In this document: positions 1 to 64,000 of the stretch, one piece after another
Position numbering within the stretch: position 1 is the stretch's first letter
How the letters are laid out: each line of letters opens with the position of its first letter
IMG/VR virus record: IMGVR_UViG_3300028887_000102
Span: 1-64,000 of that record
Direction: 5' to 3' (one strand)
DNA: 64,000 bases
Origin: a virus
Taxonomy: Duplodnaviria; Caudoviricetes
Position numbers and translations under genes: made by a program
The notes under the pieces: generated by a model
Seen by the model: the letters and a program-made list of their open reading frames with translations, nothing else
Database searches by the model: none
Told to the model about the DNA's origin: nothing

Positions 1-195
1 TGAGAAAAGTTATTGCTTAAATAAACATATCGTACATAATTTGACATATACCCCTAAAAATATAAAACCAAAACCATTACAAAAAGAAACTCCCCATAAT
101 CGCAGAAAAGCCATATTGAACCGACTAAAAAGTATCTATAAAAAACAATAATTGCCGTGTATTCCGATTCCGCATAAAAATTGTCAAGAAATCTC

Positions 196-224
196 TTGAC
201 AAGCACAAGATATTTTATTATATT
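196..224 (+). promoter_or_regulatory. Early sigma70-type promoter, copy 1
   Basis: TTGACA(196-201)-17 nt-TATATT(219-224); same architecture as 8 other copies. Confidence 0.8.
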
Positions 225-281
225 CGGTATGGGAACAAAAGTGACCACACAACAAAATCAACCAATTTTAAAGGTGTCAAT

Positions 282-461
282 ATGCCGTATATCCGAAAGA
301 CCATCCACGAAATCCCCGGCTATGAACGCACGGTAGGGTATAGCGATAATGCTCTCAAGTTCATCCTTATTGTAAATAACCATGCAATCGCTAGAAAAAT
401 CCGTCACTCCGTATTTGGCGATTGCATCTATTATAAGGGCGAGTCCTACAACATTGATTAA
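282..461 (+). CDS. Small hypothetical early protein, 59 aa (MPYIRKTIHEIPGY...)
   Basis: Translated by hand; AAGGTG RBS-like motif; directly after promoter; below ORF-track cutoff. Confidence 0.6.
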   Translation: MPYIRKTIHEIPGYERTVGYSDNALKFILIVNNHAIARKIRHSVFGDCIYYKGESYNID

Positions 462-538
462 GTCTTTGGATAGATTTTATATATATTTAGGTAGTACAAG
501 AACACCACGGACAAGTTCTAACGACTAGAAGACTCTAA

Positions 539-1072
539 ATGAAGTTCGACCTTGGCACACACGCCTTGCGAAAGGCATTGACCCCGAAACCTTACACCCT
601 ACGGTGTAAGGTTCTTGAAGTGACCGCACCAGCCATCAAGGTTCAAGCCATTCTCAATGCCAAAGAAGAAGTCCACTTGGATTTCTGGGCGAAGCCATTA
701 TTGTCCCAGTCGGTATCTTACGAAGTTGATGATGAAGTCATCGTGGAAGTTCGTTCGCTCTGCGAAGCCTTTGTTTTGGGGCTTGCCGTAGAACTAGCGG
801 GTACTAACATTGAAGAAGAATTTCACATCCGCTTGGGTAAAAATATTCTCAAGGGCAGAAAGGATGGCACGCAGTTCTCATTTGATGGGGGAGACGGCAA
901 TTTCAAAATAGAGCATACCATATCCGGGACCACCGTAGAGACCAAGGGCATATTGACTCTTACTGGCGATATGGTTATGATTGCGGATGCTATGGGTCTA
1001 GCCTTAAATATGATGACCCCCTGCCCACTTGCCGGTATGCATGGGTCATCGCAGCAAAAATGTTTCTTGTAA
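539..1072 (+). CDS. Baseplate central spike (gpV/gp5-like OB-fold plus short beta-helix)
   Basis: N-terminal beta/OB-like region, Gly-rich beta repeats, C-terminal CPLAGMH metal-site-like tip. Confidence 0.55.
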   Translation: MKFDLGTHALRKALTPKPYTLRCKVLEVTAPAIKVQAILNAKEEVHLDFWAKPLLSQSVSYEVDDEVIVEVRSLCEAFVLGLAVELAGTNIEEEFHIRLGKNILKGRKDGTQFSFDGGDGNFKIEHTISGTTVETKGILTLTGDMVMIADAMGLALNMMTPCPLAGMHGSSQQKCFL

Positions 1073-1084
1073 ACGGAGAATACT

Positions 1085-1453
1085 ATGAATATCAAAGTTC
1101 ACGAATCCAAGAAGATGGAATCCGTAAATACGGACATCATTGATAGCGATAAGGCCAAGTTTAACTTTGATTTGGCTAAAGAAAACATTCTCAAGTTGAG
1201 CGATTTCGTGAATAAGATTCACGGAACGGATATACCCCTTAAACTTGATAGGGGTAGCATCGGTTCGGGTGGCTATGGCTACATTGTGTTTATGACCCGA
1301 CCATTCGGTATTGAAATTAAGTTTAACACAATAGGCAACACCGATGGTTTCATCTATTCCAAGGATGAAAACGAACGATGGAAAATCAATTCTGCCGAAG
1401 ACTTTACCGATAGTCTCGCAGAAGAAATCAAGGCATACAACGAATCCCACTAG
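1085..1453 (+). CDS. Putative capsid-internal protein with MNIKVHESKK leader
   Basis: Leader nearly identical to next gene at protein and DNA level. Confidence 0.6.
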   Translation: MNIKVHESKKMESVNTDIIDSDKAKFNFDLAKENILKLSDFVNKIHGTDIPLKLDRGSIGSGGYGYIVFMTRPFGIEIKFNTIGNTDGFIYSKDENERWKINSAEDFTDSLAEEIKAYNESH

Positions 1454-1462
1454 GGGGATGCT

Positions 1463-1753
1463 ATGAACATCAAAGTTCACGAATCCAAGAAGAATGAAAG
1501 GCTCTCCGATATTTCGCTTGACGAAATTGCTGGCGAAATTGCAAAAGAAGTTAAGAAGCGAATCGAAGATGGCTATGCCGAAACTACCGCAAGCGATATG
1601 GGCTACGAAGTCGGCAAGTCTCTCAAGGGTTGGATGCCCGACATCCTTTTGAATCTTGCAGAAGATGTTATGGACAAACTTGATGTATTCGGTTCGGATT
1701 ACGATAGTTTCTTTGATGCCATTAAAAATGCGGCAGAGAATGCAAGGGAATAA
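1463..1753 (+). CDS. Putative capsid-internal protein with MNIKVHESKKNE leader, acidic helical domain
   Basis: Shared leader. Confidence 0.6.
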   Translation: MNIKVHESKKNERLSDISLDEIAGEIAKEVKKRIEDGYAETTASDMGYEVGKSLKGWMPDILLNLAEDVMDKLDVFGSDYDSFFDAIKNAAENARE

Positions 1754-1759
1754 CCACCA

Positions 1760-2524
1760 ATGATTCAATCTATCGCCATACAATCTTACTTTGCTCAAAT
1801 GAGACATTTCTTTACCCGCCAAGGTTTTGATGGGTCTATGAAAGTTGTTTATAGCGGAGATGCCGAGGGTCCGCAGAGACTCCTTGAGCAAGATATGGCG
1901 AACAAGGAAATGGATAGGAAACAAGGAACGGACAAAGATACCGTTAGGAGTAAGCCGTACACCTATCTATTCTGGACAAAAGGTTCTCTGCAAAACATCA
2001 TCCGCAGACCGGTATATCTCCAAGATGGCTTTTCTCCCGATGGTAAGGCGAAATACAAGAAAACAGTGTCCGCATCGTTCCCGATGGCTTGCACTATCGT
2101 AAGCAACAAAGCGAATCTCATAGAAGACTTTTCCGAAGCATTCGCCGCCGAATACCAGAATATCCACAATGTTCCGGTCAATCTCAAGTATGGGTACGAT
2201 GACAAAGAAACATTTAATACCATCGGATTAGCACTTACGGCTATTCAAGAGTTGGGAAAAGATGAATTAGTGTCATTCCACACTGGCAACTTGTTTGCCT
2301 ATATGTGGGAAGTTATAATCCATTTTAACTTGGTAAGCGAGTTCGCAGATTGGAAGATGGCCCCCTTGAAGAAAGTGGTCGTGGATTTGTATAATCCGAA
2401 TGGCATTCCGCTTGGTTCTCTTGACTATAAAGGAAACCCGATGTGGAAGACCCATATTGCCACGGACGGAACGGAAGTGATTGTCCCGGAAAAGGCTTTC
2501 TTTGAAAAGGACATAACCAAATAA
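1760..2524 (+). CDS. Putative tail terminator/neck completion protein
   Basis: Size, alpha/beta pattern and structural context only. Confidence 0.35.
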   Translation: MIQSIAIQSYFAQMRHFFTRQGFDGSMKVVYSGDAEGPQRLLEQDMANKEMDRKQGTDKDTVRSKPYTYLFWTKGSLQNIIRRPVYLQDGFSPDGKAKYKKTVSASFPMACTIVSNKANLIEDFSEAFAAEYQNIHNVPVNLKYGYDDKETFNTIGLALTAIQELGKDELVSFHTGNLFAYMWEVIIHFNLVSEFADWKMAPLKKVVVDLYNPNGIPLGSLDYKGNPMWKTHIATDGTEVIVPEKAFFEKDITK

Positions 2525-2539
2525 TTTTCAATAAAACTC

Positions 2540-2568
2540 TTGACAACTCATTGACAATTAGTTATATT
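2540..2568 (+). promoter_or_regulatory. Early promoter copy 2
   Basis: TTGACA(2540-2545)-17-TATATT(2563-2568). Confidence 0.85.
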
Positions 2569-2665
2569 AGGGGATGGAGACGGAAAAGAATGAAAATCGT
2601 AAGCATTCCAAGACTATTGGTCAAGATTTTTATTACTTTTATTGATAAACAAAAAGGAGTTTCCA

Positions 2666-3133
2666 ATGAAATACTATGTCGATGACAGCCTTAACAATTT
2701 CAAGTTTTGGAGTGGTGCCGTAAGTAATGCCCAGGAACTTACCTATGACGAGATGCAACAGTTGGATGACATCTTGCCGGAATACTTTGGCGAAGAACCC
2801 CCAAGTGACACGGACATCAATGATATGTTCTGGATGGAATTTGAAACCATCTGCCACGCACTTGGCTATGCCTACATTGATGGTAAGGTTGTCCGTAGTG
2901 TAGAAGACCTCCCCGAAGAACTCCGTCTTGAAAAACTCAAGGAATATCTTGATGGCGAGGGCTGGTCCTATACGGATGAACAACTCAAGAAGATGGATAA
3001 GATTCTCGTTGATAACGAAACCTACAAGGTGGATGTTGATAACGATGACATTGATGACTCCGACCTTTATAATCTTGAAGACGAAGCCAAAGAAGCCGGC
3101 ATCAACACGGAAGAACCAGAAGACAACGACTAA
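2666..3133 (+). CDS. Highly acidic early protein (F-x-F-W-S-G-A / IND-x-FW phage family)
   Basis: AAGGAG RBS before ATG 2666; strongly D/E-rich; first gene after early promoter. Confidence 0.7.
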   Translation: MKYYVDDSLNNFKFWSGAVSNAQELTYDEMQQLDDILPEYFGEEPPSDTDINDMFWMEFETICHALGYAYIDGKVVRSVEDLPEELRLEKLKEYLDGEGWSYTDEQLKKMDKILVDNETYKVDVDNDDIDDSDLYNLEDEAKEAGINTEEPEDND

Positions 3134-3413
3134 TAAAGGAATGGTGCTATGACTCTCAAGAATTTGTTGATGGACACCCATAGCCTTGGAAACAATAACG
3201 GCTCCGGTACAATCCTTGCGGAGTTTAGCACACCTGGTGAAGCCGTCCAGTGCTATCGTTCCGTGTGGGATGCCTTTGATAAGGGCGATATGCTGGGGTC
3301 TTGGCAATGAATGCGTCCAATCTTGGACGTGCCACAATTACTTTACGATTATGATGGAAAAGGACATCGACATCGTGAACGATTACATCCTTATGATTTG
3401 TGGGGAATAATAT

Positions 3414-4676
3414 ATGAAGATTAGTGTAAAATCCAAATCCGAAGACTGCGGAGCATCCGCGGCTTCTCTTGGTGCAATCCCTACCGGTGGTAGCAGAGTC
3501 CGTAAGAACGAGGGTATTGATTTCTCCAAGTATCAAAAGGATATAGATACTACCATTTCTGCCGTGGATGGTGCTATCGGAAAGAAATACGATGACTTGA
3601 GAAAAGACATTCCATCGTATTGGAAGTTGCCACCGGTTCAATTAGCACGCCCCCTTGCGGATGGCTACAAAATATTAAAGTTCGTACCTAATCACATTAT
3701 ACCGGAAACGCACACGATGATTTCCGTGTATATGGATGCGGACAATATCATCAAGTACATCGTCGGCGATATTAAATCGGACAAGGATTTGAAAACTATC
3801 CAGCATCTTGAAGCCGGTGACACCAAGCTCATCCGCAAGTTGTATGGCGATAAGACCTATCGCTCCGAAGCCAATAAAAAAGAATACAATGTCTATGTGG
3901 GTCAATACGAACTCATTATCACGGACAAAGTTCTTGGCGAACCATACGGCTTCATTGATACCGTTCCGCTTTATGACAACCTTGAAGATGATTTGCTTGC
4001 GGATTATCCGTCTGCAACTATCGTCTATGACCAAGACATCAAGGATGAAGTCATTGCGAATGTCTATCCGTGGCTTGAGGGCGATGTGAACAACGGTAGT
4101 GTCCAATTCGCAGACTTTTCAAATGATGTAGCGGAATCCAAGAATGAATCGGAAAACCCAATTTCCAAAATTTATGGAGATGGCAAGATTGTCACACACG
4201 TTAATTCCGCAGATGGCTCGTTCGCAAACGAATACGAACCTATCGGTTATGCCATCTTGAACAACGATGTTGAAGGTCTCAAGGCTCTCAAGAACGGCAA
4301 CCCATCTACACCGAATAATCCCGACCGAACGGCAGGGTGGTATGAAGAAGATGACGATGTGTGGAAGTTTAATTGGGATAATGCCTATGATATGGAGTTC
4401 TATGAAGATTGGGAACGAGTCATCGGCAAGACGAATAACCAAGAAGCCTTGAAGCAAATGCTTGAATACGATAGTGGTTTCATCGTTGCTTCTATTGACT
4501 TTAACAATGCTATCCACGCAGGGTATGACAAGGCTCTCATCAAGAAGTTGCTTGATAATGTTCGAAACGGCATCGGTGACGATGAAGACTTGAAGATTAA
4601 CTATCTTGGCGATGAGGATTTCATTGATGCCGAACATCCCGACCCGATTAAGAATCTTGAAGATTTCTTGAAATAA
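3414..4676 (+). CDS. Multi-domain putative internal-head polyprotein
   Basis: MKISVKSKSE leader; internal VRKNE and AESKNESE linkers. Confidence 0.6.
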   Translation: MKISVKSKSEDCGASAASLGAIPTGGSRVRKNEGIDFSKYQKDIDTTISAVDGAIGKKYDDLRKDIPSYWKLPPVQLARPLADGYKILKFVPNHIIPETHTMISVYMDADNIIKYIVGDIKSDKDLKTIQHLEAGDTKLIRKLYGDKTYRSEANKKEYNVYVGQYELIITDKVLGEPYGFIDTVPLYDNLEDDLLADYPSATIVYDQDIKDEVIANVYPWLEGDVNNGSVQFADFSNDVAESKNESENPISKIYGDGKIVTHVNSADGSFANEYEPIGYAILNNDVEGLKALKNGNPSTPNNPDRTAGWYEEDDDVWKFNWDNAYDMEFYEDWERVIGKTNNQEALKQMLEYDSGFIVASIDFNNAIHAGYDKALIKKLLDNVRNGIGDDEDLKINYLGDEDFIDAEHPDPIKNLEDFLK

Positions 4677-4708
4677 GGGTATATTAGACCTATTCCCATA
4701 AAATTTCA

Positions 4709-4741
4709 AGCGCCCATTTATCCACAATGGGTGCTTTTTTA
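4709..4741 (+). terminator. Intrinsic terminator
   Basis: AGCGCCCATT/AATGGGTGCT stem plus T-tract. Confidence 0.8.
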
Positions 4742-4779
4742 TTATATTCTCCATAAGAAACTCAATCGGAGTAGCATTT

Positions 4780-5178
4780 ATGCAGATTACAGTTAAAGAA
4801 CACAAAGTCCGTGAGGCTAATGAGACATCGCTTGTCTATACCCTAGAAAATGCGATGGGGTATCACATTGAAAATGGTGTTAAGCGCAATGTCTATGGTG
4901 GTTATAGCGGAATTGGTGGTCTAGCAAATAAGCAATTCCGTAGCCCGGAAGACCTAATCGACTATGTACTTAAAAAACTCCGCTTGGGAAAGAAAGACCA
5001 GCAGACCTTGAAGATTACAACCGATAACAACGATTATCGTGTATTCATTATATTTGATTGGGGCACCGGTAGTTCTACTTATGAGGAAATGATTACGGTT
5101 AAAGCCACAGTCACAAAGGATGCAAAGCCCAACGAATATGTTGGCGAAATTGAAAAAGCCATTTCCAATCGAGGTTAA
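4780..5178 (+). CDS. Putative capsid-internal protein with MQITVKEH leader
   Basis: Leader; immediately upstream of prohead protease. Confidence 0.55.
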   Translation: MQITVKEHKVREANETSLVYTLENAMGYHIENGVKRNVYGGYSGIGGLANKQFRSPEDLIDYVLKKLRLGKKDQQTLKITTDNNDYRVFIIFDWGTGSSTYEEMITVKATVTKDAKPNEYVGEIEKAISNRG

Positions 5179-5183
5179 TTACT

Positions 5184-6200
5184 ATGCAGATTGCAGAAGA
5201 TTTCATTCCATTCAAGTGCGAGTTCGTTGATGACATTTCGCAAGTCAATGAATCTGCACAGTCCGAAGTAGCCAATAGCAATGGTACTATTCTTGCCATC
5301 GTCAAGGGTAAACATTTTGTACCGGGTGGTGTATCTCGCAACCGCCGTAAGTACACCGAAGAACTTTGGCAAGCGGCAGGGAAAGACGAAGAAGTTCAAC
5401 GCAAGGTCAAGAATAACCAAATGATTGGTCGTGTCGGTCACGAAGCCGAAATCACGGATGAAGACCTTGGCGAGGGTCGTTATAGCCACTATACCCGAAA
5501 CATCAACTGGGAAACTGGCGAAGCCGAAGATGTCATTCTTAATACACCGATGGGCAATTCTCTTTATACATTGCTCCGTTCGGGTGTCGTGATGTATGTG
5601 TCTTCCAGAGCCGATGGCGATTATAATGGCAAGGATGAAGACGGCAACGATATTCTTGACCCGAAGACCTACAAGCTCGAACGATTTGACTTTGTTCAAG
5701 ACCCCGGATTCTTGGACGCCCACCCCAAGATGATTACGGAATCCAAGCAAGAAAAGGATGAATCCATTGAAATCGCCGTAGCCGAATCGCTTCTCAAGAC
5801 CGCCAAGGAAATCGGGGCAGAACTTGAACTTGACGGCAACACCTATATGGTTGAAAGCGTTGAAAAGGATGCCGTAATAATGTCCGACTGCACCTCTGGG
5901 TCCAGTGACAATTACAAGTTGGAAGATTTTACGGAAGTGACCGAAGACATCCGTAGGTCTATCGTTTTGCATTGCGAAAGTTTGAGTAAGGAAATCAAGG
6001 AATCCCACGAACTTGTAAAGACCCTGCGATTCGCTAACAAGCAAGGTCTCAACGAAGACTTTGTGGAAAAACGCAGAAAGGCCGGTGCTACATTTGAAAG
6101 CATTGAAAAGGAATATTCCACTCCGCAGACATTCAAGGTCGTGGAAACCAAGATTAACAAGAAAGATGACGATTCGTTCTTAACCCGACTCTTTGGGTAA
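5184..6200 (+). CDS. Prohead protease (T4 gp21-like serine protease) with C-terminal extension
   Basis: SRNRRKY, G-x-GH, YVSSRADG and FDFVQDPGF motifs typical of gp21/S77-type proteases; upstream of scaffold and capsid. Confidence 0.9.
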   Translation: MQIAEDFIPFKCEFVDDISQVNESAQSEVANSNGTILAIVKGKHFVPGGVSRNRRKYTEELWQAAGKDEEVQRKVKNNQMIGRVGHEAEITDEDLGEGRYSHYTRNINWETGEAEDVILNTPMGNSLYTLLRSGVVMYVSSRADGDYNGKDEDGNDILDPKTYKLERFDFVQDPGFLDAHPKMITESKQEKDESIEIAVAESLLKTAKEIGAELELDGNTYMVESVEKDAVIMSDCTSGSSDNYKLEDFTEVTEDIRRSIVLHCESLSKEIKESHELVKTLRFANKQGLNEDFVEKRRKAGATFESIEKEYSTPQTFKVVETKINKKDDDSFLTRLFG

Positions 6201-6212
6201 GGAGTAATTCTT

Positions 6213-6611
6213 ATGCAGATTAAAGTAAAAGAATCTCACAAAAAGAATGAAGCCATTGAAACTATCCCGGACTTATTGTATGCCAAAGGTTATACACCAA
6301 TGGAAGCATCCGATGACGATAGGATTATTGCATATATTCTGTTAAGCACCGGTATAGAAACGCCATCTAACATTTCCGTTGTGGCAACATACTATTACAA
6401 AGATGGTCAATTTTCTACGGAAGTTTTGATTGGCGATTGCGAAAAAGTCTGCACGGAGAATGGTAGTCCAAAAGACCTTTATTGCACGTTCATCGGTAAT
6501 GACCCCGGCATAAACAATATGTCCGTTGAAATGGCTAAAGGTATGCTTTCCGCGGCAGAAAAAGCGGCGAAGTTGTATATAAAAGCCCTTAACCAGATAA
6601 AGCAAGTTTAA
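6213..6611 (+). CDS. Putative capsid-internal protein with MQIKVKESHKKNE leader
   Basis: Leader. Confidence 0.6.
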   Translation: MQIKVKESHKKNEAIETIPDLLYAKGYTPMEASDDDRIIAYILLSTGIETPSNISVVATYYYKDGQFSTEVLIGDCEKVCTENGSPKDLYCTFIGNDPGINNMSVEMAKGMLSAAEKAAKLYIKALNQIKQV

Positions 6612-6621
6612 GGTTTTTACT

Positions 6622-8520
6622 ATGAACTATGTGTATGCAACGGTATCGTATCAAGACGGCAGAAACATTAAGTATGCCGATTCACTTGGTATTGGCAGAA
6701 CTATGGGCGAAGCGGAAAAGAATTTAAAAGATACTCTTTTCAAGTACCACCCGAAAGCAAAGCCTTACTATAACGACATTTACGATGCACAATCACGCCA
6801 TCAAAATTATAATTTTGAGCTTGAAGATGCATTCACGGCATTACGCGGATTGGATAAACACCCCGAACTAATACAAATACTTTTGGATTACATTCCACAA
6901 GCAATTACTAAAAGATTACCGGGTGTTAAAGTTATTTCGGATGCTATTACAGAATCGACACCAAATGGGTACAATGTCCTTATTGACTTACAAGATAGGG
7001 ATGGGAACAAGTTCACATTGGAAGTTGCTTATGGTGGCAACCCGGCTATGCACGTCTCTATATTCTCCAAAGAGAATAATCGCTATGTAAGCGATACTGC
7101 AAAAGGCTATCCACCCGAATGCCCGGACATCAAGAAATTGCTTGACCAATATTACAAGTATCTCAACAACGAAAGTTTAATGAACAAAAGGAGACAACCT
7201 ATGAAAAGGTATGAATGCTCAATGCAGAAGAAAAAGGAATCTATCTCTAAAGCTCTTCCAAAACACGATTGGCTTGACGCCGAAACTTTGGAAAAAGAAA
7301 TAACGAGCATCTTGGATTCCGAAGGCGAAGACATCAAGAAAGATGTTGAGGGTAGTGGCGATGACCCCTACTTTACGGAACTTGCCCTTGAGACGGTTAA
7401 GGATTCCGGGTACTATGGCGATTTGTGCGAACGCATCCAAGATGATATGTACAAGTATGTCAATGGTGGCGATTACAAGATTCCCGGCAACTTTGAACGA
7501 ATCAACTGGTCTTGGGATGAAGACCATAAGGATGGTATCAAGTTTAACGAACTCCGTAATAAGTTGCTTAACGGCATTGACGATGCGGACACCAATGAAT
7601 TTTCTACTTGGGCTATCGACTGGTTCTTTAAGGCTTTTGGAACTTTCGGTATTACATACAAGTTCCGTGACTTGGTTAATGACCTTGCCTACGATTATGA
7701 ACACGAAGACAATGACCCAGAAGAATCCTTGAAGAAAGGCGAAGCCCGAACCAAGCGACCCATTGAAAGTTTTATTGGCGAAGAAAAGATTTTGTTCAAG
7801 CACACGGAAATCCCGAACGAATTGAAGCAAGTGTACGATGCTTGCAAGAAGCGTTTTAACTGCGAACCGAATCTTGTTTCAATGGCAGATTCTTCGGATA
7901 TGGGCTATTACAAAATGAATGGCTCTTATGGAAGTGATGTTAAGATTCGTGTTGAAGTCGAACGCGAAGATGGCAAGTTCATCGTAAGTGTTGATGGTCT
8001 TGACGAAACTACCGGCTACCATTGGGAAACCTTGGGCAAGGGCGAATCCGAAAATATCAAGCAAGCGATTGATTCTGCAATGGCAGAAGTGGATAAGAAC
8101 CTTATGCCGTTTGCTACCAAGATTCATAAGGCTATTAAAGGCGAATCCAAGAAGTCCGAAGCCGAAAATCCGAAAGATGTCATTGGCGATGAACTCCCCT
8201 ATGGTATGATGCAGTATCGTGACGAAGAAACAAAGGAATGGTTGCCTATTCTCGTTAGTATCAATTACAATGACCGTGGTTGGTTCTATGAGGGTCTTGC
8301 TCCGTCGGATAATTTTGGTAATTTCAGTTTTGAAGAATTTAACCGTGGATTCCTCAAGACTTGCAAATCTGGTACGGATAAGTGTGACCAAGAACTCGTT
8401 AATTCTATGAAGAAGTTCTTCACGGAATCTTCTATGGATATTGATAAGATGCCAACTAAAGAAGTGACCAACCTTACGGCATACATTCCGAAGGGAAAGC
8501 CCTACATCGGCAAGGAATAA
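6622..8520 (+). CDS. ESKK-linked polyprotein, 632 aa, with possible internal start at 7201
   Basis: Linkers KKKES, EESLKKGE, GESKKSE; AAGGAG plus in-frame ATG at 7201. Confidence 0.65.
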   Translation: MNYVYATVSYQDGRNIKYADSLGIGRTMGEAEKNLKDTLFKYHPKAKPYYNDIYDAQSRHQNYNFELEDAFTALRGLDKHPELIQILLDYIPQAITKRLPGVKVISDAITESTPNGYNVLIDLQDRDGNKFTLEVAYGGNPAMHVSIFSKENNRYVSDTAKGYPPECPDIKKLLDQYYKYLNNESLMNKRRQPMKRYECSMQKKKESISKALPKHDWLDAETLEKEITSILDSEGEDIKKDVEGSGDDPYFTELALETVKDSGYYGDLCERIQDDMYKYVNGGDYKIPGNFERINWSWDEDHKDGIKFNELRNKLLNGIDDADTNEFSTWAIDWFFKAFGTFGITYKFRDLVNDLAYDYEHEDNDPEESLKKGEARTKRPIESFIGEEKILFKHTEIPNELKQVYDACKKRFNCEPNLVSMADSSDMGYYKMNGSYGSDVKIRVEVEREDGKFIVSVDGLDETTGYHWETLGKGESENIKQAIDSAMAEVDKNLMPFATKIHKAIKGESKKSEAENPKDVIGDELPYGMMQYRDEETKEWLPILVSINYNDRGWFYEGLAPSDNFGNFSFEEFNRGFLKTCKSGTDKCDQELVNSMKKFFTESSMDIDKMPTKEVTNLTAYIPKGKPYIGKE

Positions 8521-8542
8521 AATCCATCCAAAAATTAAAACG

Positions 8543-8575
8543 AGCCACCCGATTTTTCCGGGTGGCTTTCTTTTT
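8543..8575 (+). terminator. Intrinsic terminator
   Basis: AGCCACCCG/CGGGTGGCT stem plus T-tract. Confidence 0.85.
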
Positions 8576-8847
8576 ATATACAAACTAAATATAACACTTT
8601 ATCAACAAACTAATAAAATATCATATAAAATATAATAGAATATCATTTGTATATAATAGAATATCACAACAAATTAACAAAAAGTTCAAGTTTTTTCAAC
8701 ATAATCTCAAGATTTTGCATTTTATTTAATACATTTCGTTGTTAGAGGGCCGGCAATCCCTGCCGTGCGTGCAATAACTACCCTTGTAGGAGAGTGACCC
8801 ACAGTCACTTTAAAAATGCACCGAACCCTATCAAGGAGACCATAACA

Positions 8848-9312
8848 ATGGTTAAAACAATCAAATCCCGAAAGCTCCGTGAAGATGACGGTGTTGTGAA
8901 AGTCGGTGACATCAAACTTGATGCCGGCACAGCAGAAGTCATTTATGCGGACAAGGAAAAGGACATCCAGGTTGTCGTTTCCGATGACCCAGAAGACCCG
9001 AACGTTGGCATTGTAGCCGTGTTGTCCAACTCTAACGAAGAAGTCGAAGATGAAGAAGTCCTCGGCTCTGCCACCGTTGAGGGCGAAGACAAGAAGGGCG
9101 ATGGTGCCGAAGAAGCAAAGAAAAAGGCTCGCCGTGAAGCATTCCGCAAGCGTCTCGAAGCCCGCCGTTCCAACGGCACGGCAAGTGAACGCCGCGAAGC
9201 ATTCAAGAAGCGCCTTGAAGCACGTCGCACTGCAAGAAAGCAGGAATCCCGCCAAAAGGATATTGCCGAAGCCCGTGCGAAATTCAAGTCTAAACTCGGC
9301 AAGAAAGCCTAA
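8848..9312 (+). CDS. Prohead scaffold/core protein
   Basis: AAGGAG RBS; acidic N-half, repeated RREAF[RK]KRLEARR helical C-half; directly before capsid gene. Confidence 0.7.
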   Translation: MVKTIKSRKLREDDGVVKVGDIKLDAGTAEVIYADKEKDIQVVVSDDPEDPNVGIVAVLSNSNEEVEDEEVLGSATVEGEDKKGDGAEEAKKKARREAFRKRLEARRSNGTASERREAFKKRLEARRTARKQESRQKDIAEARAKFKSKLGKKA

Positions 9313-9331
9313 TCAATAGGAGAAACAAACA

Positions 9332-10981
9332 ATGAAAACATCTATTGAAGAACTCTCTAATGCCAAGTACGACCGCATCGTAGAATCCTACGAAGCCCGC
9401 TATGGCAAGCAGTTTGAAGCCCTCGCAAAGAGCTCTACTTTCAAGGGTAGTCTCTCCAAGAATGATATGTTCAATCTTGGTGCGCAGTTGGACAACTACA
9501 AGAAGTACGAAGCCTATGTGCAGGAAAACTCCAGTGCATCTAGCCTTGGTGTTCTTCCGCGTGTGGCTCTTGACCTCATCTCTGCAACCTATGCACTCTC
9601 CATTGCTCCGCAGTTGGCATCCGTGCAGACTCTTGACGAAGCCCAGGGTCTCATCTACTTTAAGAAGACCTTTACCCACGGCTATCCTTTGACCGCCCAG
9701 AATGGTCTGCCGGCTCTCCCGGAAGAACGCTGGATGGGTGCGGATGGCAAGATGGAAGGCGAAACCTCGATGAATGGTGCTTGGAAGCAATTCCTTGATG
9801 TCCGTTCTCGTCCGGGTGAAGAACCGATTGACCCGGCACAGCTCGCCGCCAAGAACTTTGATGCCGTGACTTTCGCGGCTCTCAAGGGTTGGCAGAGTTC
9901 CCCGACCGCTTATATGAGCGAACGCCAGTTTGCCGCTATCAAGGGTGGCAAGGCTACCATCAAGTATGGTGTTGGCAATCTCCGCTGGAACACTCCCATC
10001 AACATTCGCCTTGTTGATGCAAGTGGCAATGTGGTTGATGTTCTCGGTCAGTGTTCTGGTCCGGGTCAGTTGCCGGTGTTCTATGGCAAGGTAAATGTGA
10101 CTGCATCGCAGAATGGTGGTGACATTGAACTTACCGTTGATGGCAACTACCAGGGTGGTGTCGCATACGATGTGGACTTTGAAAAGGCACCGGATGTTCC
10201 GGCTATCGAATATGCCCTTGACTCCAAGGTGGTTTCTGCCGAAATCATCGGTCTCAAGGAAATGCTCGGTACTTTCAAGTCGTTCCAGTTCAACAAGCGC
10301 TTCGGCAAGGCAGCAAGTGACGAAGTTCTCGCAGACCTTACCGGCCACATGGCTATGGCAGAAAGCGAAAAGGTTCTTCTTGCTTACAAGAAGTGTGCCG
10401 ACCGCTGGGCTCCGGTCACTTGGAGTCTCAACCGTCCGGCTGGCATCTCCGAAATGGAACATCGTATCTCGTTCCTTTATGCCATTCAGGAAGCATCGGC
10501 TGCCATCGGTAGCCGTGCGGGTAAGGGCTATGCAAACAAACTCGTTGCGGGTTATGTTGCTTGCCAGTACATCGCATCTCTCCCCGGCTTCACTCCGGCT
10601 CCGCAGACCAACCTTGTTGGCCCGCACGTGTATGGCACTCTCAAGAACGAAGGTATCACGGTCATCCGTAGCAACACCATCGTTGCACCGAACGAAGTCA
10701 TCGCGGCTTATAGCTCCGATAACTCTCCGTTTGAAGCCCCGGTTGTGTGTGCAACCTATATGCCGGTCTTCTTGACCGACACTATGCCGGTTGCAGACAA
10801 TCCGTTCCAGACCCAGCGTGCTATCGCTTCTTGGAAGGCGATTGAACCGGTCGTGGGCGAATTTGTCCAGCGCATCGTGATTACCAAGGATGATGGCCCG
10901 GCTGCCGATGTGAATGTTTACCTTGCTAACCGCCCGGTGGGTGGTAGCGGTAGCGGAAGCAATGGTGGCTCTAACGGCTAA
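9332..10981 (+). CDS. Major capsid protein (T4 gp23-like, HK97 fold)
   Basis: ...IAPQLASVQTLDEAQGLIYF motif; strongly biased codon usage; follows protease and scaffold; likely propeptide ending near VQE. Confidence 0.9.
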   Translation: MKTSIEELSNAKYDRIVESYEARYGKQFEALAKSSTFKGSLSKNDMFNLGAQLDNYKKYEAYVQENSSASSLGVLPRVALDLISATYALSIAPQLASVQTLDEAQGLIYFKKTFTHGYPLTAQNGLPALPEERWMGADGKMEGETSMNGAWKQFLDVRSRPGEEPIDPAQLAAKNFDAVTFAALKGWQSSPTAYMSERQFAAIKGGKATIKYGVGNLRWNTPINIRLVDASGNVVDVLGQCSGPGQLPVFYGKVNVTASQNGGDIELTVDGNYQGGVAYDVDFEKAPDVPAIEYALDSKVVSAEIIGLKEMLGTFKSFQFNKRFGKAASDEVLADLTGHMAMAESEKVLLAYKKCADRWAPVTWSLNRPAGISEMEHRISFLYAIQEASAAIGSRAGKGYANKLVAGYVACQYIASLPGFTPAPQTNLVGPHVYGTLKNEGITVIRSNTIVAPNEVIAAYSSDNSPFEAPVVCATYMPVFLTDTMPVADNPFQTQRAIASWKAIEPVVGEFVQRIVITKDDGPAADVNVYLANRPVGGSGSGSNGGSNG

Positions 10982-11003
10982 TCCGTAGGGTTTCCCCGTG
11001 TTG

Positions 11004-11039
11004 AAAACATCCCCATCGCAAGATGTGGGGTGTTTTTTT
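11004..11039 (+). terminator. Intrinsic terminator after capsid
   Basis: AAAACATCCCCA/TGGGGTGTTTT stem with T-tract. Confidence 0.8.
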
Positions 11040-11125
11040 ATATGTAGGATTTTGGAAGAACAAACTTTTTTATTATATTACATATTGAATAATATCCTCC
11101 AAACAAAAGTCATAGGAGTTCCACG

Positions 11126-14100
11126 ATGATTATTACTAACGGCTCGGCAATATCCGAATCCAAGAAGAACGAAGGTTGGCTCTTTAATTGGTCTTCCAGA
11201 GAAGACTTGCTTGCAGATGTAAAGCGAGAACTTGAGAAGAACTGCAAGGTCATCAAGCAATTCGGAAATTGGTTCTGCATAGAAGAACCCTACAATAACA
11301 ACAAACCGACCGCCGTTGAAATTCTCATTAGAAATGATGGTGGTCAATACGGCTACAAGGATGTAGATGTCACGGCTGGTCCGTTTGAAACGAATACCGC
11401 AGTAGCAAAGTGGCTCAAGCCCCGACTTGAAAAGTGGGAAATAGACAACAACAAGATTACCGACCACGAAACTAACACGGAATGGGTTTGGATTAACAAG
11501 TGCCTTGGTATTGATGACCAGAGAAAGAATAAGAAATCAATGATTAACTCTCTGCAAAAGGGAGACAAGATTAAGTTAATTCCTACCGTCGCAAATGGTG
11601 CGATAGTGACCTTTGTACAAAAGGATAGTCCGTCCACCATCATCGTGGACTACAACGGAAAGATGATGCGATGCAAGATTGCCTATGTTGAAAGCAAGGT
11701 GGGCGAATCCGGCACAAGTGAAAAGCGAATTGCCCAGAAGTTCGGAGCAAAGAACGAGGGCAGGGCTATTCCCGATAAGACATTGCAGACTATCGTAGCA
11801 AACATCAAATGCCTTGGTAAGCCGGGTAAGGCTTTGTCCAATTACCCGGTCAATCGTAGGGGCGAAGTCCTTGACGAATTGGAACGCCGGGGCTTGCTTG
11901 AACCCGGTAGTATGAATCTCACGGACAAGGGAAACGAAATGGCAAAGGAATGGATTGGTCTCTGCGAAGAATCCAAGAATGAATCCAAGGAGATGACCGA
12001 AGAAGCCGTTTGCGAATTATTTGATGAACTCAACCTTGTCGTGGACAATAAGTGGTTCGATGGCGATAATACTATTCCGGTGTTTGATTGCAGGGATAGC
12101 CTTGATGAGATGGGCGAGACTGTTAGTGTCCGTCTTGAACCACCCTACGAAGCCCGTGTATGGTACACGGATAGAAACCCCCGAAACAACGGATTCACGG
12201 AAGGCATTGAGACCATTGAAGAATTGAAGAATGTCTTGAAGAAGTTCTTTGCGATAGATGAATCCAAGAAGATGGAATCCCATATTAGTGAAGCCGATAA
12301 AGAAAAAGACCCCGAATGGGATGCATACAAGAATAAAGTTAAACAGTTAATCCGAAATAATTACATTACGAATATCACGGATTGGATTAAGCAACGTGGC
12401 AACATCGTAAAGGATGCAGATGGTAATGCCTTTATCAATATGCTTGCTACTTGCTATGACCAATACGATAAAGAAAACCGTGCGGCACATTTCCTTTATA
12501 ATTGGATTAAGGACAATGACCCCGATTATTTTGTAGATGACACTATGGGAAAGGGTGTGATTCTTTTCGTACCGAATAAGCCCAATAGCGAATCCAAGAA
12601 ATCCGAAGGCAGGGTGTCTCCGTATCTTGTAGATGTTGCACACAAGATTCTCAAGGATGAATATGGGTGGACTGCATCTACTACGGATGAAGTAGCCGAA
12701 TGGCTTGCAGACCACAAGTCCGTGTTTGAACACGCTTATGGCGAAGCTCTCCGTGAATACGATGACGATTACACTTGTGTTAAGGCTGGTATTGATGCCG
12801 TTCTTGATGACGAAGACCGACGAATGGTTAATGCCGAAATCGCAATGATGGGCGAGAAGAAATCCGAAGCATTGAATTTCGGTGGATTCAAGAATATGCT
12901 GCGAACCTACAATGTAAAAGGTGGCTCGGTAAAGAATGGGCCGTGGCGTATTTGCGATGGTGCATACGATTTGTGGTTTGAACTTTATTACAATGAAACT
13001 CCGATACTTGGTTGCACCGAAAATGTCTGCAAGTGGTATTCCAACCCCGAAACCGTTGGTATGACTCTTGAAGATTACAAGAAGATTGAAGAATTGATTT
13101 CGTCTGAAATCTTTGCGATTGATACATTCAAGATGCCGGAATCAAAGAAACACGAAACAAGAGAAGATGGCGAACGCGATGTAGATGACTACGATACTAT
13201 GCGCGATGGCTTGAAAGACCTTGGCTTTGAACTTGATTCCGATGTTCGGAACGGTAAAATTTATCCGTATCGCAGAGTATCTAAAGCCACCAAGAATGGT
13301 GTCACATATACCTTTATGATTGAAAGCGATGGCGAATACACCAAAGAAATTGTTGTATATGGTGGTAAGTTCGATAGGAATGAACGGGGCACCAGATTTA
13401 ACAATGTGACGGAATTGCTTAACGCTATGAAATCGGTTAGCGAATCCAAGAAGTCCGAAAGCAAGAAGAATGAAGAATTTGAAACTATCGCCGATAGAGA
13501 AATTCAAGTTCGTAAGCCGGGTCAATCTTGGGCAAGATGGACGGTCACGTGGCCCGAATATGTTGAAATGCACAAGCAAGATGCAAAGGATAAAGGTTGG
13601 CCCGAAATCCGTGTTCGTAAACTTGCTCTCAATGGGCGAGATGCCGAAGTGATAGAGGGTCCGGATGAAAGCAATAAGTCCGAAGCGAACATTGAAGACT
13701 TGAAAGACAAGTCTATTAGTTCCGGCACTCTCAAGAGTACCGACTATCTCCCGAAATTCCTTAATGTACTCAAGACCTATGCCCCCGATAAATACGATTC
13801 ATTCGTAAAAGAAAACCCGGAAGTCAATGACCTTGAAAACACCGACCCCGATACATTGTCTTGGCTTGAATCGGATATTTTCGATTTGATGCAAACTATC
13901 GCACCCGATGGAACTACTTTCGGTAGTAGCGAGGGCGATGGGGCAGACTTTGGTTTCTGGTCTATTGAAGAAAAGCGTAAAAAACAAGAAAGCCTTACCT
14001 TGAAGTTGTCCGACCTCAAGCGAATGGCAAAGTATGATGAAGCCACGGACATCACGACAATTTCCGATGCAGAAGCCAAGGAACTCAAGTCCAAGGGCAT

Positions 14101-14218
14101 CGAACTTGTAGGTATTAGCCGTGGCACATACGGAATGAATGGTGCATTGCTCCGTGATAACGATGGCAAGAAATATGTCATCACGGCAAGAAGCACTAAT
14201 CTTTTCTACTTTGTCTAA
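11126..14218 (+). CDS. Large ESKK-linked polyprotein, 1030 aa, about 11-12 small domains
   Basis: About 11 E-S-K-K-x-E-type linkers separating unrelated segments of roughly 40-170 aa. Confidence 0.75.
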   Translation: MIITNGSAISESKKNEGWLFNWSSREDLLADVKRELEKNCKVIKQFGNWFCIEEPYNNNKPTAVEILIRNDGGQYGYKDVDVTAGPFETNTAVAKWLKPRLEKWEIDNNKITDHETNTEWVWINKCLGIDDQRKNKKSMINSLQKGDKIKLIPTVANGAIVTFVQKDSPSTIIVDYNGKMMRCKIAYVESKVGESGTSEKRIAQKFGAKNEGRAIPDKTLQTIVANIKCLGKPGKALSNYPVNRRGEVLDELERRGLLEPGSMNLTDKGNEMAKEWIGLCEESKNESKEMTEEAVCELFDELNLVVDNKWFDGDNTIPVFDCRDSLDEMGETVSVRLEPPYEARVWYTDRNPRNNGFTEGIETIEELKNVLKKFFAIDESKKMESHISEADKEKDPEWDAYKNKVKQLIRNNYITNITDWIKQRGNIVKDADGNAFINMLATCYDQYDKENRAAHFLYNWIKDNDPDYFVDDTMGKGVILFVPNKPNSESKKSEGRVSPYLVDVAHKILKDEYGWTASTTDEVAEWLADHKSVFEHAYGEALREYDDDYTCVKAGIDAVLDDEDRRMVNAEIAMMGEKKSEALNFGGFKNMLRTYNVKGGSVKNGPWRICDGAYDLWFELYYNETPILGCTENVCKWYSNPETVGMTLEDYKKIEELISSEIFAIDTFKMPESKKHETREDGERDVDDYDTMRDGLKDLGFELDSDVRNGKIYPYRRVSKATKNGVTYTFMIESDGEYTKEIVVYGGKFDRNERGTRFNNVTELLNAMKSVSESKKSESKKNEEFETIADREIQVRKPGQSWARWTVTWPEYVEMHKQDAKDKGWPEIRVRKLALNGRDAEVIEGPDESNKSEANIEDLKDKSISSGTLKSTDYLPKFLNVLKTYAPDKYDSFVKENPEVNDLENTDPDTLSWLESDIFDLMQTIAPDGTTFGSSEGDGADFGFWSIEEKRKKQESLTLKLSDLKRMAKYDEATDITTISDAEAKELKSKGIELVGISRGTYGMNGALLRDNDGKKYVITARSTNLFYFV

Positions 14219-14230
14219 TAAGGAGCGAGT

Positions 14231-14488
14231 ATGAAGTACACAATTAACGAATCCAAAAAGAAAGAAGCATATTCGTATGAACCCCATGCAGATGAAAACC
14301 CGAACGAGAAAGAATTGTTCGAAATAGGTGGTATTGGTATCATAGACCCTATGTACGATGACACTATGCGAACAAAGTTCGGCATAATGGATTCCCTCAA
14401 GGAATATGTCACGGATGACTTGTCCGAAGAAGAAAAATTTGAGCGTGTCAAGAAAATCGTAGATTTCTTTGATGCCCACCACAAATAA
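14231..14488 (+). CDS. Small protein with MKYTINESKKKE leader
   Basis: Leader; AGGAG RBS. Confidence 0.6.
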   Translation: MKYTINESKKKEAYSYEPHADENPNEKELFEIGGIGIIDPMYDDTMRTKFGIMDSLKEYVTDDLSEEEKFERVKKIVDFFDAHHK

Positions 14489-14507
14489 CAAAAAGGAAAT
14501 AAAACTT

Positions 14508-15572
14508 ATGATTAAGCCTAACAACCAAATCGTTCTTCTGGCATCCGAAGCCGAAGATATTGATGCCGCCTATGATTCTATGGAAGGGCAGCAAGATTAT
14601 GTTTCCATCGGTGGTGTAGAAATCCCGGTGGGATTTGACCGTTCCGAAAATACTTTCTACCTACTTGACGATGGCGAAGCATCTAGGGATGCTCTTGACA
14701 AAGCAAAGAAGTTGCTCAAGAAGTTCGGTGGTGGACAGTTGAAGCCGACCCCGAACACCAAGGACAACTTGGCAGGGAAAGACTATGTGGCTTTCGCAGA
14801 CGGAAACACCTATATGGTTAATACTTATACGGAATCCGTCAAGACCTTCGAGAGCAAGCGAAAGGTTAGCAAATCCAAGAAGAATGAAGCCGTAGGGGAT
14901 ATTCGTAGGGATGTTCCTATTAACGACACTATGTATGCATCCAAGTTGAAGTCACTTGTTCGTAAGTTGAAAACTTTAGGTGCATCTGTAAAGCCGAATG
15001 TCTATGCCGATGAAAACAGTAATGACAAGTCTGCCGAATACAAGTTGTTAGGTGTTTATGGTAATGATGGCATTACCGTGGACGTGGATATTTATGAAGG
15101 TAAGCATACAAGCATAACAGTCATTACCAACCGTGGTAATATGATTATGAATGGCGAAGGCTCATCTTTTGCATCCGCTTTGTCTGCATTAGGTCTTTTG
15201 GAAGAATCCAATAAAAGTGAATCAAAGAAAAACGAATCCACCGATACAATCAAGATGGGCATAGACTACACGATGTTTATGCGAATGTGCGAATCTGCCG
15301 CATTCCTTGATAAAGATGAAGACTACTGGGATGCTCTTTGGGAATACTATTCCGGCATTGGCGAAATTGACGATGCCCTTGTATTCTTTGACAACTTGTT
15401 CCAGTACACATCTTGGAAAGATGTAGAAGAAACCTACGATGAACTCCCCGATGAAGCCAAGGATGACACCAAGGACAAAGAAGAAGTCATTGATGCCTAC
15501 CTTGATGAAAACGGAGAAATCCGTGGCAACACCGTGACCAAGTACGGAGACCATTATCTCTGGGTTTATTAA
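14508..15572 (+). CDS. Three-domain ESKK-linked polyprotein; acidic C-terminal domain
   Basis: AAAGGA RBS favours ATG 14508; linkers ESKRKVSKSKKNE and EESNKSESKKNES; N-domain paralogous to 16484. Confidence 0.65.
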   Translation: MIKPNNQIVLLASEAEDIDAAYDSMEGQQDYVSIGGVEIPVGFDRSENTFYLLDDGEASRDALDKAKKLLKKFGGGQLKPTPNTKDNLAGKDYVAFADGNTYMVNTYTESVKTFESKRKVSKSKKNEAVGDIRRDVPINDTMYASKLKSLVRKLKTLGASVKPNVYADENSNDKSAEYKLLGVYGNDGITVDVDIYEGKHTSITVITNRGNMIMNGEGSSFASALSALGLLEESNKSESKKNESTDTIKMGIDYTMFMRMCESAAFLDKDEDYWDALWEYYSGIGEIDDALVFFDNLFQYTSWKDVEETYDELPDEAKDDTKDKEEVIDAYLDENGEIRGNTVTKYGDHYLWVY

Positions 15573-15598
15573 AAAATAAAAATTTTTACAAAAATCTC

Positions 15599-15627
15599 TT
15601 GACAAGCCGTTAATATTTAGTTATATT
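15599..15627 (+). promoter_or_regulatory. Early promoter copy 3
   Basis: AAAATTTTTACAAAA UP-like element, TTGACA-17-TATATT. Confidence 0.85.
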
Positions 15628-15672
15628 AACGGCAACAACACAACAAGTTTTATTTAACAAGGAGAGTCCATT

Positions 15673-16089
15673 ATGGATTTCACAAAACTCGCAAATAGTT
15701 GGGAAAAGTACAACTACGAAGAAGCCGTCCGTGATGATGTCAAGCAATTCATCATTGACAATGCAGAAGACTACAAAGACTATGACCTCAATGACGAGGA
15801 TAGTAAGGATGAACTCGCTCAAGCAATCAATGACAATGCTTGGGCAGATGACAATGTGACCGGCAACGGAAGTGGCTCTTATACAATGAGCCGTATGATG
15901 GCAGACTTGTTCCTTGTAGGCAACGGCGACTTGTATGACGAAGCCTTGCAAGAATTTGGTGACAAGTTTGACCCCGAAGCCGAAAAGCGCGATGTCACAA
16001 TTCGTTGCTACTTGCTTGCCAGTGCCATCAATGAAGCCCTTGAAGATGAAGAAGTCATCAAGGCTCTTGAAGACGCAAAGAACGGCTAA
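15673..16089 (+). CDS. Acidic helical early protein (DDNVTGNGSGSY / DVTIRCYLL family), possible DNA mimic
   Basis: Very D/E-rich; has its own promoter and terminator. Confidence 0.65.
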   Translation: MDFTKLANSWEKYNYEEAVRDDVKQFIIDNAEDYKDYDLNDEDSKDELAQAINDNAWADDNVTGNGSGSYTMSRMMADLFLVGNGDLYDEALQEFGDKFDPEAEKRDVTIRCYLLASAINEALEDEEVIKALEDAKNG

Positions 16090-16108
16090 AAAGAAACTCA
16101 CACCGATT

Positions 16109-16142
16109 AGCCCATCCGAATGGATGTCGGATGGGCTTTTTT
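16109..16142 (+). terminator. Intrinsic terminator
   Basis: AGCCCATCCGA/TCGGATGGGCT stem plus T-tract. Confidence 0.9.
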
Positions 16143-16161
16143 ATAAAAAAGGGTTTTACTT

Positions 16162-16473
16162 ATGATTACCACACTTTTTGAAAATCAATTCGGTTCGGTT
16201 GAACTCAATGACAAATTCTTTGGTGTCTTTGGCTTTATGCCGTTGGACCCGGATGGTCTTTCGGATGACTGCATCTATTATTTTTCCATTGACAACGGTA
16301 CAATTCGTATGCGCGGATGGAACTATGGTAGGGCTTGGGATTCAACCTATGTGAAAGGCGATGAACCCTGGATTTCCAATGACCCCGATGCGGAAGAATC
16401 GGAATTTCACGATGAAGATTACAAGAACGAATTGCTTGAAACACTTAAAAAGTGTATGGTAATAACCTATTAA
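16162..16473 (+). CDS. Hypothetical acidic protein
   Basis: ORF with typical codon usage. Confidence 0.6.
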   Translation: MITTLFENQFGSVELNDKFFGVFGFMPLDPDGLSDDCIYYFSIDNGTIRMRGWNYGRAWDSTYVKGDEPWISNDPDAEESEFHDEDYKNELLETLKKCMVITY

Positions 16474-16483
16474 GGAATCCATT

Positions 16484-17206
16484 ATGGCGATTGACCCGAA
16501 TAAACAAAAAGTCTATCTTGTTAGCGATGACTTGTCCGAACTTTTCCCGGATGCAGAAGACCCAAACGACACCGCCATTGACATCCTTGACGGAACACAA
16601 AGTTCCGTCCATATCAATGGCGAGGATATGCCCGTAATCGTCACGGATGATTATATCCTTATCGACGATTCCAGTGTAGGTGGCGATGAACCCGAAAAGG
16701 CTAGAAAATTGCTTGAGATGTGGGCATCCGATAACCTTTACAATGCCGCCGATGTTGAAAGGGAAAATGATAATGTCACTCCCGATGATGACTACCCGAT
16801 GCGAGTGGACATCGCAGATGGCAACACCTATTCGGTCAATAGTTTCTATCCATCTAGGGAACAAATGGCAAATGCCGTTGTTCACATTTGGAGTGGTAGC
16901 GGATATGATACCGCAAAGTTCTATGTAAATGTCCGTGGCGGTGCGGAAAACATCTATGATGCCCTTGACACGGCAATCGTGATGGCTGAAAAAGAAGCCC
17001 CAGAACTTTTACACGACCCTGCCGAAGTTGAAGCGGAAATGGCTAAAGATGGTCATTATAACCTTGAAACTGGCGAGAGCGACGCAATTTTTGACGAAAC
17101 TTGGCTTTATGAAGATGCCACGATGATGGGTGCGAAGCAACCTTATTATATTTATGTTGAAAACTTTGGAGTTCTCCCGGTAAAGGGACCACTCGCAGAC
17201 AATTAA
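16484..17206 (+). CDS. Two-domain acidic protein; N-domain paralogous to 14508
   Basis: Shared EKA.KLL and ADGNTY.VN motifs. Confidence 0.65.
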   Translation: MAIDPNKQKVYLVSDDLSELFPDAEDPNDTAIDILDGTQSSVHINGEDMPVIVTDDYILIDDSSVGGDEPEKARKLLEMWASDNLYNAADVERENDNVTPDDDYPMRVDIADGNTYSVNSFYPSREQMANAVVHIWSGSGYDTAKFYVNVRGGAENIYDALDTAIVMAEKEAPELLHDPAEVEAEMAKDGHYNLETGESDAIFDETWLYEDATMMGAKQPYYIYVENFGVLPVKGPLADN

Positions 17207-17221
17207 ACGGAGATATACATT

Positions 17222-19438
17222 ATGAACATCAAAGTTAAAGAAAATGCCGGTTCTTTTGAACAATCGTTTGCCAAGATGCTTGATAAAATCTATGGCAACA
17301 ATGGCAATGTCAAGGTGGAAGTAAAGAAGACCCACGATGGAACTCTTTACACGGTATTAAACGATTTCGACCAAGTGGACTTTTTGTTCAAGACCGATAA
17401 GGGAACAAAAGCCCCTACTTGCGATATTACCATTGGTGGTGATACGCTCTTTACGAAAACGGGAGAACCGAAGAAGAAAGTCAAGACATACTATGGCTTG
17501 TTTGATGAAGACCCAACCATTCTCCGTTCGTTCCAGCAAATTTTGCAGAAGTACATCGACGATGTGGACTTGGATTTGCCGTGGCTCCGCTTTGAAGAAT
17601 CCAAGAAGAATGAAGAAAACGAAACGGAACTTTCCAAATTGGTTAAGGCTTATTGCCTTGCTACTGGTGGTAAAGATGCCGTTCCAGATAAAGTTGAAAT
17701 GGTTGATAAGACCACAATCAACGATGACGGTGATGTTCTTCTTGAATTTAATTTTGAAAACGAAAAAGAAAATGGAACATCTGGTACAACCTATGCACTT
17801 GTTTGTGGCGATTTGTACAATAATACGGACAAGGACTTGCTCTATTTCTTACACGATTGGCAGAGTGGCGAAAAGGTCACATCGGAAGATGTCTATGACC
17901 ACGATTGGGAATTGGCTAACGACGTGATTAGACCAAGTGAAATTCTCAAAGAATCCAATAAGTCCGAAGCCAAGCGAAACTACTACGGCTACGGCAAGGA
18001 TGAACCGATTGACAAAGAAGACAATGACTTTATGTACCAAGTTGCTTTAGACTGGTTCACAAAGAAATTGCGTGGTAAACTCAAGGTGTATGCAGACCAA
18101 GCCGTGAACAAGGTCATCGACAAGGATATGGATTCCTACGAAGAAATTGAAACGATGGATGACTACTATGATTACTTGGAAAAGTATGGGCCGGACATCG
18201 TTGAAGAAATCAAGAACGACCATGCCGATGAATCCAAGAAGTCCGAAGCGGATTATAGCACATCTCGCGTGAGCAAGTCCATCGCAGATGCATACAAGTT
18301 GCTTGATGACTATTTCTGCGATAACAACGGTGCATTGAGAAGTGATGCAATCGACAAGATGTACACCACTTTCCGCAACGAAAGTGACTTGACGGCAAGA
18401 AGCAAGTCCAAGGCTACCAAGTCTCATAGTCTTGCTTGGGAAACGCTTATCCGTGAAATCAAGGCAACACTTGAATGGGATGATGAGTTCCCCCATGCAA
18501 CGAGCCTTACATCCGAACAAGTTAAGAACTGGTTCAAGTTGAAGGGCAGGGATTTCAAAGAAGACCTTAAACCGCTTGTGGATGCTATTGATGCTTACCG
18601 CAACAAGAAAGGAGAATCTATGAAGAATGAAGCGAACATTGAAGATTTGAGAAACAAATCTATCTCTCATGGTACGATGCGTTCCGAACACTTGATACCG
18701 GAGTTCCTTGGAGTTCTCAAGATTTATGCACCGGACAAGTACAATGCTTATGTCAAGGCGAACCCGGAAGTTCTGGATTTGGATGGTCTTGACGATGAAA
18801 CCTTGGGCTACATTGTTGAAGAACTTTTTGATGCTCTCAATGACATCGCACCGGAAGGAACTTATTTTGGCGCACATCCGGGTGATGGTTCGGACTACGG
18901 ATTCTGGGAAGTAGAACCCGATGAATCCAAGAACAAGAATCCCGAATCCAAATGTGGCGATGGCAAGGATGACAAGGGCAAGAAGCCCGAAGAATCTGCA
19001 AAGCCGGTAAAGAACATTCTTCGCCGCCGTTTTGAAGTTCTCACGAAATCCGTTCTCCATGCTTGCGATAAACTCGTTAAGGATGCATCTCTCGCAGGGG
19101 AATTTGATGATGAAGTCATCTATGCAGAAGATGCCGTGAAGAACGCCGTTGAATCGTTCAATGCTATGGGCGATGCCATCGTTCGTCTCAAGACCGTTCT
19201 TGAAAGCCATAAGAACGAAGACAATATGGAAATCATCGGCATCTTGTCCGATGCGATTACCAAGATTGTAGCAGACGAGCAGGGCGATGAAACCGATGCT
19301 GCCACGGCTGGGGCAGATAGTGTCATTGACCAAGTTGAAAGGGAATATGGCAACGAACCCGAAAACGAACCGGAAGCGAATGGCGAAGAAAACGAAGCCC
19401 CTAGCCCTGCCGGTGCCGAAGCCCCCGATGAATTTTAA
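17222..19438 (+). CDS. ESKK-linked polyprotein, 738 aa, MNIKVKE leader
   Basis: Linkers EESKKNEENE, KESNKSE, DESKKSE, GESMKNE, DESKNKNPESK, LESHKNE. Confidence 0.75.
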   Translation: MNIKVKENAGSFEQSFAKMLDKIYGNNGNVKVEVKKTHDGTLYTVLNDFDQVDFLFKTDKGTKAPTCDITIGGDTLFTKTGEPKKKVKTYYGLFDEDPTILRSFQQILQKYIDDVDLDLPWLRFEESKKNEENETELSKLVKAYCLATGGKDAVPDKVEMVDKTTINDDGDVLLEFNFENEKENGTSGTTYALVCGDLYNNTDKDLLYFLHDWQSGEKVTSEDVYDHDWELANDVIRPSEILKESNKSEAKRNYYGYGKDEPIDKEDNDFMYQVALDWFTKKLRGKLKVYADQAVNKVIDKDMDSYEEIETMDDYYDYLEKYGPDIVEEIKNDHADESKKSEADYSTSRVSKSIADAYKLLDDYFCDNNGALRSDAIDKMYTTFRNESDLTARSKSKATKSHSLAWETLIREIKATLEWDDEFPHATSLTSEQVKNWFKLKGRDFKEDLKPLVDAIDAYRNKKGESMKNEANIEDLRNKSISHGTMRSEHLIPEFLGVLKIYAPDKYNAYVKANPEVLDLDGLDDETLGYIVEELFDALNDIAPEGTYFGAHPGDGSDYGFWEVEPDESKNKNPESKCGDGKDDKGKKPEESAKPVKNILRRRFEVLTKSVLHACDKLVKDASLAGEFDDEVIYAEDAVKNAVESFNAMGDAIVRLKTVLESHKNEDNMEIIGILSDAITKIVADEQGDETDAATAGADSVIDQVEREYGNEPENEPEANGEENEAPSPAGAEAPDEF

Positions 19439-19462
19439 TTCATTTCCTTTGGGTTGAGTGAG

Positions 19463-19496
19463 AATCCCTGCCATATCGGTGACAGGGATTTTTTTT
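19463..19496 (+). terminator. Intrinsic terminator
   Basis: AATCCCTG/CAGGGATT stem plus T-tract. Confidence 0.85.
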
Positions 19497-19517
19497 ATAA
19501 AATTTTTATGAAAAGTA

Positions 19518-19546
19518 TTGACAAGTATGTGATATTTAGTTATATT
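19518..19546 (+). promoter_or_regulatory. Early promoter copy 4
   Basis: TTGACA-17-TATATT. Confidence 0.85.
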
Positions 19547-19750
19547 TAGGTAGGAAAGGTGGGAGAGCCACCACAACGAAAAGGAGTCAAGATATGTTCT
19601 GCAAGATTGATTTGGTCACGAAGAAAAGATGCTACAACTGCAAGAAAAGAGTCTTTTCCGGTGGATATGCTTGGATTTTCACAAGACTCCATTTCGTGTG
19701 CGAAGAATGTGGCAAACAATATGCAACCAACGACTAAAGGGGATAATCCA

Positions 19751-20029
19751 ATGGCTAACAAGATTACAAAAAGCATCACAAAGAATCTCATTGTTGAAAT
19801 TCTTTCCAACATCCAATCGGAGATGACCTCGAAAGATTATGGTGCTAGGAACACTACCGGGTATGTAGCGATTGACGCTCTCCGTATGGCACTCGTCACC
19901 GAAAAGTTCCCCAACTCCATTGAGTATATGAATAAGGCTATCGGTTCGGTTAAGAAAGCCGGTTGTCAAGATAATCTTATGCGTTCTCTTGAGACGATGA
20001 AATCTATCGTGGATGCCCAACAAAAATGA
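19751..20029 (+). CDS. Hypothetical helical early protein
   Basis: AAAGGGGA RBS-like before ATG 19751. Confidence 0.55.
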   Translation: MANKITKSITKNLIVEILSNIQSEMTSKDYGARNTTGYVAIDALRMALVTEKFPNSIEYMNKAIGSVKKAGCQDNLMRSLETMKSIVDAQQK

Positions 20030-20063
20030 ACTATGCCGTATGCAACGAATAAGGAAAACCATT

Positions 20064-20684
20064 ATGTCTAATAGCAACCTCAAACTTTTCTTGAATATCA
20101 AATCGGGATTAGCCCCGATTCTCTATGATTATAAGACGGACAAGATTCTTGGTATGCAAACTAGCCGTCCGTCCGATGATTTCAACCCCGAAACGATTAC
20201 CGTCAATGGCGTCGTGTGGATGGCAGAGAACCTTTCCGTCACGGATAGCAAGGATGGGGCTTACTGGTCCGATAAGACCCACGAATGCTATTACACAAGG
20301 GATGGGATGCTCCGCATCGTCAAGAATCTTGAGGGATGGCATATCCCGACACACAAGGAATGGGGCGAACTCATTCTAGCAAAGGGTGCTTATCCGATTG
20401 ATGACCCGACACACCAAGGGCAGCAGGGATTCTATACCGGGGGCAGGGCTATTCGCAACGACTTGAAGATTGCCACAATCGGAAGTTGGTACGGAGAAAA
20501 AACCGGTGGTGTCACATATCAAAGCGAGTTCGTCACATTCGCTACTAGAACAAGCATTGACGAGCATTCGTATGAAGCGATGACTTTCTATAACGATTGC
20601 CACTATATGTCTGGCGATACCATCCGCAGGGAAAAGGAATGCAACTGGGTTGGTGTTGCCGTGAGACTTGTCAAGGATTATTAA
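20064..20684 (+). CDS. Fib_succ_major (FISUMP)-like domain protein
   Basis: VWMAENL, GWHIPT.KEW.EL and terminal G.AVRLVKD match the family signature. Confidence 0.75.
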   Translation: MSNSNLKLFLNIKSGLAPILYDYKTDKILGMQTSRPSDDFNPETITVNGVVWMAENLSVTDSKDGAYWSDKTHECYYTRDGMLRIVKNLEGWHIPTHKEWGELILAKGAYPIDDPTHQGQQGFYTGGRAIRNDLKIATIGSWYGEKTGGVTYQSEFVTFATRTSIDEHSYEAMTFYNDCHYMSGDTIRREKECNWVGVAVRLVKDY

Positions 20685-20694
20685 AGGAGACCTA

Positions 20695-21069
20695 ATGAAA
20701 GTCGATTATCCGTTCTATTCTATTGAAATTACCGGCAGACATTCATCGTATAGCATCGCCCCACGCGATGTATCTGCCGTGTACTCCCATTGTCACGCAT
20801 TCGGCACAACGAGTGTATATAGCAAAAACCAGAAAACCAAGTTATACCATCAATTTGACGAAGACTTGTACAAGGATTTGAAAGATGTTGAAGAACACTA
20901 TCCCCAAGATACTTGGCTCTCTATCACATTCTACGGCAAAGCTCTCAATGAACGAGAGACCTACGAAGCAAGTTGCGAAAACGGCTACTATTGCCCTGCA
21001 TTGAGTATGAGCATCATCCGATATGTCTTGGATTTCGTCAAGGACAATCTTTTATTGGAGAAACCATAA
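20695..21069 (+). CDS. Hypothetical protein
   Basis: AAAGGAG RBS. Confidence 0.6.
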   Translation: MKVDYPFYSIEITGRHSSYSIAPRDVSAVYSHCHAFGTTSVYSKNQKTKLYHQFDEDLYKDLKDVEEHYPQDTWLSITFYGKALNERETYEASCENGYYCPALSMSIIRYVLDFVKDNLLLEKP

Positions 21070-21656
21070 TGTATAATGCTATCTATGCTCTTTATGGAAC
21101 GGGGGGTCGTGTTATCCAGTATTTTGATAATATGGATGCCGCAGAAAAATGGGTTTGGGATAAGGTTAATGAGAAACCCCGTGTTTCCTTGGATATTGAC
21201 GAATTGAAGTTTTTTGCTAATATCAAGTACACCATCGTATTGGAGCATACACCGGACATCATCACGGATTTCAAGAAGTCCTTGGAATCAATCAATCCGC
21301 TACTTACATTTCCGGGGTTTGCTTTCAATATCAAGACCGATGGCAATGCTAATTACTACAATGAACTCCGTGAATGCATCGACAAAGCGGCAAGCAAGAT
21401 TACCGGGTACACGACATCATCTTATAGTGGTTTCGGATGCCCCGATGGTTCTATGACAAATAGTATTACGGCTGGCGATAAAGTAAGGCATAGCAGGGTA
21501 GATTCTTGGATTGAACCTAAAGATTCGCCATTCCCAATTTTCAAACTAGACAACCCGATTCCCGAAGATAGGCAAGAGTTCCTTTACATCGTGGCAAAGG
21601 TGGCAAACCCAAATTCATTCAAGACCAAGGAATTTGAAAGACGATTCCATATCTAG
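21069..21656 (+). CDS. Hypothetical protein
   Basis: TAATG stop/start coupling. Confidence 0.6.
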   Translation: MYNAIYALYGTGGRVIQYFDNMDAAEKWVWDKVNEKPRVSLDIDELKFFANIKYTIVLEHTPDIITDFKKSLESINPLLTFPGFAFNIKTDGNANYYNELRECIDKAASKITGYTTSSYSGFGCPDGSMTNSITAGDKVRHSRVDSWIEPKDSPFPIFKLDNPIPEDRQEFLYIVAKVANPNSFKTKEFERRFHI

Positions 21657-21704
21657 TTGAGTTTGATTAAATTGTTGATAAGTTGCCATAAAAAAAACAA
21701 AAAT

Positions 21705-21739
21705 AGCCCTTGGTCCAGTTGCCAAGGGCTTTTTCTTTT
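21705..21739 (+). terminator. Intrinsic terminator
   Basis: AGCCCTTGG/CCAAGGGCT stem plus T-tract. Confidence 0.85.
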
Positions 21740-21872
21740 ACTATGATTGCAGATATAACAAAATATCACAAAGATATTACATAATTATCAACAATTTATA
21801 CCCCGACCGATAAAGCCGGTAAGGTTTTTTATTATATTCACAAATAGATATATCTAAAAGGAGTTAAACTCT

Positions 21873-22988
21873 ATGAATCTTACCGAATCCGCAAAGACCA
21901 AACTTTGGCAGGACATCGCATCCGGGATGAACAAGGCTTTCGGTTGCGACATTGGCGAAGCGTTCCATATTAACCAGTACAAGACCGGTTCGGTTCGCTT
22001 CACGGAATCCTTGGATGCAGGGGCTACTGCATCCGCTATCCAGGTGCTTGAAAGTGCATCTCCCGCAATTACGAAAGTCCGTATGACCCCGATTGCAAAC
22101 GGCTATGAATCCGTATATGCTATTGACATTGACTTTAACCCTGCCATTGCAGAATCTTTCTATTCCGATGGCAAGAATACTCTTGCATCCATTGAAAAGG
22201 ATGGCAAGAAGTATGTTGTACATAACGATGGCTCTGCCACCGAAGTTCAAGACCCCGACAAGTATGTAGATAACCTTAACAAGTCCACCGGTTCTAGGTT
22301 CAAGAAAGAATCCAAGGACGGACTTGAAGATGTGGTCAAACTCGCAAATGAAGCTCTGCAAGATACTGGGGTTTCCGTTGAACTCAACGAAAAGAAACTC
22401 ATTCTTCGTGGTTCGGAAAGTCTTTTGAAACCGACCCAGAAGTATTTGCCGGCTATCGGCTACGATAGAGACACCATTGAGGGTGGCTATAACCCGGAAT
22501 CGGGAGACCTTACCGTTGATATTCCCGACTACGCAAGTGACCTTGAAATGGAACTCTTGAGAACTTTCCTTGTTAATGCCGTGAACTATGTCATCGACCA
22601 AGTTGAAAGCACACCTTGCTCCGAAGATGACGAATGGTGCAATGCCTACGCAGAAGCCGAACCCGATGAATCCTATGTGAGCAAACTGGCATACAAGGGC
22701 GAATCTTTTGTGGGCAACGACAAGAAGAAAATCGCAACCCTTATCAAATCGGTGTGTGCCGAAGATTTTGAAAAGGGTAAGGAACTCGCAGAACGATATA
22801 TGGGCAAGAAACTTTGCGAACAGTTGCTCATCGCTCCCAAGGGTTCAAAGATTACCGAGAGTAAGAAAACGGCTCCCATCCTTGACGATGAAATGACCTT
22901 GCTTGACAAGATGCACGAATCGGCAATGGCGGTAGCCCCCGAACATCGAACGGATTTGAAATCCCTCGTTGAAAAAAATGTAATGTAA
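21873..22988 (+). CDS. Virion-associated protein, possible head core/internal protein
   Basis: First gene of tail operon; many x-x-E-S sites (LTES, FTES, IAES, ITESKK, MHES). Confidence 0.5.
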   Translation: MNLTESAKTKLWQDIASGMNKAFGCDIGEAFHINQYKTGSVRFTESLDAGATASAIQVLESASPAITKVRMTPIANGYESVYAIDIDFNPAIAESFYSDGKNTLASIEKDGKKYVVHNDGSATEVQDPDKYVDNLNKSTGSRFKKESKDGLEDVVKLANEALQDTGVSVELNEKKLILRGSESLLKPTQKYLPAIGYDRDTIEGGYNPESGDLTVDIPDYASDLEMELLRTFLVNAVNYVIDQVESTPCSEDDEWCNAYAEAEPDESYVSKLAYKGESFVGNDKKKIATLIKSVCAEDFEKGKELAERYMGKKLCEQLLIAPKGSKITESKKTAPILDDEMTLLDKMHESAMAVAPEHRTDLKSLVEKNVM

Positions 22989-23003
22989 AAAAGGAGACCA
23001 ACA

Positions 23004-25286
23004 ATGCCTATTAACGATTCCGCTGGTGTTGGCGTATATCTTATTGACAAGTCGCAGAGGGCTTCCGTTGCTATCGGCTTCCGTTCCGCAGGAGCCATAG
23101 AAGCCGATAGGGGTCTCTGCAATACTCCCACCTTGATTTCCAGTGAAGCCGACTATGTAAAGATTTTCGGTTCTCCTAGTATGGAACGCCACGGACTTGC
23201 CGCGATGGAAGCATATATGCTTGCCCAGCGAAAAGTTCCGCAGGTTCTTACAAGAGCAAAGAACCCGATGCTTACCCCGAATGACAATGTATTCGGCATG
23301 GTCAAATTCTTTATTGAAGACGGCAAGTTGAAGATTGACACCACGTCCCCGGCAACGGCTATCGTGGCACCGGTTGAAGAAAACGAATCCTTGCTCTTTT
23401 TCAAGGGCGAGGGTACATACCCGAAGAAACAGCCGGATGAAAGTGAACTTGTTCCGCGCAATTCTTCCAACATCGTTCTTCGTTTTAGCGAACCCATTAC
23501 CCAGTCCGCTTATGCTACATCCGGTAGAACTCTCCGTGTGCAAGTCTATGACTTTGATGGTGCGAACCACATTGACAAGGACACCCACGCAGAACTTGCA
23601 TTCAACCCGGATGTAAGTAGCCTTATTGATGCCGATGGCAAGTTCAAGTTGGACGGCTACAAGGTTGGCCCGGAAGATGTTTCGGGTTCGGGTCTTGACA
23701 CCCTGCCCGTAAAAATCACGGCTTTCGTCAATGGTCGTTCTTACCAGAAAATCTTTGATTACAATTCCATTGATGCTAATGGCATCTACGAATGGATTAA
23801 GACGGTTGTTTGCCAAGTTGAAGACTCTAGCAACAACCCGATAATCAAAGAAGACTGGATGCAGTATGTGCCGAACGATAGTTCCGCAAACGATGGTCTT
23901 GGCGAAGGTGGCTACTATCTTCTTGACTCCCGCGAAGAAGACAAGGGATATGCCCAGCAACTCAACTGTTTTGGTCTTTCCGTCACTATCACGATTGAAG
24001 CGATTCTTCCGATTTCCGAAGAAGACGAACCGGGTCATCGTAAGCTCTCCGCAGGGTTCTACGGCTATCCGTGTGGTAGCGTGAATGTGACCAAGCAGAA
24101 CAACCAAGGTTCTATTACCTACTCTGCAAAGTTCAACATTAGTACGAACTTGTATCTCAAGAATCGCACCGACTATATGTATATGGGTCCGCAGAACTCC
24201 TACTGGGCTTCTTACTACCAGACCTATTGCAAGGATGATGCGGTTGTAAGTTTCTCGTATGACGATTACGATGCAAACTACATTACGATGCAGGCTGATG
24301 CCGTTCTCAACGGCTCTAACTATGTTGTACCGAAGTCTAGCGAAACCTTTGGCGATTACAGAATTGACTACGCCACGGATGAAATCACAACGAAGTTGCA
24401 CTACTTTGAGGGCGAGATTGAAGAAAATACAATCGCCATCGCCCAGAAGTCCCATGCATACTCCATTGTTCTGCAAAACTTGCTTGCGGACAACCTTGTT
24501 CGTTGGCGTTGCCTTGCAACTCCGAACCTTGGTGACGTGATGATTCAAGCGGACTTTATTGAAGCCATTACCAAAGCGGAAGAATCCACTCTTGGTATCT
24601 CCAATATCGGTCGCGCCGCATCTACCAATGTCTTCGGTACTGGCAATATGGGTGGCCGTCACGGCAACCGCTTCATCGCAGACTATGCCCAATATGCTTA
24701 TCGCACTCTTGCCGGTAAGAGAACCGCAGTCACGATGGCAAGCCTTGTCACGGACTTGCTCAACACCCACTACAACGAGGGTATTGAAGCCCGCCCGCCG
24801 TTTGGCTACAACTACGGACAAATTACTTGTTTGTCCTTGTCGCAGCAATACTCCGGGGCAGAGCGTAATATTCTTGCTCGTCAGTACAAGATTAACCCGG
24901 TCATTGAAGATGGTGGCTTCTTTATTTGGGAAGAAAGAACATCTCAAATTACCGACACCTCGCTTTCGGACATCCATAGCATCATTTCGTTTATCTGGAT
25001 GAAGTTTGCTATCTACGATGCAATGAAAGCATTCGTTGCCGAATACAACGATGAAGAAACGGTTAATCGTGGTCTCGCAGTCTTGAACCAGTTGAACCAA
25101 ACATTCATTACTCGCAAATACATTGAAGAAGGCATCGTCTCTGCCGATAAGAATGTCATCGGCGATGAAGTTCTCCGCTTTGACTATGCCGTAAGATTCA
25201 AGGGTGTTGCCCGCTTTGTGGATGTTTACATCACCGCTTACAGCCAGACTCAAACTCTTGCCGTAAGCCTTGCAGAGGAGGCTTAA
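23004..25286 (+). CDS. Tail sheath protein (gp18-like)
   Basis: N-terminal GVGVYLIDKS, C-terminal RPPFG, YKINPV, WEERT and VRFKGVARFVDV sheath-type motifs. Confidence 0.9.
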   Translation: MPINDSAGVGVYLIDKSQRASVAIGFRSAGAIEADRGLCNTPTLISSEADYVKIFGSPSMERHGLAAMEAYMLAQRKVPQVLTRAKNPMLTPNDNVFGMVKFFIEDGKLKIDTTSPATAIVAPVEENESLLFFKGEGTYPKKQPDESELVPRNSSNIVLRFSEPITQSAYATSGRTLRVQVYDFDGANHIDKDTHAELAFNPDVSSLIDADGKFKLDGYKVGPEDVSGSGLDTLPVKITAFVNGRSYQKIFDYNSIDANGIYEWIKTVVCQVEDSSNNPIIKEDWMQYVPNDSSANDGLGEGGYYLLDSREEDKGYAQQLNCFGLSVTITIEAILPISEEDEPGHRKLSAGFYGYPCGSVNVTKQNNQGSITYSAKFNISTNLYLKNRTDYMYMGPQNSYWASYYQTYCKDDAVVSFSYDDYDANYITMQADAVLNGSNYVVPKSSETFGDYRIDYATDEITTKLHYFEGEIEENTIAIAQKSHAYSIVLQNLLADNLVRWRCLATPNLGDVMIQADFIEAITKAEESTLGISNIGRAASTNVFGTGNMGGRHGNRFIADYAQYAYRTLAGKRTAVTMASLVTDLLNTHYNEGIEARPPFGYNYGQITCLSLSQQYSGAERNILARQYKINPVIEDGGFFIWEERTSQITDTSLSDIHSIISFIWMKFAIYDAMKAFVAEYNDEETVNRGLAVLNQLNQTFITRKYIEEGIVSADKNVIGDEVLRFDYAVRFKGVARFVDVYITAYSQTQTLAVSLAEEA

Positions 25287-25289
25287 AAT

Positions 25290-25895
25290 ATGCCGCAGAA
25301 TGTCAGACTTTCGGAACTCTTGGGCGAAAACTTTAAAGCCTACAACTATATGGTTTCGTCTAACTGGCGAATCGACTTTAGCAACTGTCGTGAGTTGGTT
25401 GAGTTGATTAAGAATGCCCCACAAGGAGACTCATCCATTGGGGCATCCGTGCCGGAGCAGATGTCTTTTGCTTGCCATTCCAATTTCCAATTTGAATTGG
25501 ATGTTGAATATGCGGAAGCCGAAGTCAAGGGTATGCATATCTCTCAAGCCGCTTGGCAAGACCGATTCATTGAATCCCAAGACATTGACATCTATGAAAG
25601 CATGGACCATAGAATCTTCAAGGCTCTCGTCACGGCAGCCAACAACACGGCCGGCTACTATGAGCATAGGAACATCAATGACAAGAAAGAATATACTTTC
25701 TCCGGCATTACCGTTCAAGCTCTTGGCAACTCGTCTGGTGGTGGCGAACCGTCTTCGGAACTTGTCTATACACTCCTTGGTGTGCAGATTAACACCGTGC
25801 AGTCTCCCGAATACACATCGGATTCCGCAGAAATCGGCTCCGTGAAGTTGAACATCCGCGCACACGGATGGGCAATCGTGGACGGCAAGACCTAA
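25290..25895 (+). CDS. Tail tube protein (gp19-like)
   Basis: Follows sheath; 201 aa beta-rich; followed by terminator. Confidence 0.75.
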   Translation: MPQNVRLSELLGENFKAYNYMVSSNWRIDFSNCRELVELIKNAPQGDSSIGASVPEQMSFACHSNFQFELDVEYAEAEVKGMHISQAAWQDRFIESQDIDIYESMDHRIFKALVTAANNTAGYYEHRNINDKKEYTFSGITVQALGNSSGGGEPSSELVYTLLGVQINTVQSPEYTSDSAEIGSVKLNIRAHGWAIVDGKT

Positions 25896-25921
25896 TCGGT
25901 GTCCGAGCCTTAAATAAGACT

Positions 25922-25960
25922 ACTCCTTGGCGATGCTCGTTTGCTCACCAAGGAGTTTTT
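25922..25960 (+). terminator. Intrinsic terminator
   Basis: ACTCCTTGG/CCAAGGAGT stem plus T-tract. Confidence 0.8.
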
Positions 25961-25975
25961 ATTTATATTGTAGAT

Positions 25976-26380
25976 ATGGCACTTTCCGTACAAGAAGCAA
26001 TAGACACGACCTACTTGGACACGGCACACTACGATACAGTGTGTGAGTTCCCCCGTGGTTTTGAATCCTTGAATAGCATCGTAATCAAGGAAGCCGGGGG
26101 TCTTGTTCCGTTTGTAATCGTGGATGGTTCTTTGAAGACTCAAGAAGCCACTATCACGGCAATCGTGACCGCAGAGCAAGAAAACTTGCTCCGACAACTT
26201 TACCGATTGACTGTCCATCCGAATTATATTGACCAACGATACCCCATCCTACTTACTTGGGGTCATCCCGACAAGAAAATCCAACTGAATTGCTACTTGT
26301 CCAATTATAAAGCTCCCGATTCCGTGAACTATGGACAAGCGGAAATTCTTGATGTAGATTTAACTTTAAGAGCAATTTAA
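25976..26380 (+). CDS. Second tube-like protein / tube initiator
   Basis: Tube-like residue pattern and position; start reassigned to ATG 25976. Confidence 0.5.
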   Translation: MALSVQEAIDTTYLDTAHYDTVCEFPRGFESLNSIVIKEAGGLVPFVIVDGSLKTQEATITAIVTAEQENLLRQLYRLTVHPNYIDQRYPILLTWGHPDKKIQLNCYLSNYKAPDSVNYGQAEILDVDLTLRAI

Positions 26381-26400
26381 TTTCAACCGAGGAAACCATA

Positions 26401-27108
26401 ATGCTCATACCAGTAAACAAACTCCCGTCCAATTTCAAGCCGTATGATTTCAAGTCGTTTACGATGAAAGCAATCAATGCGGAACAAGCCATCAACTTGG
26501 GTCCAGAACCGACCCTTATGGACATCCGTAAGCTCATCCAAACTCTTGTGAACGATGAGATTGATGCAAGCAAACTTGTACCTATCGACTTGAAGTACCT
26601 TGTGGCAATGCTTGCATTCCACGCATATCCAAAGCAATCGTGGACTCTCAAATTGACTTGCCCCGAATGTGGACACCATCACACAAAGGTTGTGGAAATG
26701 AAAGACTTTCCCCCAGTGCCGAGCCTTTCGGATGATGACCCCTACCCACTTACTATTGACGATGGTAAACACGTCTATGAACTAGGCTATGCATCGGTGG
26801 AAGCGATTAGCGGAATTGAAGTAGGCAAGTCCGAAAACATTGATGTCATTGCCGCCCACATCATTTCCATTGACGGCAATACGGATGACATCAAGAAGAA
26901 GTTGCTTGAGATTGAAGATTTCGGTGTTCTTGGTTTGATGTACCAAGCCATCTTGAAATACTTTGAAGTCGAAACCTATGCGGAGTTCAAATGCCCCAAA
27001 TGCGAAAAGACTTACAAGGTCGCAATGAGTGCTATTGAGGTCACTCAATACACTCCGTTTCTTGACGAGAAAACGCCTAGCCGATATAAGACTAATTTTA
27101 GGCTTTGA
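26401..27108 (+). CDS. Baseplate hub/tail assembly chaperone (T4 gp26-like), two CPxC pairs
   Basis: LTCPECG and FKCPKCE; upstream of tape measure. Confidence 0.75.
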   Translation: MLIPVNKLPSNFKPYDFKSFTMKAINAEQAINLGPEPTLMDIRKLIQTLVNDEIDASKLVPIDLKYLVAMLAFHAYPKQSWTLKLTCPECGHHHTKVVEMKDFPPVPSLSDDDPYPLTIDDGKHVYELGYASVEAISGIEVGKSENIDVIAAHIISIDGNTDDIKKKLLEIEDFGVLGLMYQAILKYFEVETYAEFKCPKCEKTYKVAMSAIEVTQYTPFLDEKTPSRYKTNFRL

Positions 27109-27211
27109 TTTCAATATGCAACTTTCCCTAGCCGAGATAGAAGACTATCTCCGTGCTAGAGAAGAAATGCTGGAGAAAGAAAAGCGGAACAACAATAAGA
27201 AAAAGGTATAG
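27106..27211 (+). CDS. Short +1-frame ORF, likely frameshift extension of tail chaperone (GT-like)
   Basis: Open +1 frame overlapping the CTT TGA stop; ATG 27116 has no SD. Confidence 0.5.
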
Positions 27212-27213
27212 TT

Positions 27214-29232
27214 ATGGCATTGACGCTTGAACAACTTTTTGAAAATATGCGAAGCACCACGGAGTCCAAAGAAGATGGAAACCCGTTGAAAGATATTTTC
27301 AATCGGGCGTTCAAGTCGTTTGATGGTGTGGCTAATAGTCTCAAGAACCTTTCCGAACAAATCAAGGTCCAGAATGCCCAAAACCAAACCGCCCGATTAA
27401 CCGGTGCGGCATCGGATGTTCAATCCCAAATCCGTGAATTGCTCCAAGCAAAAATCGCAGAAGACCAGATTGAATCCGAACGAAACAAAAGGATGATGGA
27501 CATTGCCGAAAGGCTCGTTCCCCAAGTGACGGAAGAACAACTCAAGGCATTCCGTATGCAACAGTTGTTGTTTAAGGAACACCAAAAGACACTTGAGAAC
27601 ACCCTTGACATCGAGAAGAAAAAAGCCGAAGTTCAAAAGCAAGCCGCACAAGATATGGCTAATCGGCAGATAGCCACTATCAAGGACAAGTATGGTACTT
27701 TTGAATCCGCTATCGCAGGTGCCGGTAATATGGCACAAGACTCGCTATCAAAATACTTGATTAGCGGTCTTGGTCGTTTTGTAAAAGAACGAAAAGAAGA
27801 CCCCCAGATAGCACGTGCGAACACCATCACCGAAAACAAGAAGAACCTTGCGGACAAGATGCTTGCTACCCGGACGGACAATATCAAAGAAGATTTTGCC
27901 ATCCGTGCCGCAAAGCAACACATCGCAGACCCCGGCTCTGCATCCAAGCTCTATGCCGAAAGGGATTCCGATGTCAAGAGCCTTGCATCGCAGGGGGCAT
28001 CCATTGAAAAGGGATTGGCTTCTGGCAAGTACAAGTTCTCATTGCCCAAGGTTGAAAAGGCAATGTCCGATGTTGCCAAGGCTATCAAGGGCGAAGACAC
28101 ACCCAATATTGCTAAAGCGGACATTGCCGAGATTCAAGAGATTCCGGAAATCACAAAGGATAGCATAAATAAGTTGCTTGACTTTGAGCCACCCACCGTT
28201 GAAGCAAAGGTGGATGCACCGAACCCCCCGAAGACCGAACCTACGGCAAAGATAGAACCGAACCCCCCGAAAGCCGTACCTACGGAAAAGAAAGAACCGA
28301 CACCAAAGAAAGCTCCGAAGAATGCAAAGATGCAGAAAGCCACACGGCAGAGTTCATCCTTGCTTACTCCGGCAACAAAGCGAACACCCCAGACCACAAG
28401 GATTGCCCCCGCAACTCCTATGAAAGCGGGTGCGACTAAAAATGCCGTCAAGACGGCAAGTGTCGGTGTAAAAGCCACAAAGACCGGGGCATCCGTTGCT
28501 TCGGGAGCAAGGGCGGTTGGAGCATTCGGTAGCAAAGCCGGTGCCATCAATGTGGGTGCAATCGGTTCGGCGCTAGGCTCTATGTCTGCCAAACTTGGTA
28601 CACTCGCTAGTTCATCTCTCAAGTTCCTTGGACCCTGGGGAATGGTGGCTAGTGCCGTAATGTCTTTTGATAGACTTGTTCCTATCATAAGCCAAGGTGT
28701 AGGAGCAATCCTTGACATAACAAAAGTTATTATGCCCCTACTCGTTTCCAGTATCATAGAGGGGTTTGCTCAAGGTGTCGGCGCTTTGAATGGTCTTATC
28801 AACTTGTTAGACCACGCACCACTTTTCGGTAGAAAATGGACGGAATCGGGAGAAGTCACGAAAGCCGTAGCATCCGAAAGGGATAAAGAAGCCGAACGGC
28901 AAACCAGATTGAGTACGGCAAAGAAGCAAGCCGCCTTGGGTGGTGGTACACTTGACACGACATCTGCCGTCAAGGGTGTTAATGCAGGGTTCGCACAAGT
29001 TGGAAAGCCCCTTGTGACGAGACAAGAAACGACTCTCACGAACCCGGCAGAAGCGGCTAGGGTCTCCGCACCCCCTCCGCAAGAACCCCAGCAGAACTTT
29101 TCTATGGACGATTGGAAACAACAAACAGAGCAAAACCAAGCGATGCGAGAAGCCGTACTCGCGGCATCCAAGAATCCGGGAACTACACCGATTATGGTGT
29201 CTAGTCCTTATATGGAGCCGTGGCCGGCTTGA
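27214..29232 (+). CDS. Tape measure-like protein
   Basis: Helical coiled-coil N-half, Ala/Gly-rich hydrophobic segment, position after chaperone. Confidence 0.7.
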   Translation: MALTLEQLFENMRSTTESKEDGNPLKDIFNRAFKSFDGVANSLKNLSEQIKVQNAQNQTARLTGAASDVQSQIRELLQAKIAEDQIESERNKRMMDIAERLVPQVTEEQLKAFRMQQLLFKEHQKTLENTLDIEKKKAEVQKQAAQDMANRQIATIKDKYGTFESAIAGAGNMAQDSLSKYLISGLGRFVKERKEDPQIARANTITENKKNLADKMLATRTDNIKEDFAIRAAKQHIADPGSASKLYAERDSDVKSLASQGASIEKGLASGKYKFSLPKVEKAMSDVAKAIKGEDTPNIAKADIAEIQEIPEITKDSINKLLDFEPPTVEAKVDAPNPPKTEPTAKIEPNPPKAVPTEKKEPTPKKAPKNAKMQKATRQSSSLLTPATKRTPQTTRIAPATPMKAGATKNAVKTASVGVKATKTGASVASGARAVGAFGSKAGAINVGAIGSALGSMSAKLGTLASSSLKFLGPWGMVASAVMSFDRLVPIISQGVGAILDITKVIMPLLVSSIIEGFAQGVGALNGLINLLDHAPLFGRKWTESGEVTKAVASERDKEAERQTRLSTAKKQAALGGGTLDTTSAVKGVNAGFAQVGKPLVTRQETTLTNPAEAARVSAPPPQEPQQNFSMDDWKQQTEQNQAMREAVLAASKNPGTTPIMVSSPYMEPWPA

Positions 29233-29241
29233 GGGTAAACG

Positions 29242-30168
29242 ATGCCTACGATTGAATCTAAAGAATTTCGCTATGCGGCAAGAGCCAACTGTTATCGGTA
29301 TGGTTGTCTCTATGTGTATTCGGACAATCCTATTAGCCTTGATGACCATAATTTCCCATCGTACTCATCCAAAGAGAGTACCGGTGCCGTTGAGAAGTTC
29401 CTATCCTTGATTCAAAGTTTAGGTTCTCAAGCAACCGGCAACGACCCTGCGGACAAGTTGTCCAAGCCCCTGCCGGGTGTTCAATGGAACGATGGTGGTG
29501 GTACATTAAGTCAATCTATCACGCTTGACGGCACAATGTATTTCTTGAGTTATAACGACTATGTGGATTGCAAAAGGTCACTCCGCAAAGAAATCGTTAG
29601 CCAAGGTTGGGAACAAGTCGTGTCCAGAAATGAAACTCTGGGTATGAGCCTTTCTACCTATCGCCCTGCAAAGCACGGTTCGGATGCCCTTTACAACGAT
29701 GACCCAGTGGATGCGGCAGGGATGGCTATGATGACATCCGCAATGCAACATTCGATGGACCAGACCAAGATGCTTGTCGGCTACATATCTAGCGATTCCC
29801 AAATGTATGCCGAGGGCAAAGCAAGGTCTGAATCGTCTATGGCCGGCAAGTTGGCTGGTGTTCCGGTGGCAGGGGCTATCGGTGGCATCGGTGCAAACAT
29901 CGCGGCTGGTGTTGAAGCGATGGGTTCTAACTTTAATTCGGGTATCGTAGGCAAATGGCGATTCGCTGGTCATCCGGTAGAATTGCTCATAGAGGGTGGT
30001 GTGGCAAGGGCTAGTGTAAGTGCCGTTATGTCCAAGGCTACATTCACGGAACAAGCCTATGTGGTAGATGATACATCTGGTAATCAAGTATATCCTACCG
30101 AGATGAAAGTACGGATTGAACTTGTCAATATGTATGGTTCTTTGTTCACGGCATCATCGGAGAAGTAA
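29242..30168 (+). CDS. Baseplate/tube-initiator protein (gp48/54-like)
   Basis: Position; Ala/Gly insert; tube-like C-terminal strands. Confidence 0.45.
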   Translation: MPTIESKEFRYAARANCYRYGCLYVYSDNPISLDDHNFPSYSSKESTGAVEKFLSLIQSLGSQATGNDPADKLSKPLPGVQWNDGGGTLSQSITLDGTMYFLSYNDYVDCKRSLRKEIVSQGWEQVVSRNETLGMSLSTYRPAKHGSDALYNDDPVDAAGMAMMTSAMQHSMDQTKMLVGYISSDSQMYAEGKARSESSMAGKLAGVPVAGAIGGIGANIAAGVEAMGSNFNSGIVGKWRFAGHPVELLIEGGVARASVSAVMSKATFTEQAYVVDDTSGNQVYPTEMKVRIELVNMYGSLFTASSEK

Positions 30169-30171
30169 ACT

Positions 30172-30438
30172 ATGGATGAGATAAGAAGCATTGAGAGATT
30201 CCTTGAATCCAATAGTAGTGTCAATCCCCGACCGGCTGCCGGGACGGTTGTACAAGCGGACTTGAAGACCAAGTATCGCCCGGACAAGTTGTTTGTCCGT
30301 GATGGGTTGATGAAGTGGAATATGATATTCAACGGCATCGACACACCACATAGGATGGCAAACCGCAGTATGCAAGTCCGCATAGACCCTACTTGGCTCA
30401 AGACGGAACTTGCAGAAATAAAGGATTTCAAGATTTAA
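30172..30438 (+). CDS. LysM/gp53-like baseplate wedge protein
   Basis: YRPD...W..IFNGI.TP pattern. Confidence 0.6.
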   Translation: MDEIRSIERFLESNSSVNPRPAAGTVVQADLKTKYRPDKLFVRDGLMKWNMIFNGIDTPHRMANRSMQVRIDPTWLKTELAEIKDFKI

Positions 30439-30441
30439 ATT

Positions 30442-31245
30442 ATGGTTGAATGCAGTATCGGACATATTGACGGAGCGATAATCCGCAAGGCTTTATCGGG
30501 CTACACATTCGCACAAATTACCGTGCCGATGGAGAACTACAACGATTCTCCAAAGTTCACTCTTACGATAGATAAGAAAACTACCGAGTACAAGATGGTT
30601 GGTAGCGAAGTGTTTATGCAATCTGGGTCAAAAACCGCCGTTAAGATTTCTGCAATCAAAGCCGAACAAGAAAAATGGCTTGAAGTCGTTCCGTCATCCG
30701 TTGAAGAAGCGGACATCAAAGACTTGCTCAAGGGTCTTGAGATTGAAGACGGCCCAAGTCTGCCGGTGTCTAATCTAATCAATATTTTCTTGACCAAGGG
30801 TCAATATGCATTGATGCTTGCCAATATGACCGCGAAGAATGCTTTCATAGACTTTGACAAGCAAAAAGTTGTCTATTATTCGGAGCTTTATAAGCAAAAA
30901 GCCCAAGTCATCCAAGTTCCGTTCCGTAGAATTTATAGCCGAGTTCCAATGGCTGGTTATTTCGGATGGGAAGAAACGGCAAGTGGTTATTTCCCGGATG
31001 ATGCCCAGGCCATCATACCTTTCGGTCAATTCAATAATATGGACAAGAACACCCTTGACAACCTAGTGACCAACTGCAATGACATCGCCAAAATGTTTAG
31101 CGATTTGCAAGTGTTCACTTGGCCCGAAGAACTTGAATTGGGAACTGCGGTATTGAGTCCATTGACGATGGACAAGAAAATAATCGTAGCCGTTGAAGAA
31201 CAATGGGATTCCCAGACCCCACTCAACGCTTTCTACTGCATCTAA
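30442..31245 (+). CDS. Baseplate hub protein (gp27/gpD-like)
   Basis: Follows LysM-like gene; DFD.QKVVYYSELY pattern. Confidence 0.5.
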   Translation: MVECSIGHIDGAIIRKALSGYTFAQITVPMENYNDSPKFTLTIDKKTTEYKMVGSEVFMQSGSKTAVKISAIKAEQEKWLEVVPSSVEEADIKDLLKGLEIEDGPSLPVSNLINIFLTKGQYALMLANMTAKNAFIDFDKQKVVYYSELYKQKAQVIQVPFRRIYSRVPMAGYFGWEETASGYFPDDAQAIIPFGQFNNMDKNTLDNLVTNCNDIAKMFSDLQVFTWPEELELGTAVLSPLTMDKKIIVAVEEQWDSQTPLNAFYCI

Positions 31246-31285
31246 TTGTAAGTAAAATGTAAGTAATAATTTTTAAAGAAATCTA

Positions 31286-31314
31286 TTGACAAGTTTGTGA
31301 TATTTACTTATATT
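31286..31314 (+). promoter_or_regulatory. Early promoter copy 5
   Basis: TTGACA-17-TATATT. Confidence 0.85.
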
Positions 31315-31343
31315 CATATCGGAAAATCAAAAGGAGTTCCGAT

Positions 31344-31742
31344 ATGGCAGATACTAGGATTCTTGATAGGGATGCGGCTCTTATTGAAGCCCACAAGTTC
31401 TTTGACAAAAAAGCCAACCATTACCATACTAAATTTGAATCCACCGAAAAGGGTTCTTTTGAAGAACTCAAGGCTTTTGCCGTATATAACGAACTCAATG
31501 AAATTCGGAACAATCTTTGGTTATGCATAACCTATGGTTCGGGAAATACCAAAGTGTCCATTGATAGAAAGCGGATTTGGACGGCATATACAGTCTTCCA
31601 AGATAGAACAAAGAAATGTCTCAAGGTTTACGAAGCACACCCCTATGGAGATAAGGGCAAACGAGCCTACTTGAACTACAAGAATAGCGAATCCATTGAA
31701 GATGCTCTCTGGAAGACCTACGATTCTTTAGCCCATAAATAA
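31344..31742 (+). CDS. Hypothetical early protein
   Basis: AAGGAG RBS. Confidence 0.65.
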   Translation: MADTRILDRDAALIEAHKFFDKKANHYHTKFESTEKGSFEELKAFAVYNELNEIRNNLWLCITYGSGNTKVSIDRKRIWTAYTVFQDRTKKCLKVYEAHPYGDKGKRAYLNYKNSESIEDALWKTYDSLAHK

Positions 31743-31754
31743 GGAGACCACCGT

Positions 31755-31949
31755 ATGCGAAACACTTGCAAGATTCCCACTCTCAAGGATGCGAAGTTGC
31801 ACGGATGGACGGCAACAAAAAAATTCATTGACAAAGAACCCGACAAGAAAGGTAGGATGCAATACTACTATGACTTTACGGATAAAACCGGAAAGGTAAT
31901 GGGCTTCTCAAAACTTGTCGTGGTCAAAGTCAAAAAGCCAATTAAATAG
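31755..31949 (+). CDS. Small basic hypothetical protein
   Basis: AAGGAG RBS. Confidence 0.6.
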   Translation: MRNTCKIPTLKDAKLHGWTATKKFIDKEPDKKGRMQYYYDFTDKTGKVMGFSKLVVVKVKKPIK

Positions 31950-32006
31950 GAGAAAACCAATATGAATAAAGAAGAACTTACCACCAACGACTAATCGGGA
32001 GTCTAT

Positions 32007-32495
32007 ATGTACGAATACATCATTAGTGCAAGCAATTATCCTAGCAAGGGTCCAAAATGGCAAGATGTCACTAAAATCGAGCATACTGGCACTAACTATG
32101 CGGAAGTAGCAGACACAACCCGAAAACTCGCCAAGACTGTATTCTCAAAGCGAGACATCGTTGAATATAGTGTAATGCAGAGACTCCGTAAAACGGATGA
32201 GTGCATCGTCATCAAGTATTTCCGATACCATCCCCTGCCGAAGACCATCGCCGATTTGAAGAAAGCACCACGGGATGATTGGAACTCCAAGAACAAGGTT
32301 AGCATCGGTGACAAAATCAAAATCGTAGGTCTTGTTCCGAATCGTGATGGTAAACTAGACCCAGCGGAAAAGCGATACATCGGAAAGGTCGGTGTCGTGA
32401 CCCATATTGATAGCAAGGGTAGCATTGCCGGTACTTGGGGTGGAATCCGCTTGCTCCCCGAAGACCTTTTCAAAATCATAAAAAGAACCAAATAA
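32007..32495 (+). CDS. Protein with C-terminal DUF4314-like SH3-type domain
   Basis: IGDKIKIV...G.V..ID.KG.I.GTWG..L..ED.F pattern. Confidence 0.55.
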   Translation: MYEYIISASNYPSKGPKWQDVTKIEHTGTNYAEVADTTRKLAKTVFSKRDIVEYSVMQRLRKTDECIVIKYFRYHPLPKTIADLKKAPRDDWNSKNKVSIGDKIKIVGLVPNRDGKLDPAEKRYIGKVGVVTHIDSKGSIAGTWGGIRLLPEDLFKIIKRTK

Positions 32496-32498
32496 AGG

Positions 32499-34070
32499 AT
32501 GATTATGATTGATGAAAAATTTAAAGATATTACGGAATCGTTCGACACGGAACTCTCCGAAATCATAAATAAGAAGAACACCCTCATTGAAGATGCAAAG
32601 CAACTGCAAACAAAGATGCAGGGTGTTCAATCTGCGGAAAACGAATGCCGCAACCGCATATACAACAAGAAACTTGAGTTCGCCAAGGATTACATTACCA
32701 ACAATATCCTTACGATGCCCACACCAAAAAAGTGGGATTTTCATAGAGTTATGGAACTCCGTAAAGCTCTAGCGAATAGCAAGTGTACAACGGCAGACGA
32801 AAGGGCTGAATCATTGAAAGTCCTTCAAGAATTGAAATTGTATGTGACTACATTTCCGATTGTTGAACGAATCGCAGGGTTGCTCAAGACATGGACTGCA
32901 AGTGCCATCGACATATCGGGCGAAAAACCTAAAGATGGAAGATACCCTTACGAATTGCAACTTACGGTCAATGGTAGCGACCCTATTCTTTTCGTGAGCA
33001 ATAGGATTTGGTTTTACCGCGACTGGGAAGACCACGGCTATGAACGCCAATCCATAGCCAATTTTATGTACCGCGATTCCGATGGGTACGCCCGTTGCGG
33101 ATATGTTGATTATTGGGAAATCCTATGTGCCGAAACGGTCTTGTCCGCAGAGTACATCGCCGGAGCCATAAACAAGGATAACGATAATAGTTTCCAATAC
33201 CATTCGATATTGCACAAGATTGGTAGTAGAAACGGATATTGCCCGATGTCCAATGAAAGATTTTCATACGCTACGGACTACGAACTTGCCGCCAAACTCA
33301 TCGCATATAATTACAAGTGGTTCAAGGTTGATGATATTCTCAAGGCACATCCGCAGATTAAAGAAACAATTATTGCGGATAATAGTGGCGTGGCTGAAAA
33401 TACCCAGGAAAACGAAGTTATACTTAAACCGTGGATTGATTTGGTCTATCAAATTATAATAAGCCCCAAAGCCAAAGTAAGTGATATTATCCACAAGACG
33501 ATTGATACCAATATGCTTGCACAAGTGGATAAGATTGATTTTGACTACAAGAGCCGTTCCGTAGTATGGACGGAATATTCCGATGGCGAAATGGTCTTCG
33601 ACCCGGACACTTGCGAAATGATTCACAAGCACGGAACACCCCATACCGTGAGCCTTGATGGTGTCATCGTTAAAGACATTCCAGAATACTTGATTGAAAA
33701 CATCATAGAACTTTCAAAGTATGGTGTTGCCTATGGTATGCTATATGTGTCCAAGCATACGGGTATTGGGGAATCCAGCGATGAAACCTACAACACGGAT
33801 TATATGACCCCCAAGAACCGCAGAGTTCTTCTTGACAAGGAACTTTCGGAATATGGTGTCATTTCCCAAGTTAAGCGTGAACGAGATTACTGGGTGGTTC
33901 TCAACTTTACAATAGCCCTCAAAGTTCCCAAAACACAATTTGAAGAAAAATATAAGGACTACATTCACGGCTCAACAAACAATAATGAACCAAAGTACCG
34001 GTTTTACCCGGTGTTTGATGATAACAAGAACATCGTTGGGATTACTGCGAAGAAACCGAAGCGAAGATGA
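32499..34070 (+). CDS. Hypothetical protein, N-terminal coiled coil, 523 aa
   Basis: Long ORF with RBS. Confidence 0.65.
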   Translation: MIMIDEKFKDITESFDTELSEIINKKNTLIEDAKQLQTKMQGVQSAENECRNRIYNKKLEFAKDYITNNILTMPTPKKWDFHRVMELRKALANSKCTTADERAESLKVLQELKLYVTTFPIVERIAGLLKTWTASAIDISGEKPKDGRYPYELQLTVNGSDPILFVSNRIWFYRDWEDHGYERQSIANFMYRDSDGYARCGYVDYWEILCAETVLSAEYIAGAINKDNDNSFQYHSILHKIGSRNGYCPMSNERFSYATDYELAAKLIAYNYKWFKVDDILKAHPQIKETIIADNSGVAENTQENEVILKPWIDLVYQIIISPKAKVSDIIHKTIDTNMLAQVDKIDFDYKSRSVVWTEYSDGEMVFDPDTCEMIHKHGTPHTVSLDGVIVKDIPEYLIENIIELSKYGVAYGMLYVSKHTGIGESSDETYNTDYMTPKNRRVLLDKELSEYGVISQVKRERDYWVVLNFTIALKVPKTQFEEKYKDYIHGSTNNNEPKYRFYPVFDDNKNIVGITAKKPKRR

Positions 34071-34142
34071 TTTCCCTATGCGTTTATGTGCATAATGGAA
34101 TAGAGTTTAAAGACAAATACATTGGACTCCATATAAACCCAC

Positions 34143-34167
34143 AAAAGAGCCTTTCTAGGCTCTTTTT
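34143..34167. terminator. Bidirectional terminator
   Basis: AAAAGAGCCT/AGGCTCTTTT between convergent genes. Confidence 0.75.
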
Positions 34168-34209
34168 CCGTTTAGGGGTATAAAGGTAGCACCCCACCAT
34201 ACGAAACGG

Positions 34210-34692
34210 CTACGGAGAGTGGTTTTCTTTAACTGGCGTGGTCAATTCGGAACGAAGATACCAATGACCCTTGATACATTTATGGGTCTTGCAATATTTT
34301 CGCATAGATAGCCTACTTTTCCGATTACATTTAAGTCTATTGGCAGCCCTATATGCTCGCCAATATTCGACACCATCGGAGACATGGCCATACTTGGGGA
34401 ACAATACGGATTTAGAATTAGCCGATTGTTCTTTAGGTGTAGCATACCTTAAATTTTCGGGTCGGTTATCCGAACGATTTCTATTGATATGGTCAATAGA
34501 ACACCCTATGGGGCATTCTCCAATAAATGTTTCTGCAACTAGACGATGGACACGAATCTTTTTTCCATTATAGCAGATATACCTATAACCCCTTGAATTT
34601 GAGCCAAACGCCCAATTTTTACCATTATTATGGCTAACAGCACCATCGGAGCGAACTAAAATGTTCAAAGATGGATGATTCTTTACAATCAT
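34210..34692 (-). CDS. HNH homing endonuclease (I-HmuI/HNH_3 type)
   Basis: RVHRLVAETF...IDHINRNRSDNRPENLRY. Confidence 0.9.
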   Translation of the reverse strand: MIVKNHPSLNILVRSDGAVSHNNGKNWAFGSNSRGYRYICYNGKKIRVHRLVAETFIGECPIGCSIDHINRNRSDNRPENLRYATPKEQSANSKSVLFPKYGHVSDGVEYWRAYRAANRLKCNRKSRLSMRKYCKTHKCIKGHWYLRSELTTPVKENHSP

Positions 34693-35247
34693 ACGAAAAG
34701 CCTACAAATAGAATACCCAGCATCCGCATAAAGTGGTAGTTTACGAATACTGGGCATTCCAAAAATGCAGATTCTATGAGATATGCGAACTACCACGAAC
34801 ACATATCAATACACCAAAAATATATAAATTTTTCTAGTAAAGGCAACTCAATCTCAACAACCATAAGGGATTCTTTAAAAAAACAATTTAACTAATGGGA
34901 GCTGTATGGGGAGGTGCTGGGTGTTATTAGAGTAGGTAGAATACTAGGATAGAAATAAGAGAAAGTATAGGGGGTATGTAGGCGAGATGGCGGTGTAGAT
35001 TCCTAGATGCTTAAAAAAGTTTACAATCATTCCTAGCCATTTCGGAAATTTTGTGCTATATTTGTATCAACTTTGAATCCGAATCGCTTTGCGCAATTTG
35101 CGATTTGGTTCTCTTCAAAATTCGACGGGGTGGATTCCCCTAAAAAGGAGTCCACCCCAACCCATTGAATTTTGAATGGCATAAAGTTCACTAGCGGAGT
35201 TATGAAGGGCTAGTGCTAATGATGGGTCGAATTTCGTAGAGGATTCA

Positions 35248-37035
35248 ATGGATTCTTGTAGTTTAACTTTTTGCAAAAAAAAGAAAGGGCGTCCAAAGGG
35301 CATCACAACGACACGAAGCGGATGCAAGGACATAACACCTTATAGCGTACCTTTTAAAGATTCCTGCAACATATCGCAATTACCCCTAAAAGGCAAACAG
35401 AATTTGCCTATTCTCAAGAGACGCTTGCAAGGCAAGTTTAAGGGTCAATTCCGTAATATTCTTGGGCAACTTTGTATGGTGGTGGACTATGCCCGGTCGG
35501 TACATACACGTGTATCTTCCGATGGTGTAGCCCATTCTTTTTTTATTTCTTGTACTAACAAGACCTTGGCGGCTTGGTTCGGTATGGAACTGCAATCCGT
35601 CTGGGCGGCACAACTCATCAATCGCAGATTGTGGGATTTGATGGAATTGGGAGTGCTTATTGCCGCGGATAACGGAGTGTGGCACTCTCCATTTGAAGAC
35701 GAACCGAAAGCCCGGAGTTATTTCCTTGATGATGGGTTCGCCAAGAGCTTGATTTCCTTGGCTAAAAAGGAAGGTGTCTTGCCCGAATGCCGATGGGTTT
35801 TAACACCGGTCACGGAAGAACAAGGGCGAAAAGCCGTTGTGAAAGCCGAGAAGATGGCGAAGAAGTCAAAGACCTTTGCGGAGTTCTTAAACCGTCTTCG
35901 CAAGAATTGTGTGTCCGGCAAGAATGTGATGGTTTATCGCAGAACTTACGGCAGGGGTATGGGATTGAACACCAAGGAATTTTGGCATCTTGTGAACGGC
36001 TTGTACCGCGAAGCATCCCCTTGGTATAATGACCTTGAGAAAGACATCCGTACCCTTAATTCTTATGATGAGAACCAAGGCGAATGGGCTTATAGCGGAG
36101 ATATGAATGTCAAGGTCACGAATAGCAATTTCGTGTCCGGGATGTCGTTCCGTGTGAACACAAGGCTTTGTGGGATGAAAGCCCACAATGGTTCTAGGGG
36201 TAAGAAGAAAGGTTCGGATAGGGATAAGGAACTTGTTAAGGATTTGGGCAGGGATTACCTAACTTACGATTTCCATGCAAGTATCTTGAGCCTTACAAGA
36301 GCCGTGCATCGTGGCATCTGGACAAAGCCCACAACGGACATCTACGATGAATTGTATATGCAGATGAACGGCTGCCGTATTCCTAACGGATATGCCCGAA
36401 AGAAGTTCAAGAAAGAAATTCTTTCATCATATATGCCGTTGTCACTTGACCAAGCCGTGAACTATGCATATCGCAGAGAAGTGGATGCTCTTACGGAATC
36501 CTTGGCCGGCTGGGTTTACGGAGACAAGTTATTCGCACCCCATAGCATCAAGGGTAAGGGCAAGTTGATTCAAAAGGCTAAAAGCCGTTTTTGCGAAGAT
36601 GGCGAAAGACTCATTATGAGTTATTCCATCGCAAAGAACCTTGAGAATCTTATGGGCAAGGGCAAGGCTGATTTTAATGGGTCTTCAAGAGAGCGTCTTT
36701 CGGGAATCCACGATGCTATTGTGGAAACCGTGGGCGCTCCTTTTGGTTCGGTTATATTTGAGTTTGAGTCTTGCTTGGTCACAAGGCTTTGTCTTGAACT
36801 CCGCAAGGTTCTTGGTTGTAAGGTTCGTAATGTCTTTGATGCCGTGTATATCCCGAATACCGATAAGTGTGGAAACGAGATAGACTTGAAGACTCTTGTT
36901 GAAGATACCTTGATGCCGAAGATTTTTGCAGAGTTCCATAAGAAGTGGAAGAATGCAATTCAAAGAAGAATCGACCTAGCCACCGAACGACTTGAGAAGT
37001 GGCCGGTCATCCATAAGTACCGTATGGCGATGTAG
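35248..37035 (+). CDS. wHTH plus degenerate family-A-polymerase-like protein, candidate replication/origin protein
   Basis: KKKGRPKG AT-hook-like; wHTH-like middle; YDFHASIL (motif A-like), RKKFK (B-like), VFDAVY (C-like). Confidence 0.45.
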   Translation: MDSCSLTFCKKKKGRPKGITTTRSGCKDITPYSVPFKDSCNISQLPLKGKQNLPILKRRLQGKFKGQFRNILGQLCMVVDYARSVHTRVSSDGVAHSFFISCTNKTLAAWFGMELQSVWAAQLINRRLWDLMELGVLIAADNGVWHSPFEDEPKARSYFLDDGFAKSLISLAKKEGVLPECRWVLTPVTEEQGRKAVVKAEKMAKKSKTFAEFLNRLRKNCVSGKNVMVYRRTYGRGMGLNTKEFWHLVNGLYREASPWYNDLEKDIRTLNSYDENQGEWAYSGDMNVKVTNSNFVSGMSFRVNTRLCGMKAHNGSRGKKKGSDRDKELVKDLGRDYLTYDFHASILSLTRAVHRGIWTKPTTDIYDELYMQMNGCRIPNGYARKKFKKEILSSYMPLSLDQAVNYAYRREVDALTESLAGWVYGDKLFAPHSIKGKGKLIQKAKSRFCEDGERLIMSYSIAKNLENLMGKGKADFNGSSRERLSGIHDAIVETVGAPFGSVIFEFESCLVTRLCLELRKVLGCKVRNVFDAVYIPNTDKCGNEIDLKTLVEDTLMPKIFAEFHKKWKNAIQRRIDLATERLEKWPVIHKYRMAM

Positions 37036-37079
37036 TCCGTATATTGGATAGGTACAATAAATAAAGGAAACCAACTATT

Positions 37080-37445
37080 ATGGCACACAAGAAAGCACCT
37101 AAAGTGACTCCCGAATCTGCAAAGCTCAACTATGAAGCATTCATAACCGAAAAGGCACAAGAGTTTTCCCCGATGCTCCATGATGCATTTCCTACGGAAT
37201 CTTCATTGCTAATCGCCATCGACAACACGACACGATTTTTGCAGACTGCAAACGATACTATGCCGGGTAAGGTCACGGCAGAATACTTTATCTTGCACGG
37301 CCCATTGTCCAATTACCCGGACCAGACATTCGCATTACTCTTGCTTTTCGTAGCCACCGGTGTTTTCCGAAATACCGATGCCAATGACAAGGCGTTCAAA
37401 CTTTCGGATGCCGCCAAGTGGCTTTATTTCCCGAAGAAAGAATAG
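37080..37445 (+). CDS. Hypothetical protein
   Basis: AAAGGA RBS. Confidence 0.6.
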   Translation: MAHKKAPKVTPESAKLNYEAFITEKAQEFSPMLHDAFPTESSLLIAIDNTTRFLQTANDTMPGKVTAEYFILHGPLSNYPDQTFALLLLFVATGVFRNTDANDKAFKLSDAAKWLYFPKKE

Positions 37446-37479
37446 TTAAAAAAATATTTAAAATTTTTACAAAATTCTC

Positions 37480-37508
37480 TTGACATCTCTTTGATATTTA
37501 GTTATATT
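37480..37508 (+). promoter_or_regulatory. Early promoter copy 6
   Basis: UP-like element, TTGACA-17-TATATT. Confidence 0.85.
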
Positions 37509-37533
37509 GTATAACGACAATCAAGGAGATGTT

Positions 37534-37971
37534 ATGGCAAAAAAATTAAAAGATGCCTTGAAACAACGGGAATCCAAACTTGTTCTTAATGAAAGATGCC
37601 CCAGTTTTTATAAGTCAAATTCGGAATTGAAATCAAAGATTGATTCCCAAGTTAAGTCTGTATTGTCCAAGACCGAAATTCAAGCAAGGGCAGAAGCCGA
37701 AGCGGAACATATTAGCAAGTTCGTGGTTAATGAACTCAAGAAGTTTCTTAAAGATATGGGCGTGTCTCTTGTTCTGAATAAGAACTTTAATAAACTCTAT
37801 GTCTTGCCCAATATGTTTAGTATCGTTAGTGGCTCCGGTAAAGAACCCGATGGTACTGCATTCTTGAAACTTGATAAGCATTTTGAATCCATTGACATCT
37901 ATTCGGAGTATGACCCCGATTACGATAAGGTTGTTAAGTACCCACCGGTTGAAAGGGGGAATCGCGTATGA
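37534..37971 (+). CDS. Hypothetical early protein
   Basis: AAGGAG RBS. Confidence 0.6.
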   Translation: MAKKLKDALKQRESKLVLNERCPSFYKSNSELKSKIDSQVKSVLSKTEIQARAEAEAEHISKFVVNELKKFLKDMGVSLVLNKNFNKLYVLPNMFSIVSGSGKEPDGTAFLKLDKHFESIDIYSEYDPDYDKVVKYPPVERGNRV

Positions 37972-38198
37972 TGCCGTATATCTATATTACCACTTTCTCT
38001 AATAAGGAAATCTTCGGAATATTTGTTCAAATTTCTATTGATGACGATGGTAAGAGTTCCATCCAAGTTGGTTCTACCACTATACCCTGCAATGACATCA
38101 AGTCGTTCGAGACGGAAAATTATAAGAAAGAATGGATTGTTGAAAGGGAAGATGGGTATGACCAGTATAGTGCCATATTGAATGCCTTGAGGTGCTAA
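37968..38198 (+). CDS. Hypothetical protein
   Basis: Coupled ORF. Confidence 0.55.
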   Translation: MMPYIYITTFSNKEIFGIFVQISIDDDGKSSIQVGSTTIPCNDIKSFETENYKKEWIVEREDGYDQYSAILNALRC

Positions 38199-38668
38199 TG
38201 ATTAAACTTGAAGATTATAAGAAGATTTGTGCATCCAAGGGTCTTGTACTTACGGATGTATCGGGGGAATCCGATTGGTTCTATGGTTATGCTAAAGACC
38301 CCTTTAACGATAAACCCGTTGCTATCACATATTATCAAAAGTCACTAGAAGCAAAGTACGCTTCAATCTGCGTGTATATGCCTACTTGGTTATCAAGGTG
38401 GTCTCATTTTGACGATAGGCGATTTAATGATGATATAACCGAAGAAGACTTTGCTACCGCTTTGGATAATGCACTTACTACTCTTGATAAGATTAAGCAA
38501 GTTTTAGATGGTCAAACCATTACATTCAAGCAACTCCATGAATTGTATGTCCAGTATGAAGCATCATCTAGTGATACACCTATCTTTATGGAGACATCCG
38601 TAAGGTCTTTATTGCAGATTTTGAAAACGAATGCTGGTCGTTATTCATTAAACAAAAACAACCCATAA
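38192..38668 (+). CDS. Hypothetical protein
   Basis: Coupled ORF. Confidence 0.55.
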   Translation: MLMIKLEDYKKICASKGLVLTDVSGESDWFYGYAKDPFNDKPVAITYYQKSLEAKYASICVYMPTWLSRWSHFDDRRFNDDITEEDFATALDNALTTLDKIKQVLDGQTITFKQLHELYVQYEASSSDTPIFMETSVRSLLQILKTNAGRYSLNKNNP

Positions 38669-38688
38669 ACATAAAGGAAAAACAAACA

Positions 38689-39246
38689 ATGAAAAAAGCA
38701 ATCATTTATACTGGGGCAATCTTTGTCCTTATTGGTCTCACCGCGCTTGTCTGCGTCTTTGGTGTCCAGAGTTCGCAGAACTCCGCAATCGCAAAGGAAC
38801 AACTTGTGGAAAGTTCCTTGTCGGATTTGAACGCGGAATACAACCGCCGTTCGGGTCTTCTTGTGAACTTGGCAGAAGCCGTCAAGTCTTATGATGAACA
38901 CGAATCCGAAGTCATCGTGAAGTTGTCCGAAGCACGCACAACTGCGGATGGTGGCGATGTTAATGCATCCGCATACATAAAAGCGGTTGTGGAACGATAC
39001 CCACAACTCCGTTCGGTTGAGAATTATGATAGGTATATGACGGAGCTTTCGATGACGGAGAATCGCATATCTTCGCATCGTAAGTATTACAATACAACGG
39101 TTAGGGATTATACCCGATATGTCCGCAGTTTCCCGACACGAATTTTCCTTTCGTTTTTGGGTTATCAAGTTCAAGATTATTCATACCTTGAATTTAAAAA
39201 TGCCCCCGTTGATGCTCCCACTGGTCTCTTGAAAAAGGATAAGTAA
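38689..39246 (+). CDS. lemA: LemA family membrane protein
   Basis: N-terminal TM; RR.GLL.NL...VK.Y..HE; E.YPQL; E.RI...R..YN..V..Y....R.FP. Confidence 0.9.
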   Translation: MKKAIIYTGAIFVLIGLTALVCVFGVQSSQNSAIAKEQLVESSLSDLNAEYNRRSGLLVNLAEAVKSYDEHESEVIVKLSEARTTADGGDVNASAYIKAVVERYPQLRSVENYDRYMTELSMTENRISSHRKYYNTTVRDYTRYVRSFPTRIFLSFLGYQVQDYSYLEFKNAPVDAPTGLLKKDK

Positions 39247-39247
39247 T

Positions 39248-39574
39248 ATGCAAGTCTCTGGGGATAGACAATATTATTTCAAGTGTATCGACCGCTTGCT
39301 AGGTCTTGCAGAGTCTAGCAAGCTCCCGGTAAAGGGCTATGCATTTGTTGAAAAGGTTTCTTCCGATTCTAAAGAATCTCATTGCTTTGCTTATGTCCAA
39401 TTTCAGTTTGGTACGGAAACCGATACTGTTATGGCATTCAAGACTCAAGCCCAGAAATGTTTTCGCAATATGCATCTTACCATTGGAACGACCGGCAATG
39501 ATACGGAGCATAAGATGTATAGGTCGATTTTTATGGAATATATTCCCCAAAGACGAAACATTCGTAGGAGATAA
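39248..39574 (+). CDS. Hypothetical protein
   Basis: ORF between lemA and partner gene. Confidence 0.5.
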   Translation: MQVSGDRQYYFKCIDRLLGLAESSKLPVKGYAFVEKVSSDSKESHCFAYVQFQFGTETDTVMAFKTQAQKCFRNMHLTIGTTGNDTEHKMYRSIFMEYIPQRRNIRRR

Positions 39575-39576
39575 TT

Positions 39577-40347
39577 ATGTACCCATATCGTAGCACACCG
39601 GATTTTGAAGTCACAAAACGAGAAGTCTATGTGTCCTTTATTGGCTTGTGCATCGCTATCATCATCGGGTTTTGCATAGCCACGGCAATTCAAAACCACC
39701 AGGATGAATGCAATCGCAAATACCAGCAAGCCGTACAACTTGCGGATAGCACTCAATTCAATTATGCCTTTAAAACAGATGCGGGGCATACCTTGGCTTA
39801 TGGCACGGTATCTGCCGTTGGTTCGGTTTCCGATGGTAAGGTGGGTCCATATATGTCGATTCATCGTAGGCTAGAAGAATACACCAAGCATTATCGTACA
39901 GTTTGTTCTGGCGAGGGTAAGAATCGGCAATGCCATACCGAAAGTTATTGGACTTGGGATTATCGCAGTAGCAAGGATTGGTGTGTTAGTCATCTGCGAT
40001 TTCTTGGTAGGACATTTAGGTTTTCGGAGTTCGCATCGCTTCCGGGGGAGATGTATGTATCTACCGATAACTTTGCGTACCACAAGCGATATGTGTATTT
40101 TGCAAGACCCCTGCAATATACCGGCACTCTCTATGGCAATATCGTAGGACACGGATTGTATGACCCAGAGTTCAAGGATAATGTTGGCTTGGATTCCGCA
40201 GTAGATGCTTTCTCGTCAAAGTATGGTGTGGTTATATTCTGGGTTGTGTTTGTTATCGTGGTTGGTATTGTAATCATTGTATTTGTTGCCGCAGAAAATA
40301 GATGGCTCAATGGTAGCAGACACGATACATCTAGGGATTGGCTATGA
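39577..40347 (+). CDS. Two-TM membrane protein, LemA partner candidate
   Basis: N- and C-terminal hydrophobic helices around a Cys-containing loop domain. Confidence 0.65.
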   Translation: MYPYRSTPDFEVTKREVYVSFIGLCIAIIIGFCIATAIQNHQDECNRKYQQAVQLADSTQFNYAFKTDAGHTLAYGTVSAVGSVSDGKVGPYMSIHRRLEEYTKHYRTVCSGEGKNRQCHTESYWTWDYRSSKDWCVSHLRFLGRTFRFSEFASLPGEMYVSTDNFAYHKRYVYFARPLQYTGTLYGNIVGHGLYDPEFKDNVGLDSAVDAFSSKYGVVIFWVVFVIVVGIVIIVFVAAENRWLNGSRHDTSRDWL

Positions 40348-40546
40348 AATGGCTTTATGTCTTGTTGCATAAATCGCAATGTTATGATAGCATTCTAGGT
40401 ATCTTCGAGACTAGGGATGATGCCAAAGATGCTATCCCAATATGCATAAAGAAATTGCCGTGGAAACGAAAGTCCGATTATATCATTCATAGGAACGCAT
40501 TGGGTACATTGTCTAACTGGATTCTTAAACTAAAAGGAACAAAAAA

Positions 40547-40807
40547 ATGAATCACGGATATATCTATTTTATTACCGCTAGTGTCCGTCATCATATTTTC
40601 TTTGAAAAGAAATTTATTGGTGCTGGCGAAACTCCTAAACAAGCATACGAAGATTTGAAGCCGAAGATTCCGCAGGGCTTGGAAAAGAAAGCAACTTATA
40701 CGGAATACTTGCATCCGGCAGATGGTGCTTACAATCGTTCCCGGTTGCACAAGCATCGGACATTAAACTATATTGAGATTGAAGAACAATCAAAGAAGTG
40801 GGATTGA
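40547..40807 (+). CDS. Hypothetical protein
   Basis: AAAGGA RBS. Confidence 0.55.
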   Translation: MNHGYIYFITASVRHHIFFEKKFIGAGETPKQAYEDLKPKIPQGLEKKATYTEYLHPADGAYNRSRLHKHRTLNYIEIEEQSKKWD

Positions 40808-40810
40808 CCT

Positions 40811-41176
40811 ATGGAAAAGAGTTTGATGAATGACATTATGGCCGTTGCCGCCGAAACTTGCCATTGCAATGTAGAAGACCTTTCGGATGGCTTTCATTCG
40901 TTCAAGGATTTGTACAAGCAACGCCTTTATCTTTCGGCTGCACTTGTGAATGCTTATCCCGAAAAGTCTTGGAAGTCTTGGCTTGACGAGAATGGCGAAC
41001 CTTGGTTCAATGGCGATGGCTGGTTCTTGGTATGCATTGAAACCCCTGCCGGACCCTATTCATATCATTATGAAGAAAAGGACTGGGATTTGTTTAAGTG
41101 CAAGGAACTTGAACGAGCAAAGCCTTATGATGGGCATACATCCGAAGATGTACCAAGGCTTATGTCTTTGGCATAA
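40811..41176 (+). CDS. WDGH-like conserved phage protein
   Basis: HSF.DLY..R...SWKS...WF.V.I.TP.G..SYHY...WDLF...L..A..YDGHT..DV. Confidence 0.7.
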   Translation: MEKSLMNDIMAVAAETCHCNVEDLSDGFHSFKDLYKQRLYLSAALVNAYPEKSWKSWLDENGEPWFNGDGWFLVCIETPAGPYSYHYEEKDWDLFKCKELERAKPYDGHTSEDVPRLMSLA

Positions 41177-41200
41177 TCGGATAATTTACCGGTTTTAGAT

Positions 41201-41237
41201 GGCGATTTTGTAGAATTTCTGCAAAATTCGCCTTTTT
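41201..41237 (+). terminator. Intrinsic terminator
   Basis: GGCGATTTTG(T)AGAA/TTCTGCAAAATTCGCC imperfect stem plus T-tract. Confidence 0.7.
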
Positions 41238-41335
41238 GTTTACATAAATAGTGGTTTTATACGATAATACTTGAGAGTCGCGTTTGTTTTTTCTTTTGGA
41301 TATATTACATTTATGCTAAACAAAGGAGTTTCACA

Positions 41336-42565
41336 ATGATTATCGACCTCATCCTTGACCGCTATGATGGCGATGCCTATGACCCTAAAGAATTTTATGA
41401 TATGGTCATGGAATACGAAGAAGGCACGGATTATCCAATTTCTACCGCCTTGGATGGTGGCGAAGAAGAAGATATTCGCCGTGAACTTTGTGCCTACATT
41501 GATGACGGCAACTACAACCCGAAGATTAAGGATTTTATCAATTCCGTCAAGTGGCTTGATGGCGATGACGGAAAGGATTATAGCAAAGTGTTAAATATCC
41601 TTGGGGAATCCAAGAAGCGCTTTGAATGCTCTATGCAGAAAAGAGTGGAATCCTTTAAGAAGAATGAAGCGGCATTCTTGGATGGCTCTATGTCCAATGC
41701 GGAATTTATGAGCAAGATTGTGGATAATGCTCCGAATAGTCTTGTTTTTAACAAGAACAACGATTCTTCAAAGAATACATACACCATTTCTGCAAATCCC
41801 GATTTTGGTAAGAGTTCCAGACACACTCTTATTGGTCTTAATGCCGATGGTGACAAGTATGAAGTGTACACATCCTTGTATAACAATGATGCTATGACCA
41901 ATCCGAGAGCCGGCAAGAGTTTCGTATTTAAGGTCGGCTCTGATTGGAACACCTTTATTACTATGGTAAAGGAACTTTTCGGATTTGTGGGCGATTATAT
42001 CAAGCGTGGTTCTCAAAAGGAATCCAAGAAGTCCGAAAGCTCCGATGAGCAGATTGAACACGGCGATTCTTGCCACATCTTCATTGAAGACGAACCGAAT
42101 TTCCAAGTAAGTTTCCGTGACGAAAACGATAAGGAATACACTTTCTATGTGAATGCCGAAAATGTGGATTCCGCTATTGATAGTGCTTATCACGAATTTT
42201 CGTTGAACCACGGTCTTTCTATTAAGGGCGAAGTTTATCTTGAAGATGACATCCCGGCTGGCGAACGCAATAATTACATCGAAGTCAATACGAATTATGC
42301 CCCGAAAGTAAATATCGCGGCAGACCCTTACGATGGCTCCGGTATTCGTGTCACGCGAGTTCCCGATTATCTTTTGCCCGCATTTGTTAATGGCGATACA
42401 AGTGGTCTTGAAGACGAAGACCTTAATTCTTTGGAAGAACTTGAAAAGGAACTTGAAGCCGAGGGCATCAATCCATCTCTTACATTCCCGGTGTGCGGTC
42501 CAGATGGCGAATACTGGGATAATGATGAGTTTGGGGATGGCGTTCTTTGCTCTGCAAGAGTCTAA
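41336..42565 (+). CDS. Remote ESKK-linked polyprotein, 3-4 domains
   Basis: GESKKRFECSMQKRVESFKKNE and KESKKSESSDE linkers. Confidence 0.7.
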   Translation: MIIDLILDRYDGDAYDPKEFYDMVMEYEEGTDYPISTALDGGEEEDIRRELCAYIDDGNYNPKIKDFINSVKWLDGDDGKDYSKVLNILGESKKRFECSMQKRVESFKKNEAAFLDGSMSNAEFMSKIVDNAPNSLVFNKNNDSSKNTYTISANPDFGKSSRHTLIGLNADGDKYEVYTSLYNNDAMTNPRAGKSFVFKVGSDWNTFITMVKELFGFVGDYIKRGSQKESKKSESSDEQIEHGDSCHIFIEDEPNFQVSFRDENDKEYTFYVNAENVDSAIDSAYHEFSLNHGLSIKGEVYLEDDIPAGERNNYIEVNTNYAPKVNIAADPYDGSGIRVTRVPDYLLPAFVNGDTSGLEDEDLNSLEELEKELEAEGINPSLTFPVCGPDGEYWDNDEFGDGVLCSARV

Positions 42566-42580
42566 ATAGGAGACAACGAT

Positions 42581-42976
42581 ATGTCCGAACAAGAACTTAA
42601 AGATTACATCGTGAATAACGAAGATGCTTTTGGCTCTCTCGTTGAAACCTATGGCGAAGAATATTTGCAGGAAAACCAGCCCGATGACCAAGTGTTCCCG
42701 ATGGATGATGAATCCATCCGTATCGCTTGTGGCGATGATTGCCTTAATGCCATTACACGTGCTTTCTTCGGTGGAAGATATAATTTCCCGCAGGATTCGT
42801 TTAATCCCAATGACGAGTTCTTCCACTTGAACGGATATGCCAATCTTGTGTCGATTCAAGATGAATCGGACAAGAATGACTATGTTCGTGAAGCCATCAA
42901 CTCTAAAGAAGACTTTGCTTCTTTCTGCGTTGATAATGGCTACTTTACCGAAGAAGATGTTGAATCCGAAGAATAG
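42581..42976 (+). CDS. Acidic protein with FNPNDEFF.LNGYANL.S motif (ArdA-like/antirestriction candidate)
   Basis: Very acidic; recurrent phage motif; function is inference. Confidence 0.55.
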   Translation: MSEQELKDYIVNNEDAFGSLVETYGEEYLQENQPDDQVFPMDDESIRIACGDDCLNAITRAFFGGRYNFPQDSFNPNDEFFHLNGYANLVSIQDESDKNDYVREAINSKEDFASFCVDNGYFTEEDVESEE

Positions 42977-42995
42977 CGATTTTCCATTGCATAGT

Positions 42996-43030
42996 AAAAC
43001 CCCAACTACCTATGGTGGTTGGGGTCTTTT
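42996..43030. terminator. Bidirectional terminator
   Basis: AAAACCCCAACTACC/GGTGGTTGGGGTCTTTT between convergent genes. Confidence 0.8.
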
Positions 43031-43041
43031 ACTATTTGTGG

Positions 43042-43296
43042 CTAGTTCAACCAATCGGGCTTCGGGAATCTATCGGTGTAGGTAATTTCATCCCGGTCTT
43101 GAGTATCAATGTTGTGGGCATCATCCCAATATTTTAAAAGGTTTTCTTCTGCCGGCAGATAGCAGATGATGATGGCTTTCTTCATATCTCCGGTGTAGCC
43201 CGAAATCCAGTACGGCATCTGGATTGTCTTCAAGTCCACAAGGGGTCTTGGGTCTTCTGCGGAATTTGTATAGAAGCGATAGCGTTTGTATTTCAT
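43042..43296 (-). CDS. Small conserved-looking phage protein (D.RP...YW.SG...YWDDA...RFPKP.W)
   Basis: Motif pattern. Confidence 0.6.
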   Translation of the reverse strand: MKYKRYRFYTNSAEDPRPLVDLKTIQMPYWISGYTGDMKKAIIICYLPAEENLLKYWDDAHNIDTQDRDEITYTDRFPKPDWLN

Positions 43297-43724
43297 TTGT
43301 TTAATTCCTTTTTGTAGTGAGTTGCTATTTGTGTTAATCGTCTTTCTCTTTTATTGAGTCGCATTACTTTTGTCTGCATCTTCGTGTATGCTTTTAATGT
43401 CTCGCTTGGAACCGGATATGCTTCTCTATAAGAATCCATAAGCGATGGGTACTTTCTACGATAACTAGCACATTTTGAATCTAGTACCAACCAAGCTCGT
43501 TTAGTAATGTCTATTAAGTATAGGCATCTCTTGTACTTGTATCGTAAGAGAATCTTTTTGAGTTGTGCGAAAGCGGCATCCGCATCATTGCGAGTATAGT
43601 AATCGCATTCGTCAAGATGGCGAATATCTACATCCCCTGCAACCCTTTCGACTTGCTCACAAGACCAATAGATTCTTTCGGGTGTGTAGATTTCAAGTTT
43701 ATCGCAGAGCATTGGATTTTCCAT
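43293..43724 (-). CDS. Expanded paralog family member (YKYKRCL subtype)
   Basis: CDKLE..., Y.R.DADAA, RYKYKRCL. Confidence 0.65.
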   Translation of the reverse strand: MENPMLCDKLEIYTPERIYWSCEQVERVAGDVDIRHLDECDYYTRNDADAAFAQLKKILLRYKYKRCLYLIDITKRAWLVLDSKCASYRRKYPSLMDSYREAYPVPSETLKAYTKMQTKVMRLNKRERRLTQIATHYKKELNK

Positions 43725-44161
43725 TATTCGTAGTTCTTCGCTTTTTCCCTACACTTATGTTCAACGACACGCATCTTCTCTGCAAAGTCATAGCATTTCT
43801 TTGACATCTCCACATTGCCGTTGTGCAAGTGGGTCATAGATAGATTGTGATATTGATTAGACATATCCCTTGCACGGATTGCTCTTGTTATCCAGAGTGT
43901 GTGTTGCACTACATCTATCTTTTGTCTATAATGGAAAGCAATACCATACGCCATTTTTTCGGATTTATAATATCGCTCAAGTTGCGATACTAATGTGTGG
44001 TTGTCATCCACAAGTTCCTTGATGGCTTCATCCGCATCTTTCTTTGGATAGAACTCCCCGGTCACAACAACGATATTGTCATTGGATGGCTTATCGCTCT
44101 TGATTGATTCCGCTGGAACTTGGTATTGTGCCGTGATTGAATGTAATTCTTGGAATTTCAT
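43724..44161 (-). CDS. Expanded paralog family member (LW..RA subtype)
   Basis: YPKKDADEAIKEL, TLWITRAIRA, VEHKCREKAKNY. Confidence 0.7.
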   Translation of the reverse strand: MKFQELHSITAQYQVPAESIKSDKPSNDNIVVVTGEFYPKKDADEAIKELVDDNHTLVSQLERYYKSEKMAYGIAFHYRQKIDVVQHTLWITRAIRARDMSNQYHNLSMTHLHNGNVEMSKKCYDFAEKMRVVEHKCREKAKNYE

Positions 44162-44168
44162 AATGTAC

Positions 44169-44420
44169 CTACTTGTATGTTTCGGCTTTCTTATGGCAGA
44201 TGTCTTCTACCTTGTTGAACTTGTCTGCCCACTTGAAATTATCCTTGTATTCCAAGCGATGCATCCATACCCTAGACCAAGCATCCGCATTGCTTGCTCT
44301 AGTGAGAAACAAGGCGTGGTTCATAGTCTTAATTATTTCATCTACCTTTTCTGCCGGGTAGTAAAGTTTATCGCCATCGGGGGTGCTAATCGTGACCGGT
44401 TTCAAATCTTCAAAAATCAT
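44169..44420 (-). CDS. Expanded paralog family member
   Basis: YPAEKVDEII, ALFLTRASNA, KVEDICHKKAETY. Confidence 0.7.
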   Translation of the reverse strand: MIFEDLKPVTISTPDGDKLYYPAEKVDEIIKTMNHALFLTRASNADAWSRVWMHRLEYKDNFKWADKFNKVEDICHKKAETYK

Positions 44421-44569
44421 TTAGCCATCCTTTCGTAGCAATCTTTGCAGACCATAACAAGTTTGCCACGCTTTGTTTTAGTTATTATGGAGTTCTGGCG
44501 ATATGTAATGCTTTTGCACTTGTAGCATTTGATTTCGTTAGCCTTACGGCATCTTTCTTCAAATGTCAT
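44417..44569 (-). CDS. Small CxxC/CxxC zinc-finger protein, 50 aa
   Basis: Hand translation MTFEERCRKANEIKCYKC...VCKDCYERMAK; ATGA coupling. Confidence 0.6.
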   Translation of the reverse strand: MTFEERCRKANEIKCYKCKSITYRQNSIITKTKRGKLVMVCKDCYERMAK

Positions 44570-44577
44570 TATCTGTT

Positions 44578-44952
44578 TCATTTTTGTTCCTCCAATTTAT
44601 TCTCCCAATAGTTTTGTACCTTATCCCAGAACGCACAATGTTTTTCAATATATTCTTGTTTCCAAGTTCTATCCAAAGTATCGTAGTAGTTAAACCTCTG
44701 CCGGGCATATTCAATTCTCAAAAGACACAAAGCTCTATGGGCATCCGCTAATTTTGATTCTGCATAGTTCCTTTCGGAAAGGAACAGTTTTGCATGGTGC
44801 TCGTGTAGGAATGCTTGTGATTCGGCAGAATCCAGTTTGACAGTCAATTCCGAAATGGCTTCATCCACATCGCCCTTTCCATACATCTGCAATGTGATGG
44901 CAGCACCTTTTGGAACGATGGTTTCGGCTTTAAGTTTTTTGTACTTGTACAT
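44578..44952 (-). CDS. Expanded paralog family member
   Basis: YGKGDVDEAISEL, RALCLLR. Confidence 0.65.
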   Translation of the reverse strand: MYKYKKLKAETIVPKGAAITLQMYGKGDVDEAISELTVKLDSAESQAFLHEHHAKLFLSERNYAESKLADAHRALCLLRIEYARQRFNYYDTLDRTWKQEYIEKHCAFWDKVQNYWENKLEEQK

Positions 44953-44953
44953 A

Positions 44954-45364
44954 TTATAAATGCTCCAATTTACATTCACAAACAAATTCTACATTATCCC
45001 AAATGTCAATCCATTCGTTAATAGTTCTTTTGGTCTTGGATGCATTCGTGTAGATGCTACCATCCGTGATGCCGTTGATGTCATATTTGGTTTTACCATC
45101 ATCTTTGTAGAAAGCATCTCGCGTTGTCCATAACGATGCGGCTATCCTAGCAACTTTTGCTCTTGATTTCCATAGGGCATATTCTTTACTTTGGCAGATA
45201 CCGGCTAATTCGTCGATGACTGCATCCGTATCTTCTTTCGGGTACATCTCATAGACACCCCCATTGCATCCCCAATATTCCCCAGCAAACTTTTCGGATT
45301 CCAATTTGCTATGGGCATAGTCCACCAAGGATTGCTTGTCGCATTTGTTTATTCCTTTTTGCAT
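44954..45364 (-). CDS. Expanded paralog family member
   Basis: YPKEDTDAVIDEL, ALWKSRAKVA, WDNVEFVC. Confidence 0.7.
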   Translation of the reverse strand: MQKGINKCDKQSLVDYAHSKLESEKFAGEYWGCNGGVYEMYPKEDTDAVIDELAGICQSKEYALWKSRAKVARIAASLWTTRDAFYKDDGKTKYDINGITDGSIYTNASKTKRTINEWIDIWDNVEFVCECKLEHL

Positions 45365-45696
45365 AAATATGAATCCGCTTTATCCCTGCATAGCCGTTCA
45401 ACCTTGTTCCACTTTTGCTTGAGTTCTTCATATTCCTTGGCTTTTTGTAAATCGCCACGGAAGTATCTCCAACCATGTGCAAGAGTTCCGTTATAGCAAG
45501 ACATACTAAAAGCATTTTCGGCACGGACAATCCATATCGTTCGCTTGAGTTGCCGATTTTCGTCTTTCATTTCGGTAATGGCTTCATCTACCTGGGATTT
45601 CGGGTAGAAGTCTTCCACATCTTTGGATGCAAAGTTTTCGTTAATGTATCGGTTCAACCAATACACATCTTTTGCTTCAAGTTTATCGCATTTCAT
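45349..45696 (-). CDS. Expanded paralog family member
   Basis: MKCDKLE, YPKSQVDEAI, TIWIVRAENA, WNKVERLCRDKADSY. Confidence 0.7.
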   Translation of the reverse strand: MKCDKLEAKDVYWLNRYINENFASKDVEDFYPKSQVDEAITEMKDENRQLKRTIWIVRAENAFSMSCYNGTLAHGWRYFRGDLQKAKEYEELKQKWNKVERLCRDKADSYLCKKE

Positions 45697-46033
45697 TTTT
45701 GAGTTTCCCTGCCATTTTGAGCCATCGTTTGCTTCGTTCATAATACTTATCGGATTTTTCTCTCCATCGTTTTCTTGCCGCTTCTCTATTGCTTTCCGAT
45801 TCCATAGCATCTTCTTCATCTCTATCGGAATCATTGCTTACGGCTACCATTTCCATTCCATATTCCGCAGACAAGGAATGACAAATGGTTGCTTCTCGCA
45901 TACAGAACTTTATCTTGTATCGTAAAAGTTCTTGTTGCAGTTTAGCCACCGTTTTATCTACGATGTCCGCTGGGTATAAGGGGCCGGCGAAACCGAGCAT
46001 CCCACGATGTTCTTTTAATTCATCACCTAACAT
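45683..46033 (-). CDS. Expanded paralog family member (YK.K.C subtype)
   Basis: YPADIVDKTV, RYKIKFC. Confidence 0.6.
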   Translation of the reverse strand: MLGDELKEHRGMLGFAGPLYPADIVDKTVAKLQQELLRYKIKFCMREATICHSLSAEYGMEMVAVSNDSDRDEEDAMESESNREAARKRWREKSDKYYERSKRWLKMAGKLKNEMR

Positions 46034-46193
46034 TTTGAATCCTTTTGAGTTATTTGTGTTTCTTTTTGCCGAGATTTATTACTACAAGAATAACCAGAAC
46101 GCAAATAAGCCAAACTACACCATACTTGAGCATATTAAACTCCTTTAAAAATTTATGTATGTGTTCATCGTGATTATATACAATCGGACTAGG

Positions 46194-46667
46194 TTATTTT
46201 TTTCTGCAATGGTCGCAGAGTTCCGTGTGGTGCTTTCTAGGATATTCATTCGTAGCATCAATTTTTAGGTAGCGCTTGTTGCACATCGGGCATATCGGAT
46301 AGAGTGAACCACCGTGAGTCAATAAATAATTTCCAAAGGGTATCAAGGATGCAGATAAGTTTTTTGAGTAGCCCCCACCGGGCTTGAACCTAATCTCTCT
46401 CTTGGATGGCTTGTACTCGCATTCAATAGTGGTGTAGTATAACTGTTTGGTTTTTTTGTCTTTCCAACATTCTTGTATATAGGCATTCTGCCAATCGTTA
46501 GCATTTTTCCTAGCATCCACCCAATGAAACATAGATTCCCAAGTATGTGGGATGCTATCATTCATTTCAAATTCTTTCGCCTTTTCAAGAGCTTCTTCAA
46601 CGGAGTTCGCTTTAACCTGAATGACACACCTTGCTTGTGGTGTTATTTCAATATTGTATGTAGGCAT
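46194..46667 (-). CDS. Hypothetical protein with C-terminal CPMC/CDHC zinc ribbon
   Basis: Cys pairs. Confidence 0.6.
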   Translation of the reverse strand: MPTYNIEITPQARCVIQVKANSVEEALEKAKEFEMNDSIPHTWESMFHWVDARKNANDWQNAYIQECWKDKKTKQLYYTTIECEYKPSKREIRFKPGGGYSKNLSASLIPFGNYLLTHGGSLYPICPMCNKRYLKIDATNEYPRKHHTELCDHCRKK

Positions 46668-46668
46668 A

Positions 46669-47160
46669 TTACTTTCCCCGATTCTTATTGCAGATTCTAT
46701 CCGACCTATCCTTGTAATATGCGGTAATTACGGCATTTAGACTATAATCGCCCTGCATATTCTTGAATGTCTTCGGCTTGTTTGTGAATGTCTGCAAGTC
46801 CGAAATGAACTGTTTAATTCCAGTCCATTCATCGTTTACACGCTTATAGGCTTCTTTGGTTGTTTTGATGGCACATTCTTGAGTGACGAACCATTGAATG
46901 CTTTCATTGAGTTCCGTCAATTTTCTGCCCTCAAGTTTGAAAGGGTATCTGCCATCTCCCCAAGTTTGGGAGTTGCAACGAATCATACCCTTACACCACG
47001 GCAAAAGAATGTCTCCGAACTTTCCACCCGGATAGAAGTATTCAAACGGGATTTTAAGTTTCTTGAGAGCCTTTCCAAGTTCGTGAATCGCGTCGATGTA
47101 CTTTGATTTTTCGCATTTGCTTTTGTCGGTGCAACCGAGGATTTCTTTCTTTTTAGCCAT
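46669..47160 (-). CDS. Hypothetical protein
   Basis: Coupled ORF. Confidence 0.6.
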   Translation of the reverse strand: MAKKKEILGCTDKSKCEKSKYIDAIHELGKALKKLKIPFEYFYPGGKFGDILLPWCKGMIRCNSQTWGDGRYPFKLEGRKLTELNESIQWFVTQECAIKTTKEAYKRVNDEWTGIKQFISDLQTFTNKPKTFKNMQGDYSLNAVITAYYKDRSDRICNKNRGK

Positions 47161-47452
47161 TGGTATTTTCTCCGTTTAGAAATTTTTTAAGTTGTTCGGG
47201 TGTTATCTTGGATTTGTCTATGATGAATGTTAATGGTTCTTTAAGTTCTCTTTGTACGATGAGTTCGGACACGGCATTTACTTTTTCTAAAATTTCGTTG
47301 TAGGCGATAGCCTTTTTTTCATCTGGAAGAATATTCCACTTGGCATTCAAAGCATCCCTGCGGGCTTTAATATCCCGGAGCATACTCCCAATGGGTTCAA
47401 CATCCTTGTATTTTTCAAAAGGGCTTTCGTTTAAGGGAATCAATTCAATCAT
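47153..47452 (-). CDS. Hypothetical protein
   Basis: AAGGAG RBS before start at 47452. Confidence 0.55.
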   Translation of the reverse strand: MIELIPLNESPFEKYKDVEPIGSMLRDIKARRDALNAKWNILPDEKKAIAYNEILEKVNAVSELIVQRELKEPLTFIIDKSKITPEQLKKFLNGENTNG

Positions 47453-47462
47453 ATAGGTCTCC

Positions 47463-47783
47463 TTACCAGTTGCGAGTAATCCATTTCGGTACAAGAACGA
47501 ACTTGACAGTGCAAGGACTACCGTCTTCATTAACATAGTGGTCGTTAATCATAACTTTGCATTTGGATTTCGGGGCATAAACGAAACGATGCTTCGATAT
47601 GAAATCGTGTCGTTCGCCCATATCAAATTTCCAAGCTCTCTCCGTTTCGGAATCCACCGGGAACATTCCGCAGTCAATATCCAGATGGTCAAAATCGGTT
47701 TCCATTCTTTTGATGGCAGACAAGTATTCGCTTACCTTTGTGATGGTGTCAAACACTTTGAGATAGGTGCTTATTTTCTTCAT
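47463..47783 (-). CDS. First gene of leftward early operon
   Basis: AAGGA RBS downstream of minus-strand promoter. Confidence 0.65.
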   Translation of the reverse strand: MKKISTYLKVFDTITKVSEYLSAIKRMETDFDHLDIDCGMFPVDSETERAWKFDMGERHDFISKHRFVYAPKSKCKVMINDHYVNEDGSPCTVKFVLVPKWITRNW

Positions 47784-47813
47784 AGCGGGTGTCCTTATGA
47801 TTATCCGCTAACC

Positions 47814-47842
47814 AATATAACTAAATATCACAAAGATGTCAA
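47814..47842 (-). promoter_or_regulatory. Early promoter copy 7 (leftward)
   Basis: Reverse complement TTGACA-17-TATATT. Confidence 0.85.
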
Positions 47843-47910
47843 GATATTTTTGTAAAAATATTTAATTAGACATTCCCGAAAAAAAAAATCAATTATTTTT
47901 ACGAGACTAC

Positions 47911-47939
47911 TTGACAACCCTTTGATATTTAGTTATATT
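47911..47939 (+). promoter_or_regulatory. Early promoter copy 8 (rightward, divergent from copy 7)
   Basis: TTGACA-17-TATATT. Confidence 0.85.
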
Positions 47940-47962
47940 CAACGATACATCATAATCAAACA

Positions 47963-48415
47963 ATGATGGAGAAAAAGATGCGTCCAGATAACTGCAATGG
48001 TAAGAATCGTGAAATTCGCTTGACCCGCGAAGAAATCTTTGATATGCTCAATTCTGAAAGGGATAAGGCATTGGGGGTGGGCGATGCTCGTCTTGTTGCG
48101 ATGTATGACAATGTGATTCAAAGTTATGTCACGAAGTTAAAACATATTCGGGATATGAATGGTAGCGGATATAAGTATGTCCGGTTCTGCAATGTCCAAC
48201 AACGATGGGTGCCGGCACGTGCCGCCGAAGAACTCTGCAAAGTTCCGATTAAGAAACGAAAGGTGCTTGACACTATTCTTATGGATGGAAAGATTACACG
48301 AATGATTGCTACGGCTACCGCAAAGGATGGCTCTATCACGACTCTTGACATCAATTATAAGGATGGTACTGTTGTCATCAATGCTAGTAGTAAGCAATCG
48401 GTGGGAGATGCATAA
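47963..48415 (+). CDS. Hypothetical early protein
   Basis: First ORF after promoter. Confidence 0.6.
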   Translation: MMEKKMRPDNCNGKNREIRLTREEIFDMLNSERDKALGVGDARLVAMYDNVIQSYVTKLKHIRDMNGSGYKYVRFCNVQQRWVPARAAEELCKVPIKKRKVLDTILMDGKITRMIATATAKDGSITTLDINYKDGTVVINASSKQSVGDA

Positions 48416-48798
48416 TGCCCGAAGCAACGAAGATTTATAAGCGAAAGAAGCCGTTGAATGATGTGATGGCTACCTATATGTTAGGGGTCAATTTTGCCGC
48501 TATCGTTAAGCAACTTGTTATCGGGTTGGCTTGCAAGAAATGTACTAATGACTATAACAATCCTAAAAGTAATTTCCATCTAACTAAAGACAAGAAAACG
48601 GTTATCGTGGAATTGTGGGATGAACATTTGATGGATATGCCGTCCGAATTAGATAGGTTCAAGCGTAATTTCACGATGTACCCGAAGCCCACGGCAACCT
48701 ATACTTTGGAGTTTATTGTTCGTTTGGACGCTCAAGAAGTGTTGAGTTATTTGAACTTGTATATGCCTACCATAGAAAGAATCGAGGAGTTGTTCTAA
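48415..48798 (+). CDS. Hypothetical protein
   Basis: TAATG coupling. Confidence 0.6.
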   Translation: MPEATKIYKRKKPLNDVMATYMLGVNFAAIVKQLVIGLACKKCTNDYNNPKSNFHLTKDKKTVIVELWDEHLMDMPSELDRFKRNFTMYPKPTATYTLEFIVRLDAQEVLSYLNLYMPTIERIEELF

Positions 48799-49421
48799 TG
48801 CAGTATGCTGGTGTAGAACTCATAGACTTTGAATCCGAAAAGCCGCAGATATTCGACCCACCCCGGTTGATGTTTGTATGGAACACGGAGCATTTTAAAG
48901 TTCCATCCGTACAAGAGATTCGGTGCTATGACCCAATGCTTGAAAGACCTTTTATGGAATCGGATTATGTGGGGCGATGGACTCACGGCGCGGTTATTGA
49001 TGATAGTTTGATGCCGACCATAAAGAATCTTCTTGTGAATAATAATCCGTATAAGGATGATGATGTCCGTGTACAACGGAACAAGTTGGTGTGCTGGGAT
49101 GATAAGGAAAAGAAATGGAATGTTATTCTGGATAACCTTCCGTTTTCGTTTGGCGATGTGTCCGTGAATGTTATCTATATGACCGGTACATTGATTGATG
49201 GTATGAAACTTGTGTTTACCTTGTTGTTCTATGATTCGGAACATTATATTGATGGCAGGGCACGTGTTTTCCCGGTACTTGTGTTTTTAAAGGATGATAA
49301 TTCCCTTGTGTATGAACGATACCATACATCTACGGAATTGAATGTAAGAGTGGGCGATTGGAATTATCGCCGTATCATTGAATTGTCTAGGATTAACTGG
49401 AATATGAACGAGATTCGTTAA
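48798..49421 (+). CDS. Hypothetical protein with KPQ.FDPP..M.V N-domain (paralog of 62003)
   Basis: Shared motif. Confidence 0.6.
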   Translation: MQYAGVELIDFESEKPQIFDPPRLMFVWNTEHFKVPSVQEIRCYDPMLERPFMESDYVGRWTHGAVIDDSLMPTIKNLLVNNNPYKDDDVRVQRNKLVCWDDKEKKWNVILDNLPFSFGDVSVNVIYMTGTLIDGMKLVFTLLFYDSEHYIDGRARVFPVLVFLKDDNSLVYERYHTSTELNVRVGDWNYRRIIELSRINWNMNEIR

Positions 49422-49431
49422 AGGAGTTATT

Positions 49432-49815
49432 ATGGGCGTAGATTTGAATTGGGCGGGTAGTCTTTCCTACCCTCGCTTCTATGAAGAACTTGAAGCCGTT
49501 GCTACACAAGTTTTTGGGGCTACGGTATCAAAGGAATATATTGAAGCAAAGAATAAACCGGAGAATAATACTATCACTGGGTATTTCTTTGCGAATGCTC
49601 ATACATCTTGTGATAAGTTTGTGTGGCCCGATGGTACACCCGAAGTATTGAAGACTTTCTTTAGGGCACCAACGGAATATTATGACCCAGAGTTCGTTAA
49701 GGACTTGTGGGCGCTTGTTGAACCCCATGCCGAAAAGGTTGAAGCCTTGAGTGACCAATTCTATGAAGAACTCAAGTGTGATGCTATGTATGGCGAATCT
49801 TGGTGTGTCTGTTAA
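49432..49815 (+). CDS. Hypothetical protein
   Basis: AAGGAG RBS. Confidence 0.6.
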   Translation: MGVDLNWAGSLSYPRFYEELEAVATQVFGATVSKEYIEAKNKPENNTITGYFFANAHTSCDKFVWPDGTPEVLKTFFRAPTEYYDPEFVKDLWALVEPHAEKVEALSDQFYEELKCDAMYGESWCVC

Positions 49816-49824
49816 GGAGACTAT

Positions 49825-50106
49825 ATGAAATATACCGTTATTCTACCACAACTCAAGGTATATGACTTGGCTGATTCCACCGACCATCCCGACGTGGTAT
49901 ATGGAAAAATTGAAGTTGATGCCGTTATCCGTGACTTGATTCTTGAAAAGGAATCGTTTCATCGCAGGGCTTTGGATGCCGAACGGCGATATTACCAGAC
50001 GATTAGCCAGATTGCTTCGGAAGAACTCAAAAAATTGGAAGATGAATCCACAACTATGGAAGCATCTCTTGATACTTTGAGTAATGTCTTGGGGGGTCGT
50101 GTATGA
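49825..50106 (+). CDS. Expanded paralog family member (A module only)
   Basis: QLKVYD, YGKIEVDAVIRDL. Confidence 0.6.
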   Translation: MKYTVILPQLKVYDLADSTDHPDVVYGKIEVDAVIRDLILEKESFHRRALDAERRYYQTISQIASEELKKLEDESTTMEASLDTLSNVLGGRV

Positions 50107-50495
50107 GTGATGCAGTCTATGACAAGTTGCGAATGGTCATCCAGACAAAAAGGGATATGGACAATCCCCTGCAACCTTATGGCGTGACGGTTCAATATAG
50201 TATTATCAACCCGGATGATACGGAGTTCCATTCCAGAATGGATGTTTCTGATGTTCGCGTGGTTTGTGATTACGAAATTGCTAAAGCCGTATTGGATGAA
50301 TCCGAACGGAAGTCCAAGAAGTTGTTGTGGATGTCTAGGGCTTTAAGGGCTTCACATATTTCTTGTCTTGCTTTTCAAGGTGAGTATATACCGTTGGATA
50401 ACTACGGAAATGAACTTGATTGGCGAATTATGTATCAAAAATGGAAAAAGGTAGAAGAATTATGTCTTAAAAAGGCAAGGGAGTATGATATATGA
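50103..50495 (+). CDS. Expanded paralog family member
   Basis: LLWMSRALRA, WKKVEELCLKKAREY. Confidence 0.7.
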   Translation: MSDAVYDKLRMVIQTKRDMDNPLQPYGVTVQYSIINPDDTEFHSRMDVSDVRVVCDYEIAKAVLDESERKSKKLLWMSRALRASHISCLAFQGEYIPLDNYGNELDWRIMYQKWKKVEELCLKKAREYDI

Positions 50496-50863
50496 TGACA
50501 TTGGCTCTTGATGAATATAAGGTGGTTAAAGGCAATGAGGGTTATATCATTGCTTGCAATTACGAAATGAAACGAGCTTACGATGCCGATGAAGCGGATA
50601 AGGAAATCGACCGCCTTATTTGTATGGCAGGGAATAATGCTAGGGGTTATCGTATTGCACGCAGGGCTTTGTGGCAATCCAGAGTTCGCAATGCCGAAAT
50701 TATGATGAAGCACTTGTCATTCCTTGTTGAATGCTTTAGGGATTCTAACATTACCACAGAAGCCGCCATTTATAATTCCAAGTTAAATAACTGGAAATGG
50801 GTTCACGATGCTTGTTTGAAAAAGTATGAAACTCTTTGTAAGGAAAAAGGCAATGCAGTATAA
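50492..50863 (+). CDS. Expanded paralog family member
   Basis: YDADEADKEIDRL, RALWQSRVRNA, WKWVHDACLKKY. Confidence 0.7.
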   Translation: MMTLALDEYKVVKGNEGYIIACNYEMKRAYDADEADKEIDRLICMAGNNARGYRIARRALWQSRVRNAEIMMKHLSFLVECFRDSNITTEAAIYNSKLNNWKWVHDACLKKYETLCKEKGNAV

Positions 50864-51110
50864 ATATATGTCTTTTGTGTCATTCTGCCGTTGGTGTAAT
50901 GATAGAGCATCCGATGGATTTTGGGGCGCACAATCTGCCCTTACTTGCATACGAATTGCGGATGATGTCAATAAGAAATGGTTTTCTTGGAGACGCGAAA
51001 GATATTGGCGTAAAAACTGGGAAAAGGGTGTTCGTGAGCAAATTGTGAATCCTACCGAACGGGCTACGGCTCAATATTATAAGGCTATGGGGCTATGCGA
51101 AGACTACTAG
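50853..51110 (+). CDS. Hypothetical Trp/Arg-rich protein
   Basis: Coupled ORF. Confidence 0.55.
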   Translation: MQYKYMSFVSFCRWCNDRASDGFWGAQSALTCIRIADDVNKKWFSWRRERYWRKNWEKGVREQIVNPTERATAQYYKAMGLCEDY

Positions 51111-51123
51111 CAATTCTCTTTAA

Positions 51124-52448
51124 ACGAAATTGGCAAGAAATCCCACCCATCTTTAGTGTGTGGGATGAATTGTCCGTATTGAAACATATAGACTTTTAGA
51201 GAAAATACTTGTATTTCATTAAAAACTAATCTATATTATAGTTATGATGTTGAAGGCATATAAATATCGGATATACCCGACAAAGACTCAAGAAGTGCTT
51301 TTAGTTAAGCATTTCGGTTGCACCAGATACATCTATAATTATGGTCTTGAACGGAAAATAAAGTCTTACGCAGAAACAAAGAAAAGCCTTTCCAGATTCA
51401 CGATTCAATCGGATTTGCCGAAGTTGAAGAAAGCCGAAGAAACAAAGTGGCTTGCAGAAGTAAACTCACTTTCGCTACAAGTGGCGTTGCTTAATCTCGA
51501 TATGGCATTCACTAGGTTCTTCAAGGAAAAGAAAGGCTTCCCCAAGTTCAAATCCAAGCACGACCACAACCAATCATTTCAAGTTCCGCAGAATACAACA
51601 GTCGATTACGAATGTAAACGGGTGTATATTCCAAAATTCAAGGAAGGAATCAAGTGTAAGTTTGGCAGACAATTTAGCGGAAAGATTAAGACAAGTACAG
51701 TAAGTAGAACCCCAACAGGAAAGTATTACATATCCATTCTGGTAGAAACCAATGATACCATTCCTAGCAAAGCACCGATAGACGAGAACAAAGCGGTCGG
51801 TGTGGACTTGGGCATCAAGACGTTTGCTACCTTGAGCGATGGTACTGAAATACAGAACCCCAAGAACCTAAAGAAATCCTTGAAACGATTAAAACGGTTG
51901 CAAAGGTCTATTTCCCGAAAAATCAAAGGTAGCAACTCACGGAAGAACACCGTCAAGTTGCTTGCCCGACAATATGAGAAAGTGACCAATCGCAGAAAGG
52001 ATTTCTTGCACAAGACAAGCAAGTGGTTGATTGACCACTACGATACTATTTGCCTTGAAACGCTTTCTGCCAAGAATATGATGCGGAATCATAAACTTGC
52101 ACAAGCACTGTCCGATATAAGCATAGGCACGTTCAATGCCTATATGGACTACAAAGCGGAGTGGTATGGTAAGAACATAATCCGCATAGGTCGGTTCGAG
52201 CCATCTAGCAAGATGTGTTCTTGTGGTCACATATACAAGGAACTGACCCTAAAGGATAGGGTATGGACTTGTCCTTGTTGTGGTGCTATCAACAAAAGGG
52301 ATTTGTTGGCCGCTAACAACATAAAGAAGTTTGCATTTAAGCAAAACAATACGGCCCGGACGACCGGAATTTACGCCGTGGAAACAATGAACCCCACTAG
52401 GGGAGCAGCCACGGAAACCCACACATCTTTAGTGCGTGGGTAGTTCAT
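51124..52448 (+). mobile_element. IS200/IS605-family tnpB-only (IS1341-type) element
   Basis: Matching subterminal hairpins CCCACCCATCTTTAGTGTGTGGG and CCCACACATCTTTAGTGCGTGGG; TTAA target, TCAT right end; no tnpA. Confidence 0.8.
51244..52443 (+). CDS. tnpB: RNA-guided endonuclease TnpB
   Basis: KAYKYRIYP HTH; RuvC VGVDLG, ICLETL, RDLLAANNI; CSCG/CPCC zinc finger. Confidence 0.95.
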   Translation: MMLKAYKYRIYPTKTQEVLLVKHFGCTRYIYNYGLERKIKSYAETKKSLSRFTIQSDLPKLKKAEETKWLAEVNSLSLQVALLNLDMAFTRFFKEKKGFPKFKSKHDHNQSFQVPQNTTVDYECKRVYIPKFKEGIKCKFGRQFSGKIKTSTVSRTPTGKYYISILVETNDTIPSKAPIDENKAVGVDLGIKTFATLSDGTEIQNPKNLKKSLKRLKRLQRSISRKIKGSNSRKNTVKLLARQYEKVTNRRKDFLHKTSKWLIDHYDTICLETLSAKNMMRNHKLAQALSDISIGTFNAYMDYKAEWYGKNIIRIGRFEPSSKMCSCGHIYKELTLKDRVWTCPCCGAINKRDLLAANNIKKFAFKQNNTARTTGIYAVETMNPTRGAATETHTSLVRG

Positions 52449-52468
52449 TATCCATCATCCAAAGGACT
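52330..52468 (+). ncRNA. Predicted TnpB omegaRNA/reRNA (scaffold in tnpB 3' end plus flank-derived guide)
   Basis: Established TnpB architecture; 5' boundary approximate. Confidence 0.55.
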
Positions 52469-52666
52469 TGGAAACCATTGGTTATGATTTTAGGTTATAC
52501 CTCAATTTATTGTCGGAACAACATAATAAACTTTATGAACTGCGGAGAGACTTGTCGGCATACCAAGATGTATGCGCTCGTTGGCACATTGGAAGCCCCG
52601 ATGAACTTGATACCCGGTTGCGCAATTTGAATGATGCGATATGCAAATATCAAAAGGAGATGAAAT

Positions 52667-53164
52667 ATGAAAATTGATGCATCCGCGTATCTGCCAGTAG
52701 AACTTGTGAAAAAGATTAGTAGTTTCTTCTTTACTTGGAGTGCTTGCAGGGGCATTGACCCTAACACCCCACTTGGAGAAATTGCCAAGCACGCTCATCT
52801 TCATTGGCAGAACTATGAGCATCGTATGTCCGAAATGCGACAAAATGTTCAAACCGTAATGTCCACCAATTCCTACTTGAGAGATGAAGTTAATTCGTTG
52901 AAGTCGAAGTTAAAGGATAGTGATGTACATTGCCATTATCTTGTGTACCGGCAGAAGTATAAGCGGTGTCTTGTGTACATTGAAAAGCATAGATTACAAG
53001 TTGAAAATGCTCAAGATGCAGTTCGGTTAATATCGTGTAGTTCTAATGCCTTTACGGAAGAAACATTTAGAAAGACTCTTGCTTATCATCAACGAAAGCG
53101 GGATAGGTACTTGAAACATTATAACAAGTGGCTTGAACTCTCTAGGTTTTTTAAGGAGATGTAA
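52667..53164 (+). CDS. Expanded paralog family member (QKYKRCL subtype)
   Basis: QKYKRCL, RYLKHYNKWLEL. Confidence 0.65.
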   Translation: MKIDASAYLPVELVKKISSFFFTWSACRGIDPNTPLGEIAKHAHLHWQNYEHRMSEMRQNVQTVMSTNSYLRDEVNSLKSKLKDSDVHCHYLVYRQKYKRCLVYIEKHRLQVENAQDAVRLISCSSNAFTEETFRKTLAYHQRKRDRYLKHYNKWLELSRFFKEM

Positions 53165-53165
53165 G

Positions 53166-53378
53166 ATGGACACGGATGTTTGTATGCAAAAGTATAAGCG
53201 GTGTTTGGCACTTATTGAAGTGTACCGACTCCGTGCCAAGTTGATGGCAGGGCTTGCTAGGGGTACTAGGGGCTTTGAGTATAGCGATGATTGGCATAAT
53301 AAATCCAGACGATATATTCGCTACGCTATAAAGTGGCGAGATATATCACATAAAATCAAAGAATCAATGCATAGGTAG
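53166..53378 (+). CDS. Expanded paralog family member (QKYKRCL subtype)
   Basis: QKYKRCL, RYIRYAIKW. Confidence 0.65.
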   Translation: MDTDVCMQKYKRCLALIEVYRLRAKLMAGLARGTRGFEYSDDWHNKSRRYIRYAIKWRDISHKIKESMHR

Positions 53379-53385
53379 GCATTAT

Positions 53386-53649
53386 ATGAATATAAAAGAA
53401 GTGAGCTTGAATCTTGCGGAAATTGAAATCATCAAGCATACTCTAGGGTATGACTATTGCAACTATTCGTTCCGTAATCATTTCGTGACGAAACCGAGTA
53501 GTTCCGATGGTGTTATCTGCGAGGGTCTTGTTAAAAAGGGTCTTATGACCCGGCATAGCGAGAAATTCTTGTTGGATGAGTGCTGTGCTTATAATTGTAC
53601 CGACGATGGGAAACTACTTATTATGCGTATTTGTGGCTATACGAAGTAG
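53386..53649 (+). CDS. Small wHTH-like phage protein (HTLG...FRNHF...LV.KGLM)
   Basis: Motif pattern. Confidence 0.5.
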   Translation: MNIKEVSLNLAEIEIIKHTLGYDYCNYSFRNHFVTKPSSSDGVICEGLVKKGLMTRHSEKFLLDECCAYNCTDDGKLLIMRICGYTK

Positions 53650-53657
53650 GCGCGACT

Positions 53658-53798
53658 ATGGGTATCTGCGAATGTTGCAAGAAGCCATCATCCCATATTA
53701 TCAAGGTGGTAGCCCGCATCTATGAACTTGGAACTATTGATGTCCGAAAAGTTAAGGTTTGCCCAGAGTGTTATGTGTTGCATAAAATAAAGAAGTGA
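53658..53798 (+). CDS. Small zinc-finger protein (CECC...CPEC)
   Basis: Cys pairs. Confidence 0.55.
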   Translation: MGICECCKKPSSHIIKVVARIYELGTIDVRKVKVCPECYVLHKIKK

Positions 53799-53801
53799 CT
53801 T

Positions 53802-54332
53802 ATGGAACGACAAGAATTGAAAGTATATGATGCCTATATCATGGAAGTAGATTTCCACCCAGACGATGCCCCCGTCAAGTTGGATGCTATTGTGTCTAGC
53901 AATAGTTCCATAGCGGAAAACGATTGGTCTGGCGAAGCCGCTTGTTTCGCGTGCTATAAGAAAGATGAAGCGGATGCGGAGATTGATTATTGGAAGCAAG
54001 AGAACCGAATATCCAGGAATCTAGCGAATATGGCTTATTCTCTGCAACAACAAGAGAAAGCCGACTTGCAGAAGACTAGGGTAGAACTCCGTGCAACCAA
54101 GATGGCATTGTGGCATTCTAGGGCTAACCGGGCTTTTGAAAAGATTCTATTGTTTACATCCTTGATTCGGGAATACAAAACTTATGTGTATATTGATGGT
54201 CTTGAGAAGAAATTAGGCGATGGCTATTCTAGTCAATTCCGAACACCCCACGAATGGGTTAAGATATTTGAGAGAGTTGAAAAGAAGTGCCGGGAAAAAG
54301 CGGAGATATACGATGACCGAGAAGATGGTTAA
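53802..54332 (+). CDS. Expanded paralog family member
   Basis: ELKVYD, YKKDEADAEI, ALWHSRANRA, RVEKKCREKAEIY. Confidence 0.7.
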   Translation: MERQELKVYDAYIMEVDFHPDDAPVKLDAIVSSNSSIAENDWSGEAACFACYKKDEADAEIDYWKQENRISRNLANMAYSLQQQEKADLQKTRVELRATKMALWHSRANRAFEKILLFTSLIREYKTYVYIDGLEKKLGDGYSSQFRTPHEWVKIFERVEKKCREKAEIYDDREDG

Positions 54333-54501
54333 AAGAGCTTTGTGGTTGGCTAGGGCAATCCGTGCTTGTGAGAAATCGGAGATTTTAAATGAACGGAGTC
54401 TTTTAGCCCTGCCGGAATATCGGCGTTATTGGCGGGATAAGTGTAGGGCTTGGATTCGTGTTGAAGAACTATGCCGTAAGAAAGCGGATTCGTACCTATG
54501 A
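54313..54501 (+). CDS. Expanded paralog family member (minimal B+C)
   Basis: KRALWLARAIRA, WIRVEELCRKKADSY. Confidence 0.7.
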   Translation: MTEKMVKRALWLARAIRACEKSEILNERSLLALPEYRRYWRDKCRAWIRVEELCRKKADSYL

Positions 54502-55132
54502 AAATGTGTGGTCCCACCTAAATGCCTATGTCGAGAGTATAATTCCTAGTGGGCTAGATAAAGCATTAGAAAATTTGAATAAGGAATATGATATTATGCA
54601 GAACGATGAAATCCGGGAAATTCTACCTACCCAGATAACGGAATCAACCGATGTGGCATTCTTACGAACCGTCCGTGAGTATTTGGATGGTCTTGTCCAA
54701 GCGGCAAAGGACAAGGATATTACCGAGCATCTTACGGAATATCGCCCGACGTATGAGGGTAAGTTTATTTTGACCCTTGGAAAGATTTATACCAAGGCAT
54801 CATTCGTGAATAACCCGAATGACATCACAATCGCAAAGATTCATAGTGTGGATTATGTTTTGTGTGGGGCATTAAAGTGTCACGCAACCATCTTCAATAT
54901 CAAATATAAAGATGATGACAGCCACCGTGCCGCAGGGTTGAACACTACTAATTTTGATAGTGTTTCTATTCGGGCTTATAATCATACCGGGTATAGTGTT
55001 GAATTGGTAGATAAACCGATATTCTTGACACAAGAACAAGTTCAAACTTATGTGGATGATGCAACGAAACGATGCCGTTTTAATGGCAGATGGTTTCTTG
55101 AAGAAACTGGAATATGGAAGAAGACCGTATGA
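54458..55132 (+). CDS. Hypothetical protein (start may be 54596)
   Basis: ORF; RBS-like AAGGA before 54596. Confidence 0.55.
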   Translation: MLKNYAVRKRIRTYENVWSHLNAYVESIIPSGLDKALENLNKEYDIMQNDEIREILPTQITESTDVAFLRTVREYLDGLVQAAKDKDITEHLTEYRPTYEGKFILTLGKIYTKASFVNNPNDITIAKIHSVDYVLCGALKCHATIFNIKYKDDDSHRAAGLNTTNFDSVSIRAYNHTGYSVELVDKPIFLTQEQVQTYVDDATKRCRFNGRWFLEETGIWKKTV

Positions 55133-55250
55133 AGTGGACTTGGGATGACATAATCATATTTCCGTTGATTGTTCTTGCTGCTATTTTTAATGGTATCTGC
55201 GATGCTTGGAATCGTATTAGTGGATTCTTTTACCATTTACGGCATCGGAG

Positions 55251-55481
55251 ATGATGATGTGGCACGTGGTAGAAAAAGATGGCTTACCCACGAAACCCGG
55301 AAACTATGTTGTTGCCTATTGGGATAGTTGTTTTGGTCTCAAGTTCGGTAAACGAGTTTGGAATAACGATAAACAACGATGGTCTATTGAAGTTCCGCAC
55401 AAAAAAGTTCTTGCCTACTTTTCGATAGCGGATTTGCAGAGAACTTGTAGAATCGCCTTGAATATGGAGATTGACAAATGA
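55251..55481 (+). CDS. DUF551-like small phage protein (W...LP...Y.V...V.A)
   Basis: Motif pattern. Confidence 0.45.
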   Translation: MMMWHVVEKDGLPTKPGNYVVAYWDSCFGLKFGKRVWNNDKQRWSIEVPHKKVLAYFSIADLQRTCRIALNMEIDK

Positions 55482-55634
55482 TATACAAGATTGAATTGAA
55501 CATTGATTCTAATAAACTTACGGATGCCGAAGTGAATGCTTTGGATGCCATCTTGGATAAGGCTATTCCTGAAATTGAGAAAGTATGCAAGTTGAAATCC
55601 GTTTCCGTAAACTCTATGCTACACTGGAGCAAAG

Positions 55635-55826
55635 ATGAAGATATTACTTGAATTACCCGATGACTTTAAGGAACATTATGACTTTGACAAGTTCAAGGAT
55701 TCTCTTGGCAGAGTTTCTTGTGATTTGAAAGAACACGAAGTTCTTATGTCCGGCAATTATGAACAAGAACTTATGGATGCTCTTTACAAGGCATTCCCTA
55801 ATTCAAAGGAGATGAAAGATGGCTGA
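55635..55826 (+). CDS. Small hypothetical protein
   Basis: Coupled ORF. Confidence 0.55.
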   Translation: MKILLELPDDFKEHYDFDKFKDSLGRVSCDLKEHEVLMSGNYEQELMDALYKAFPNSKEMKDG

Positions 55827-55985
55827 TTCAATTCCGTTGCCTAAAGATGATTTCGGTAATATCGCAGTTGCTTGTATTACTTGTGGTAATCCTATTCGTA
55901 TTCGTGGTACAAGAGTGTTTCCTATATGCAGAGATTGTATTGCAATGTTGAGAGATATTATTGCCGAAAGGAAAAATAAGACCGA

Positions 55986-56240
55986 ATGAAAAAGTGTGAC
56001 TATTGTCAATCGGGTAAATCCTTGTATCATAGTGGTGGTTGGTTTGACTCCGTTGATGTTGATATTAGGGATGGAGACCAGTTGCGATTTTCGTACCCGG
56101 ATGATGAGTGCGAAGATTATTATAGCATCACGATTGATATTAAGTTTTGCCCGATGTGTGGGAGACCACTTAAACCGGAAAACATAAAACATCGCATACA
56201 CCTTAAACCATCGGATTACATTGAGCATAGTGGGAGATAG
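55986..56240 (+). CDS. CxxC...I.FCPMCGR.L zinc-finger protein, paralog 1
   Basis: CDYC and FCPMCGRPL. Confidence 0.7.
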   Translation: MKKCDYCQSGKSLYHSGGWFDSVDVDIRDGDQLRFSYPDDECEDYYSITIDIKFCPMCGRPLKPENIKHRIHLKPSDYIEHSGR

Positions 56241-56241
56241 T

Positions 56242-56451
56242 ATGTGCCAATACTGCGAATTGAATAATCACGGAATGGGTAAGCCCCTAGCAACTAATAA
56301 CAAGGGTAATTTTAAATATCCCCTTGTTGATTTGTGGCGTGACAATGAAACAAGGGATAATAAGATTGTGCTTGTTGTCCATTATGATGAAGAAGAACCC
56401 CTTACTATCGGTATCAAATTTTGTCCGATGTGTGGCAGACCTTTGGAGTAA
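56242..56451 (+). CDS. CxxC...I.FCPMCGR.L zinc-finger protein, paralog 2
   Basis: MCQYC and FCPMCGRPL. Confidence 0.7.
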   Translation: MCQYCELNNHGMGKPLATNNKGNFKYPLVDLWRDNETRDNKIVLVVHYDEEEPLTIGIKFCPMCGRPLE

Positions 56452-56454
56452 TGT

Positions 56455-56664
56455 ATGTGTTGCTTCTGCGATGGTACAACATCAATGCATTCCGTCCGGG
56501 GCTATGATATTAGTCCTAGAGTAGTTAAGACGGATGCTTGGGCTAGTGCTAGTGGCTGGTGCATCGAGTTTGAGACACCCGATGATTCGGGGTGGACTAC
56601 TACCCAAATTGAGATTACTAATTGTCCTATGTGCGGAAGAAAATTAGGAGAGCTCGATGTCTAA
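56455..56664 (+). CDS. CxxC...I.NCPMCGR.L zinc-finger protein, paralog 3
   Basis: CCFC and NCPMCGRKL. Confidence 0.7.
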   Translation: MCCFCDGTTSMHSVRGYDISPRVVKTDAWASASGWCIEFETPDDSGWTTTQIEITNCPMCGRKLGELDV

Positions 56665-56890
56665 TTATTGTATTCGGTTTCAAGACATTTTTGGGAAAAT
56701 AAAGAATAGGTGTATCTACAATGCCGTGGATGAAAATGATGCTATCGCAAAGTTTAATGCAGACCCCCGAAAGGATATGGCTTCCATTATCGTGGTTTCC
56801 CCACTTAAACCGATAGACATTGACGAGTGGCATAACGCAGAGATTACGAATAAGACATATATGAAAGGTTTGATTAGGAGACACGAATGA
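56657..56890 (+). CDS. Hypothetical protein
   Basis: Coupled ORF. Confidence 0.55.
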   Translation: MSNYCIRFQDIFGKIKNRCIYNAVDENDAIAKFNADPRKDMASIIVVSPLKPIDIDEWHNAEITNKTYMKGLIRRHE

Positions 56891-57138
56891 GTTCTTATGA
56901 TGACATTTTGCATTGGGTTGTAAACTATTTTGTTGATGAAACTATGACTAGCCCCGAATGTCTAGGCAAGAATACTACCTTATCTGAATTAGGTCGTGAT
57001 GCGTTTGTGGATAGGGTATTGCTGGTGGTAGCCATAGAAAGTGAGTACGATGTGATTATTAACGATGACGAACGAGATTCGTGGGAAATATTAGACGATG
57101 TAGCAAAAACAATTTTCAAAAAGGAACATAAGGTATGA
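56887..57138 (+). CDS. Acyl-carrier-protein-like protein lacking the phosphopantetheine serine
   Basis: LGRDAFVDRVLLVVAIESEYDVIINDDE aligns with ACP [27 protein letters not shown]. Confidence 0.7.
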   Translation: MSSYDDILHWVVNYFVDETMTSPECLGKNTTLSELGRDAFVDRVLLVVAIESEYDVIINDDERDSWEILDDVAKTIFKKEHKV

Positions 57139-58337
57139 TAGAAATTAAAGGTAAATTCAACGTGGCAAAGGTTTTTACCGATAACCTTGAATCCGAAGCC
57201 TATAAGCAAATCTTGAACTTGATGAACCAAAAATTTGCGGAGGGTTCAAAGTTTGCTATTATGCCCGATGCCCATGCAGGGGTTGGGTGTGTTATCGGTT
57301 TGACGATGAAACTTGTAGATAAGGTTGTTCCAAACCTTGTAGGCGTGGACATTGGATGCGGTATGTTGGTCTTGAAGATTGACAAGTCGTTTAAAATGGA
57401 TTTGCCGAAAATGGATAAGATTTGGCATCAAGAAATTCCATCGGGTATGAACCATCGTACCAAGAAGCATCGTTTCGCAGATACCGTGCCACTCGAAGAT
57501 TTGGTCACACCGGTTAATGCCGATAAGCTCCGTTTGTCGGTGGGTTCTCTTGGTAGTGGAAACCATTTCGGAGAAGTGGATGTGGATGACGATGGCAACT
57601 ATTACATTGTAATCCATTCGGGGTCCAGACATCTTGGTATTGAAGTTTGCAAGTTCCACCAGAACCGAGCGATTGAATACCATCGGGGCAATCGTGACAT
57701 TGAAAAGGACATCATCTTGCGATGCAAAGCCGAGGGCAGGGTCAAGGATATTGAAAAGGAACTCCGTGATTTCCACGAAGCGAAGACCCCGATTCCTAAT
57801 GAGTTGGCATACCTTGAGGGTTCGTATATGCAAGATTACTTGGCAGATATGCGAATCGCTCAAGATTTCGCCATCAAGAATCGTGAAGCGATGATGCAAG
57901 TTGTCATTGATTCTATGGGTATTAAGAACCACCATATCCTTGGTAAATTCTGCACTATCCATAACTACATTGACTTGGATGCTATGGTTCTTCGCAAGGG
58001 TTCTATTTCCCTGCAACAAGACCAAATGGCGATTATCCCGATGAATATGCGCGATGGCTCTTTGATTGTCCGTGGAAAGGGAAACCCCGAATGGAATTTC
58101 TCTGGTCCGCATGGAGCAGGGCGTTTGATGTCTCGTTCAAAGGCAAAGGAAACTTTGACGATGGAAGATTTCAAGTCTTCAATGTCCGGCATCTACACGA
58201 CTTGTGTAAGCACCAAGACTCTTGACGAATCCCCAATGGCTTATAAGCCTATGGATGAAATCGTTGAGAACATCCGGGACTCCGCAGACATTGTACGGAC
58301 TATCAAGCCCATCTATAACTTTAAGGCAGAAGAATAA
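57135..58337 (+). CDS. rtcB: RtcB RNA ligase
   Basis: MPDAHAG.GC.IG, VGVDIGCG, LGSGNHF, IHSGSR, H.IHNY, HGAGR, LDESP.AYK. Confidence 0.97.
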   Translation: MIEIKGKFNVAKVFTDNLESEAYKQILNLMNQKFAEGSKFAIMPDAHAGVGCVIGLTMKLVDKVVPNLVGVDIGCGMLVLKIDKSFKMDLPKMDKIWHQEIPSGMNHRTKKHRFADTVPLEDLVTPVNADKLRLSVGSLGSGNHFGEVDVDDDGNYYIVIHSGSRHLGIEVCKFHQNRAIEYHRGNRDIEKDIILRCKAEGRVKDIEKELRDFHEAKTPIPNELAYLEGSYMQDYLADMRIAQDFAIKNREAMMQVVIDSMGIKNHHILGKFCTIHNYIDLDAMVLRKGSISLQQDQMAIIPMNMRDGSLIVRGKGNPEWNFSGPHGAGRLMSRSKAKETLTMEDFKSSMSGIYTTCVSTKTLDESPMAYKPMDEIVENIRDSADIVRTIKPIYNFKAEE

Positions 58338-58363
58338 AAATTAAAAATTTTTACAAAATTGTA

Positions 58364-58392
58364 TTGACATCTCCTTGATAATTAGTTATATT
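58364..58392 (+). promoter_or_regulatory. Early promoter copy 9
   Basis: UP-like element, TTGACA-17-TATATT. Confidence 0.85.
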
Positions 58393-58428
58393 ACTAGCGA
58401 GTATAACACACAAGGAGATGTTTTTTTT

Positions 58429-58542
58429 ATGTTTTGCTATTATAACGGTATTCCGTGTTCAATTTTTGAAATTGACGAAATCCAGAAGCGGATGTCGGAA
58501 AAGAAGAAAGCCGTTAAGAAGACATCCAAATTTAAAAAGTGA
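58429..58542 (+). CDS. 37-aa basic peptide MFCYYNGIPCSIFE...
   Basis: Hand translation; AAGGAG upstream; N-terminus paralogous to next ORF. Confidence 0.55.
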   Translation: MFCYYNGIPCSIFEIDEIQKRMSEKKKAVKKTSKFKK

Positions 58543-58549
58543 GTTCCCT

Positions 58550-58699
58550 ATGCATTTTTATTTTCAAGGCATTCCCTGCCCGATTCCAGAGATGCTGGAA
58601 CTTATTAGACGGGCTTATTCCGAAGCGAATAAATCCGGCAAGAAAGTGTCCGTACCTAAATTGATGTCGGCGTTCTCTATCGTAAAGGTTAAGAAATGA
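58550..58699 (+). CDS. 49-aa basic peptide MHFYFQGIPCPIPE...
   Basis: Paralogous N-terminus. Confidence 0.55.
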   Translation: MHFYFQGIPCPIPEMLELIRRAYSEANKSGKKVSVPKLMSAFSIVKVKK

Positions 58700-58849
58700 C
58701 AATCATCTTGAGTTCCACGGCTCCTTGGGATAAACTAGAAGATTTTAAGGATGCAAAGCTCCCGAATGAAGAAGATGTTCGGGTTGCTTTGGAATCATAC
58801 TTTAATCGTGACCACGAAAATTTTAGTGTAATCAATAACGGAGATTTAT

Positions 58850-59041
58850 ATGTCTAATTCATCAAATTTCTTGGCAGCCACATTAGGTCTTCTTTCGGGT
58901 TCTGGCTACCCGGTGGATGCCATCATTGATTCTTGTTGCAGGGAAACTGCAAAGGATAGGGCAGCGGAACGCCGTATGCATTGGCAAGAAAAAGAAAGGC
59001 TTCGTAAAGAAGAATATAATAAACGATTTGATGGTAGGTAG
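58850..59041 (+). CDS. Small hypothetical protein
   Basis: GGAGA RBS. Confidence 0.5.
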   Translation: MSNSSNFLAATLGLLSGSGYPVDAIIDSCCRETAKDRAAERRMHWQEKERLRKEEYNKRFDGR

Positions 59042-59145
59042 TATGCTTGGTGTATGCTTGAAAACTAATCCGGCATTTGAAAGGGCTTTGGCTCGTTTCT
59101 TGAAGATGCAAGCGAAAAAGAAATCCAAGAATAACGGATAGACCG

Positions 59146-59373
59146 ATGCCAACGGAATTGAACGATTCGGAAATTCTTGATATGCTTTATCCGCGTGTGT
59201 TGTCAAGGGAAGAATATTATGCCCCTTTTCATCTCACTAGAGACGCTTATCGCAATATGCCATATAGTAGTAAATATTGGTTGCTTTATTGCCCTGCAAC
59301 CGAAACTGCGAAACGGCTAGACCCCGAAGACCCTAGAGATGTTCAAATTATGCAAAATTGGAGGCACAAATAA
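59146..59373 (+). CDS. Hypothetical protein
   Basis: ORF in operon. Confidence 0.5.
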   Translation: MPTELNDSEILDMLYPRVLSREEYYAPFHLTRDAYRNMPYSSKYWLLYCPATETAKRLDPEDPRDVQIMQNWRHK

Positions 59374-59828
59374 TGTCATCGCTTGAAGATGAAATCGCAA
59401 AAGAAGTAGAATCCGTTATGACGGTTATTCCCAAAGTTGGTGGGGTTTACCACGTGTTCAATGATGGTAAGGTCACTTGGTCACGCCATCATCTTGAAAC
59501 TTGTGTGGAAGTGATTCCGTTCAATGATTTCAAGAGCCATAAGATGTATTCCGAATGGCTCGACTGCATCAAGGAATGCGATTGGCTCTATGCCCAGACA
59601 ACGGATTATATCGTGGTCTGCAAGGTTATGGATGACCCCGATGACGAATTGGTGTACTACACCCGAACTACGGATGGCGATTGGTTCGGCTTCGGTACAA
59701 TGCTTGATGATGGTATTTTGGACACTGATAGAACCCGATGGAAGTATTGGATTGATTATGTGCGAAGTGGTCAAACCGAATATTCTACGGATGAAATCAA
59801 GGAAATGGAAGAAGCCGATAAATATTAG
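59373..59828 (+). CDS. Conserved-looking phage protein (F.DGK..SR...CDWLYA.TTDY...RT.DG.WF)
   Basis: TAATG coupling; motif pattern. Confidence 0.6.
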   Translation: MSSLEDEIAKEVESVMTVIPKVGGVYHVFNDGKVTWSRHHLETCVEVIPFNDFKSHKMYSEWLDCIKECDWLYAQTTDYIVVCKVMDDPDDELVYYTRTTDGDWFGFGTMLDDGILDTDRTRWKYWIDYVRSGQTEYSTDEIKEMEEADKY

Positions 59829-59837
59829 GAGATACCT

Positions 59838-60113
59838 ATGGTTGCAAAAACACTTGTTTTGTCTAGTGATTTGGTACAAGCCATCCAGTATGATGGCAAA
59901 AATAAAGATGAAGTTATCAATTTTTTGGGCGATTTACCTTATGTCCAACATTCCGATGATTCTCTTTGTGTAGTTGATTTGAGTATTTATCAATCGCAAA
60001 CCATTGTATGTGTAGGGGATTACATCATCCGGGATTCTAATGGTAATTATGACTGCATCTCTAAAGAACAAATTGAATCCGATTATGTTGTAGTGTCCAC
60101 GGATAATGTATGA
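59838..60113 (+). CDS. AIQY.G.N...GDYII family small phage protein (paralog of 62445)
   Basis: Motif pattern. Confidence 0.6.
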   Translation: MVAKTLVLSSDLVQAIQYDGKNKDEVINFLGDLPYVQHSDDSLCVVDLSIYQSQTIVCVGDYIIRDSNGNYDCISKEQIESDYVVVSTDNV

Positions 60114-60547
60114 AGTACAATATAGAACATCCCGAATATGCAATGAATTTCAAGTTCCTATCCAAGTATCGGAAGGTCAAAGTATCTAATCGGTTTTATT
60201 ATTGGAACAAGAATGCATATAAACGAGAATGCCCTTTTTGCCATAAGACACGCAGGGCTGGGTATATCTTCGGATGCCCAGATTGCTACATCTATCGTGA
60301 GATTGCTTTTCAACTGCGGGGTCTTTCCGAATATATGGCGAAGCAAGGTATTTCGCTTAAATGGGATATGTCGAATAAGAATGTTGCGATTCAAACGACG
60401 GTGCTTACAACCAACGGACTCCAATACACGGCTACGGACACTTTAACGGTCAAAGAAATAAAGGAACATACACGAACGAAACCACTTGAAGAATTGTTCG
60501 CAAAGGTAATTGCAAACCAATGTGGTTTCTCATTTAAAGGAGACTAA
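60110..60547 (+). CDS. Zinc-finger protein (CPFC...CPDC)
   Basis: Cys pairs. Confidence 0.55.
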   Translation: MKYNIEHPEYAMNFKFLSKYRKVKVSNRFYYWNKNAYKRECPFCHKTRRAGYIFGCPDCYIYREIAFQLRGLSEYMAKQGISLKWDMSNKNVAIQTTVLTTNGLQYTATDTLTVKEIKEHTRTKPLEELFAKVIANQCGFSFKGD

Positions 60548-60550
60548 TAT

Positions 60551-60871
60551 ATGCCCGATGAAAATAGTAAATGGACTTTTGATGCTCTTGCCAATAATTA
60601 TCCTAATCCTAGTTTTTGGGGGCGTCACAAGTGGTACAATGCAGATGATGTTCAATGCTGGATTTTGCATTTGAAAGAAGTCCATGATAAGGAAATGAAT
60701 GAACTCCGTGAACAAATGCAGAATGAATCTAAAAAGATTCAAATGGATGTTTTTACTGCAATCCAGACAATAGAAGACCAAATCTCGTCTGGGATTCAAC
60801 CGGTCATTAGAAATTTAATTAACACATATCTTAACAATATCAAAGAAGGTATTAACAATGCCGACAAATAA
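60551..60871 (+). CDS. Hypothetical coiled-coil protein
   Basis: AAGGAG RBS. Confidence 0.55.
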   Translation: MPDENSKWTFDALANNYPNPSFWGRHKWYNADDVQCWILHLKEVHDKEMNELREQMQNESKKIQMDVFTAIQTIEDQISSGIQPVIRNLINTYLNNIKEGINNADK

Positions 60872-61760
60872 TAAAGTAGTTGTTCAACTTTTCTCCGGTG
60901 TTCACGGCAACGAACATTGTGCCGTACTTTCGAGCATCCGTGCAAAGGAAATCATCAAGGATGACTCTATGGACATTCGCCTTATGGATGGGGTTAATGT
61001 TCCCGGTTTGCGTGACAATGTTCGTGAAGTAGCCGACCACTCCAAGGATGTAATTACAGACCTTAATCGTAAGTTTACGATTTATAAGGAACCGGATAAG
61101 ATTGATGTCATCACAAAACATATTGAAGACACCATTGAACTTGCAGACATCGTTATTGATATTCACAATTCCCCCGCTTGTATGAATTGTGTTCTTATTT
61201 CTAACAACGGATATGCCCCTGCATATATCCAGCATTGCATTAGCCATAATCTTTCGTACCTTTTATGGGAATCCGATACGGACACCATCAAGAAGTATTC
61301 TCAAGATATGAACAAGGTGGGCATTACGATTGAGCTTGGTGGTATGGGTGGCTCCGTGCATCAAAAGCATCTTATTACCGAGCAGACTCAATTCATCATT
61401 GATGTAATTGAATCTTTCCAGGGTATGTCAAAGGATGTTCTCAAGAAAGTCTTTACACCAACAAAGCCGGGTTCGTTTGAACCTAGTTATCGGTTCTTTG
61501 ATTCCAGTTTTTTGTGGCAACCGATTTTCGCACATTCCGAAGGTGTCATTGAATACCTTTATGACGTGGGCGAGTCTATTGATAAGGGTGCGGTTATTTG
61601 CCGTATTCATAGCAAGAAAGATGGTCACGCACCTTATACCGAAGTGGTTTCCCCTTGTACCGGTAAACTCGCAGAAATTTCGGATGCCTTGTATGTAAGG
61701 GCTGCCGATTGCTTCTGCCATATCCAACCGGATATTCGTTGTAAGGATAAAGAATGTTAG
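60858..61760 (+). CDS. Succinylglutamate desuccinylase/aspartoacylase (AstE/AspA, M14-like) metallohydrolase
   Basis: GVHGNE, DLNR.F, IDIHN, ITIELG, C-terminal biotinyl-like barrel (V.SP..G). Confidence 0.8.
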   Translation: MPTNNKVVVQLFSGVHGNEHCAVLSSIRAKEIIKDDSMDIRLMDGVNVPGLRDNVREVADHSKDVITDLNRKFTIYKEPDKIDVITKHIEDTIELADIVIDIHNSPACMNCVLISNNGYAPAYIQHCISHNLSYLLWESDTDTIKKYSQDMNKVGITIELGGMGGSVHQKHLITEQTQFIIDVIESFQGMSKDVLKKVFTPTKPGSFEPSYRFFDSSFLWQPIFAHSEGVIEYLYDVGESIDKGAVICRIHSKKDGHAPYTEVVSPCTGKLAEISDALYVRAADCFCHIQPDIRCKDKEC

Positions 61761-61993
61761 AGCATCCTATCACTGTTGTATATAAGCATCCTTTTTGTAC
61801 AATGGATTCATTTGACCATGGAAATAGTGGCAAATACATAATCTTAATGAAAGATTGTTATATCCATGAAGTCACATATCATTGCTACGATGACGTGTTC
61901 TTCTTAATGGATGGCAAGACAACTATACAACTTAAAGATGTTTATGGCTGGGCTAAAGATAGTTTAGTCATTCAACCTAGAGACTATTTATAG
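61754..61993 (+). CDS. Small hypothetical protein
   Basis: Coupled ORF. Confidence 0.5.
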   Translation: MLEHPITVVYKHPFCTMDSFDHGNSGKYIILMKDCYIHEVTYHCYDDVFFLMDGKTTIQLKDVYGWAKDSLVIQPRDYL

Positions 61994-62002
61994 GAGATAA
62001 TT

Positions 62003-62461
62003 ATGTCGTGGACTTGGAAAGTAGATGGCTATGAAGTTGAATGCCGACAAGTGACTAAACCACAAGTATTCGACCCACCGAAGATGATGCTAGTTAATAC
62101 TCGCGGTAAACTTGTAATGAAAAAGGTGTATGCTATTCTTGCACCAACCGAACGAGCGAATTTTCCGGTAGTGTGCGATGATGACCATTATGCCATTTGT
62201 TGTGAAATCCCGAAGCCCCGCAGGGCTACTCATCGTGAACTTTCTGAATGGTGTGCCAAGGGCAATGGTCAATGGAAGCAATCGGGCGATACTTATTGGA
62301 GCGCCTATAATTATGATGCAAACATCAAAGAAGATGAACCGATTCGTGATGACACGATGATTCGTAAATGGGGAACATCCGAATGGATTGAACCCGATGC
62401 TATTGCGATGGGGCTTCCGAATCCGTATGGTGGGAGGGCTATTCGTGAAAGCGATACCTAA
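62003..62461 (+). CDS. Hypothetical protein with KPQVFDPP N-domain (paralog of 48798)
   Basis: Shared motif. Confidence 0.6.
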   Translation: MSWTWKVDGYEVECRQVTKPQVFDPPKMMLVNTRGKLVMKKVYAILAPTERANFPVVCDDDHYAICCEIPKPRRATHRELSEWCAKGNGQWKQSGDTYWSAYNYDANIKEDEPIRDDTMIRKWGTSEWIEPDAIAMGLPNPYGGRAIRESDT

Positions 62462-62714
62462 AGGAAAGGTGTATGACTGCATTTACTATCGTGGCGATAA
62501 CTCTTTAGAAGTTATTCGCTTTTGTGGTGGAAAGGCTCATACCCCAAGTTCGTATAATACTACTTGGCCCCCCATCTATATTACTGCAACCAATGGTTGT
62601 TGCTATACGGCACCGGTAGGTTCGTATATTGTTAGAGATGGGGATTCTCTTGTGGTGTACGATGAGCAATCCTTTGAACAACAGTTTGACCTTTATCAAG
62701 GTGGTGCAAATTGA
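62445..62714 (+). CDS. IYY.G.N...GSYIV family small phage protein
   Basis: Paralog of 59838; GTG start. Confidence 0.55.
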   Translation: MKAIPKGKVYDCIYYRGDNSLEVIRFCGGKAHTPSSYNTTWPPIYITATNGCCYTAPVGSYIVRDGDSLVVYDEQSFEQQFDLYQGGAN

Positions 62715-62854
62715 GATGCGATAAATGTAATGCCCCGTTATATTGTGGTAGTTGCAGGGAAGCTCCGGGTGGTTTACCCTTGTTTGTCTGCGATACTTGC
62801 TACAATAAGTTAAAAGCCGAACTTGAGAAGAAACCCGAAAAGGAATCTAAATGA
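62711..62854 (+). CDS. Small zinc-finger protein (CDKC, CGSC, CDTC)
   Basis: Hand translation from TTG 62711. Confidence 0.5.
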   Translation: MRCDKCNAPLYCGSCREAPGGLPLFVCDTCYNKLKAELEKKPEKESK

Positions 62855-63240
62855 TAAAATTACCATTGCCTTGCTTTGAGGCATCCGTTCATATAACCAT
62901 TGATGAACGATGTGGCTGGTTCAATAAAGAAGTGTATCTCAAGGAACACGTGGATGCTACTCTGGATGAACTATTAGCATTGAATGAGTTTTACCGAAAG
63001 AATATGAGTCGCTTCGGTACATTAGCGGCTAGGCGATTCTTTGCCATCTATACGGCTAATCGTTCCTTGTGGTTCACTAGAATGGAACGAGCCAAGGCAA
63101 TGGCAGCCATTGATAATTTTGAATCTTACAAGTGTAAACATCCCTGCGGTGTTTGGAACGGAAAGGATTATGATGATTGGGCGGTGGCTTGGAAAAATGT
63201 TGAAACCTTATGCTTAAAACAAATGGAGAAATGGAAATGA
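62851..63240 (+). CDS. Expanded paralog family member
   Basis: YLKEHVDATLDEL, RSLWFTRMERA, WKNVETLCLKQ. Confidence 0.7.
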   Translation: MIKLPLPCFEASVHITIDERCGWFNKEVYLKEHVDATLDELLALNEFYRKNMSRFGTLAARRFFAIYTANRSLWFTRMERAKAMAAIDNFESYKCKHPCGVWNGKDYDDWAVAWKNVETLCLKQMEKWK

Positions 63241-63542
63241 AGCATATTTATGAAAGTTTGAAAGATTATGCCATCCATCACGGAAACGAAACCTATTATC
63301 CTAAAGATGTAGTTTACGCGGCTATCAATGAACTAATTGCCATCAATCATCGTCAAGGTGGTGTTATTTCTAGTCTCAAGGATTTGTTCTCACGATTCAC
63401 ATACAATACAACTCTCCGCAGAATCCAGTATGTGCGGAATCCCCCACATCATAAGATGTTCTCTCCGGATTGTATTCCTTTCTTCAAAAGAGATGGCTAT
63501 AAAATCTTTAAACAACTTGAAGACGATAAGCACGGTAAGTAG
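63237..63542 (+). CDS. Expanded paralog family member (A module)
   Basis: ESLKDY, YYPKDVVYAAINEL. Confidence 0.55.
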   Translation: MKHIYESLKDYAIHHGNETYYPKDVVYAAINELIAINHRQGGVISSLKDLFSRFTYNTTLRRIQYVRNPPHHKMFSPDCIPFFKRDGYKIFKQLEDDKHGK

Positions 63543-63543
63543 T

Positions 63544-63783
63544 ATGGATGACGCAGAATTTTGGAAAGAACAATATCATACTTGCCGAAAGATAATCGAC
63601 GAACTTGAATCCGAACGAAAGTATCTAAAGAAAGCGTTGTGGTTATCTAGGGCAGAACGAGCTAGACTAGAGATTCATAGGGCTTACCCCTATGAATGGT
63701 CTATTGAGAGTTGTAAGTGCTGGGAGAAAGCCGTACAACTTTTTACCAAGAAAGCAAGGGATGTTGATAATGGCGAAAGATAG
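63544..63783 (+). CDS. Expanded paralog family member
   Basis: KKALWLSRAERA, WEKAVQLFTKKA. Confidence 0.65.
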   Translation: MDDAEFWKEQYHTCRKIIDELESERKYLKKALWLSRAERARLEIHRAYPYEWSIESCKCWEKAVQLFTKKARDVDNGER

Positions 63784-64000
63784 ACATAGACCCGGCTACT
63801 ACAAGGAGTATGCTAAACGAACCGGCAGAAAGGATAGACACCGACCGGGTTATTATCGTGAATATAATTTGAAGCATCCCGAACGAATTGCCCACTTTAT
63901 AGAAATGAAAGAAACCCACGGAAAGCCGTGGAAAGTTAAGCATCCCGATTGGTACGATGAGTATGGCAGACTTATTAAGGATTTCGGAAACGATGAAGAA
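63770..64000 (+). CDS. Partial ORF with tandem KDRHRPGYY[KR]EY repeat, truncated by window end
   Basis: Hand translation. Confidence 0.55.
   Translation, partial: MAKDRHRPGYYKEYAKRTGRKDRHRPGYYREYNLKHPERIAHFIEMKETHGKPWKVKHPDWYDEYGRLIKDFGNDEE

What the first reader, a model, noticed from the sequence alone, without database searches (positions are those of the whole stretch)
1085..19438. Capsid-packaged polyprotein arsenal: small domains joined by E-S-K-K-x-E prohead-protease linkers
Seen: ORFs 3414, 6622, 11126, 14508 and 17222 (plus 41336) are chains of unrelated domains of roughly 40-170 aa. They are separated by one recurring linker, E-S-[KN]-K-[NSHM]-E, often doubled (ESKKSESKKNEE, ESNKSESKKNES), about 11 times in the 1030-aa ORF. 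These genes flank the prohead protease, scaffold and capsid genes, and the linker is nearly absent from the many early genes at 31-64 kb. Established: T4 gp21-type proteases cut after Glu in x-x-E sites and trim internal proteins; T4 IPI* is injected and inhibits the GmrSD restriction enzyme. Inference: each polyprotein is packaged once and cut during head maturation into many small proteins that are ejected with the DNA, giving a pre-formed anti-defence or host-takeover cocktail. Several domains resemble small acidic stand-alone early genes of other phages, for example GYKDVD..AGP, FGAHPGDGSDYGFW and G.YGMNG.L...Y.ITAR.
Basis: partly seen in the sequence, partly recalled or inferred. Interest (0 to 1): 0.92.

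Follow-up and report, generated by a model that had tools for sequence, protein, structure and literature searches.

The report
Phage head cargo polyproteins with protease linkers
An uncultivated ~215-kb phage encodes, around its capsid genes, long proteins made of many unrelated small folded modules joined by one repeated six-residue site that is very probably cut by the phage's own head-maturation protease; this would be a polyprotein way of loading the capsid with dozens of small proteins, which has not been described for tailed phages.

Summary
E-S-[KN]-K-x-E occurs 17 times in the six-frame translation, always on the + strand in real ORFs. Sixteen of these lie in 1085-19438, against 0.05 expected from residue shuffles.

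The window is the first 64 kb of an 80.6-kb IMG/VR contig. Complete relatives are about 215-kb myoviruses.

Homology breakpoints of the 1030-aa ORF against 149 metagenomic relatives fall only at K-x-E sites, which define ten modules. AlphaFold confidence minima fall on the same linkers.

The same site closes short N-terminal leaders found only on head-module genes. It also sits directly after the catalytic domain of the relatives' Peptidase_S77 (T4 gp21-type) proteases, and it has small P1' residues. The capsid protein carries only the looser K-[KR]-Y-E|[A/S/N] form near residue 60.

In relatives the same modules begin genes exactly at P1' or follow a leader. Only 34-47% of the 38 modules recur in complete relatives, whereas all core proteins are conserved.

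Cleavage by the prohead protease is therefore well supported, but it is inferred. Retention in the capsid, ejection and anti-defence roles are untested.

The closest analogues are the T-even internal proteins with a capsid-targeting sequence, the phiKZ/SPN3US ejection proteins, and polyvalent proteins. I class this as a new variant of a known kind. First readers of this scan had already noted the same genes in this genome.

The parts
1085..1453 (+). Small head-module gene: 12-aa leader MNIKVHESKKME, then a 110-aa acidic module
   Evidence: leader site at 1103-1120
1463..1753 (+). Small head-module gene: leader MNIKVHESKKNE, then an 84-aa acidic module
   Evidence: homologue in the second cargo locus of G003
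3414..4676 (+). 420-aa two-module protein with leader-like N-terminus MKISVKSKSE and a degenerate site ESKNE (4134-4148)
   Evidence: C-terminal module 246-420 recurs inside different ORFs of relatives
4780..5178 (+). Small gene with leader MQITVKEHKVRE
5184..6200 (+). Prohead serine protease (Peptidase_S77, T4 gp21 type). The catalytic domain of about 190 aa is followed by ESKQE (5739-5753) and a C-terminal extension
   Evidence: Pfam PF03420 27.9 bits (cut-off 27), phrog_207 E 6.6e-23. Alignment A1: invariant H86, S140/S141, D169/D173; relatives carry ESKK[NK]E at this boundary
6213..6611 (+). Small gene with leader MQIKVKESHKKNE
6622..8520 (+). 632-aa four-module polyprotein with sites at 7222-7239 (MQKKKE), 7726-7743 (SLKKGE) and 8143-8160 (ESKKSE)
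   Evidence: Homology breaks at aa 210, 375 and 513. Aa 194-206 is an internalised leader that still includes its Met
8848..9312 (+). Scaffold-like protein, leader MVKTIKSRKLRE
   Evidence: Conserved directly upstream of the capsid gene in all relatives
9332..10981 (+). Major capsid protein (Gp23 family) with conserved K-[KR]-Y-E|[A/S/N] at aa 55-60 (9494-9511)
11126..14218 (+). 1030-aa polyprotein: 16-aa leader plus ten modules (17-211, 212-286 winged helix, 287-384, 385-494, 495-581, 582-677, 678-783, 784-853, 854-955, 956-1030)
   Evidence: phmmer breakpoints occur only at K-x-E sites. AlphaFold pLDDT minima fall at the linkers. wHTH fold match Z 7-8.5 over aa 213-288
13991..14215 (+). Conserved C-terminal module (YGMNG...ITAR...NLFYFV)
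   Evidence: C-terminal in 61 of 63 homologues, 75-82% identical, nearly always preceded by xxKKSE
14231..14488 (+). Small gene with leader MKYTINESKKKE
14472..15572 (+). 366-aa three-module protein with sites at 14871-14888, 15204-15221 and 15219-15236 (doubled)
16484..17206 (+). Conserved, very acidic 240-aa head-module protein without linkers; its N-terminal domain is paralogous to module 1 of ORF 14472
   Evidence: 46-52% identity in all relatives
17222..19438 (+). 738-aa polyprotein with leader MNIKVKE. Sites at 17597-17614, 17951-17968, 18230-18247, 18614-18631 and 19202-19219. The C-terminal region 589-738 is conserved
   Evidence: the HKNE|DN site is conserved in 7 relatives
41336..42565 (+). 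Outlying 409-aa polyprotein with SFKKNE (41651-41668) and ESKKSE (42020-42037)
   Evidence: Its N-terminal module has a 74%-identical homologue between protease and capsid genes in G003

Best explanation
These genes encode capsid-cargo polyproteins of an uncultivated jumbo myovirus.

Architecture. Each protein is a string of autonomous small folded modules of about 65-270 aa, mostly acidic. The modules are joined by a conserved site E-S-K-K-x-E followed by a small residue (A, S or G). Small single-module genes in the same region carry the same site at the end of a 10-16-aa N-terminal leader, M-x-I-K-V-H-E-S-K-K-N-E.

Proposed mechanism:
1. The genes are expressed with the head genes. This is inferred from position and strand.
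2. The precursors enter the assembling prohead core through the leader and/or the conserved C-terminal module. This is inferred by analogy with the T4 capsid-targeting sequence.
3. The Peptidase_S77 prohead protease (5184-6200) cuts after the last Glu of every leader and linker. It probably also cuts the looser K-x-E sites at its own C-terminal boundary and in the capsid-protein N-terminus. This is inferred from sequence logic and not demonstrated.
4. About 35-40 separate small proteins are released inside the head from 14 genes.
5. Most of them stay in the head and leave with the DNA at infection. This is the weakest step.

Gene fusion and fission at leaders and linkers, together with rapid module turnover, let the phage lineage reshuffle this cargo.
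For: Motif statistics: 16 strict sites against 0.046 expected. ESKKSE occurs 147 times in 149 homologues from a 1.84-billion-protein library.

Modularity: all alignment starts and ends along ORF 11126 pile up at K-x-E sites (16, 211, 286, 384, 494, 581, 677, 778/783, 853, 955) and none falls inside a module. In the relatives' loci, 31 of 60 HSPs start within 6 aa of a site, against 17 expected.

Structure:
- Aa 1-400 give pLDDT 83.6 and pTM 0.42, with pLDDT below 50 at 1-10 and 195-211 and dips at 281-290 and 381-400.
- Aa 854-1030 give pLDDT 89 and pTM 0.58, with a dip at the KKQE junction.
- The wHTH fold match spans exactly 213-288.

Protease-site logic:
- The logo from 96 unique sites is P6 E, P5 S, P4 K, P3 K, P2 S/N, P1 E, with P1' A, S or G in 70 of 96.
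- All characterised T4 and phiKZ-type prohead proteases cut after Glu, and SPN3US prefers Ser at P1' (PMC5694885, PMC10052503).
- The relatives' proteases carry ESKK[NK]E directly after the S77 domain. This parallels the C-terminal autocleavage of SPN3US gp245 at AQE-203 (PMC5694885).
- The capsid protein has a conserved K[KR]YE|[A/S/N] near aa 60, and the scaffold has KKLRE|D.

Specificity: the leader pattern occurs only in head-module genes and in none of 115 other ORFs.

Equivalence of leader and linker:
- The ANIEDL module follows a linker Glu in ORFs 11126 and 17222. In relatives it begins genes as M-ANIEDL or MKKSE-ANIEDL.
- Modules 6622:514-632 and 17222:343-470 are leader-bearing separate genes in G003.
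- ORF 6622 holds an internalised leader that still includes its Met.

Accessory character: only 18 of 38 (G003) and 13 of 38 (G002) modules have any homologue in complete relatives, whereas 6 of 6 core proteins are 55-84% identical.

Early-function hint: stand-alone homologues of module 9 lie in early or replication regions of small phages.
Against: - There is no proteomic or biochemical evidence of cleavage, packaging or ejection, and the phage is uncultivated.
- P3 is Lys, whereas known relatives use L/I (T4) or A/S/G (phiKZ, SPN3US), so the specificity has no precedent.
- The window's own protease has only ESKQE at its boundary, and the most distant relative (L020) has no Glu there.
- DSSP puts low-confidence helices across two linkers.
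- The modules are acidic (pI 4.1-5.5), unlike the basic T4 internal proteins and more like scaffold or core proteins that are degraded and expelled.
- No module matched a known anti-defence or effector family in Pfam, PHROGs or the PDB.
Confidence: 0.6

Rival explanations
1. The proteins are cleaved at the linkers but act as scaffold or core material. They help build or size the large prohead. The protease then chops them so that they can leave before or during DNA packaging, as T4 gp22, gp67 and gp68 do. On this view they are not delivered to the host.
For: The modules are strongly acidic, as scaffold or core proteins are. They lie among scaffold, protease and capsid genes. In T4 and SPN3US, multiple cleavage is thought to help clearance from the capsid (PMC5694885).
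Against: The fragments are folded 8-30-kDa domains with pLDDT above 90, not short peptides. The repertoire turns over rapidly between phages whose capsid proteins are 80-84% identical, which is unexpected for essential assembly parts. One module is a winged-helix domain. Another is an early gene in unrelated small phages. A dedicated conserved scaffold-like protein already exists.
Confidence: 0.15
2. The motif is an uncleaved flexible, charged spacer, or a targeting or interaction tag. The long ORFs would then function as intact multidomain head-internal or inner-body proteins.
For: Cleavage is not shown. Lys at P3 has no precedent among S77/S80 proteases. Low-confidence helices are predicted across some linkers.
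Against: A spacer would not need an invariant Glu followed by a small residue. It would not be expected at the end of N-terminal leaders or at the boundary of the protease's own catalytic domain. It also would not explain why the same modules start genes exactly at P1' in relatives.
Confidence: 0.12
3. The repeat is primarily a DNA or RNA element, such as a recombination hotspot or a regulatory or translational signal. On this view the peptide motif is a by-product.
For: Nine exact copies of GAATCCAAGAAGnnnGAA are present. Ser-TCC is over-represented at P5, 12/16 against 29%.
Against: GAA and AAG are simply the preferred codons in these genes. Synonymous variants such as AGC, TCA and AAA occur. 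The motif is always in frame on the coding strand. It is conserved as a peptide across homologues that share under 50% identity.
Confidence: 0.03

Closest known systems
T-even phage internal proteins (IPI, IPII, IPIII, Alt) with a capsid-targeting sequence, processed by gp21
   Same: Both have a short N-terminal leader ending in Glu. The protease is of the same Pfam family (S77). Both are a hypervariable set of small head-internal proteins sharing only the targeting and cleavage signal (PMC3012670, PMC5694885). IPI* is an injected anti-restriction protein.
   Different: T4 has one protein per gene and cuts at L/I-x-E, and its internal proteins are basic. Here up to ten unrelated modules sit in one ORF, joined by internal copies of the site S-K-K-x-E, and the modules are acidic. 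There is no sequence homology to the T4 internal proteins.
phiKZ / 201phi2-1 / SPN3US head ejection and inner-body proteins processed by gp175/gp245
   Same: All are jumbo myoviruses whose gp21-related protease cuts many head proteins after Glu. The protease autocleaves its C-terminus. Some substrates have several sites, and a large mass of internal proteins is ejected (PMC5694885, PMC10052503).
   Different: In those phages the multiple sites lie within propeptides that are discarded, and each gene yields one mature product. The motif there is A/S/G-x-E. Here the sites separate folded modules, so each gene would yield several mature products. The capsid protein is only distantly related, with 23-31% identity to its best cultured matches.
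Polyvalent proteins of phages and conjugative elements (Iyer et al. 2017, PMC5512222)
   Same: Both have many unrelated domains (2-15) in one polypeptide, are encoded next to virion genes, show extensive domain shuffling, and are proposed to be packaged and delivered with the DNA for conflict with the host.
   Different: Polyvalent proteins are built from recognisable enzymatic and LPD domains and are thought to be processed, if at all, by a built-in MPTase peptidase. Here no Pfam domain is detected, there is no built-in peptidase, and the modules are separated by a dedicated repeated site matching the prohead protease.
Viral polyproteins cut by a virus protease at a repeated consensus site (picornavirus-like and retrovirus Gag-Pol; own knowledge)
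   Same: One translation product is cut at recurring short sites by the virus's own protease, during particle maturation in retroviruses.
   Different: Those are RNA and retro-transcribing viruses of eukaryotes with conserved essential products. Here the host virus is a tailed dsDNA phage and the products are variable accessory modules.

Membership tests
Peptidase_S77 (T4 gp21-type prohead protease), for ORF 5184-6200 | Sequence match to the family model above the curated threshold | tested here: met
   PF03420 27.9 bits against a cut-off of 27, aa 45-188 on profile 51-197; phrog_207 head maturation protease, E 6.6e-23
Peptidase_S77 (T4 gp21-type prohead protease), for ORF 5184-6200 | Conserved His/Ser/Asp catalytic residues | tested here: inconclusive
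   H86, S140/S141 and D169/D173 are invariant in 7 homologues, but they were not mapped onto gp21. No PDB sequence hit was obtained with the profile and the protease was not folded
Peptidase_S77 (T4 gp21-type prohead protease), for ORF 5184-6200 | Cuts after Glu in head proteins and autoprocesses | not testable with these tools
   Indirect only: candidate sites end in Glu, and one lies at the end of the catalytic domain in relatives
T4-type internal proteins with a capsid-targeting sequence | Short N-terminal leader ending in Glu, restricted to head-internal proteins | tested here: met
   Leaders on ORFs 1085, 1463, 4780, 6213, 14231, 17222 and 11126; none in 115 other ORFs
T4-type internal proteins with a capsid-targeting sequence | Sequence homology to IPI, IPII or IPIII | tested here: not met
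   No PHROG or Pfam family of internal proteins matched
T4-type internal proteins with a capsid-targeting sequence | Variable repertoire between close relatives | tested here: met
   18 of 38 and 13 of 38 modules are shared with complete relatives, against 6 of 6 core proteins
Polyvalent proteins (Iyer et al. 2017) | Many unrelated domains in one polypeptide, encoded beside virion genes | tested here: met
   Ten modules in ORF 11126, located within the head module
Polyvalent proteins (Iyer et al. 2017) | Contains the characteristic effector, LPD, MuF or MPTase domains | tested here: not met
   No Pfam family at E <= 0.1 other than sub-threshold chance hits
phiKZ-like head proteins processed by S80 protease | Cleavage motif with a small residue (A/S/G) at P3 | tested here: not met
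   P3 is Lys in all 96 unique sites, which were collected with the pattern S-x-K-x-E that fixes Lys at P3

The most novel reading that the evidence does not exclude
A tailed-phage polyprotein system. A lineage of jumbo phages carries a hypervariable library of small effector modules. The library is reshuffled by fusion and fission at a universal leader/linker cassette. The modules are loaded into the prohead as a few long precursors, diced by the prohead protease, and delivered pre-made with the DNA to act before any phage gene is expressed (host takeover or counter-defence). The conserved C-terminal module would serve as the loading handle.
Probability: 0.35. Interest if true: 0.85.

Novelty: new variant of a known kind. 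Interest (0 to 1): 0.74.

Why it matters
If the linkers are cut, this is the first polyprotein strategy seen in a tailed phage. It would also give a sequence-readable rule (leader or linker, then module) for listing the capsid cargo of uncultivated phages directly from metagenomes. More than a thousand representative proteins in public data carry the same modules and linker.

The system would provide a ready catalogue of candidate early-acting phage proteins. These include a winged-helix module and a very widespread ~100-aa viral domain of unknown function. It would also supply a natural cassette for loading foreign proteins into capsids.

It also shows how gene fusion and fission at a protease site can leave the mature products unchanged, which decouples gene architecture from function.

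Tried and rejected
- A MAFFT alignment of the whole 1030-aa ORF with 81 homologues (A2) misplaced most rows, as checked, and was not folded. The alignment for ORF 17222 aa 250-738 (A4) also misplaced fragments and was not folded.
- The search for related loci with ORF 11126 found no relative in viral contigs.
- PDB sequence searches with ORFs 11126 and 17222 and with the protease profile gave nothing useful.
- Foldseek against the PDB gave no match at E <= 0.001 for either model. BFVD gave only uncharacterised viral proteins. VIA matches for module 9 were generic helical bundles with Z <= 5.3. A weak Spt5/NusG-like resemblance of module 1 (E 4e-3) was not pursued.
- The atlas fold library was unavailable.
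- The idea that the repeat is a DNA-level element was examined and largely rejected on codon usage.
- The nearest cultured capsid relative, Rhizobium phage RHph_TM30, has a compact head module without such proteins, so it offers no cultured model.
- The literature searches found no description of such polyproteins in tailed phages. Only the held library was searched, so this is not proof of absence.

Full report
**What the window is.** The window is the first 64 kb of an 80.6-kb IMG/VR virus contig estimated to be 37% complete. Contigs whose capsid protein is 71-84% identical to the window's include three complete or near-complete genomes of 213-215 kb. Together with a tail sheath at 23004-25286, this marks the phage as an uncultivated jumbo myovirus. 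The best cultured capsid matches are only 23-31% identical: Rhizobium RHph_TM30, Acinetobacter, Ralstonia RP13 and Yersinia YerA41, with partial matches to three Bacillus phage records. The host is unknown.

**The observation.**
- The strict motif ES[KN]KxE occurs 17 times in the six-frame translation, always on the + strand inside long ORFs. Sixteen hits lie in 1085-19438 and one is at 42020.
- Shuffling residues within the 17 head-module proteins gives a mean of 0.046 hits and a maximum of 2 in 5000, against 16 observed.
- Two complete relatives carry 15 and 17 strict copies, all on one strand. These are concentrated around the capsid gene, with one second locus.
- The near-identical linker DNA is mostly codon bias: GAA is 91% and AAG 68% in these genes. 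Only Ser-TCC is over-uniform, at 12/16 against 29%. The signal is therefore at the protein level.

**The ORFs are strings of independent modules.**
- phmmer of ORF 11126 against 1.84 billion representative proteins found 1250 hits at E <= 1e-3. The matched stretches lie at many different positions in proteins of 61-1316 aa.
- I re-aligned the best 149 locally. Every alignment start and end along the query falls at a K-x-E site (16, 211, 286, 384, 494, 581, 677, 778/783, 853, 955) and none falls inside a module. This defines a leader plus ten modules.
- The same homologues contain ESKKSE 147 times.
- Against the relatives' head loci, 31 of 60 HSPs start within 6 aa of a site or N-terminus, against 17 expected.

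**Structure agrees.**
- AlphaFold2 on aa 1-400, using an alignment whose placement I verified, gave pLDDT 83.6 but pTM 0.42. Confidence is below 50 at 1-10 and 195-211 and dips at 281-290 and 381-400, which are exactly the leader and linkers.
- Aa 854-1030 gave pLDDT 89 and pTM 0.58, with a dip at the KKQE junction.
- Module 2 (aa 213-288) matches MarR/DtxR-type winged-helix domains over its whole length and no further, with Z 7-8.5 and rmsd 2.1-2.7 Å over 72-76 residues.

**Why the linker is probably the prohead-protease site.**
- ORF 5184-6200 matches Peptidase_S77 at the curated threshold and phrog_207 at E 6.6e-23.
- All characterised proteases of this lineage (T4 gp21, phiKZ gp175, SPN3US gp245) cut after Glu. 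SPN3US prefers Ser at P1' and autocleaves its C-terminus at AQE-203 (PMC5694885, PMC10052503).
- Here 96 unique sites collected with the pattern S-x-K-x-E give P6 E, P5 S, P4 K, P3 K, P2 S/N, P1 E, with P1' being A, S or G in 70 of 96.
- The relatives' proteases carry ESKK[NK]E immediately after the catalytic domain. The window has ESKQE there.
- The capsid protein has a conserved K-[KR]-Y-E|[A/S/N] near residue 60, and the scaffold-like protein has KKLRE|D near residue 12.
- The site also ends a 10-16-aa leader (MNIKVHESKKNE and variants). This leader is found only on head-module genes and in none of 115 other ORFs. It recalls the T4 capsid-targeting sequence (PMC3012670, PMC5694885).

**Leaders and linkers are interchangeable in evolution.**
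- The ANIEDL...GDGxDFGFW module follows a linker Glu in ORFs 11126 and 17222. In relatives it starts genes as M-ANIEDL, MKKSE-ANIEDL or MKTSE-ANIEDL.
- Modules 6622:514-632 and 17222:343-470 are separate leader-bearing genes in G003.
- ORF 6622 contains, at aa 194-206, an internal copy of the second leader type that still includes its Met (MKRYECSMQKKKE|S). I read this as a fusion scar.
- If the protease cuts after the last Glu, all these gene architectures give the same mature protein. This explains why fusion and fission are tolerated.

**Nature of the cargo.**
- Splitting 14 genes at the sites gives 38 modules of 40 aa or more, nearly all acidic with pI 4.1-5.5.
- Only 18 (G003) and 13 (G002) of them have any homologue in complete relatives, while six core proteins are all 55-84% identical. 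This is an accessory, fast-turnover pattern.
- Module 9 (phrog_29605, no Pfam family) belongs to a very large family of ~100-aa viral proteins. Three stand-alone homologues lie in early or replication regions of small phages: next to Prim-Pol, DnaB and Dam; among small ORFs before AAA_24 and DNA polymerase A; and beside a dCMP deaminase.
- The C-terminal module 956-1030 is different. It is 75-82% identical across relatives, terminal in 61 of 63 homologues, and usually preceded by xxKKSE. It may be an assembly or loading handle. That suggestion is a hypothesis only.
- No module matched a known anti-defence family.

**What is shown and what is inferred.**
- Shown: the motif, its specificity to head-module genes, the modular architecture, the structural independence of the modules, the family of the protease, and the turnover.
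- Inferred with good support: cleavage after the linker Glu by the prohead protease. I put this at about 0.75-0.8 on its own.
- Inferred weakly: that the products are retained and ejected, and that they act in takeover or counter-defence. The acidic composition fits scaffold-like material as well as DNA mimics, so the scaffold-clearance rival keeps real weight.

**Comparison with known systems and novelty.**
- The principle of variable head-internal proteins sharing only a targeting and cleavage signal is that of the T-even internal proteins.
- The scale resembles the phiKZ/SPN3US ejection proteins.
- The multidomain architecture resembles polyvalent proteins (PMC5512222).
- The new feature is the combination: many unrelated folded modules per ORF, separated by a dedicated repeated copy of the leader's cleavage site.
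- I found no description of this in the held literature.
- I class it as a new variant of a known kind.

Noticed in passing
window 13991-14215 (ORF 11126 aa 956-1030): The module with YGMNG...ITAR...NLFYFV is almost always the extreme C-terminus of polyproteins (61 of 63 homologues). It is far more conserved (75-82%) than any other module. It may be a loading or anchoring handle.
   Followed up: partly
window 7201-7239 (ORF 6622 aa 194-206): This is an internal copy, Met included, of the second leader type (M..[FY].CSMQKKKES) that starts separate genes in relatives. It looks like the scar of an in-frame gene fusion.
   Followed up: partly
window 11759-11983 (ORF 11126 aa 212-286): This module is predicted to be a MarR/DtxR-like winged-helix domain (Z 7-8.5). 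It is not detected by Pfam. A 79-aa stand-alone form with a leader (P0090) exists.
   Followed up: partly
G003 about 190-200 kb and G002 about 100-110 kb (loci L048, L055): Complete relatives have a second cluster of linker-bearing cargo genes far from the head module. It contains homologues of modules that sit in the head module of this window. ORF 41336 is the converse case.
   Followed up: partly
window 16484-17206 and 14472-14890: A conserved, extremely acidic 240-aa protein (net charge about -38) without linkers is present in all relatives. Its N-terminal domain is paralogous to module 1 of ORF 14472. It may be a core or scaffold component.
   Followed up: no
window linkers, e.g. 1103-1120, 11156-11173, 18230-18247: The P5 Ser codon is TCC in 12 of 16 linkers, against 29% of Ser codons elsewhere. 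This could reflect common descent or gene conversion of linkers, or microhomology used in module shuffling.
   Followed up: partly
window 18047-19576 (-) and 9290-10627 (-): Very long antisense open frames (509 and 445 aa) overlap the real + strand genes. They are probably non-coding by-products of composition.
   Followed up: no
window 11174-11758 (ORF 11126 aa 17-211): Module 1 folds as an alpha/beta subdomain plus an SH3-like beta-barrel. It has a weak Foldseek resemblance to Spt5/NusG (E 4e-3) and to ribosomal L21e and CPH barrels (Z 7.3). This is a lead for an RNA-polymerase-directed function and was not pursued.
   Followed up: no
L020 (G005, 131.7-kb complete relative; capsid 57% identical): The most distant relative has leaders ending in [KSN]-x-E|[A/G] (VSSKSE, VSKTNE, GKKNE) but no long polyproteins. 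Its protease lacks the Glu site at the domain boundary. The polyprotein expansion therefore seems specific to the ~215-kb clade.
   Followed up: partly

What the first reader, a model, noticed from the sequence alone, without database searches (positions are those of the whole stretch)
43293..63783. 17-member modular paralog family in divergent early arrays
Seen: small helical ORFs built from shared modules: A, ([CD]D.L[KE])...Y.K.[DE][AV]D..I.EL; B, ALW..RA..A, or B', [RQ]KYKRCL; C, W..VE..C..KA..Y. Members: 43293, 43724, 44169, 44578, 44954, 45349, 45683 (minus strand) and 49825, 50103, 50492, 52667, 53166, 53802, 54313, 62851, 63237, 63544 (plus strand). Inter-module sequences differ greatly in length and content. 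They are mostly translationally coupled, and most lie in the two arrays diverging from promoters 7/8. Inference: a conserved scaffold presenting variable inserts, such as an accordion-type anti-defence family or hetero-oligomeric host-targeting complexes. I do not recognise a characterised family.
Basis: partly seen in the sequence, partly recalled or inferred. Interest (0 to 1): 0.78.

Follow-up and report, generated by a model that had tools for sequence, protein, structure and literature searches.

The report
Expanded phage helical-hairpin protein families
A large uncultured cattle-gut phage carries at least 17 diverged copies of two related, uncharacterised families of small helical-hairpin proteins. 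In other phages these occur as one ordered gene pair. They swap internal segments at conserved anchor motifs, which fits host-interaction or counter-defence proteins, but no function has been shown.

Summary
Profiles built only from unrelated metagenomic proteins recover all 17 ORFs.

They are two families, not one:
- T1, 11 genes: module A, then ALW..RA..A, then W..VE..C..KA..Y.
- T2, 4 genes: module A, then KYKRCL, then W..RWLELAEKFKE.
- Two further genes have module A only.
- Two more members lie beyond the window in the same record.

Only module A is demonstrably homologous between T1 and T2. Both types are predicted with confidence to be long helical hairpins.

No Pfam, PHROG, PADLOC, solved-structure or cultured-phage relative was found. 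Metagenomes hold hundreds of T1 clusters and more than a thousand T2 clusters, all small proteins.

New findings:
- In smaller, integrase-carrying phages T1 and T2 form an ordered, often overlapping T1→T2 pair (17 of 27 loci).
- Variable segments are shuffled between members. Near-identical relatives of this phage differ by block replacement bounded by the anchors, by gene replacement and by paralog fusion.
- In three loci known anti-defence sponge genes (Sequestin, Acb2/Tad1-like) lie within 1 kb of the pair.

The paralogs are 20-40% identical, so this is an old, diverged set and not a recent accordion. Function is inferred, not shown. The scan had noted this family on the same genome in another window, but not on other DNA.

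The parts
43724..44161 (-). T1 member, 145 aa (modules A, long V2, B, C)
   Evidence: External-only T1 HMM E 2e-22; leave-one-out E 2.9e-8
44169..44420 (-). T1 member, 83 aa (A directly followed by B; the L034 ortholog lacks A)
   Evidence: External-only T1 HMM E 2e-11; L034 ortholog of 65 aa
44578..44952 (-). T1 member, 124 aa; its V2 block (about 44760-44855) is replaced in the 98%-identical relative L004
   Evidence: T1 HMM E 2e-11; 64 mismatches in 44700-44899 against about 2 per 100 nt elsewhere
44954..45364 (-). T1 member, 136 aa (long V3 loop)
   Evidence: T1 HMM E 3e-17
45349..45696 (-). T1 member, 115 aa from the MKCDKLE start; modelled by AlphaFold2
   Evidence: T1 HMM E 1e-20; AF2 hairpin H33-80/H83-108, mean pLDDT 86.8; L034 ortholog called as 115 aa
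50103..50495 (+). T1 member, 130 aa, atypical N-terminus; replaced by an unrelated 63-aa gene in relative L004
   Evidence: T1 HMM E 6e-14; replacement seen
50492..50863 (+). T1 member, 123 aa
   Evidence: T1 HMM E 5e-6; leave-one-out E 4.1e-8
53802..54332 (+). T1 member, 176 aa
   Evidence: T1 HMM E 2e-22
54313..54501 (+). Short T1 member, 62 aa (B-C only), overlapping the end of 53802; in relative L034 its B-C half is fused to the N-part of the 53802 gene
   Evidence: T1 HMM E 3e-12; chimera P0002 and L034 10001-10471
62851..63240 (+). T1 member, 129 aa
   Evidence: T1 HMM E 5e-15
63544..63783 (+). Short, weakest T1 member, 79 aa (B and degenerate C)
   Evidence: T1 HMM E 1e-4; leave-one-out E 1.8e-3
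49825..50106 (+). Module-A-only protein, 93 aa (N-module plus an unrelated coiled coil)
   Evidence: N-module HMM E 3.7e-5, not in training; T1 HMM E 1e-3, positions 6-68 only
63237..63542 (+). Module-A-only protein, 101 aa; truncated to 42 aa in L034 at the edge of a roughly 14-kb indel
   Evidence: N-module HMM E 4.4e-5; L034 comparison
43293..43724 (-). T2 member, 143 aa (module A, KYKRCL, C')
   Evidence: External-only T2 HMM E 1e-11; N-module HMM E 4.2e-7
45683..46033 (-). T2 member, 116 aa; modelled by AlphaFold2
   Evidence: T2 HMM E 7e-5; AF2 hairpin H22-67/H73-115, mean pLDDT 86.1
52667..53164 (+). T2 member, 165 aa; a 123-nt block between KYKRCL and C' (52977-53101) is diverged in another metagenome
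   Evidence: T2 HMM E 1e-6; run X6 contig shows 'skips 123, same length, diverged'
53166..53378 (+). Short T2 member, 70 aa (B'-C' only), 1 nt after the 52667 gene; absent in L034
   Evidence: T2 HMM E 7e-8; absence in L034
47814..47842 (-). Sigma-70-like promoter heading the minus-strand array
   Evidence: TTGACA-17-TATATT, 11 of 12; one of 9 copies of TTGACA-N7-GATATTTAGTTATATT, 0 expected by chance
47911..47939 (+). Sigma-70-like promoter heading the plus-strand array
42999..43025 (+). Strong hairpin terminator at the far end of the minus-strand array
   Evidence: 12-bp stem with 7 GC pairs, followed by a T run

Best explanation
The 17 ORFs belong to two related, uncharacterised families of small phage accessory proteins.

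Architecture, shown or predicted with confidence:
- Each protein starts with a short N-terminal module: M-K/S-C-D/E-E-L-K, a variable stretch V1, then Y.K.E[VA]D..I..L.
- One long helix follows, running through a variable coiled-coil segment (V2) into a conserved helix. That helix is LKRALWLARAERA in T1 and KYKRCLAMA in T2.
- A variable loop (V3) follows, then a conserved return helix. That helix is W..VE.KCRAKAEEYK in T1 and W..RWLELAEKFKE in T2.
- The conserved residues lie on one face of each arm, so they form the hairpin core.

Inferred:
- Isolated hairpins of this kind normally pair into four-helix bundles.
- Other phages keep one T1 gene directly followed by one T2 gene, so the working unit is probably a T1-T2 hetero-oligomer or mixed oligomers.
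- V1, V2 and V3 are the exposed, specificity-giving parts.
- New combinations arise by recombination at the conserved anchors.

This roughly 215-kb phage has accumulated at least 19 old, diverged versions in tightly packed operons behind host-type promoters.

Most likely role, inferred only: binders or inhibitors of changing host targets, or of rival-element targets, that is, host takeover or counter-defence.
For: - All 17 ORFs are recovered by external-only HMMs.
- Family size: 406 T1 representative clusters at E <= 1e-3, all 62-201 aa; at least 1397 T2 clusters.
- AF2 hairpins have mean pLDDT of about 86 for both types.
- The N-module is homologous between T1 and T2 (hhalign probability 85%, E 6e-6).
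- It is also joined to a third kind of C-terminus in L012, L015 and L022.
- The T1->T2 order holds in 13 of 21 T1-seeded loci and 4 of 6 T2-seeded loci. Start and stop coincide or overlap (1-4 nt) in L019, L021, L023, L040, L041 and L042.
- Mosaicism: about 210 protein pairs are at least 60% identical in one variable segment and at most 30% in another, for example P0025/P0054 (V3 88%, V1 18%) and P0011/P0058 (V2 98%, V3 100%, V1 19%).
- In the 98%-identical relative L004, a roughly 95-nt block of the 44578 gene is replaced exactly between anchors A and B.
- Also in L004, the 50103 gene is replaced by an unrelated gene.
- In L034 the 53802 and 54313 genes are fused at anchor B, and 53166 is absent.
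- Run X6 shows a diverged 123-nt block in V3 of the 52667 gene.
- Context: recombination, replication and DNA-modification genes and an integrase in the smaller phages.
- Anti-defence sponges near the pair: Sequestin starts 16 nt after T2 in L040. It is an anti-Thoeris sponge according to bioRxiv 10.1101/2025.07.12.664507. An Acb2/Tad1-hairpin gene lies 0.6-0.8 kb downstream in L023 and L030 and is fused to T2 in P0220.
Against: - No experiment, multimer model or expression data supports oligomerisation, timing or any target.
- The sponge neighbours occur in only 3 of about 27 loci, and the Acb2 match is below Pfam's cut-off (23.2 against 27 bits).
- Family genes are not more diverged than neighbouring small genes between this phage and L034 (median 67.5% against 69.6% identity, p = 0.45), so there is no sign of exceptional diversifying selection on whole genes.
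- The conserved basic residues in both arms would also suit nucleic-acid binding.
- The T1 and T2 C-terminal halves are not detectably homologous, so the shared fold could be convergence on a very common motif.
- The promoter motif also occurs in the structural region, so 'early' is unproven.
Confidence: 0.4

Rival explanations
1. The proteins are nucleic-acid-binding regulators. Helical-hairpin dimers, like the plasmid RNA-binding protein Rop, would use the conserved Lys/Arg-rich faces of helices B and C to bind RNA or DNA and tune phage or host gene expression. The variable segments would set sequence or partner specificity.
For: - Conserved basic residues in both arms: LKRALWLARAERA and KCRAKAEEYK in T1; KYKRC and KFKE.K in T2.
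- T2 members here are basic, pI 9.3-10.
- The hairpin fold matches a Rop variant at Z 8.2 among many other hairpins.
- The genes sit among replication and recombination genes in the smaller phages.
Against: - Z of about 8-10 is background for helical hairpins (note).
- No HTH, RHH or zinc motif is present.
- T1 members range from pI 5.2 to 8.6.
- The invariant residues (L, W, A, A, C, A) are mainly core-forming.
- Nothing explains why a regulator would need at least 19 diverged copies.
Confidence: 0.2
2. The shared N-module is a DivIVA/GpsB-like dimeric cap on a coiled coil. The proteins would target the membrane or the cell-wall and division machinery of the host.
For: - The full T1 profile has S. 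aureus GpsB N-domain constructs as its top PDB-sequence hits (E 0.025-0.036). The alignment covers both ELK...I and Y...EVDA.I.
- Pfam DivIVA (PF05103) hits the module-A ORF at record 80455-80568 with 19 bits, E 1.6e-4.
- The long helix starts at the (E/D)VD motif in both AF2 models.
Against: - A profile of the N-module alone does not find GpsB or DivIVA above noise (E 1.2-5.8, coiled-coil part only).
- None of 26 N-module fragments hits PF05103.
- None of 85 full proteins hits PF05103 at E <= 0.01.
- The PF05103 score is below its 28-bit cut-off.
- No conserved aromatic-basic loop pair is seen in the consensus.
Confidence: 0.08
3. The T1-T2 pair is a two-gene addiction or exclusion module, such as a toxin-antitoxin or superinfection-exclusion pair. 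The expansion in this phage would be a collection of such modules.
For: It is a conserved, ordered, overlapping pair of small genes that is widely mobile and mosaic, and it occurs on integrase-carrying phages.
Against: - The pair lies inside long same-strand operons with recombination and replication genes, not as a separately expressed moron.
- No toxin-like domain is present, and both partners have the same simple fold and share an N-module.
- In this phage T1 (11 genes) and T2 (4 genes) are not paired one to one.
- PADLOC gives only scattered noise hits.
Confidence: 0.07
4. The genes have no specific adaptive role. They would be fast-turnover filler ORFs whose conserved ends simply promote recombination and spread, so that they persist as near-neutral or selfish cassettes.
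For: - Presence/absence, fusion and block-replacement differences occur between near-identical phages.
- Breakpoints lie at the conserved anchors.
- Divergence is the same as for neighbouring accessory genes.
Against: - The same residues are conserved at the protein level across hundreds to thousands of clusters at 20-40% identity, with open reading frames maintained and a confident fold.
- The T1->T2 order is conserved across unrelated phage backbones.
Confidence: 0.1

Closest known systems
WXG100 / EsxA-EsxB (ESAT-6/CFP-10) pairs
   Same: - Proteins of about 100 aa that are single helical hairpins.
- Two diverged paralogs are encoded side by side.
- For Esx the pair is known to form a 1:1 four-helix bundle.
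- Weak Foldseek rows to EsxA and CFP-10/ESAT-6.
   Different: - No W-x-G turn motif and no sequence similarity.
- No type VII secretion genes nearby.
- These are phage-encoded and carry an extra N-terminal module.
- The heterodimer is only inferred here.
Small oligomeric phage anti-defence proteins (Sequestin, Acb2/Tad1 sponges)
   Same: - Short phage proteins (about 60-150 aa) in accessory regions.
- They lie directly next to T2, or within 1 kb of the pair, in three loci.
- Sequestin is described as a homo-oligomeric sponge (bioRxiv 10.1101/2025.07.12.664507).
   Different: - No sequence match of T1 or T2 to these families.
- The fold is a plain hairpin with no predicted ligand pocket.
- The resemblance rests on neighbourhood only.
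Rop (ColE1 RNA one modulator)
   Same: Helical hairpin that dimerises into a four-helix bundle; structural match Z 8.2 to a lengthened Rop variant.
   Different: - The arms here are about twice as long.
- There are large variable insertions and an N-terminal module.
- No sequence similarity.
- That Z value is background for helical proteins.
DivIVA/GpsB N-terminal domain (PF05103)
   Same: The motif pattern L..(D/E)I ... (G)Y...EVD..(I/L)..(I/L) is followed by a coiled coil; marginal hits.
   Different: - Below every curated threshold.
- Not reproduced with the N-module alone.
- The C-terminal hairpin has no counterpart in DivIVA.
Poxvirus-type gene accordions and multigene families of large viruses
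   Same: - Many copies of one family in one viral genome.
- Copy content differs between close relatives.
- A partial tandem duplicate or fusion is seen at 53802/54313 and at 52667/53166.
   Different: - Copies are old (20-40% identity), not recent amplifications.
- Individual copies resemble single-copy genes of other phages in particular segments.

Membership tests
Any Pfam-A / PHROG / PADLOC family | Match of members to a library model above noise, shared by many members | tested here: not met
   - The 17 window proteins have no consistent hit.
- 85 metagenomic T1 members give only scattered coiled-coil noise, at most 2 members per family.
DivIVA/GpsB domain (PF05103) | Score over the PF05103 gathering threshold (28 bits) | tested here: not met
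   - The only match is the ORF at record 80455-80568, 19 bits.
- 0 of 26 N-module fragments hit it.
- 0 of 85 full proteins hit it at E <= 0.01.
DivIVA/GpsB domain (PF05103) | Sequence-profile similarity to solved DivIVA-domain proteins | tested here: inconclusive
   The full T1 profile gives S. aureus GpsB at E 0.025. The N-module-only profile gives GpsB at E 1.2-5.8, on the coiled coil only.
DivIVA/GpsB domain (PF05103) | Dimeric N-terminal cap with crossed loops on a parallel coiled coil | not testable with these tools
   Only monomer prediction is available, and the N-terminal 20-30 residues have pLDDT 55-69.
WXG100 (EsxA/EsxB) | Helical hairpin of about 100 aa | tested here: met
   AF2: H33-80/H83-108 for T1 and H22-67/H73-115 for T2.
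WXG100 (EsxA/EsxB) | W-x-G motif in the hairpin turn | tested here: not met
   The turn region (V3) is the most variable part and has no conserved WxG.
WXG100 (EsxA/EsxB) | Adjacent paralog pair forming a heterodimer | tested here: inconclusive
   Adjacency of T1 and T2 is met in 17 of 27 loci. Heterodimer formation could not be tested.
ESCRT-III / PspA / Vipp1 | Alpha1-alpha2 hairpin followed by helices alpha3-alpha5 | tested here: not met
   Best VIA rows (Z 8.7-10.3) align only the hairpin. The proteins end with the second arm.
Gene accordion (recent tandem amplification) | Near-identical tandem copies | tested here: not met
   Paralogs are 19-40% identical, and their variable segments are at most 35% identical.
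Gene accordion (recent tandem amplification) | Copy content differs between close relatives | tested here: met
   - 50103 is replaced in L004.
- 53166 is absent and 53802/54313 are fused in L034.
Diversity-generating retroelement target | Variable region differing mainly at adenine-templated positions, with a reverse transcriptase nearby | tested here: not met
   The replaced block in the 44578 gene shows all substitution types at all codon positions. No RT was noticed among the genes examined in the 80.6-kb record.

The most novel reading that the evidence does not exclude
T1 and T2 form hetero-oligomeric four-helix bundles. These would act as a combinatorial binder platform with one fixed core and three exchangeable surface cassettes (V1, V2, V3), reshuffled by recombination at conserved anchor motifs. 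Phages would use the platform to neutralise a changing set of host immune proteins, and this large phage would carry a ready-made panel of about 20 specificities. That would be a new class of modular phage counter-defence proteins, and a rare case of cassette-based variation in non-structural phage proteins.
Probability: 0.15. Interest if true: 0.85.

Novelty: new variant of a known kind. Interest (0 to 1): 0.6.

Why it matters
- These are two large protein families with no entry in Pfam or PHROGs and no cultured representative. T1 has hundreds and T2 more than a thousand sequence clusters, and they are common in ruminant-gut phages.
- They come with three testable features: a conserved ordered gene pair, a confidently predicted simple fold, and clear segment shuffling at fixed anchor motifs.
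- If the variable segments are target-binding surfaces, the family would be a natural modular binder system and a new source of host-takeover or anti-defence functions.
- The proximity to known sponge genes gives a concrete place to start.
- Even if the function is regulatory, the family explains a sizeable share of the 'dark' small genes in this phage: 17 small genes, about 5.8 kb of coding sequence, within the 20-kb stretch.

Tried and rejected
- **Family libraries.** Pfam, PHROGs and PADLOC scans of the window members and of 85 external members gave nothing consistent.
- **Fold searches.** Foldseek against PDB and BFVD gave no match at E <= 1e-3. VIA-align wide gave only generic hairpins at Z 8-10.
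- **Cultured phages.** tblastn of T1 (P0015, P0038), T2 (P0175) and the module-A ORF at the record's end against 50,697 GenBank phage records gave no match.
- **Fusions.** A search for longer fused forms (337-2000 aa) found none, which the tool itself calls weak evidence. One 230-aa protein, P0220, is T2 followed by an Acb2/Tad1-hairpin region.
- **DivIVA/GpsB lead.** It was not reproduced with the N-module alone.
- **DUF1192.** Hits on 2 of 26 N-fragments were treated as coiled-coil noise.
- **T1 and T2 C-terminal halves.** hhalign found no significant similarity.
- **Faster evolution of family genes than of neighbours.** Not seen.
- **DGR-type variation.** Rejected.
- **Host assignment.**
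  - The genome-collection scan gave two Kiritimatiellia MAG contigs and one spurious Pseudomonas hit.
  - Only those same 2 of 151 Kiritimatiellia genomes carry T2.
  - No tRNAs are present in the window.
  - The host remains unknown.
- **Expression.** No RNA holder was listed. X19, flagged as possible RNA, is probably DNA and covers only fragments.
- **Literature.** Searches with the motifs and with general terms found nothing on this family.
- **ESM Atlas.** Only unnamed viral clusters below 0.9.
- **IMG/VR pattern scans.** The tighter A4 worked.

Full report
**Setting**

- The window is bases 1-64000 of an 80,594-bp linear IMG/VR virus record that CheckV rates as 37% complete.
- A major head protein and a tail sheath were recognised at 9332-10981 and 23004-25286. 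Earlier notes of this scan call it a roughly 215-kb T4-like phage; I did not re-test that.
- Near-identical DNA occurs in contigs of bovine-gut and other gut metagenomes from at least 11 studies.
- The finding covers a region of small, tightly packed genes on both sides of a divergent intergenic region at 47784-47962.

**Is the family real?**

- The 17 ORFs are there.
- All-against-all BLASTP links a core of B/C-type proteins, and separately links four KYKRCL-type proteins.
- Leave-one-out HMMs against all 904 six-frame ORFs of the record recover 10 of 11 core members at E <= 2e-7, and the 63544 gene at 1.8e-3.
- The four KYKRCL proteins recover each other at 3e-4 to 3e-3, each as the best non-training hit.
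- A profile of the 11 core members, run against 1.84 billion representative proteins, found 406 clusters at E <= 1e-3 and 54 at <= 1e-10. All listed hits are 62-201 aa and most match end to end.
- A profile of the KYKRCL type found at least 1397 clusters at 90% identity.
- HMMs built only from those external proteins recover all 17 window ORFs. E-values run from 2e-22 to 5e-3, and the weakest are the two module-A-only proteins.

**What the family looks like**

- T1 consensus from 143 sequences: MKCDELK, V1, Y.K.EVDAAIAELK, V2, LKRALWLARAERA, V3, W..W..VE.KCRAKAEEYK.
- T2 consensus from 134 sequences: MSELKA, V1, YLKSEADKVIA, V2, KYKRCLAMA.WC, V3, W..RWLELAEKFKE.K.
- Profile-profile comparison shows that the N-terminal module is homologous between the two types (probability 85%, E 6e-6).
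- The C-terminal halves are not detectably related (probability 5%).
- The N-module also occurs on a third kind of C-terminus in other phages (L012, L015, L022). In the window it occurs on 49825 and 63237, which have no B or C.

In the window:

| Class | Genes |
|---|---|
| T1 | 43724, 44169, 44578, 44954, 45349, 50103, 50492, 53802, 54313, 62851, 63544 |
| T2 | 43293, 45683, 52667, 53166 |
| N-module only | 49825, 63237 |

Beyond the window, the record holds another T2 (80142-80441) and another N-module ORF cut by the contig end.

**Fold**

- AlphaFold2 with these alignments gives the same picture for a T1 (45349 gene, mean pLDDT 86.8) and a T2 (45683 gene, mean pLDDT 86.1).
- The first 20-30 residues have low confidence.
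- A long helix then starts at the (E/D)VD motif, followed by a turn and a return helix: H33-80/H83-108 for T1 and H22-67/H73-115 for T2.
- The near-invariant residues sit at i, i+1, i+4, i+5, i+8 in B (L, W, R, A, A). In C they sit at i, i+3, i+4, i+7, i+10, i+11 (W, V, E, C, K, A). Each set lies on one helical face, so I read them as the hairpin core.
- Structure searches return only generic hairpins: ESCRT-III, PspA/Vipp1, chemoreceptors, histidine-kinase DHp, Rop and EsxA. Their scores are background for helical models.

**Known families**

- None was found in Pfam, PHROGs or PADLOC, among PDB sequences, or in 50,697 GenBank phage records.
- One lead appeared. The full T1 profile has S. aureus GpsB (DivIVA domain) as its top PDB hit at E 0.025. 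Pfam DivIVA touches the N-module ORF at the record's end with 19 bits.
- A profile of the N-module alone does not reproduce the GpsB hit, and none of 26 N-module fragments hits DivIVA.
- I keep this as a weak rival explanation.

**Context elsewhere**

- A pattern scan of IMG/VR gave 22 loci on contigs of 8-67 kb.
- Their neighbours include RecT, PAPS-reductase-domain proteins, DNA methylases, RtcB, a radical SAM protein and tyrosine integrases. T2-seeded contigs add YqaJ, SSB and a DUF5906 protein.
- So in smaller, often integrase-carrying phages the genes sit in the non-structural accessory part of a long same-strand operon.
- There a T1 gene is usually followed directly by a T2 gene. This holds in 13 of 21 informative T1-seeded loci and 4 of 6 T2-seeded loci. 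Stop and start coincide or overlap (1-4 nt) in L019, L021, L023, L040, L041 and L042.
- This conserved order is the strongest hint that the two types work together.
- In L040 the gene that starts 16 nt after T2 is a Sequestin (PF21825), a family shown to sequester the Thoeris signal 3'cADPR (bioRxiv 10.1101/2025.07.12.664507).
- In L023 and L030 a gene matching the Acb2/Tad1 hairpin domain lies 0.6-0.8 kb downstream. In one metagenomic protein (P0220) it is fused to T2. The Acb2 match is below Pfam's cut-off, and these are 3 of about 27 loci.
- I count this as neighbourhood support only.

**Dynamics**

- Across the external proteins, about 210 pairs are at least 60% identical in one of V1, V2 or V3 and at most 30% in another.
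- The representatives were clustered at 50% identity, so pairs that are alike throughout are under-represented. The mosaic pairs themselves are real.
- The same V1 cassette (ERIYWAVEQVER..GD.D) occurs in T1 (P0046) and in T2 (L019, P0250 and the window's 43293 gene).

Close relatives show the process directly:

- L004 is 98% identical over 15 kb. Even so, a roughly 95-nt block of the 44578 gene is unalignable. It has the same length and is bounded exactly by the codons of anchor A (VDEAISE) and the approach to anchor B.
- The substitutions in that block are of all types and fall at all codon positions, so this is allele replacement and not retroelement-type mutagenesis.
- In L004 the 50103 gene is replaced by an unrelated 63-aa gene.
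- In the more distant relative L034, the N-part of the 53802 gene is joined at anchor B to the B-C part of the 54313 gene.
- Also in L034, 53166 is absent, the 44169 ortholog lacks module A, and the 43293 ortholog has a different N-terminus.
- Both 'A-less' short genes of the window (54313 and 53166) lie directly after a full-length gene of the same type. That looks like partial tandem duplication, or its reversal by recombination between anchors.
- A contig of another study shows a 123-nt diverged block of equal length in V3 of the 52667 gene.
- Against a simple arms-race reading, whole-gene identity between the window and L034 is the same for family genes (median 67.5%) and neighbouring small genes (69.6%; p = 0.45).
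- The window's paralogs are old: 19-40% identical overall, and at most 35% in the variable segments.
- This is an accumulated, diverged set and not a recent accordion.

**Expression signals**

- The two best sigma-70-like sites of the region are the divergent pair at 47814-47842 (-) and 47911-47939 (+).
- They belong to nine copies of TTGACA-N7-GATATTTAGTTATATT in the window, with none expected by chance.
- Six of the nine copies lie in the structural half, so the motif does not by itself mark early genes.
- Fourteen of the 17 genes start -20 to +9 nt from the preceding stop, and several have AAGGAG-like sites upstream.
- No RNA data were available.

**Interpretation**

- Shown: two related families, their motifs, their abundance, the T1->T2 pairing, the mosaicism and the strain-level block replacement.
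- Predicted with good confidence: the hairpin fold.
- Inferred: oligomerisation into helical bundles, T1-T2 hetero-association, exposure of V1-V3 as specificity surfaces, and a host-takeover or counter-defence role.
- I put about 0.4 on that overall reading. The rest is spread over nucleic-acid-binding regulators (0.2), near-neutral recombining filler (0.1), a DivIVA-like division or membrane role (0.08) and an addiction or exclusion pair (0.07).

**Novelty**

- No described family matches, and no paper with the motifs was found.
- The general kind, multi-copy variable accessory gene families in large viruses, is known.
- The particular architecture, the ordered pair and the anchor-bounded cassette exchange in small non-structural phage proteins are new variants of that kind.
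- The scan had already noted this family on the same genome in an overlapping window (e1-5851534), but not on other DNA.

Noticed in passing
window 196, 2540, 15599, 19518, 31286, 37480, 47814(-), 47911, 58364: There are nine copies of an extended promoter-like motif, TTGACA-N7-GATATTTAGTTATATT, with 0 expected by chance. It occurs in both the structural and the accessory halves, and 60-130-nt flanks are also repeated between sites.
   Followed up: partly
window 51124-52448: The TnpB (OrfB_IS605-type) element is absent at exactly this point in the 98%-identical relative L004 and in a contig of run X6 (joint 51123>52449). The flanking ORF is continuous there (89-96 aa gene in L004 and L034).
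   Followed up: partly
window 50110-50479 vs L004: A whole T1 gene is replaced by an unrelated 63-aa gene in an otherwise 98%-identical phage.
   Followed up: yes
window about 63360 to record about 77260: Relative L034 jumps from a truncated 42-aa ortholog of the 63237 gene to the ortholog of record 77261-77521. About 14 kb present here is therefore missing there, or was inserted here.
   Followed up: no
window 44417-44581 (-) and 53658-53798 (+): Small CxxC...CxxC zinc-ribbon ORFs (54 and 46 aa, basic) sit inside both arrays directly next to T1 genes and are conserved in L034.
   Followed up: no
L040 4327-4602; L023 1715-2098; L030 9417-9797: Known or candidate anti-defence sponge genes (Sequestin PF21825; Acb2/Tad1-hairpin-like) lie within 1 kb downstream of T1-T2 pairs in other phages.
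   Followed up: partly
window 57135-58337: This 400-aa ORF is 93.5% identical to the L034 ortholog that carries Pfam RtcB, so it is probably an RtcB RNA ligase. An RtcB also lies near T1-T2 genes in L011.
   Followed up: no
L035 (229-kb ENA contig): Another very large contig carries T1 and T2 genes and at least three TnpB copies within 20 kb. It may be a second large phage lineage with an expanded set.
   Followed up: no
T2 alignment A7; T1 alignment A3: Conserved cysteines: T2 has two on one helix face (KRC......C, both >= 90% conserved). T1 has one in helix C (>= 90%) plus the consensus Cys3. A shared metal or disulphide site in an oligomer is conceivable, but several window members lack them.
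   Followed up: no
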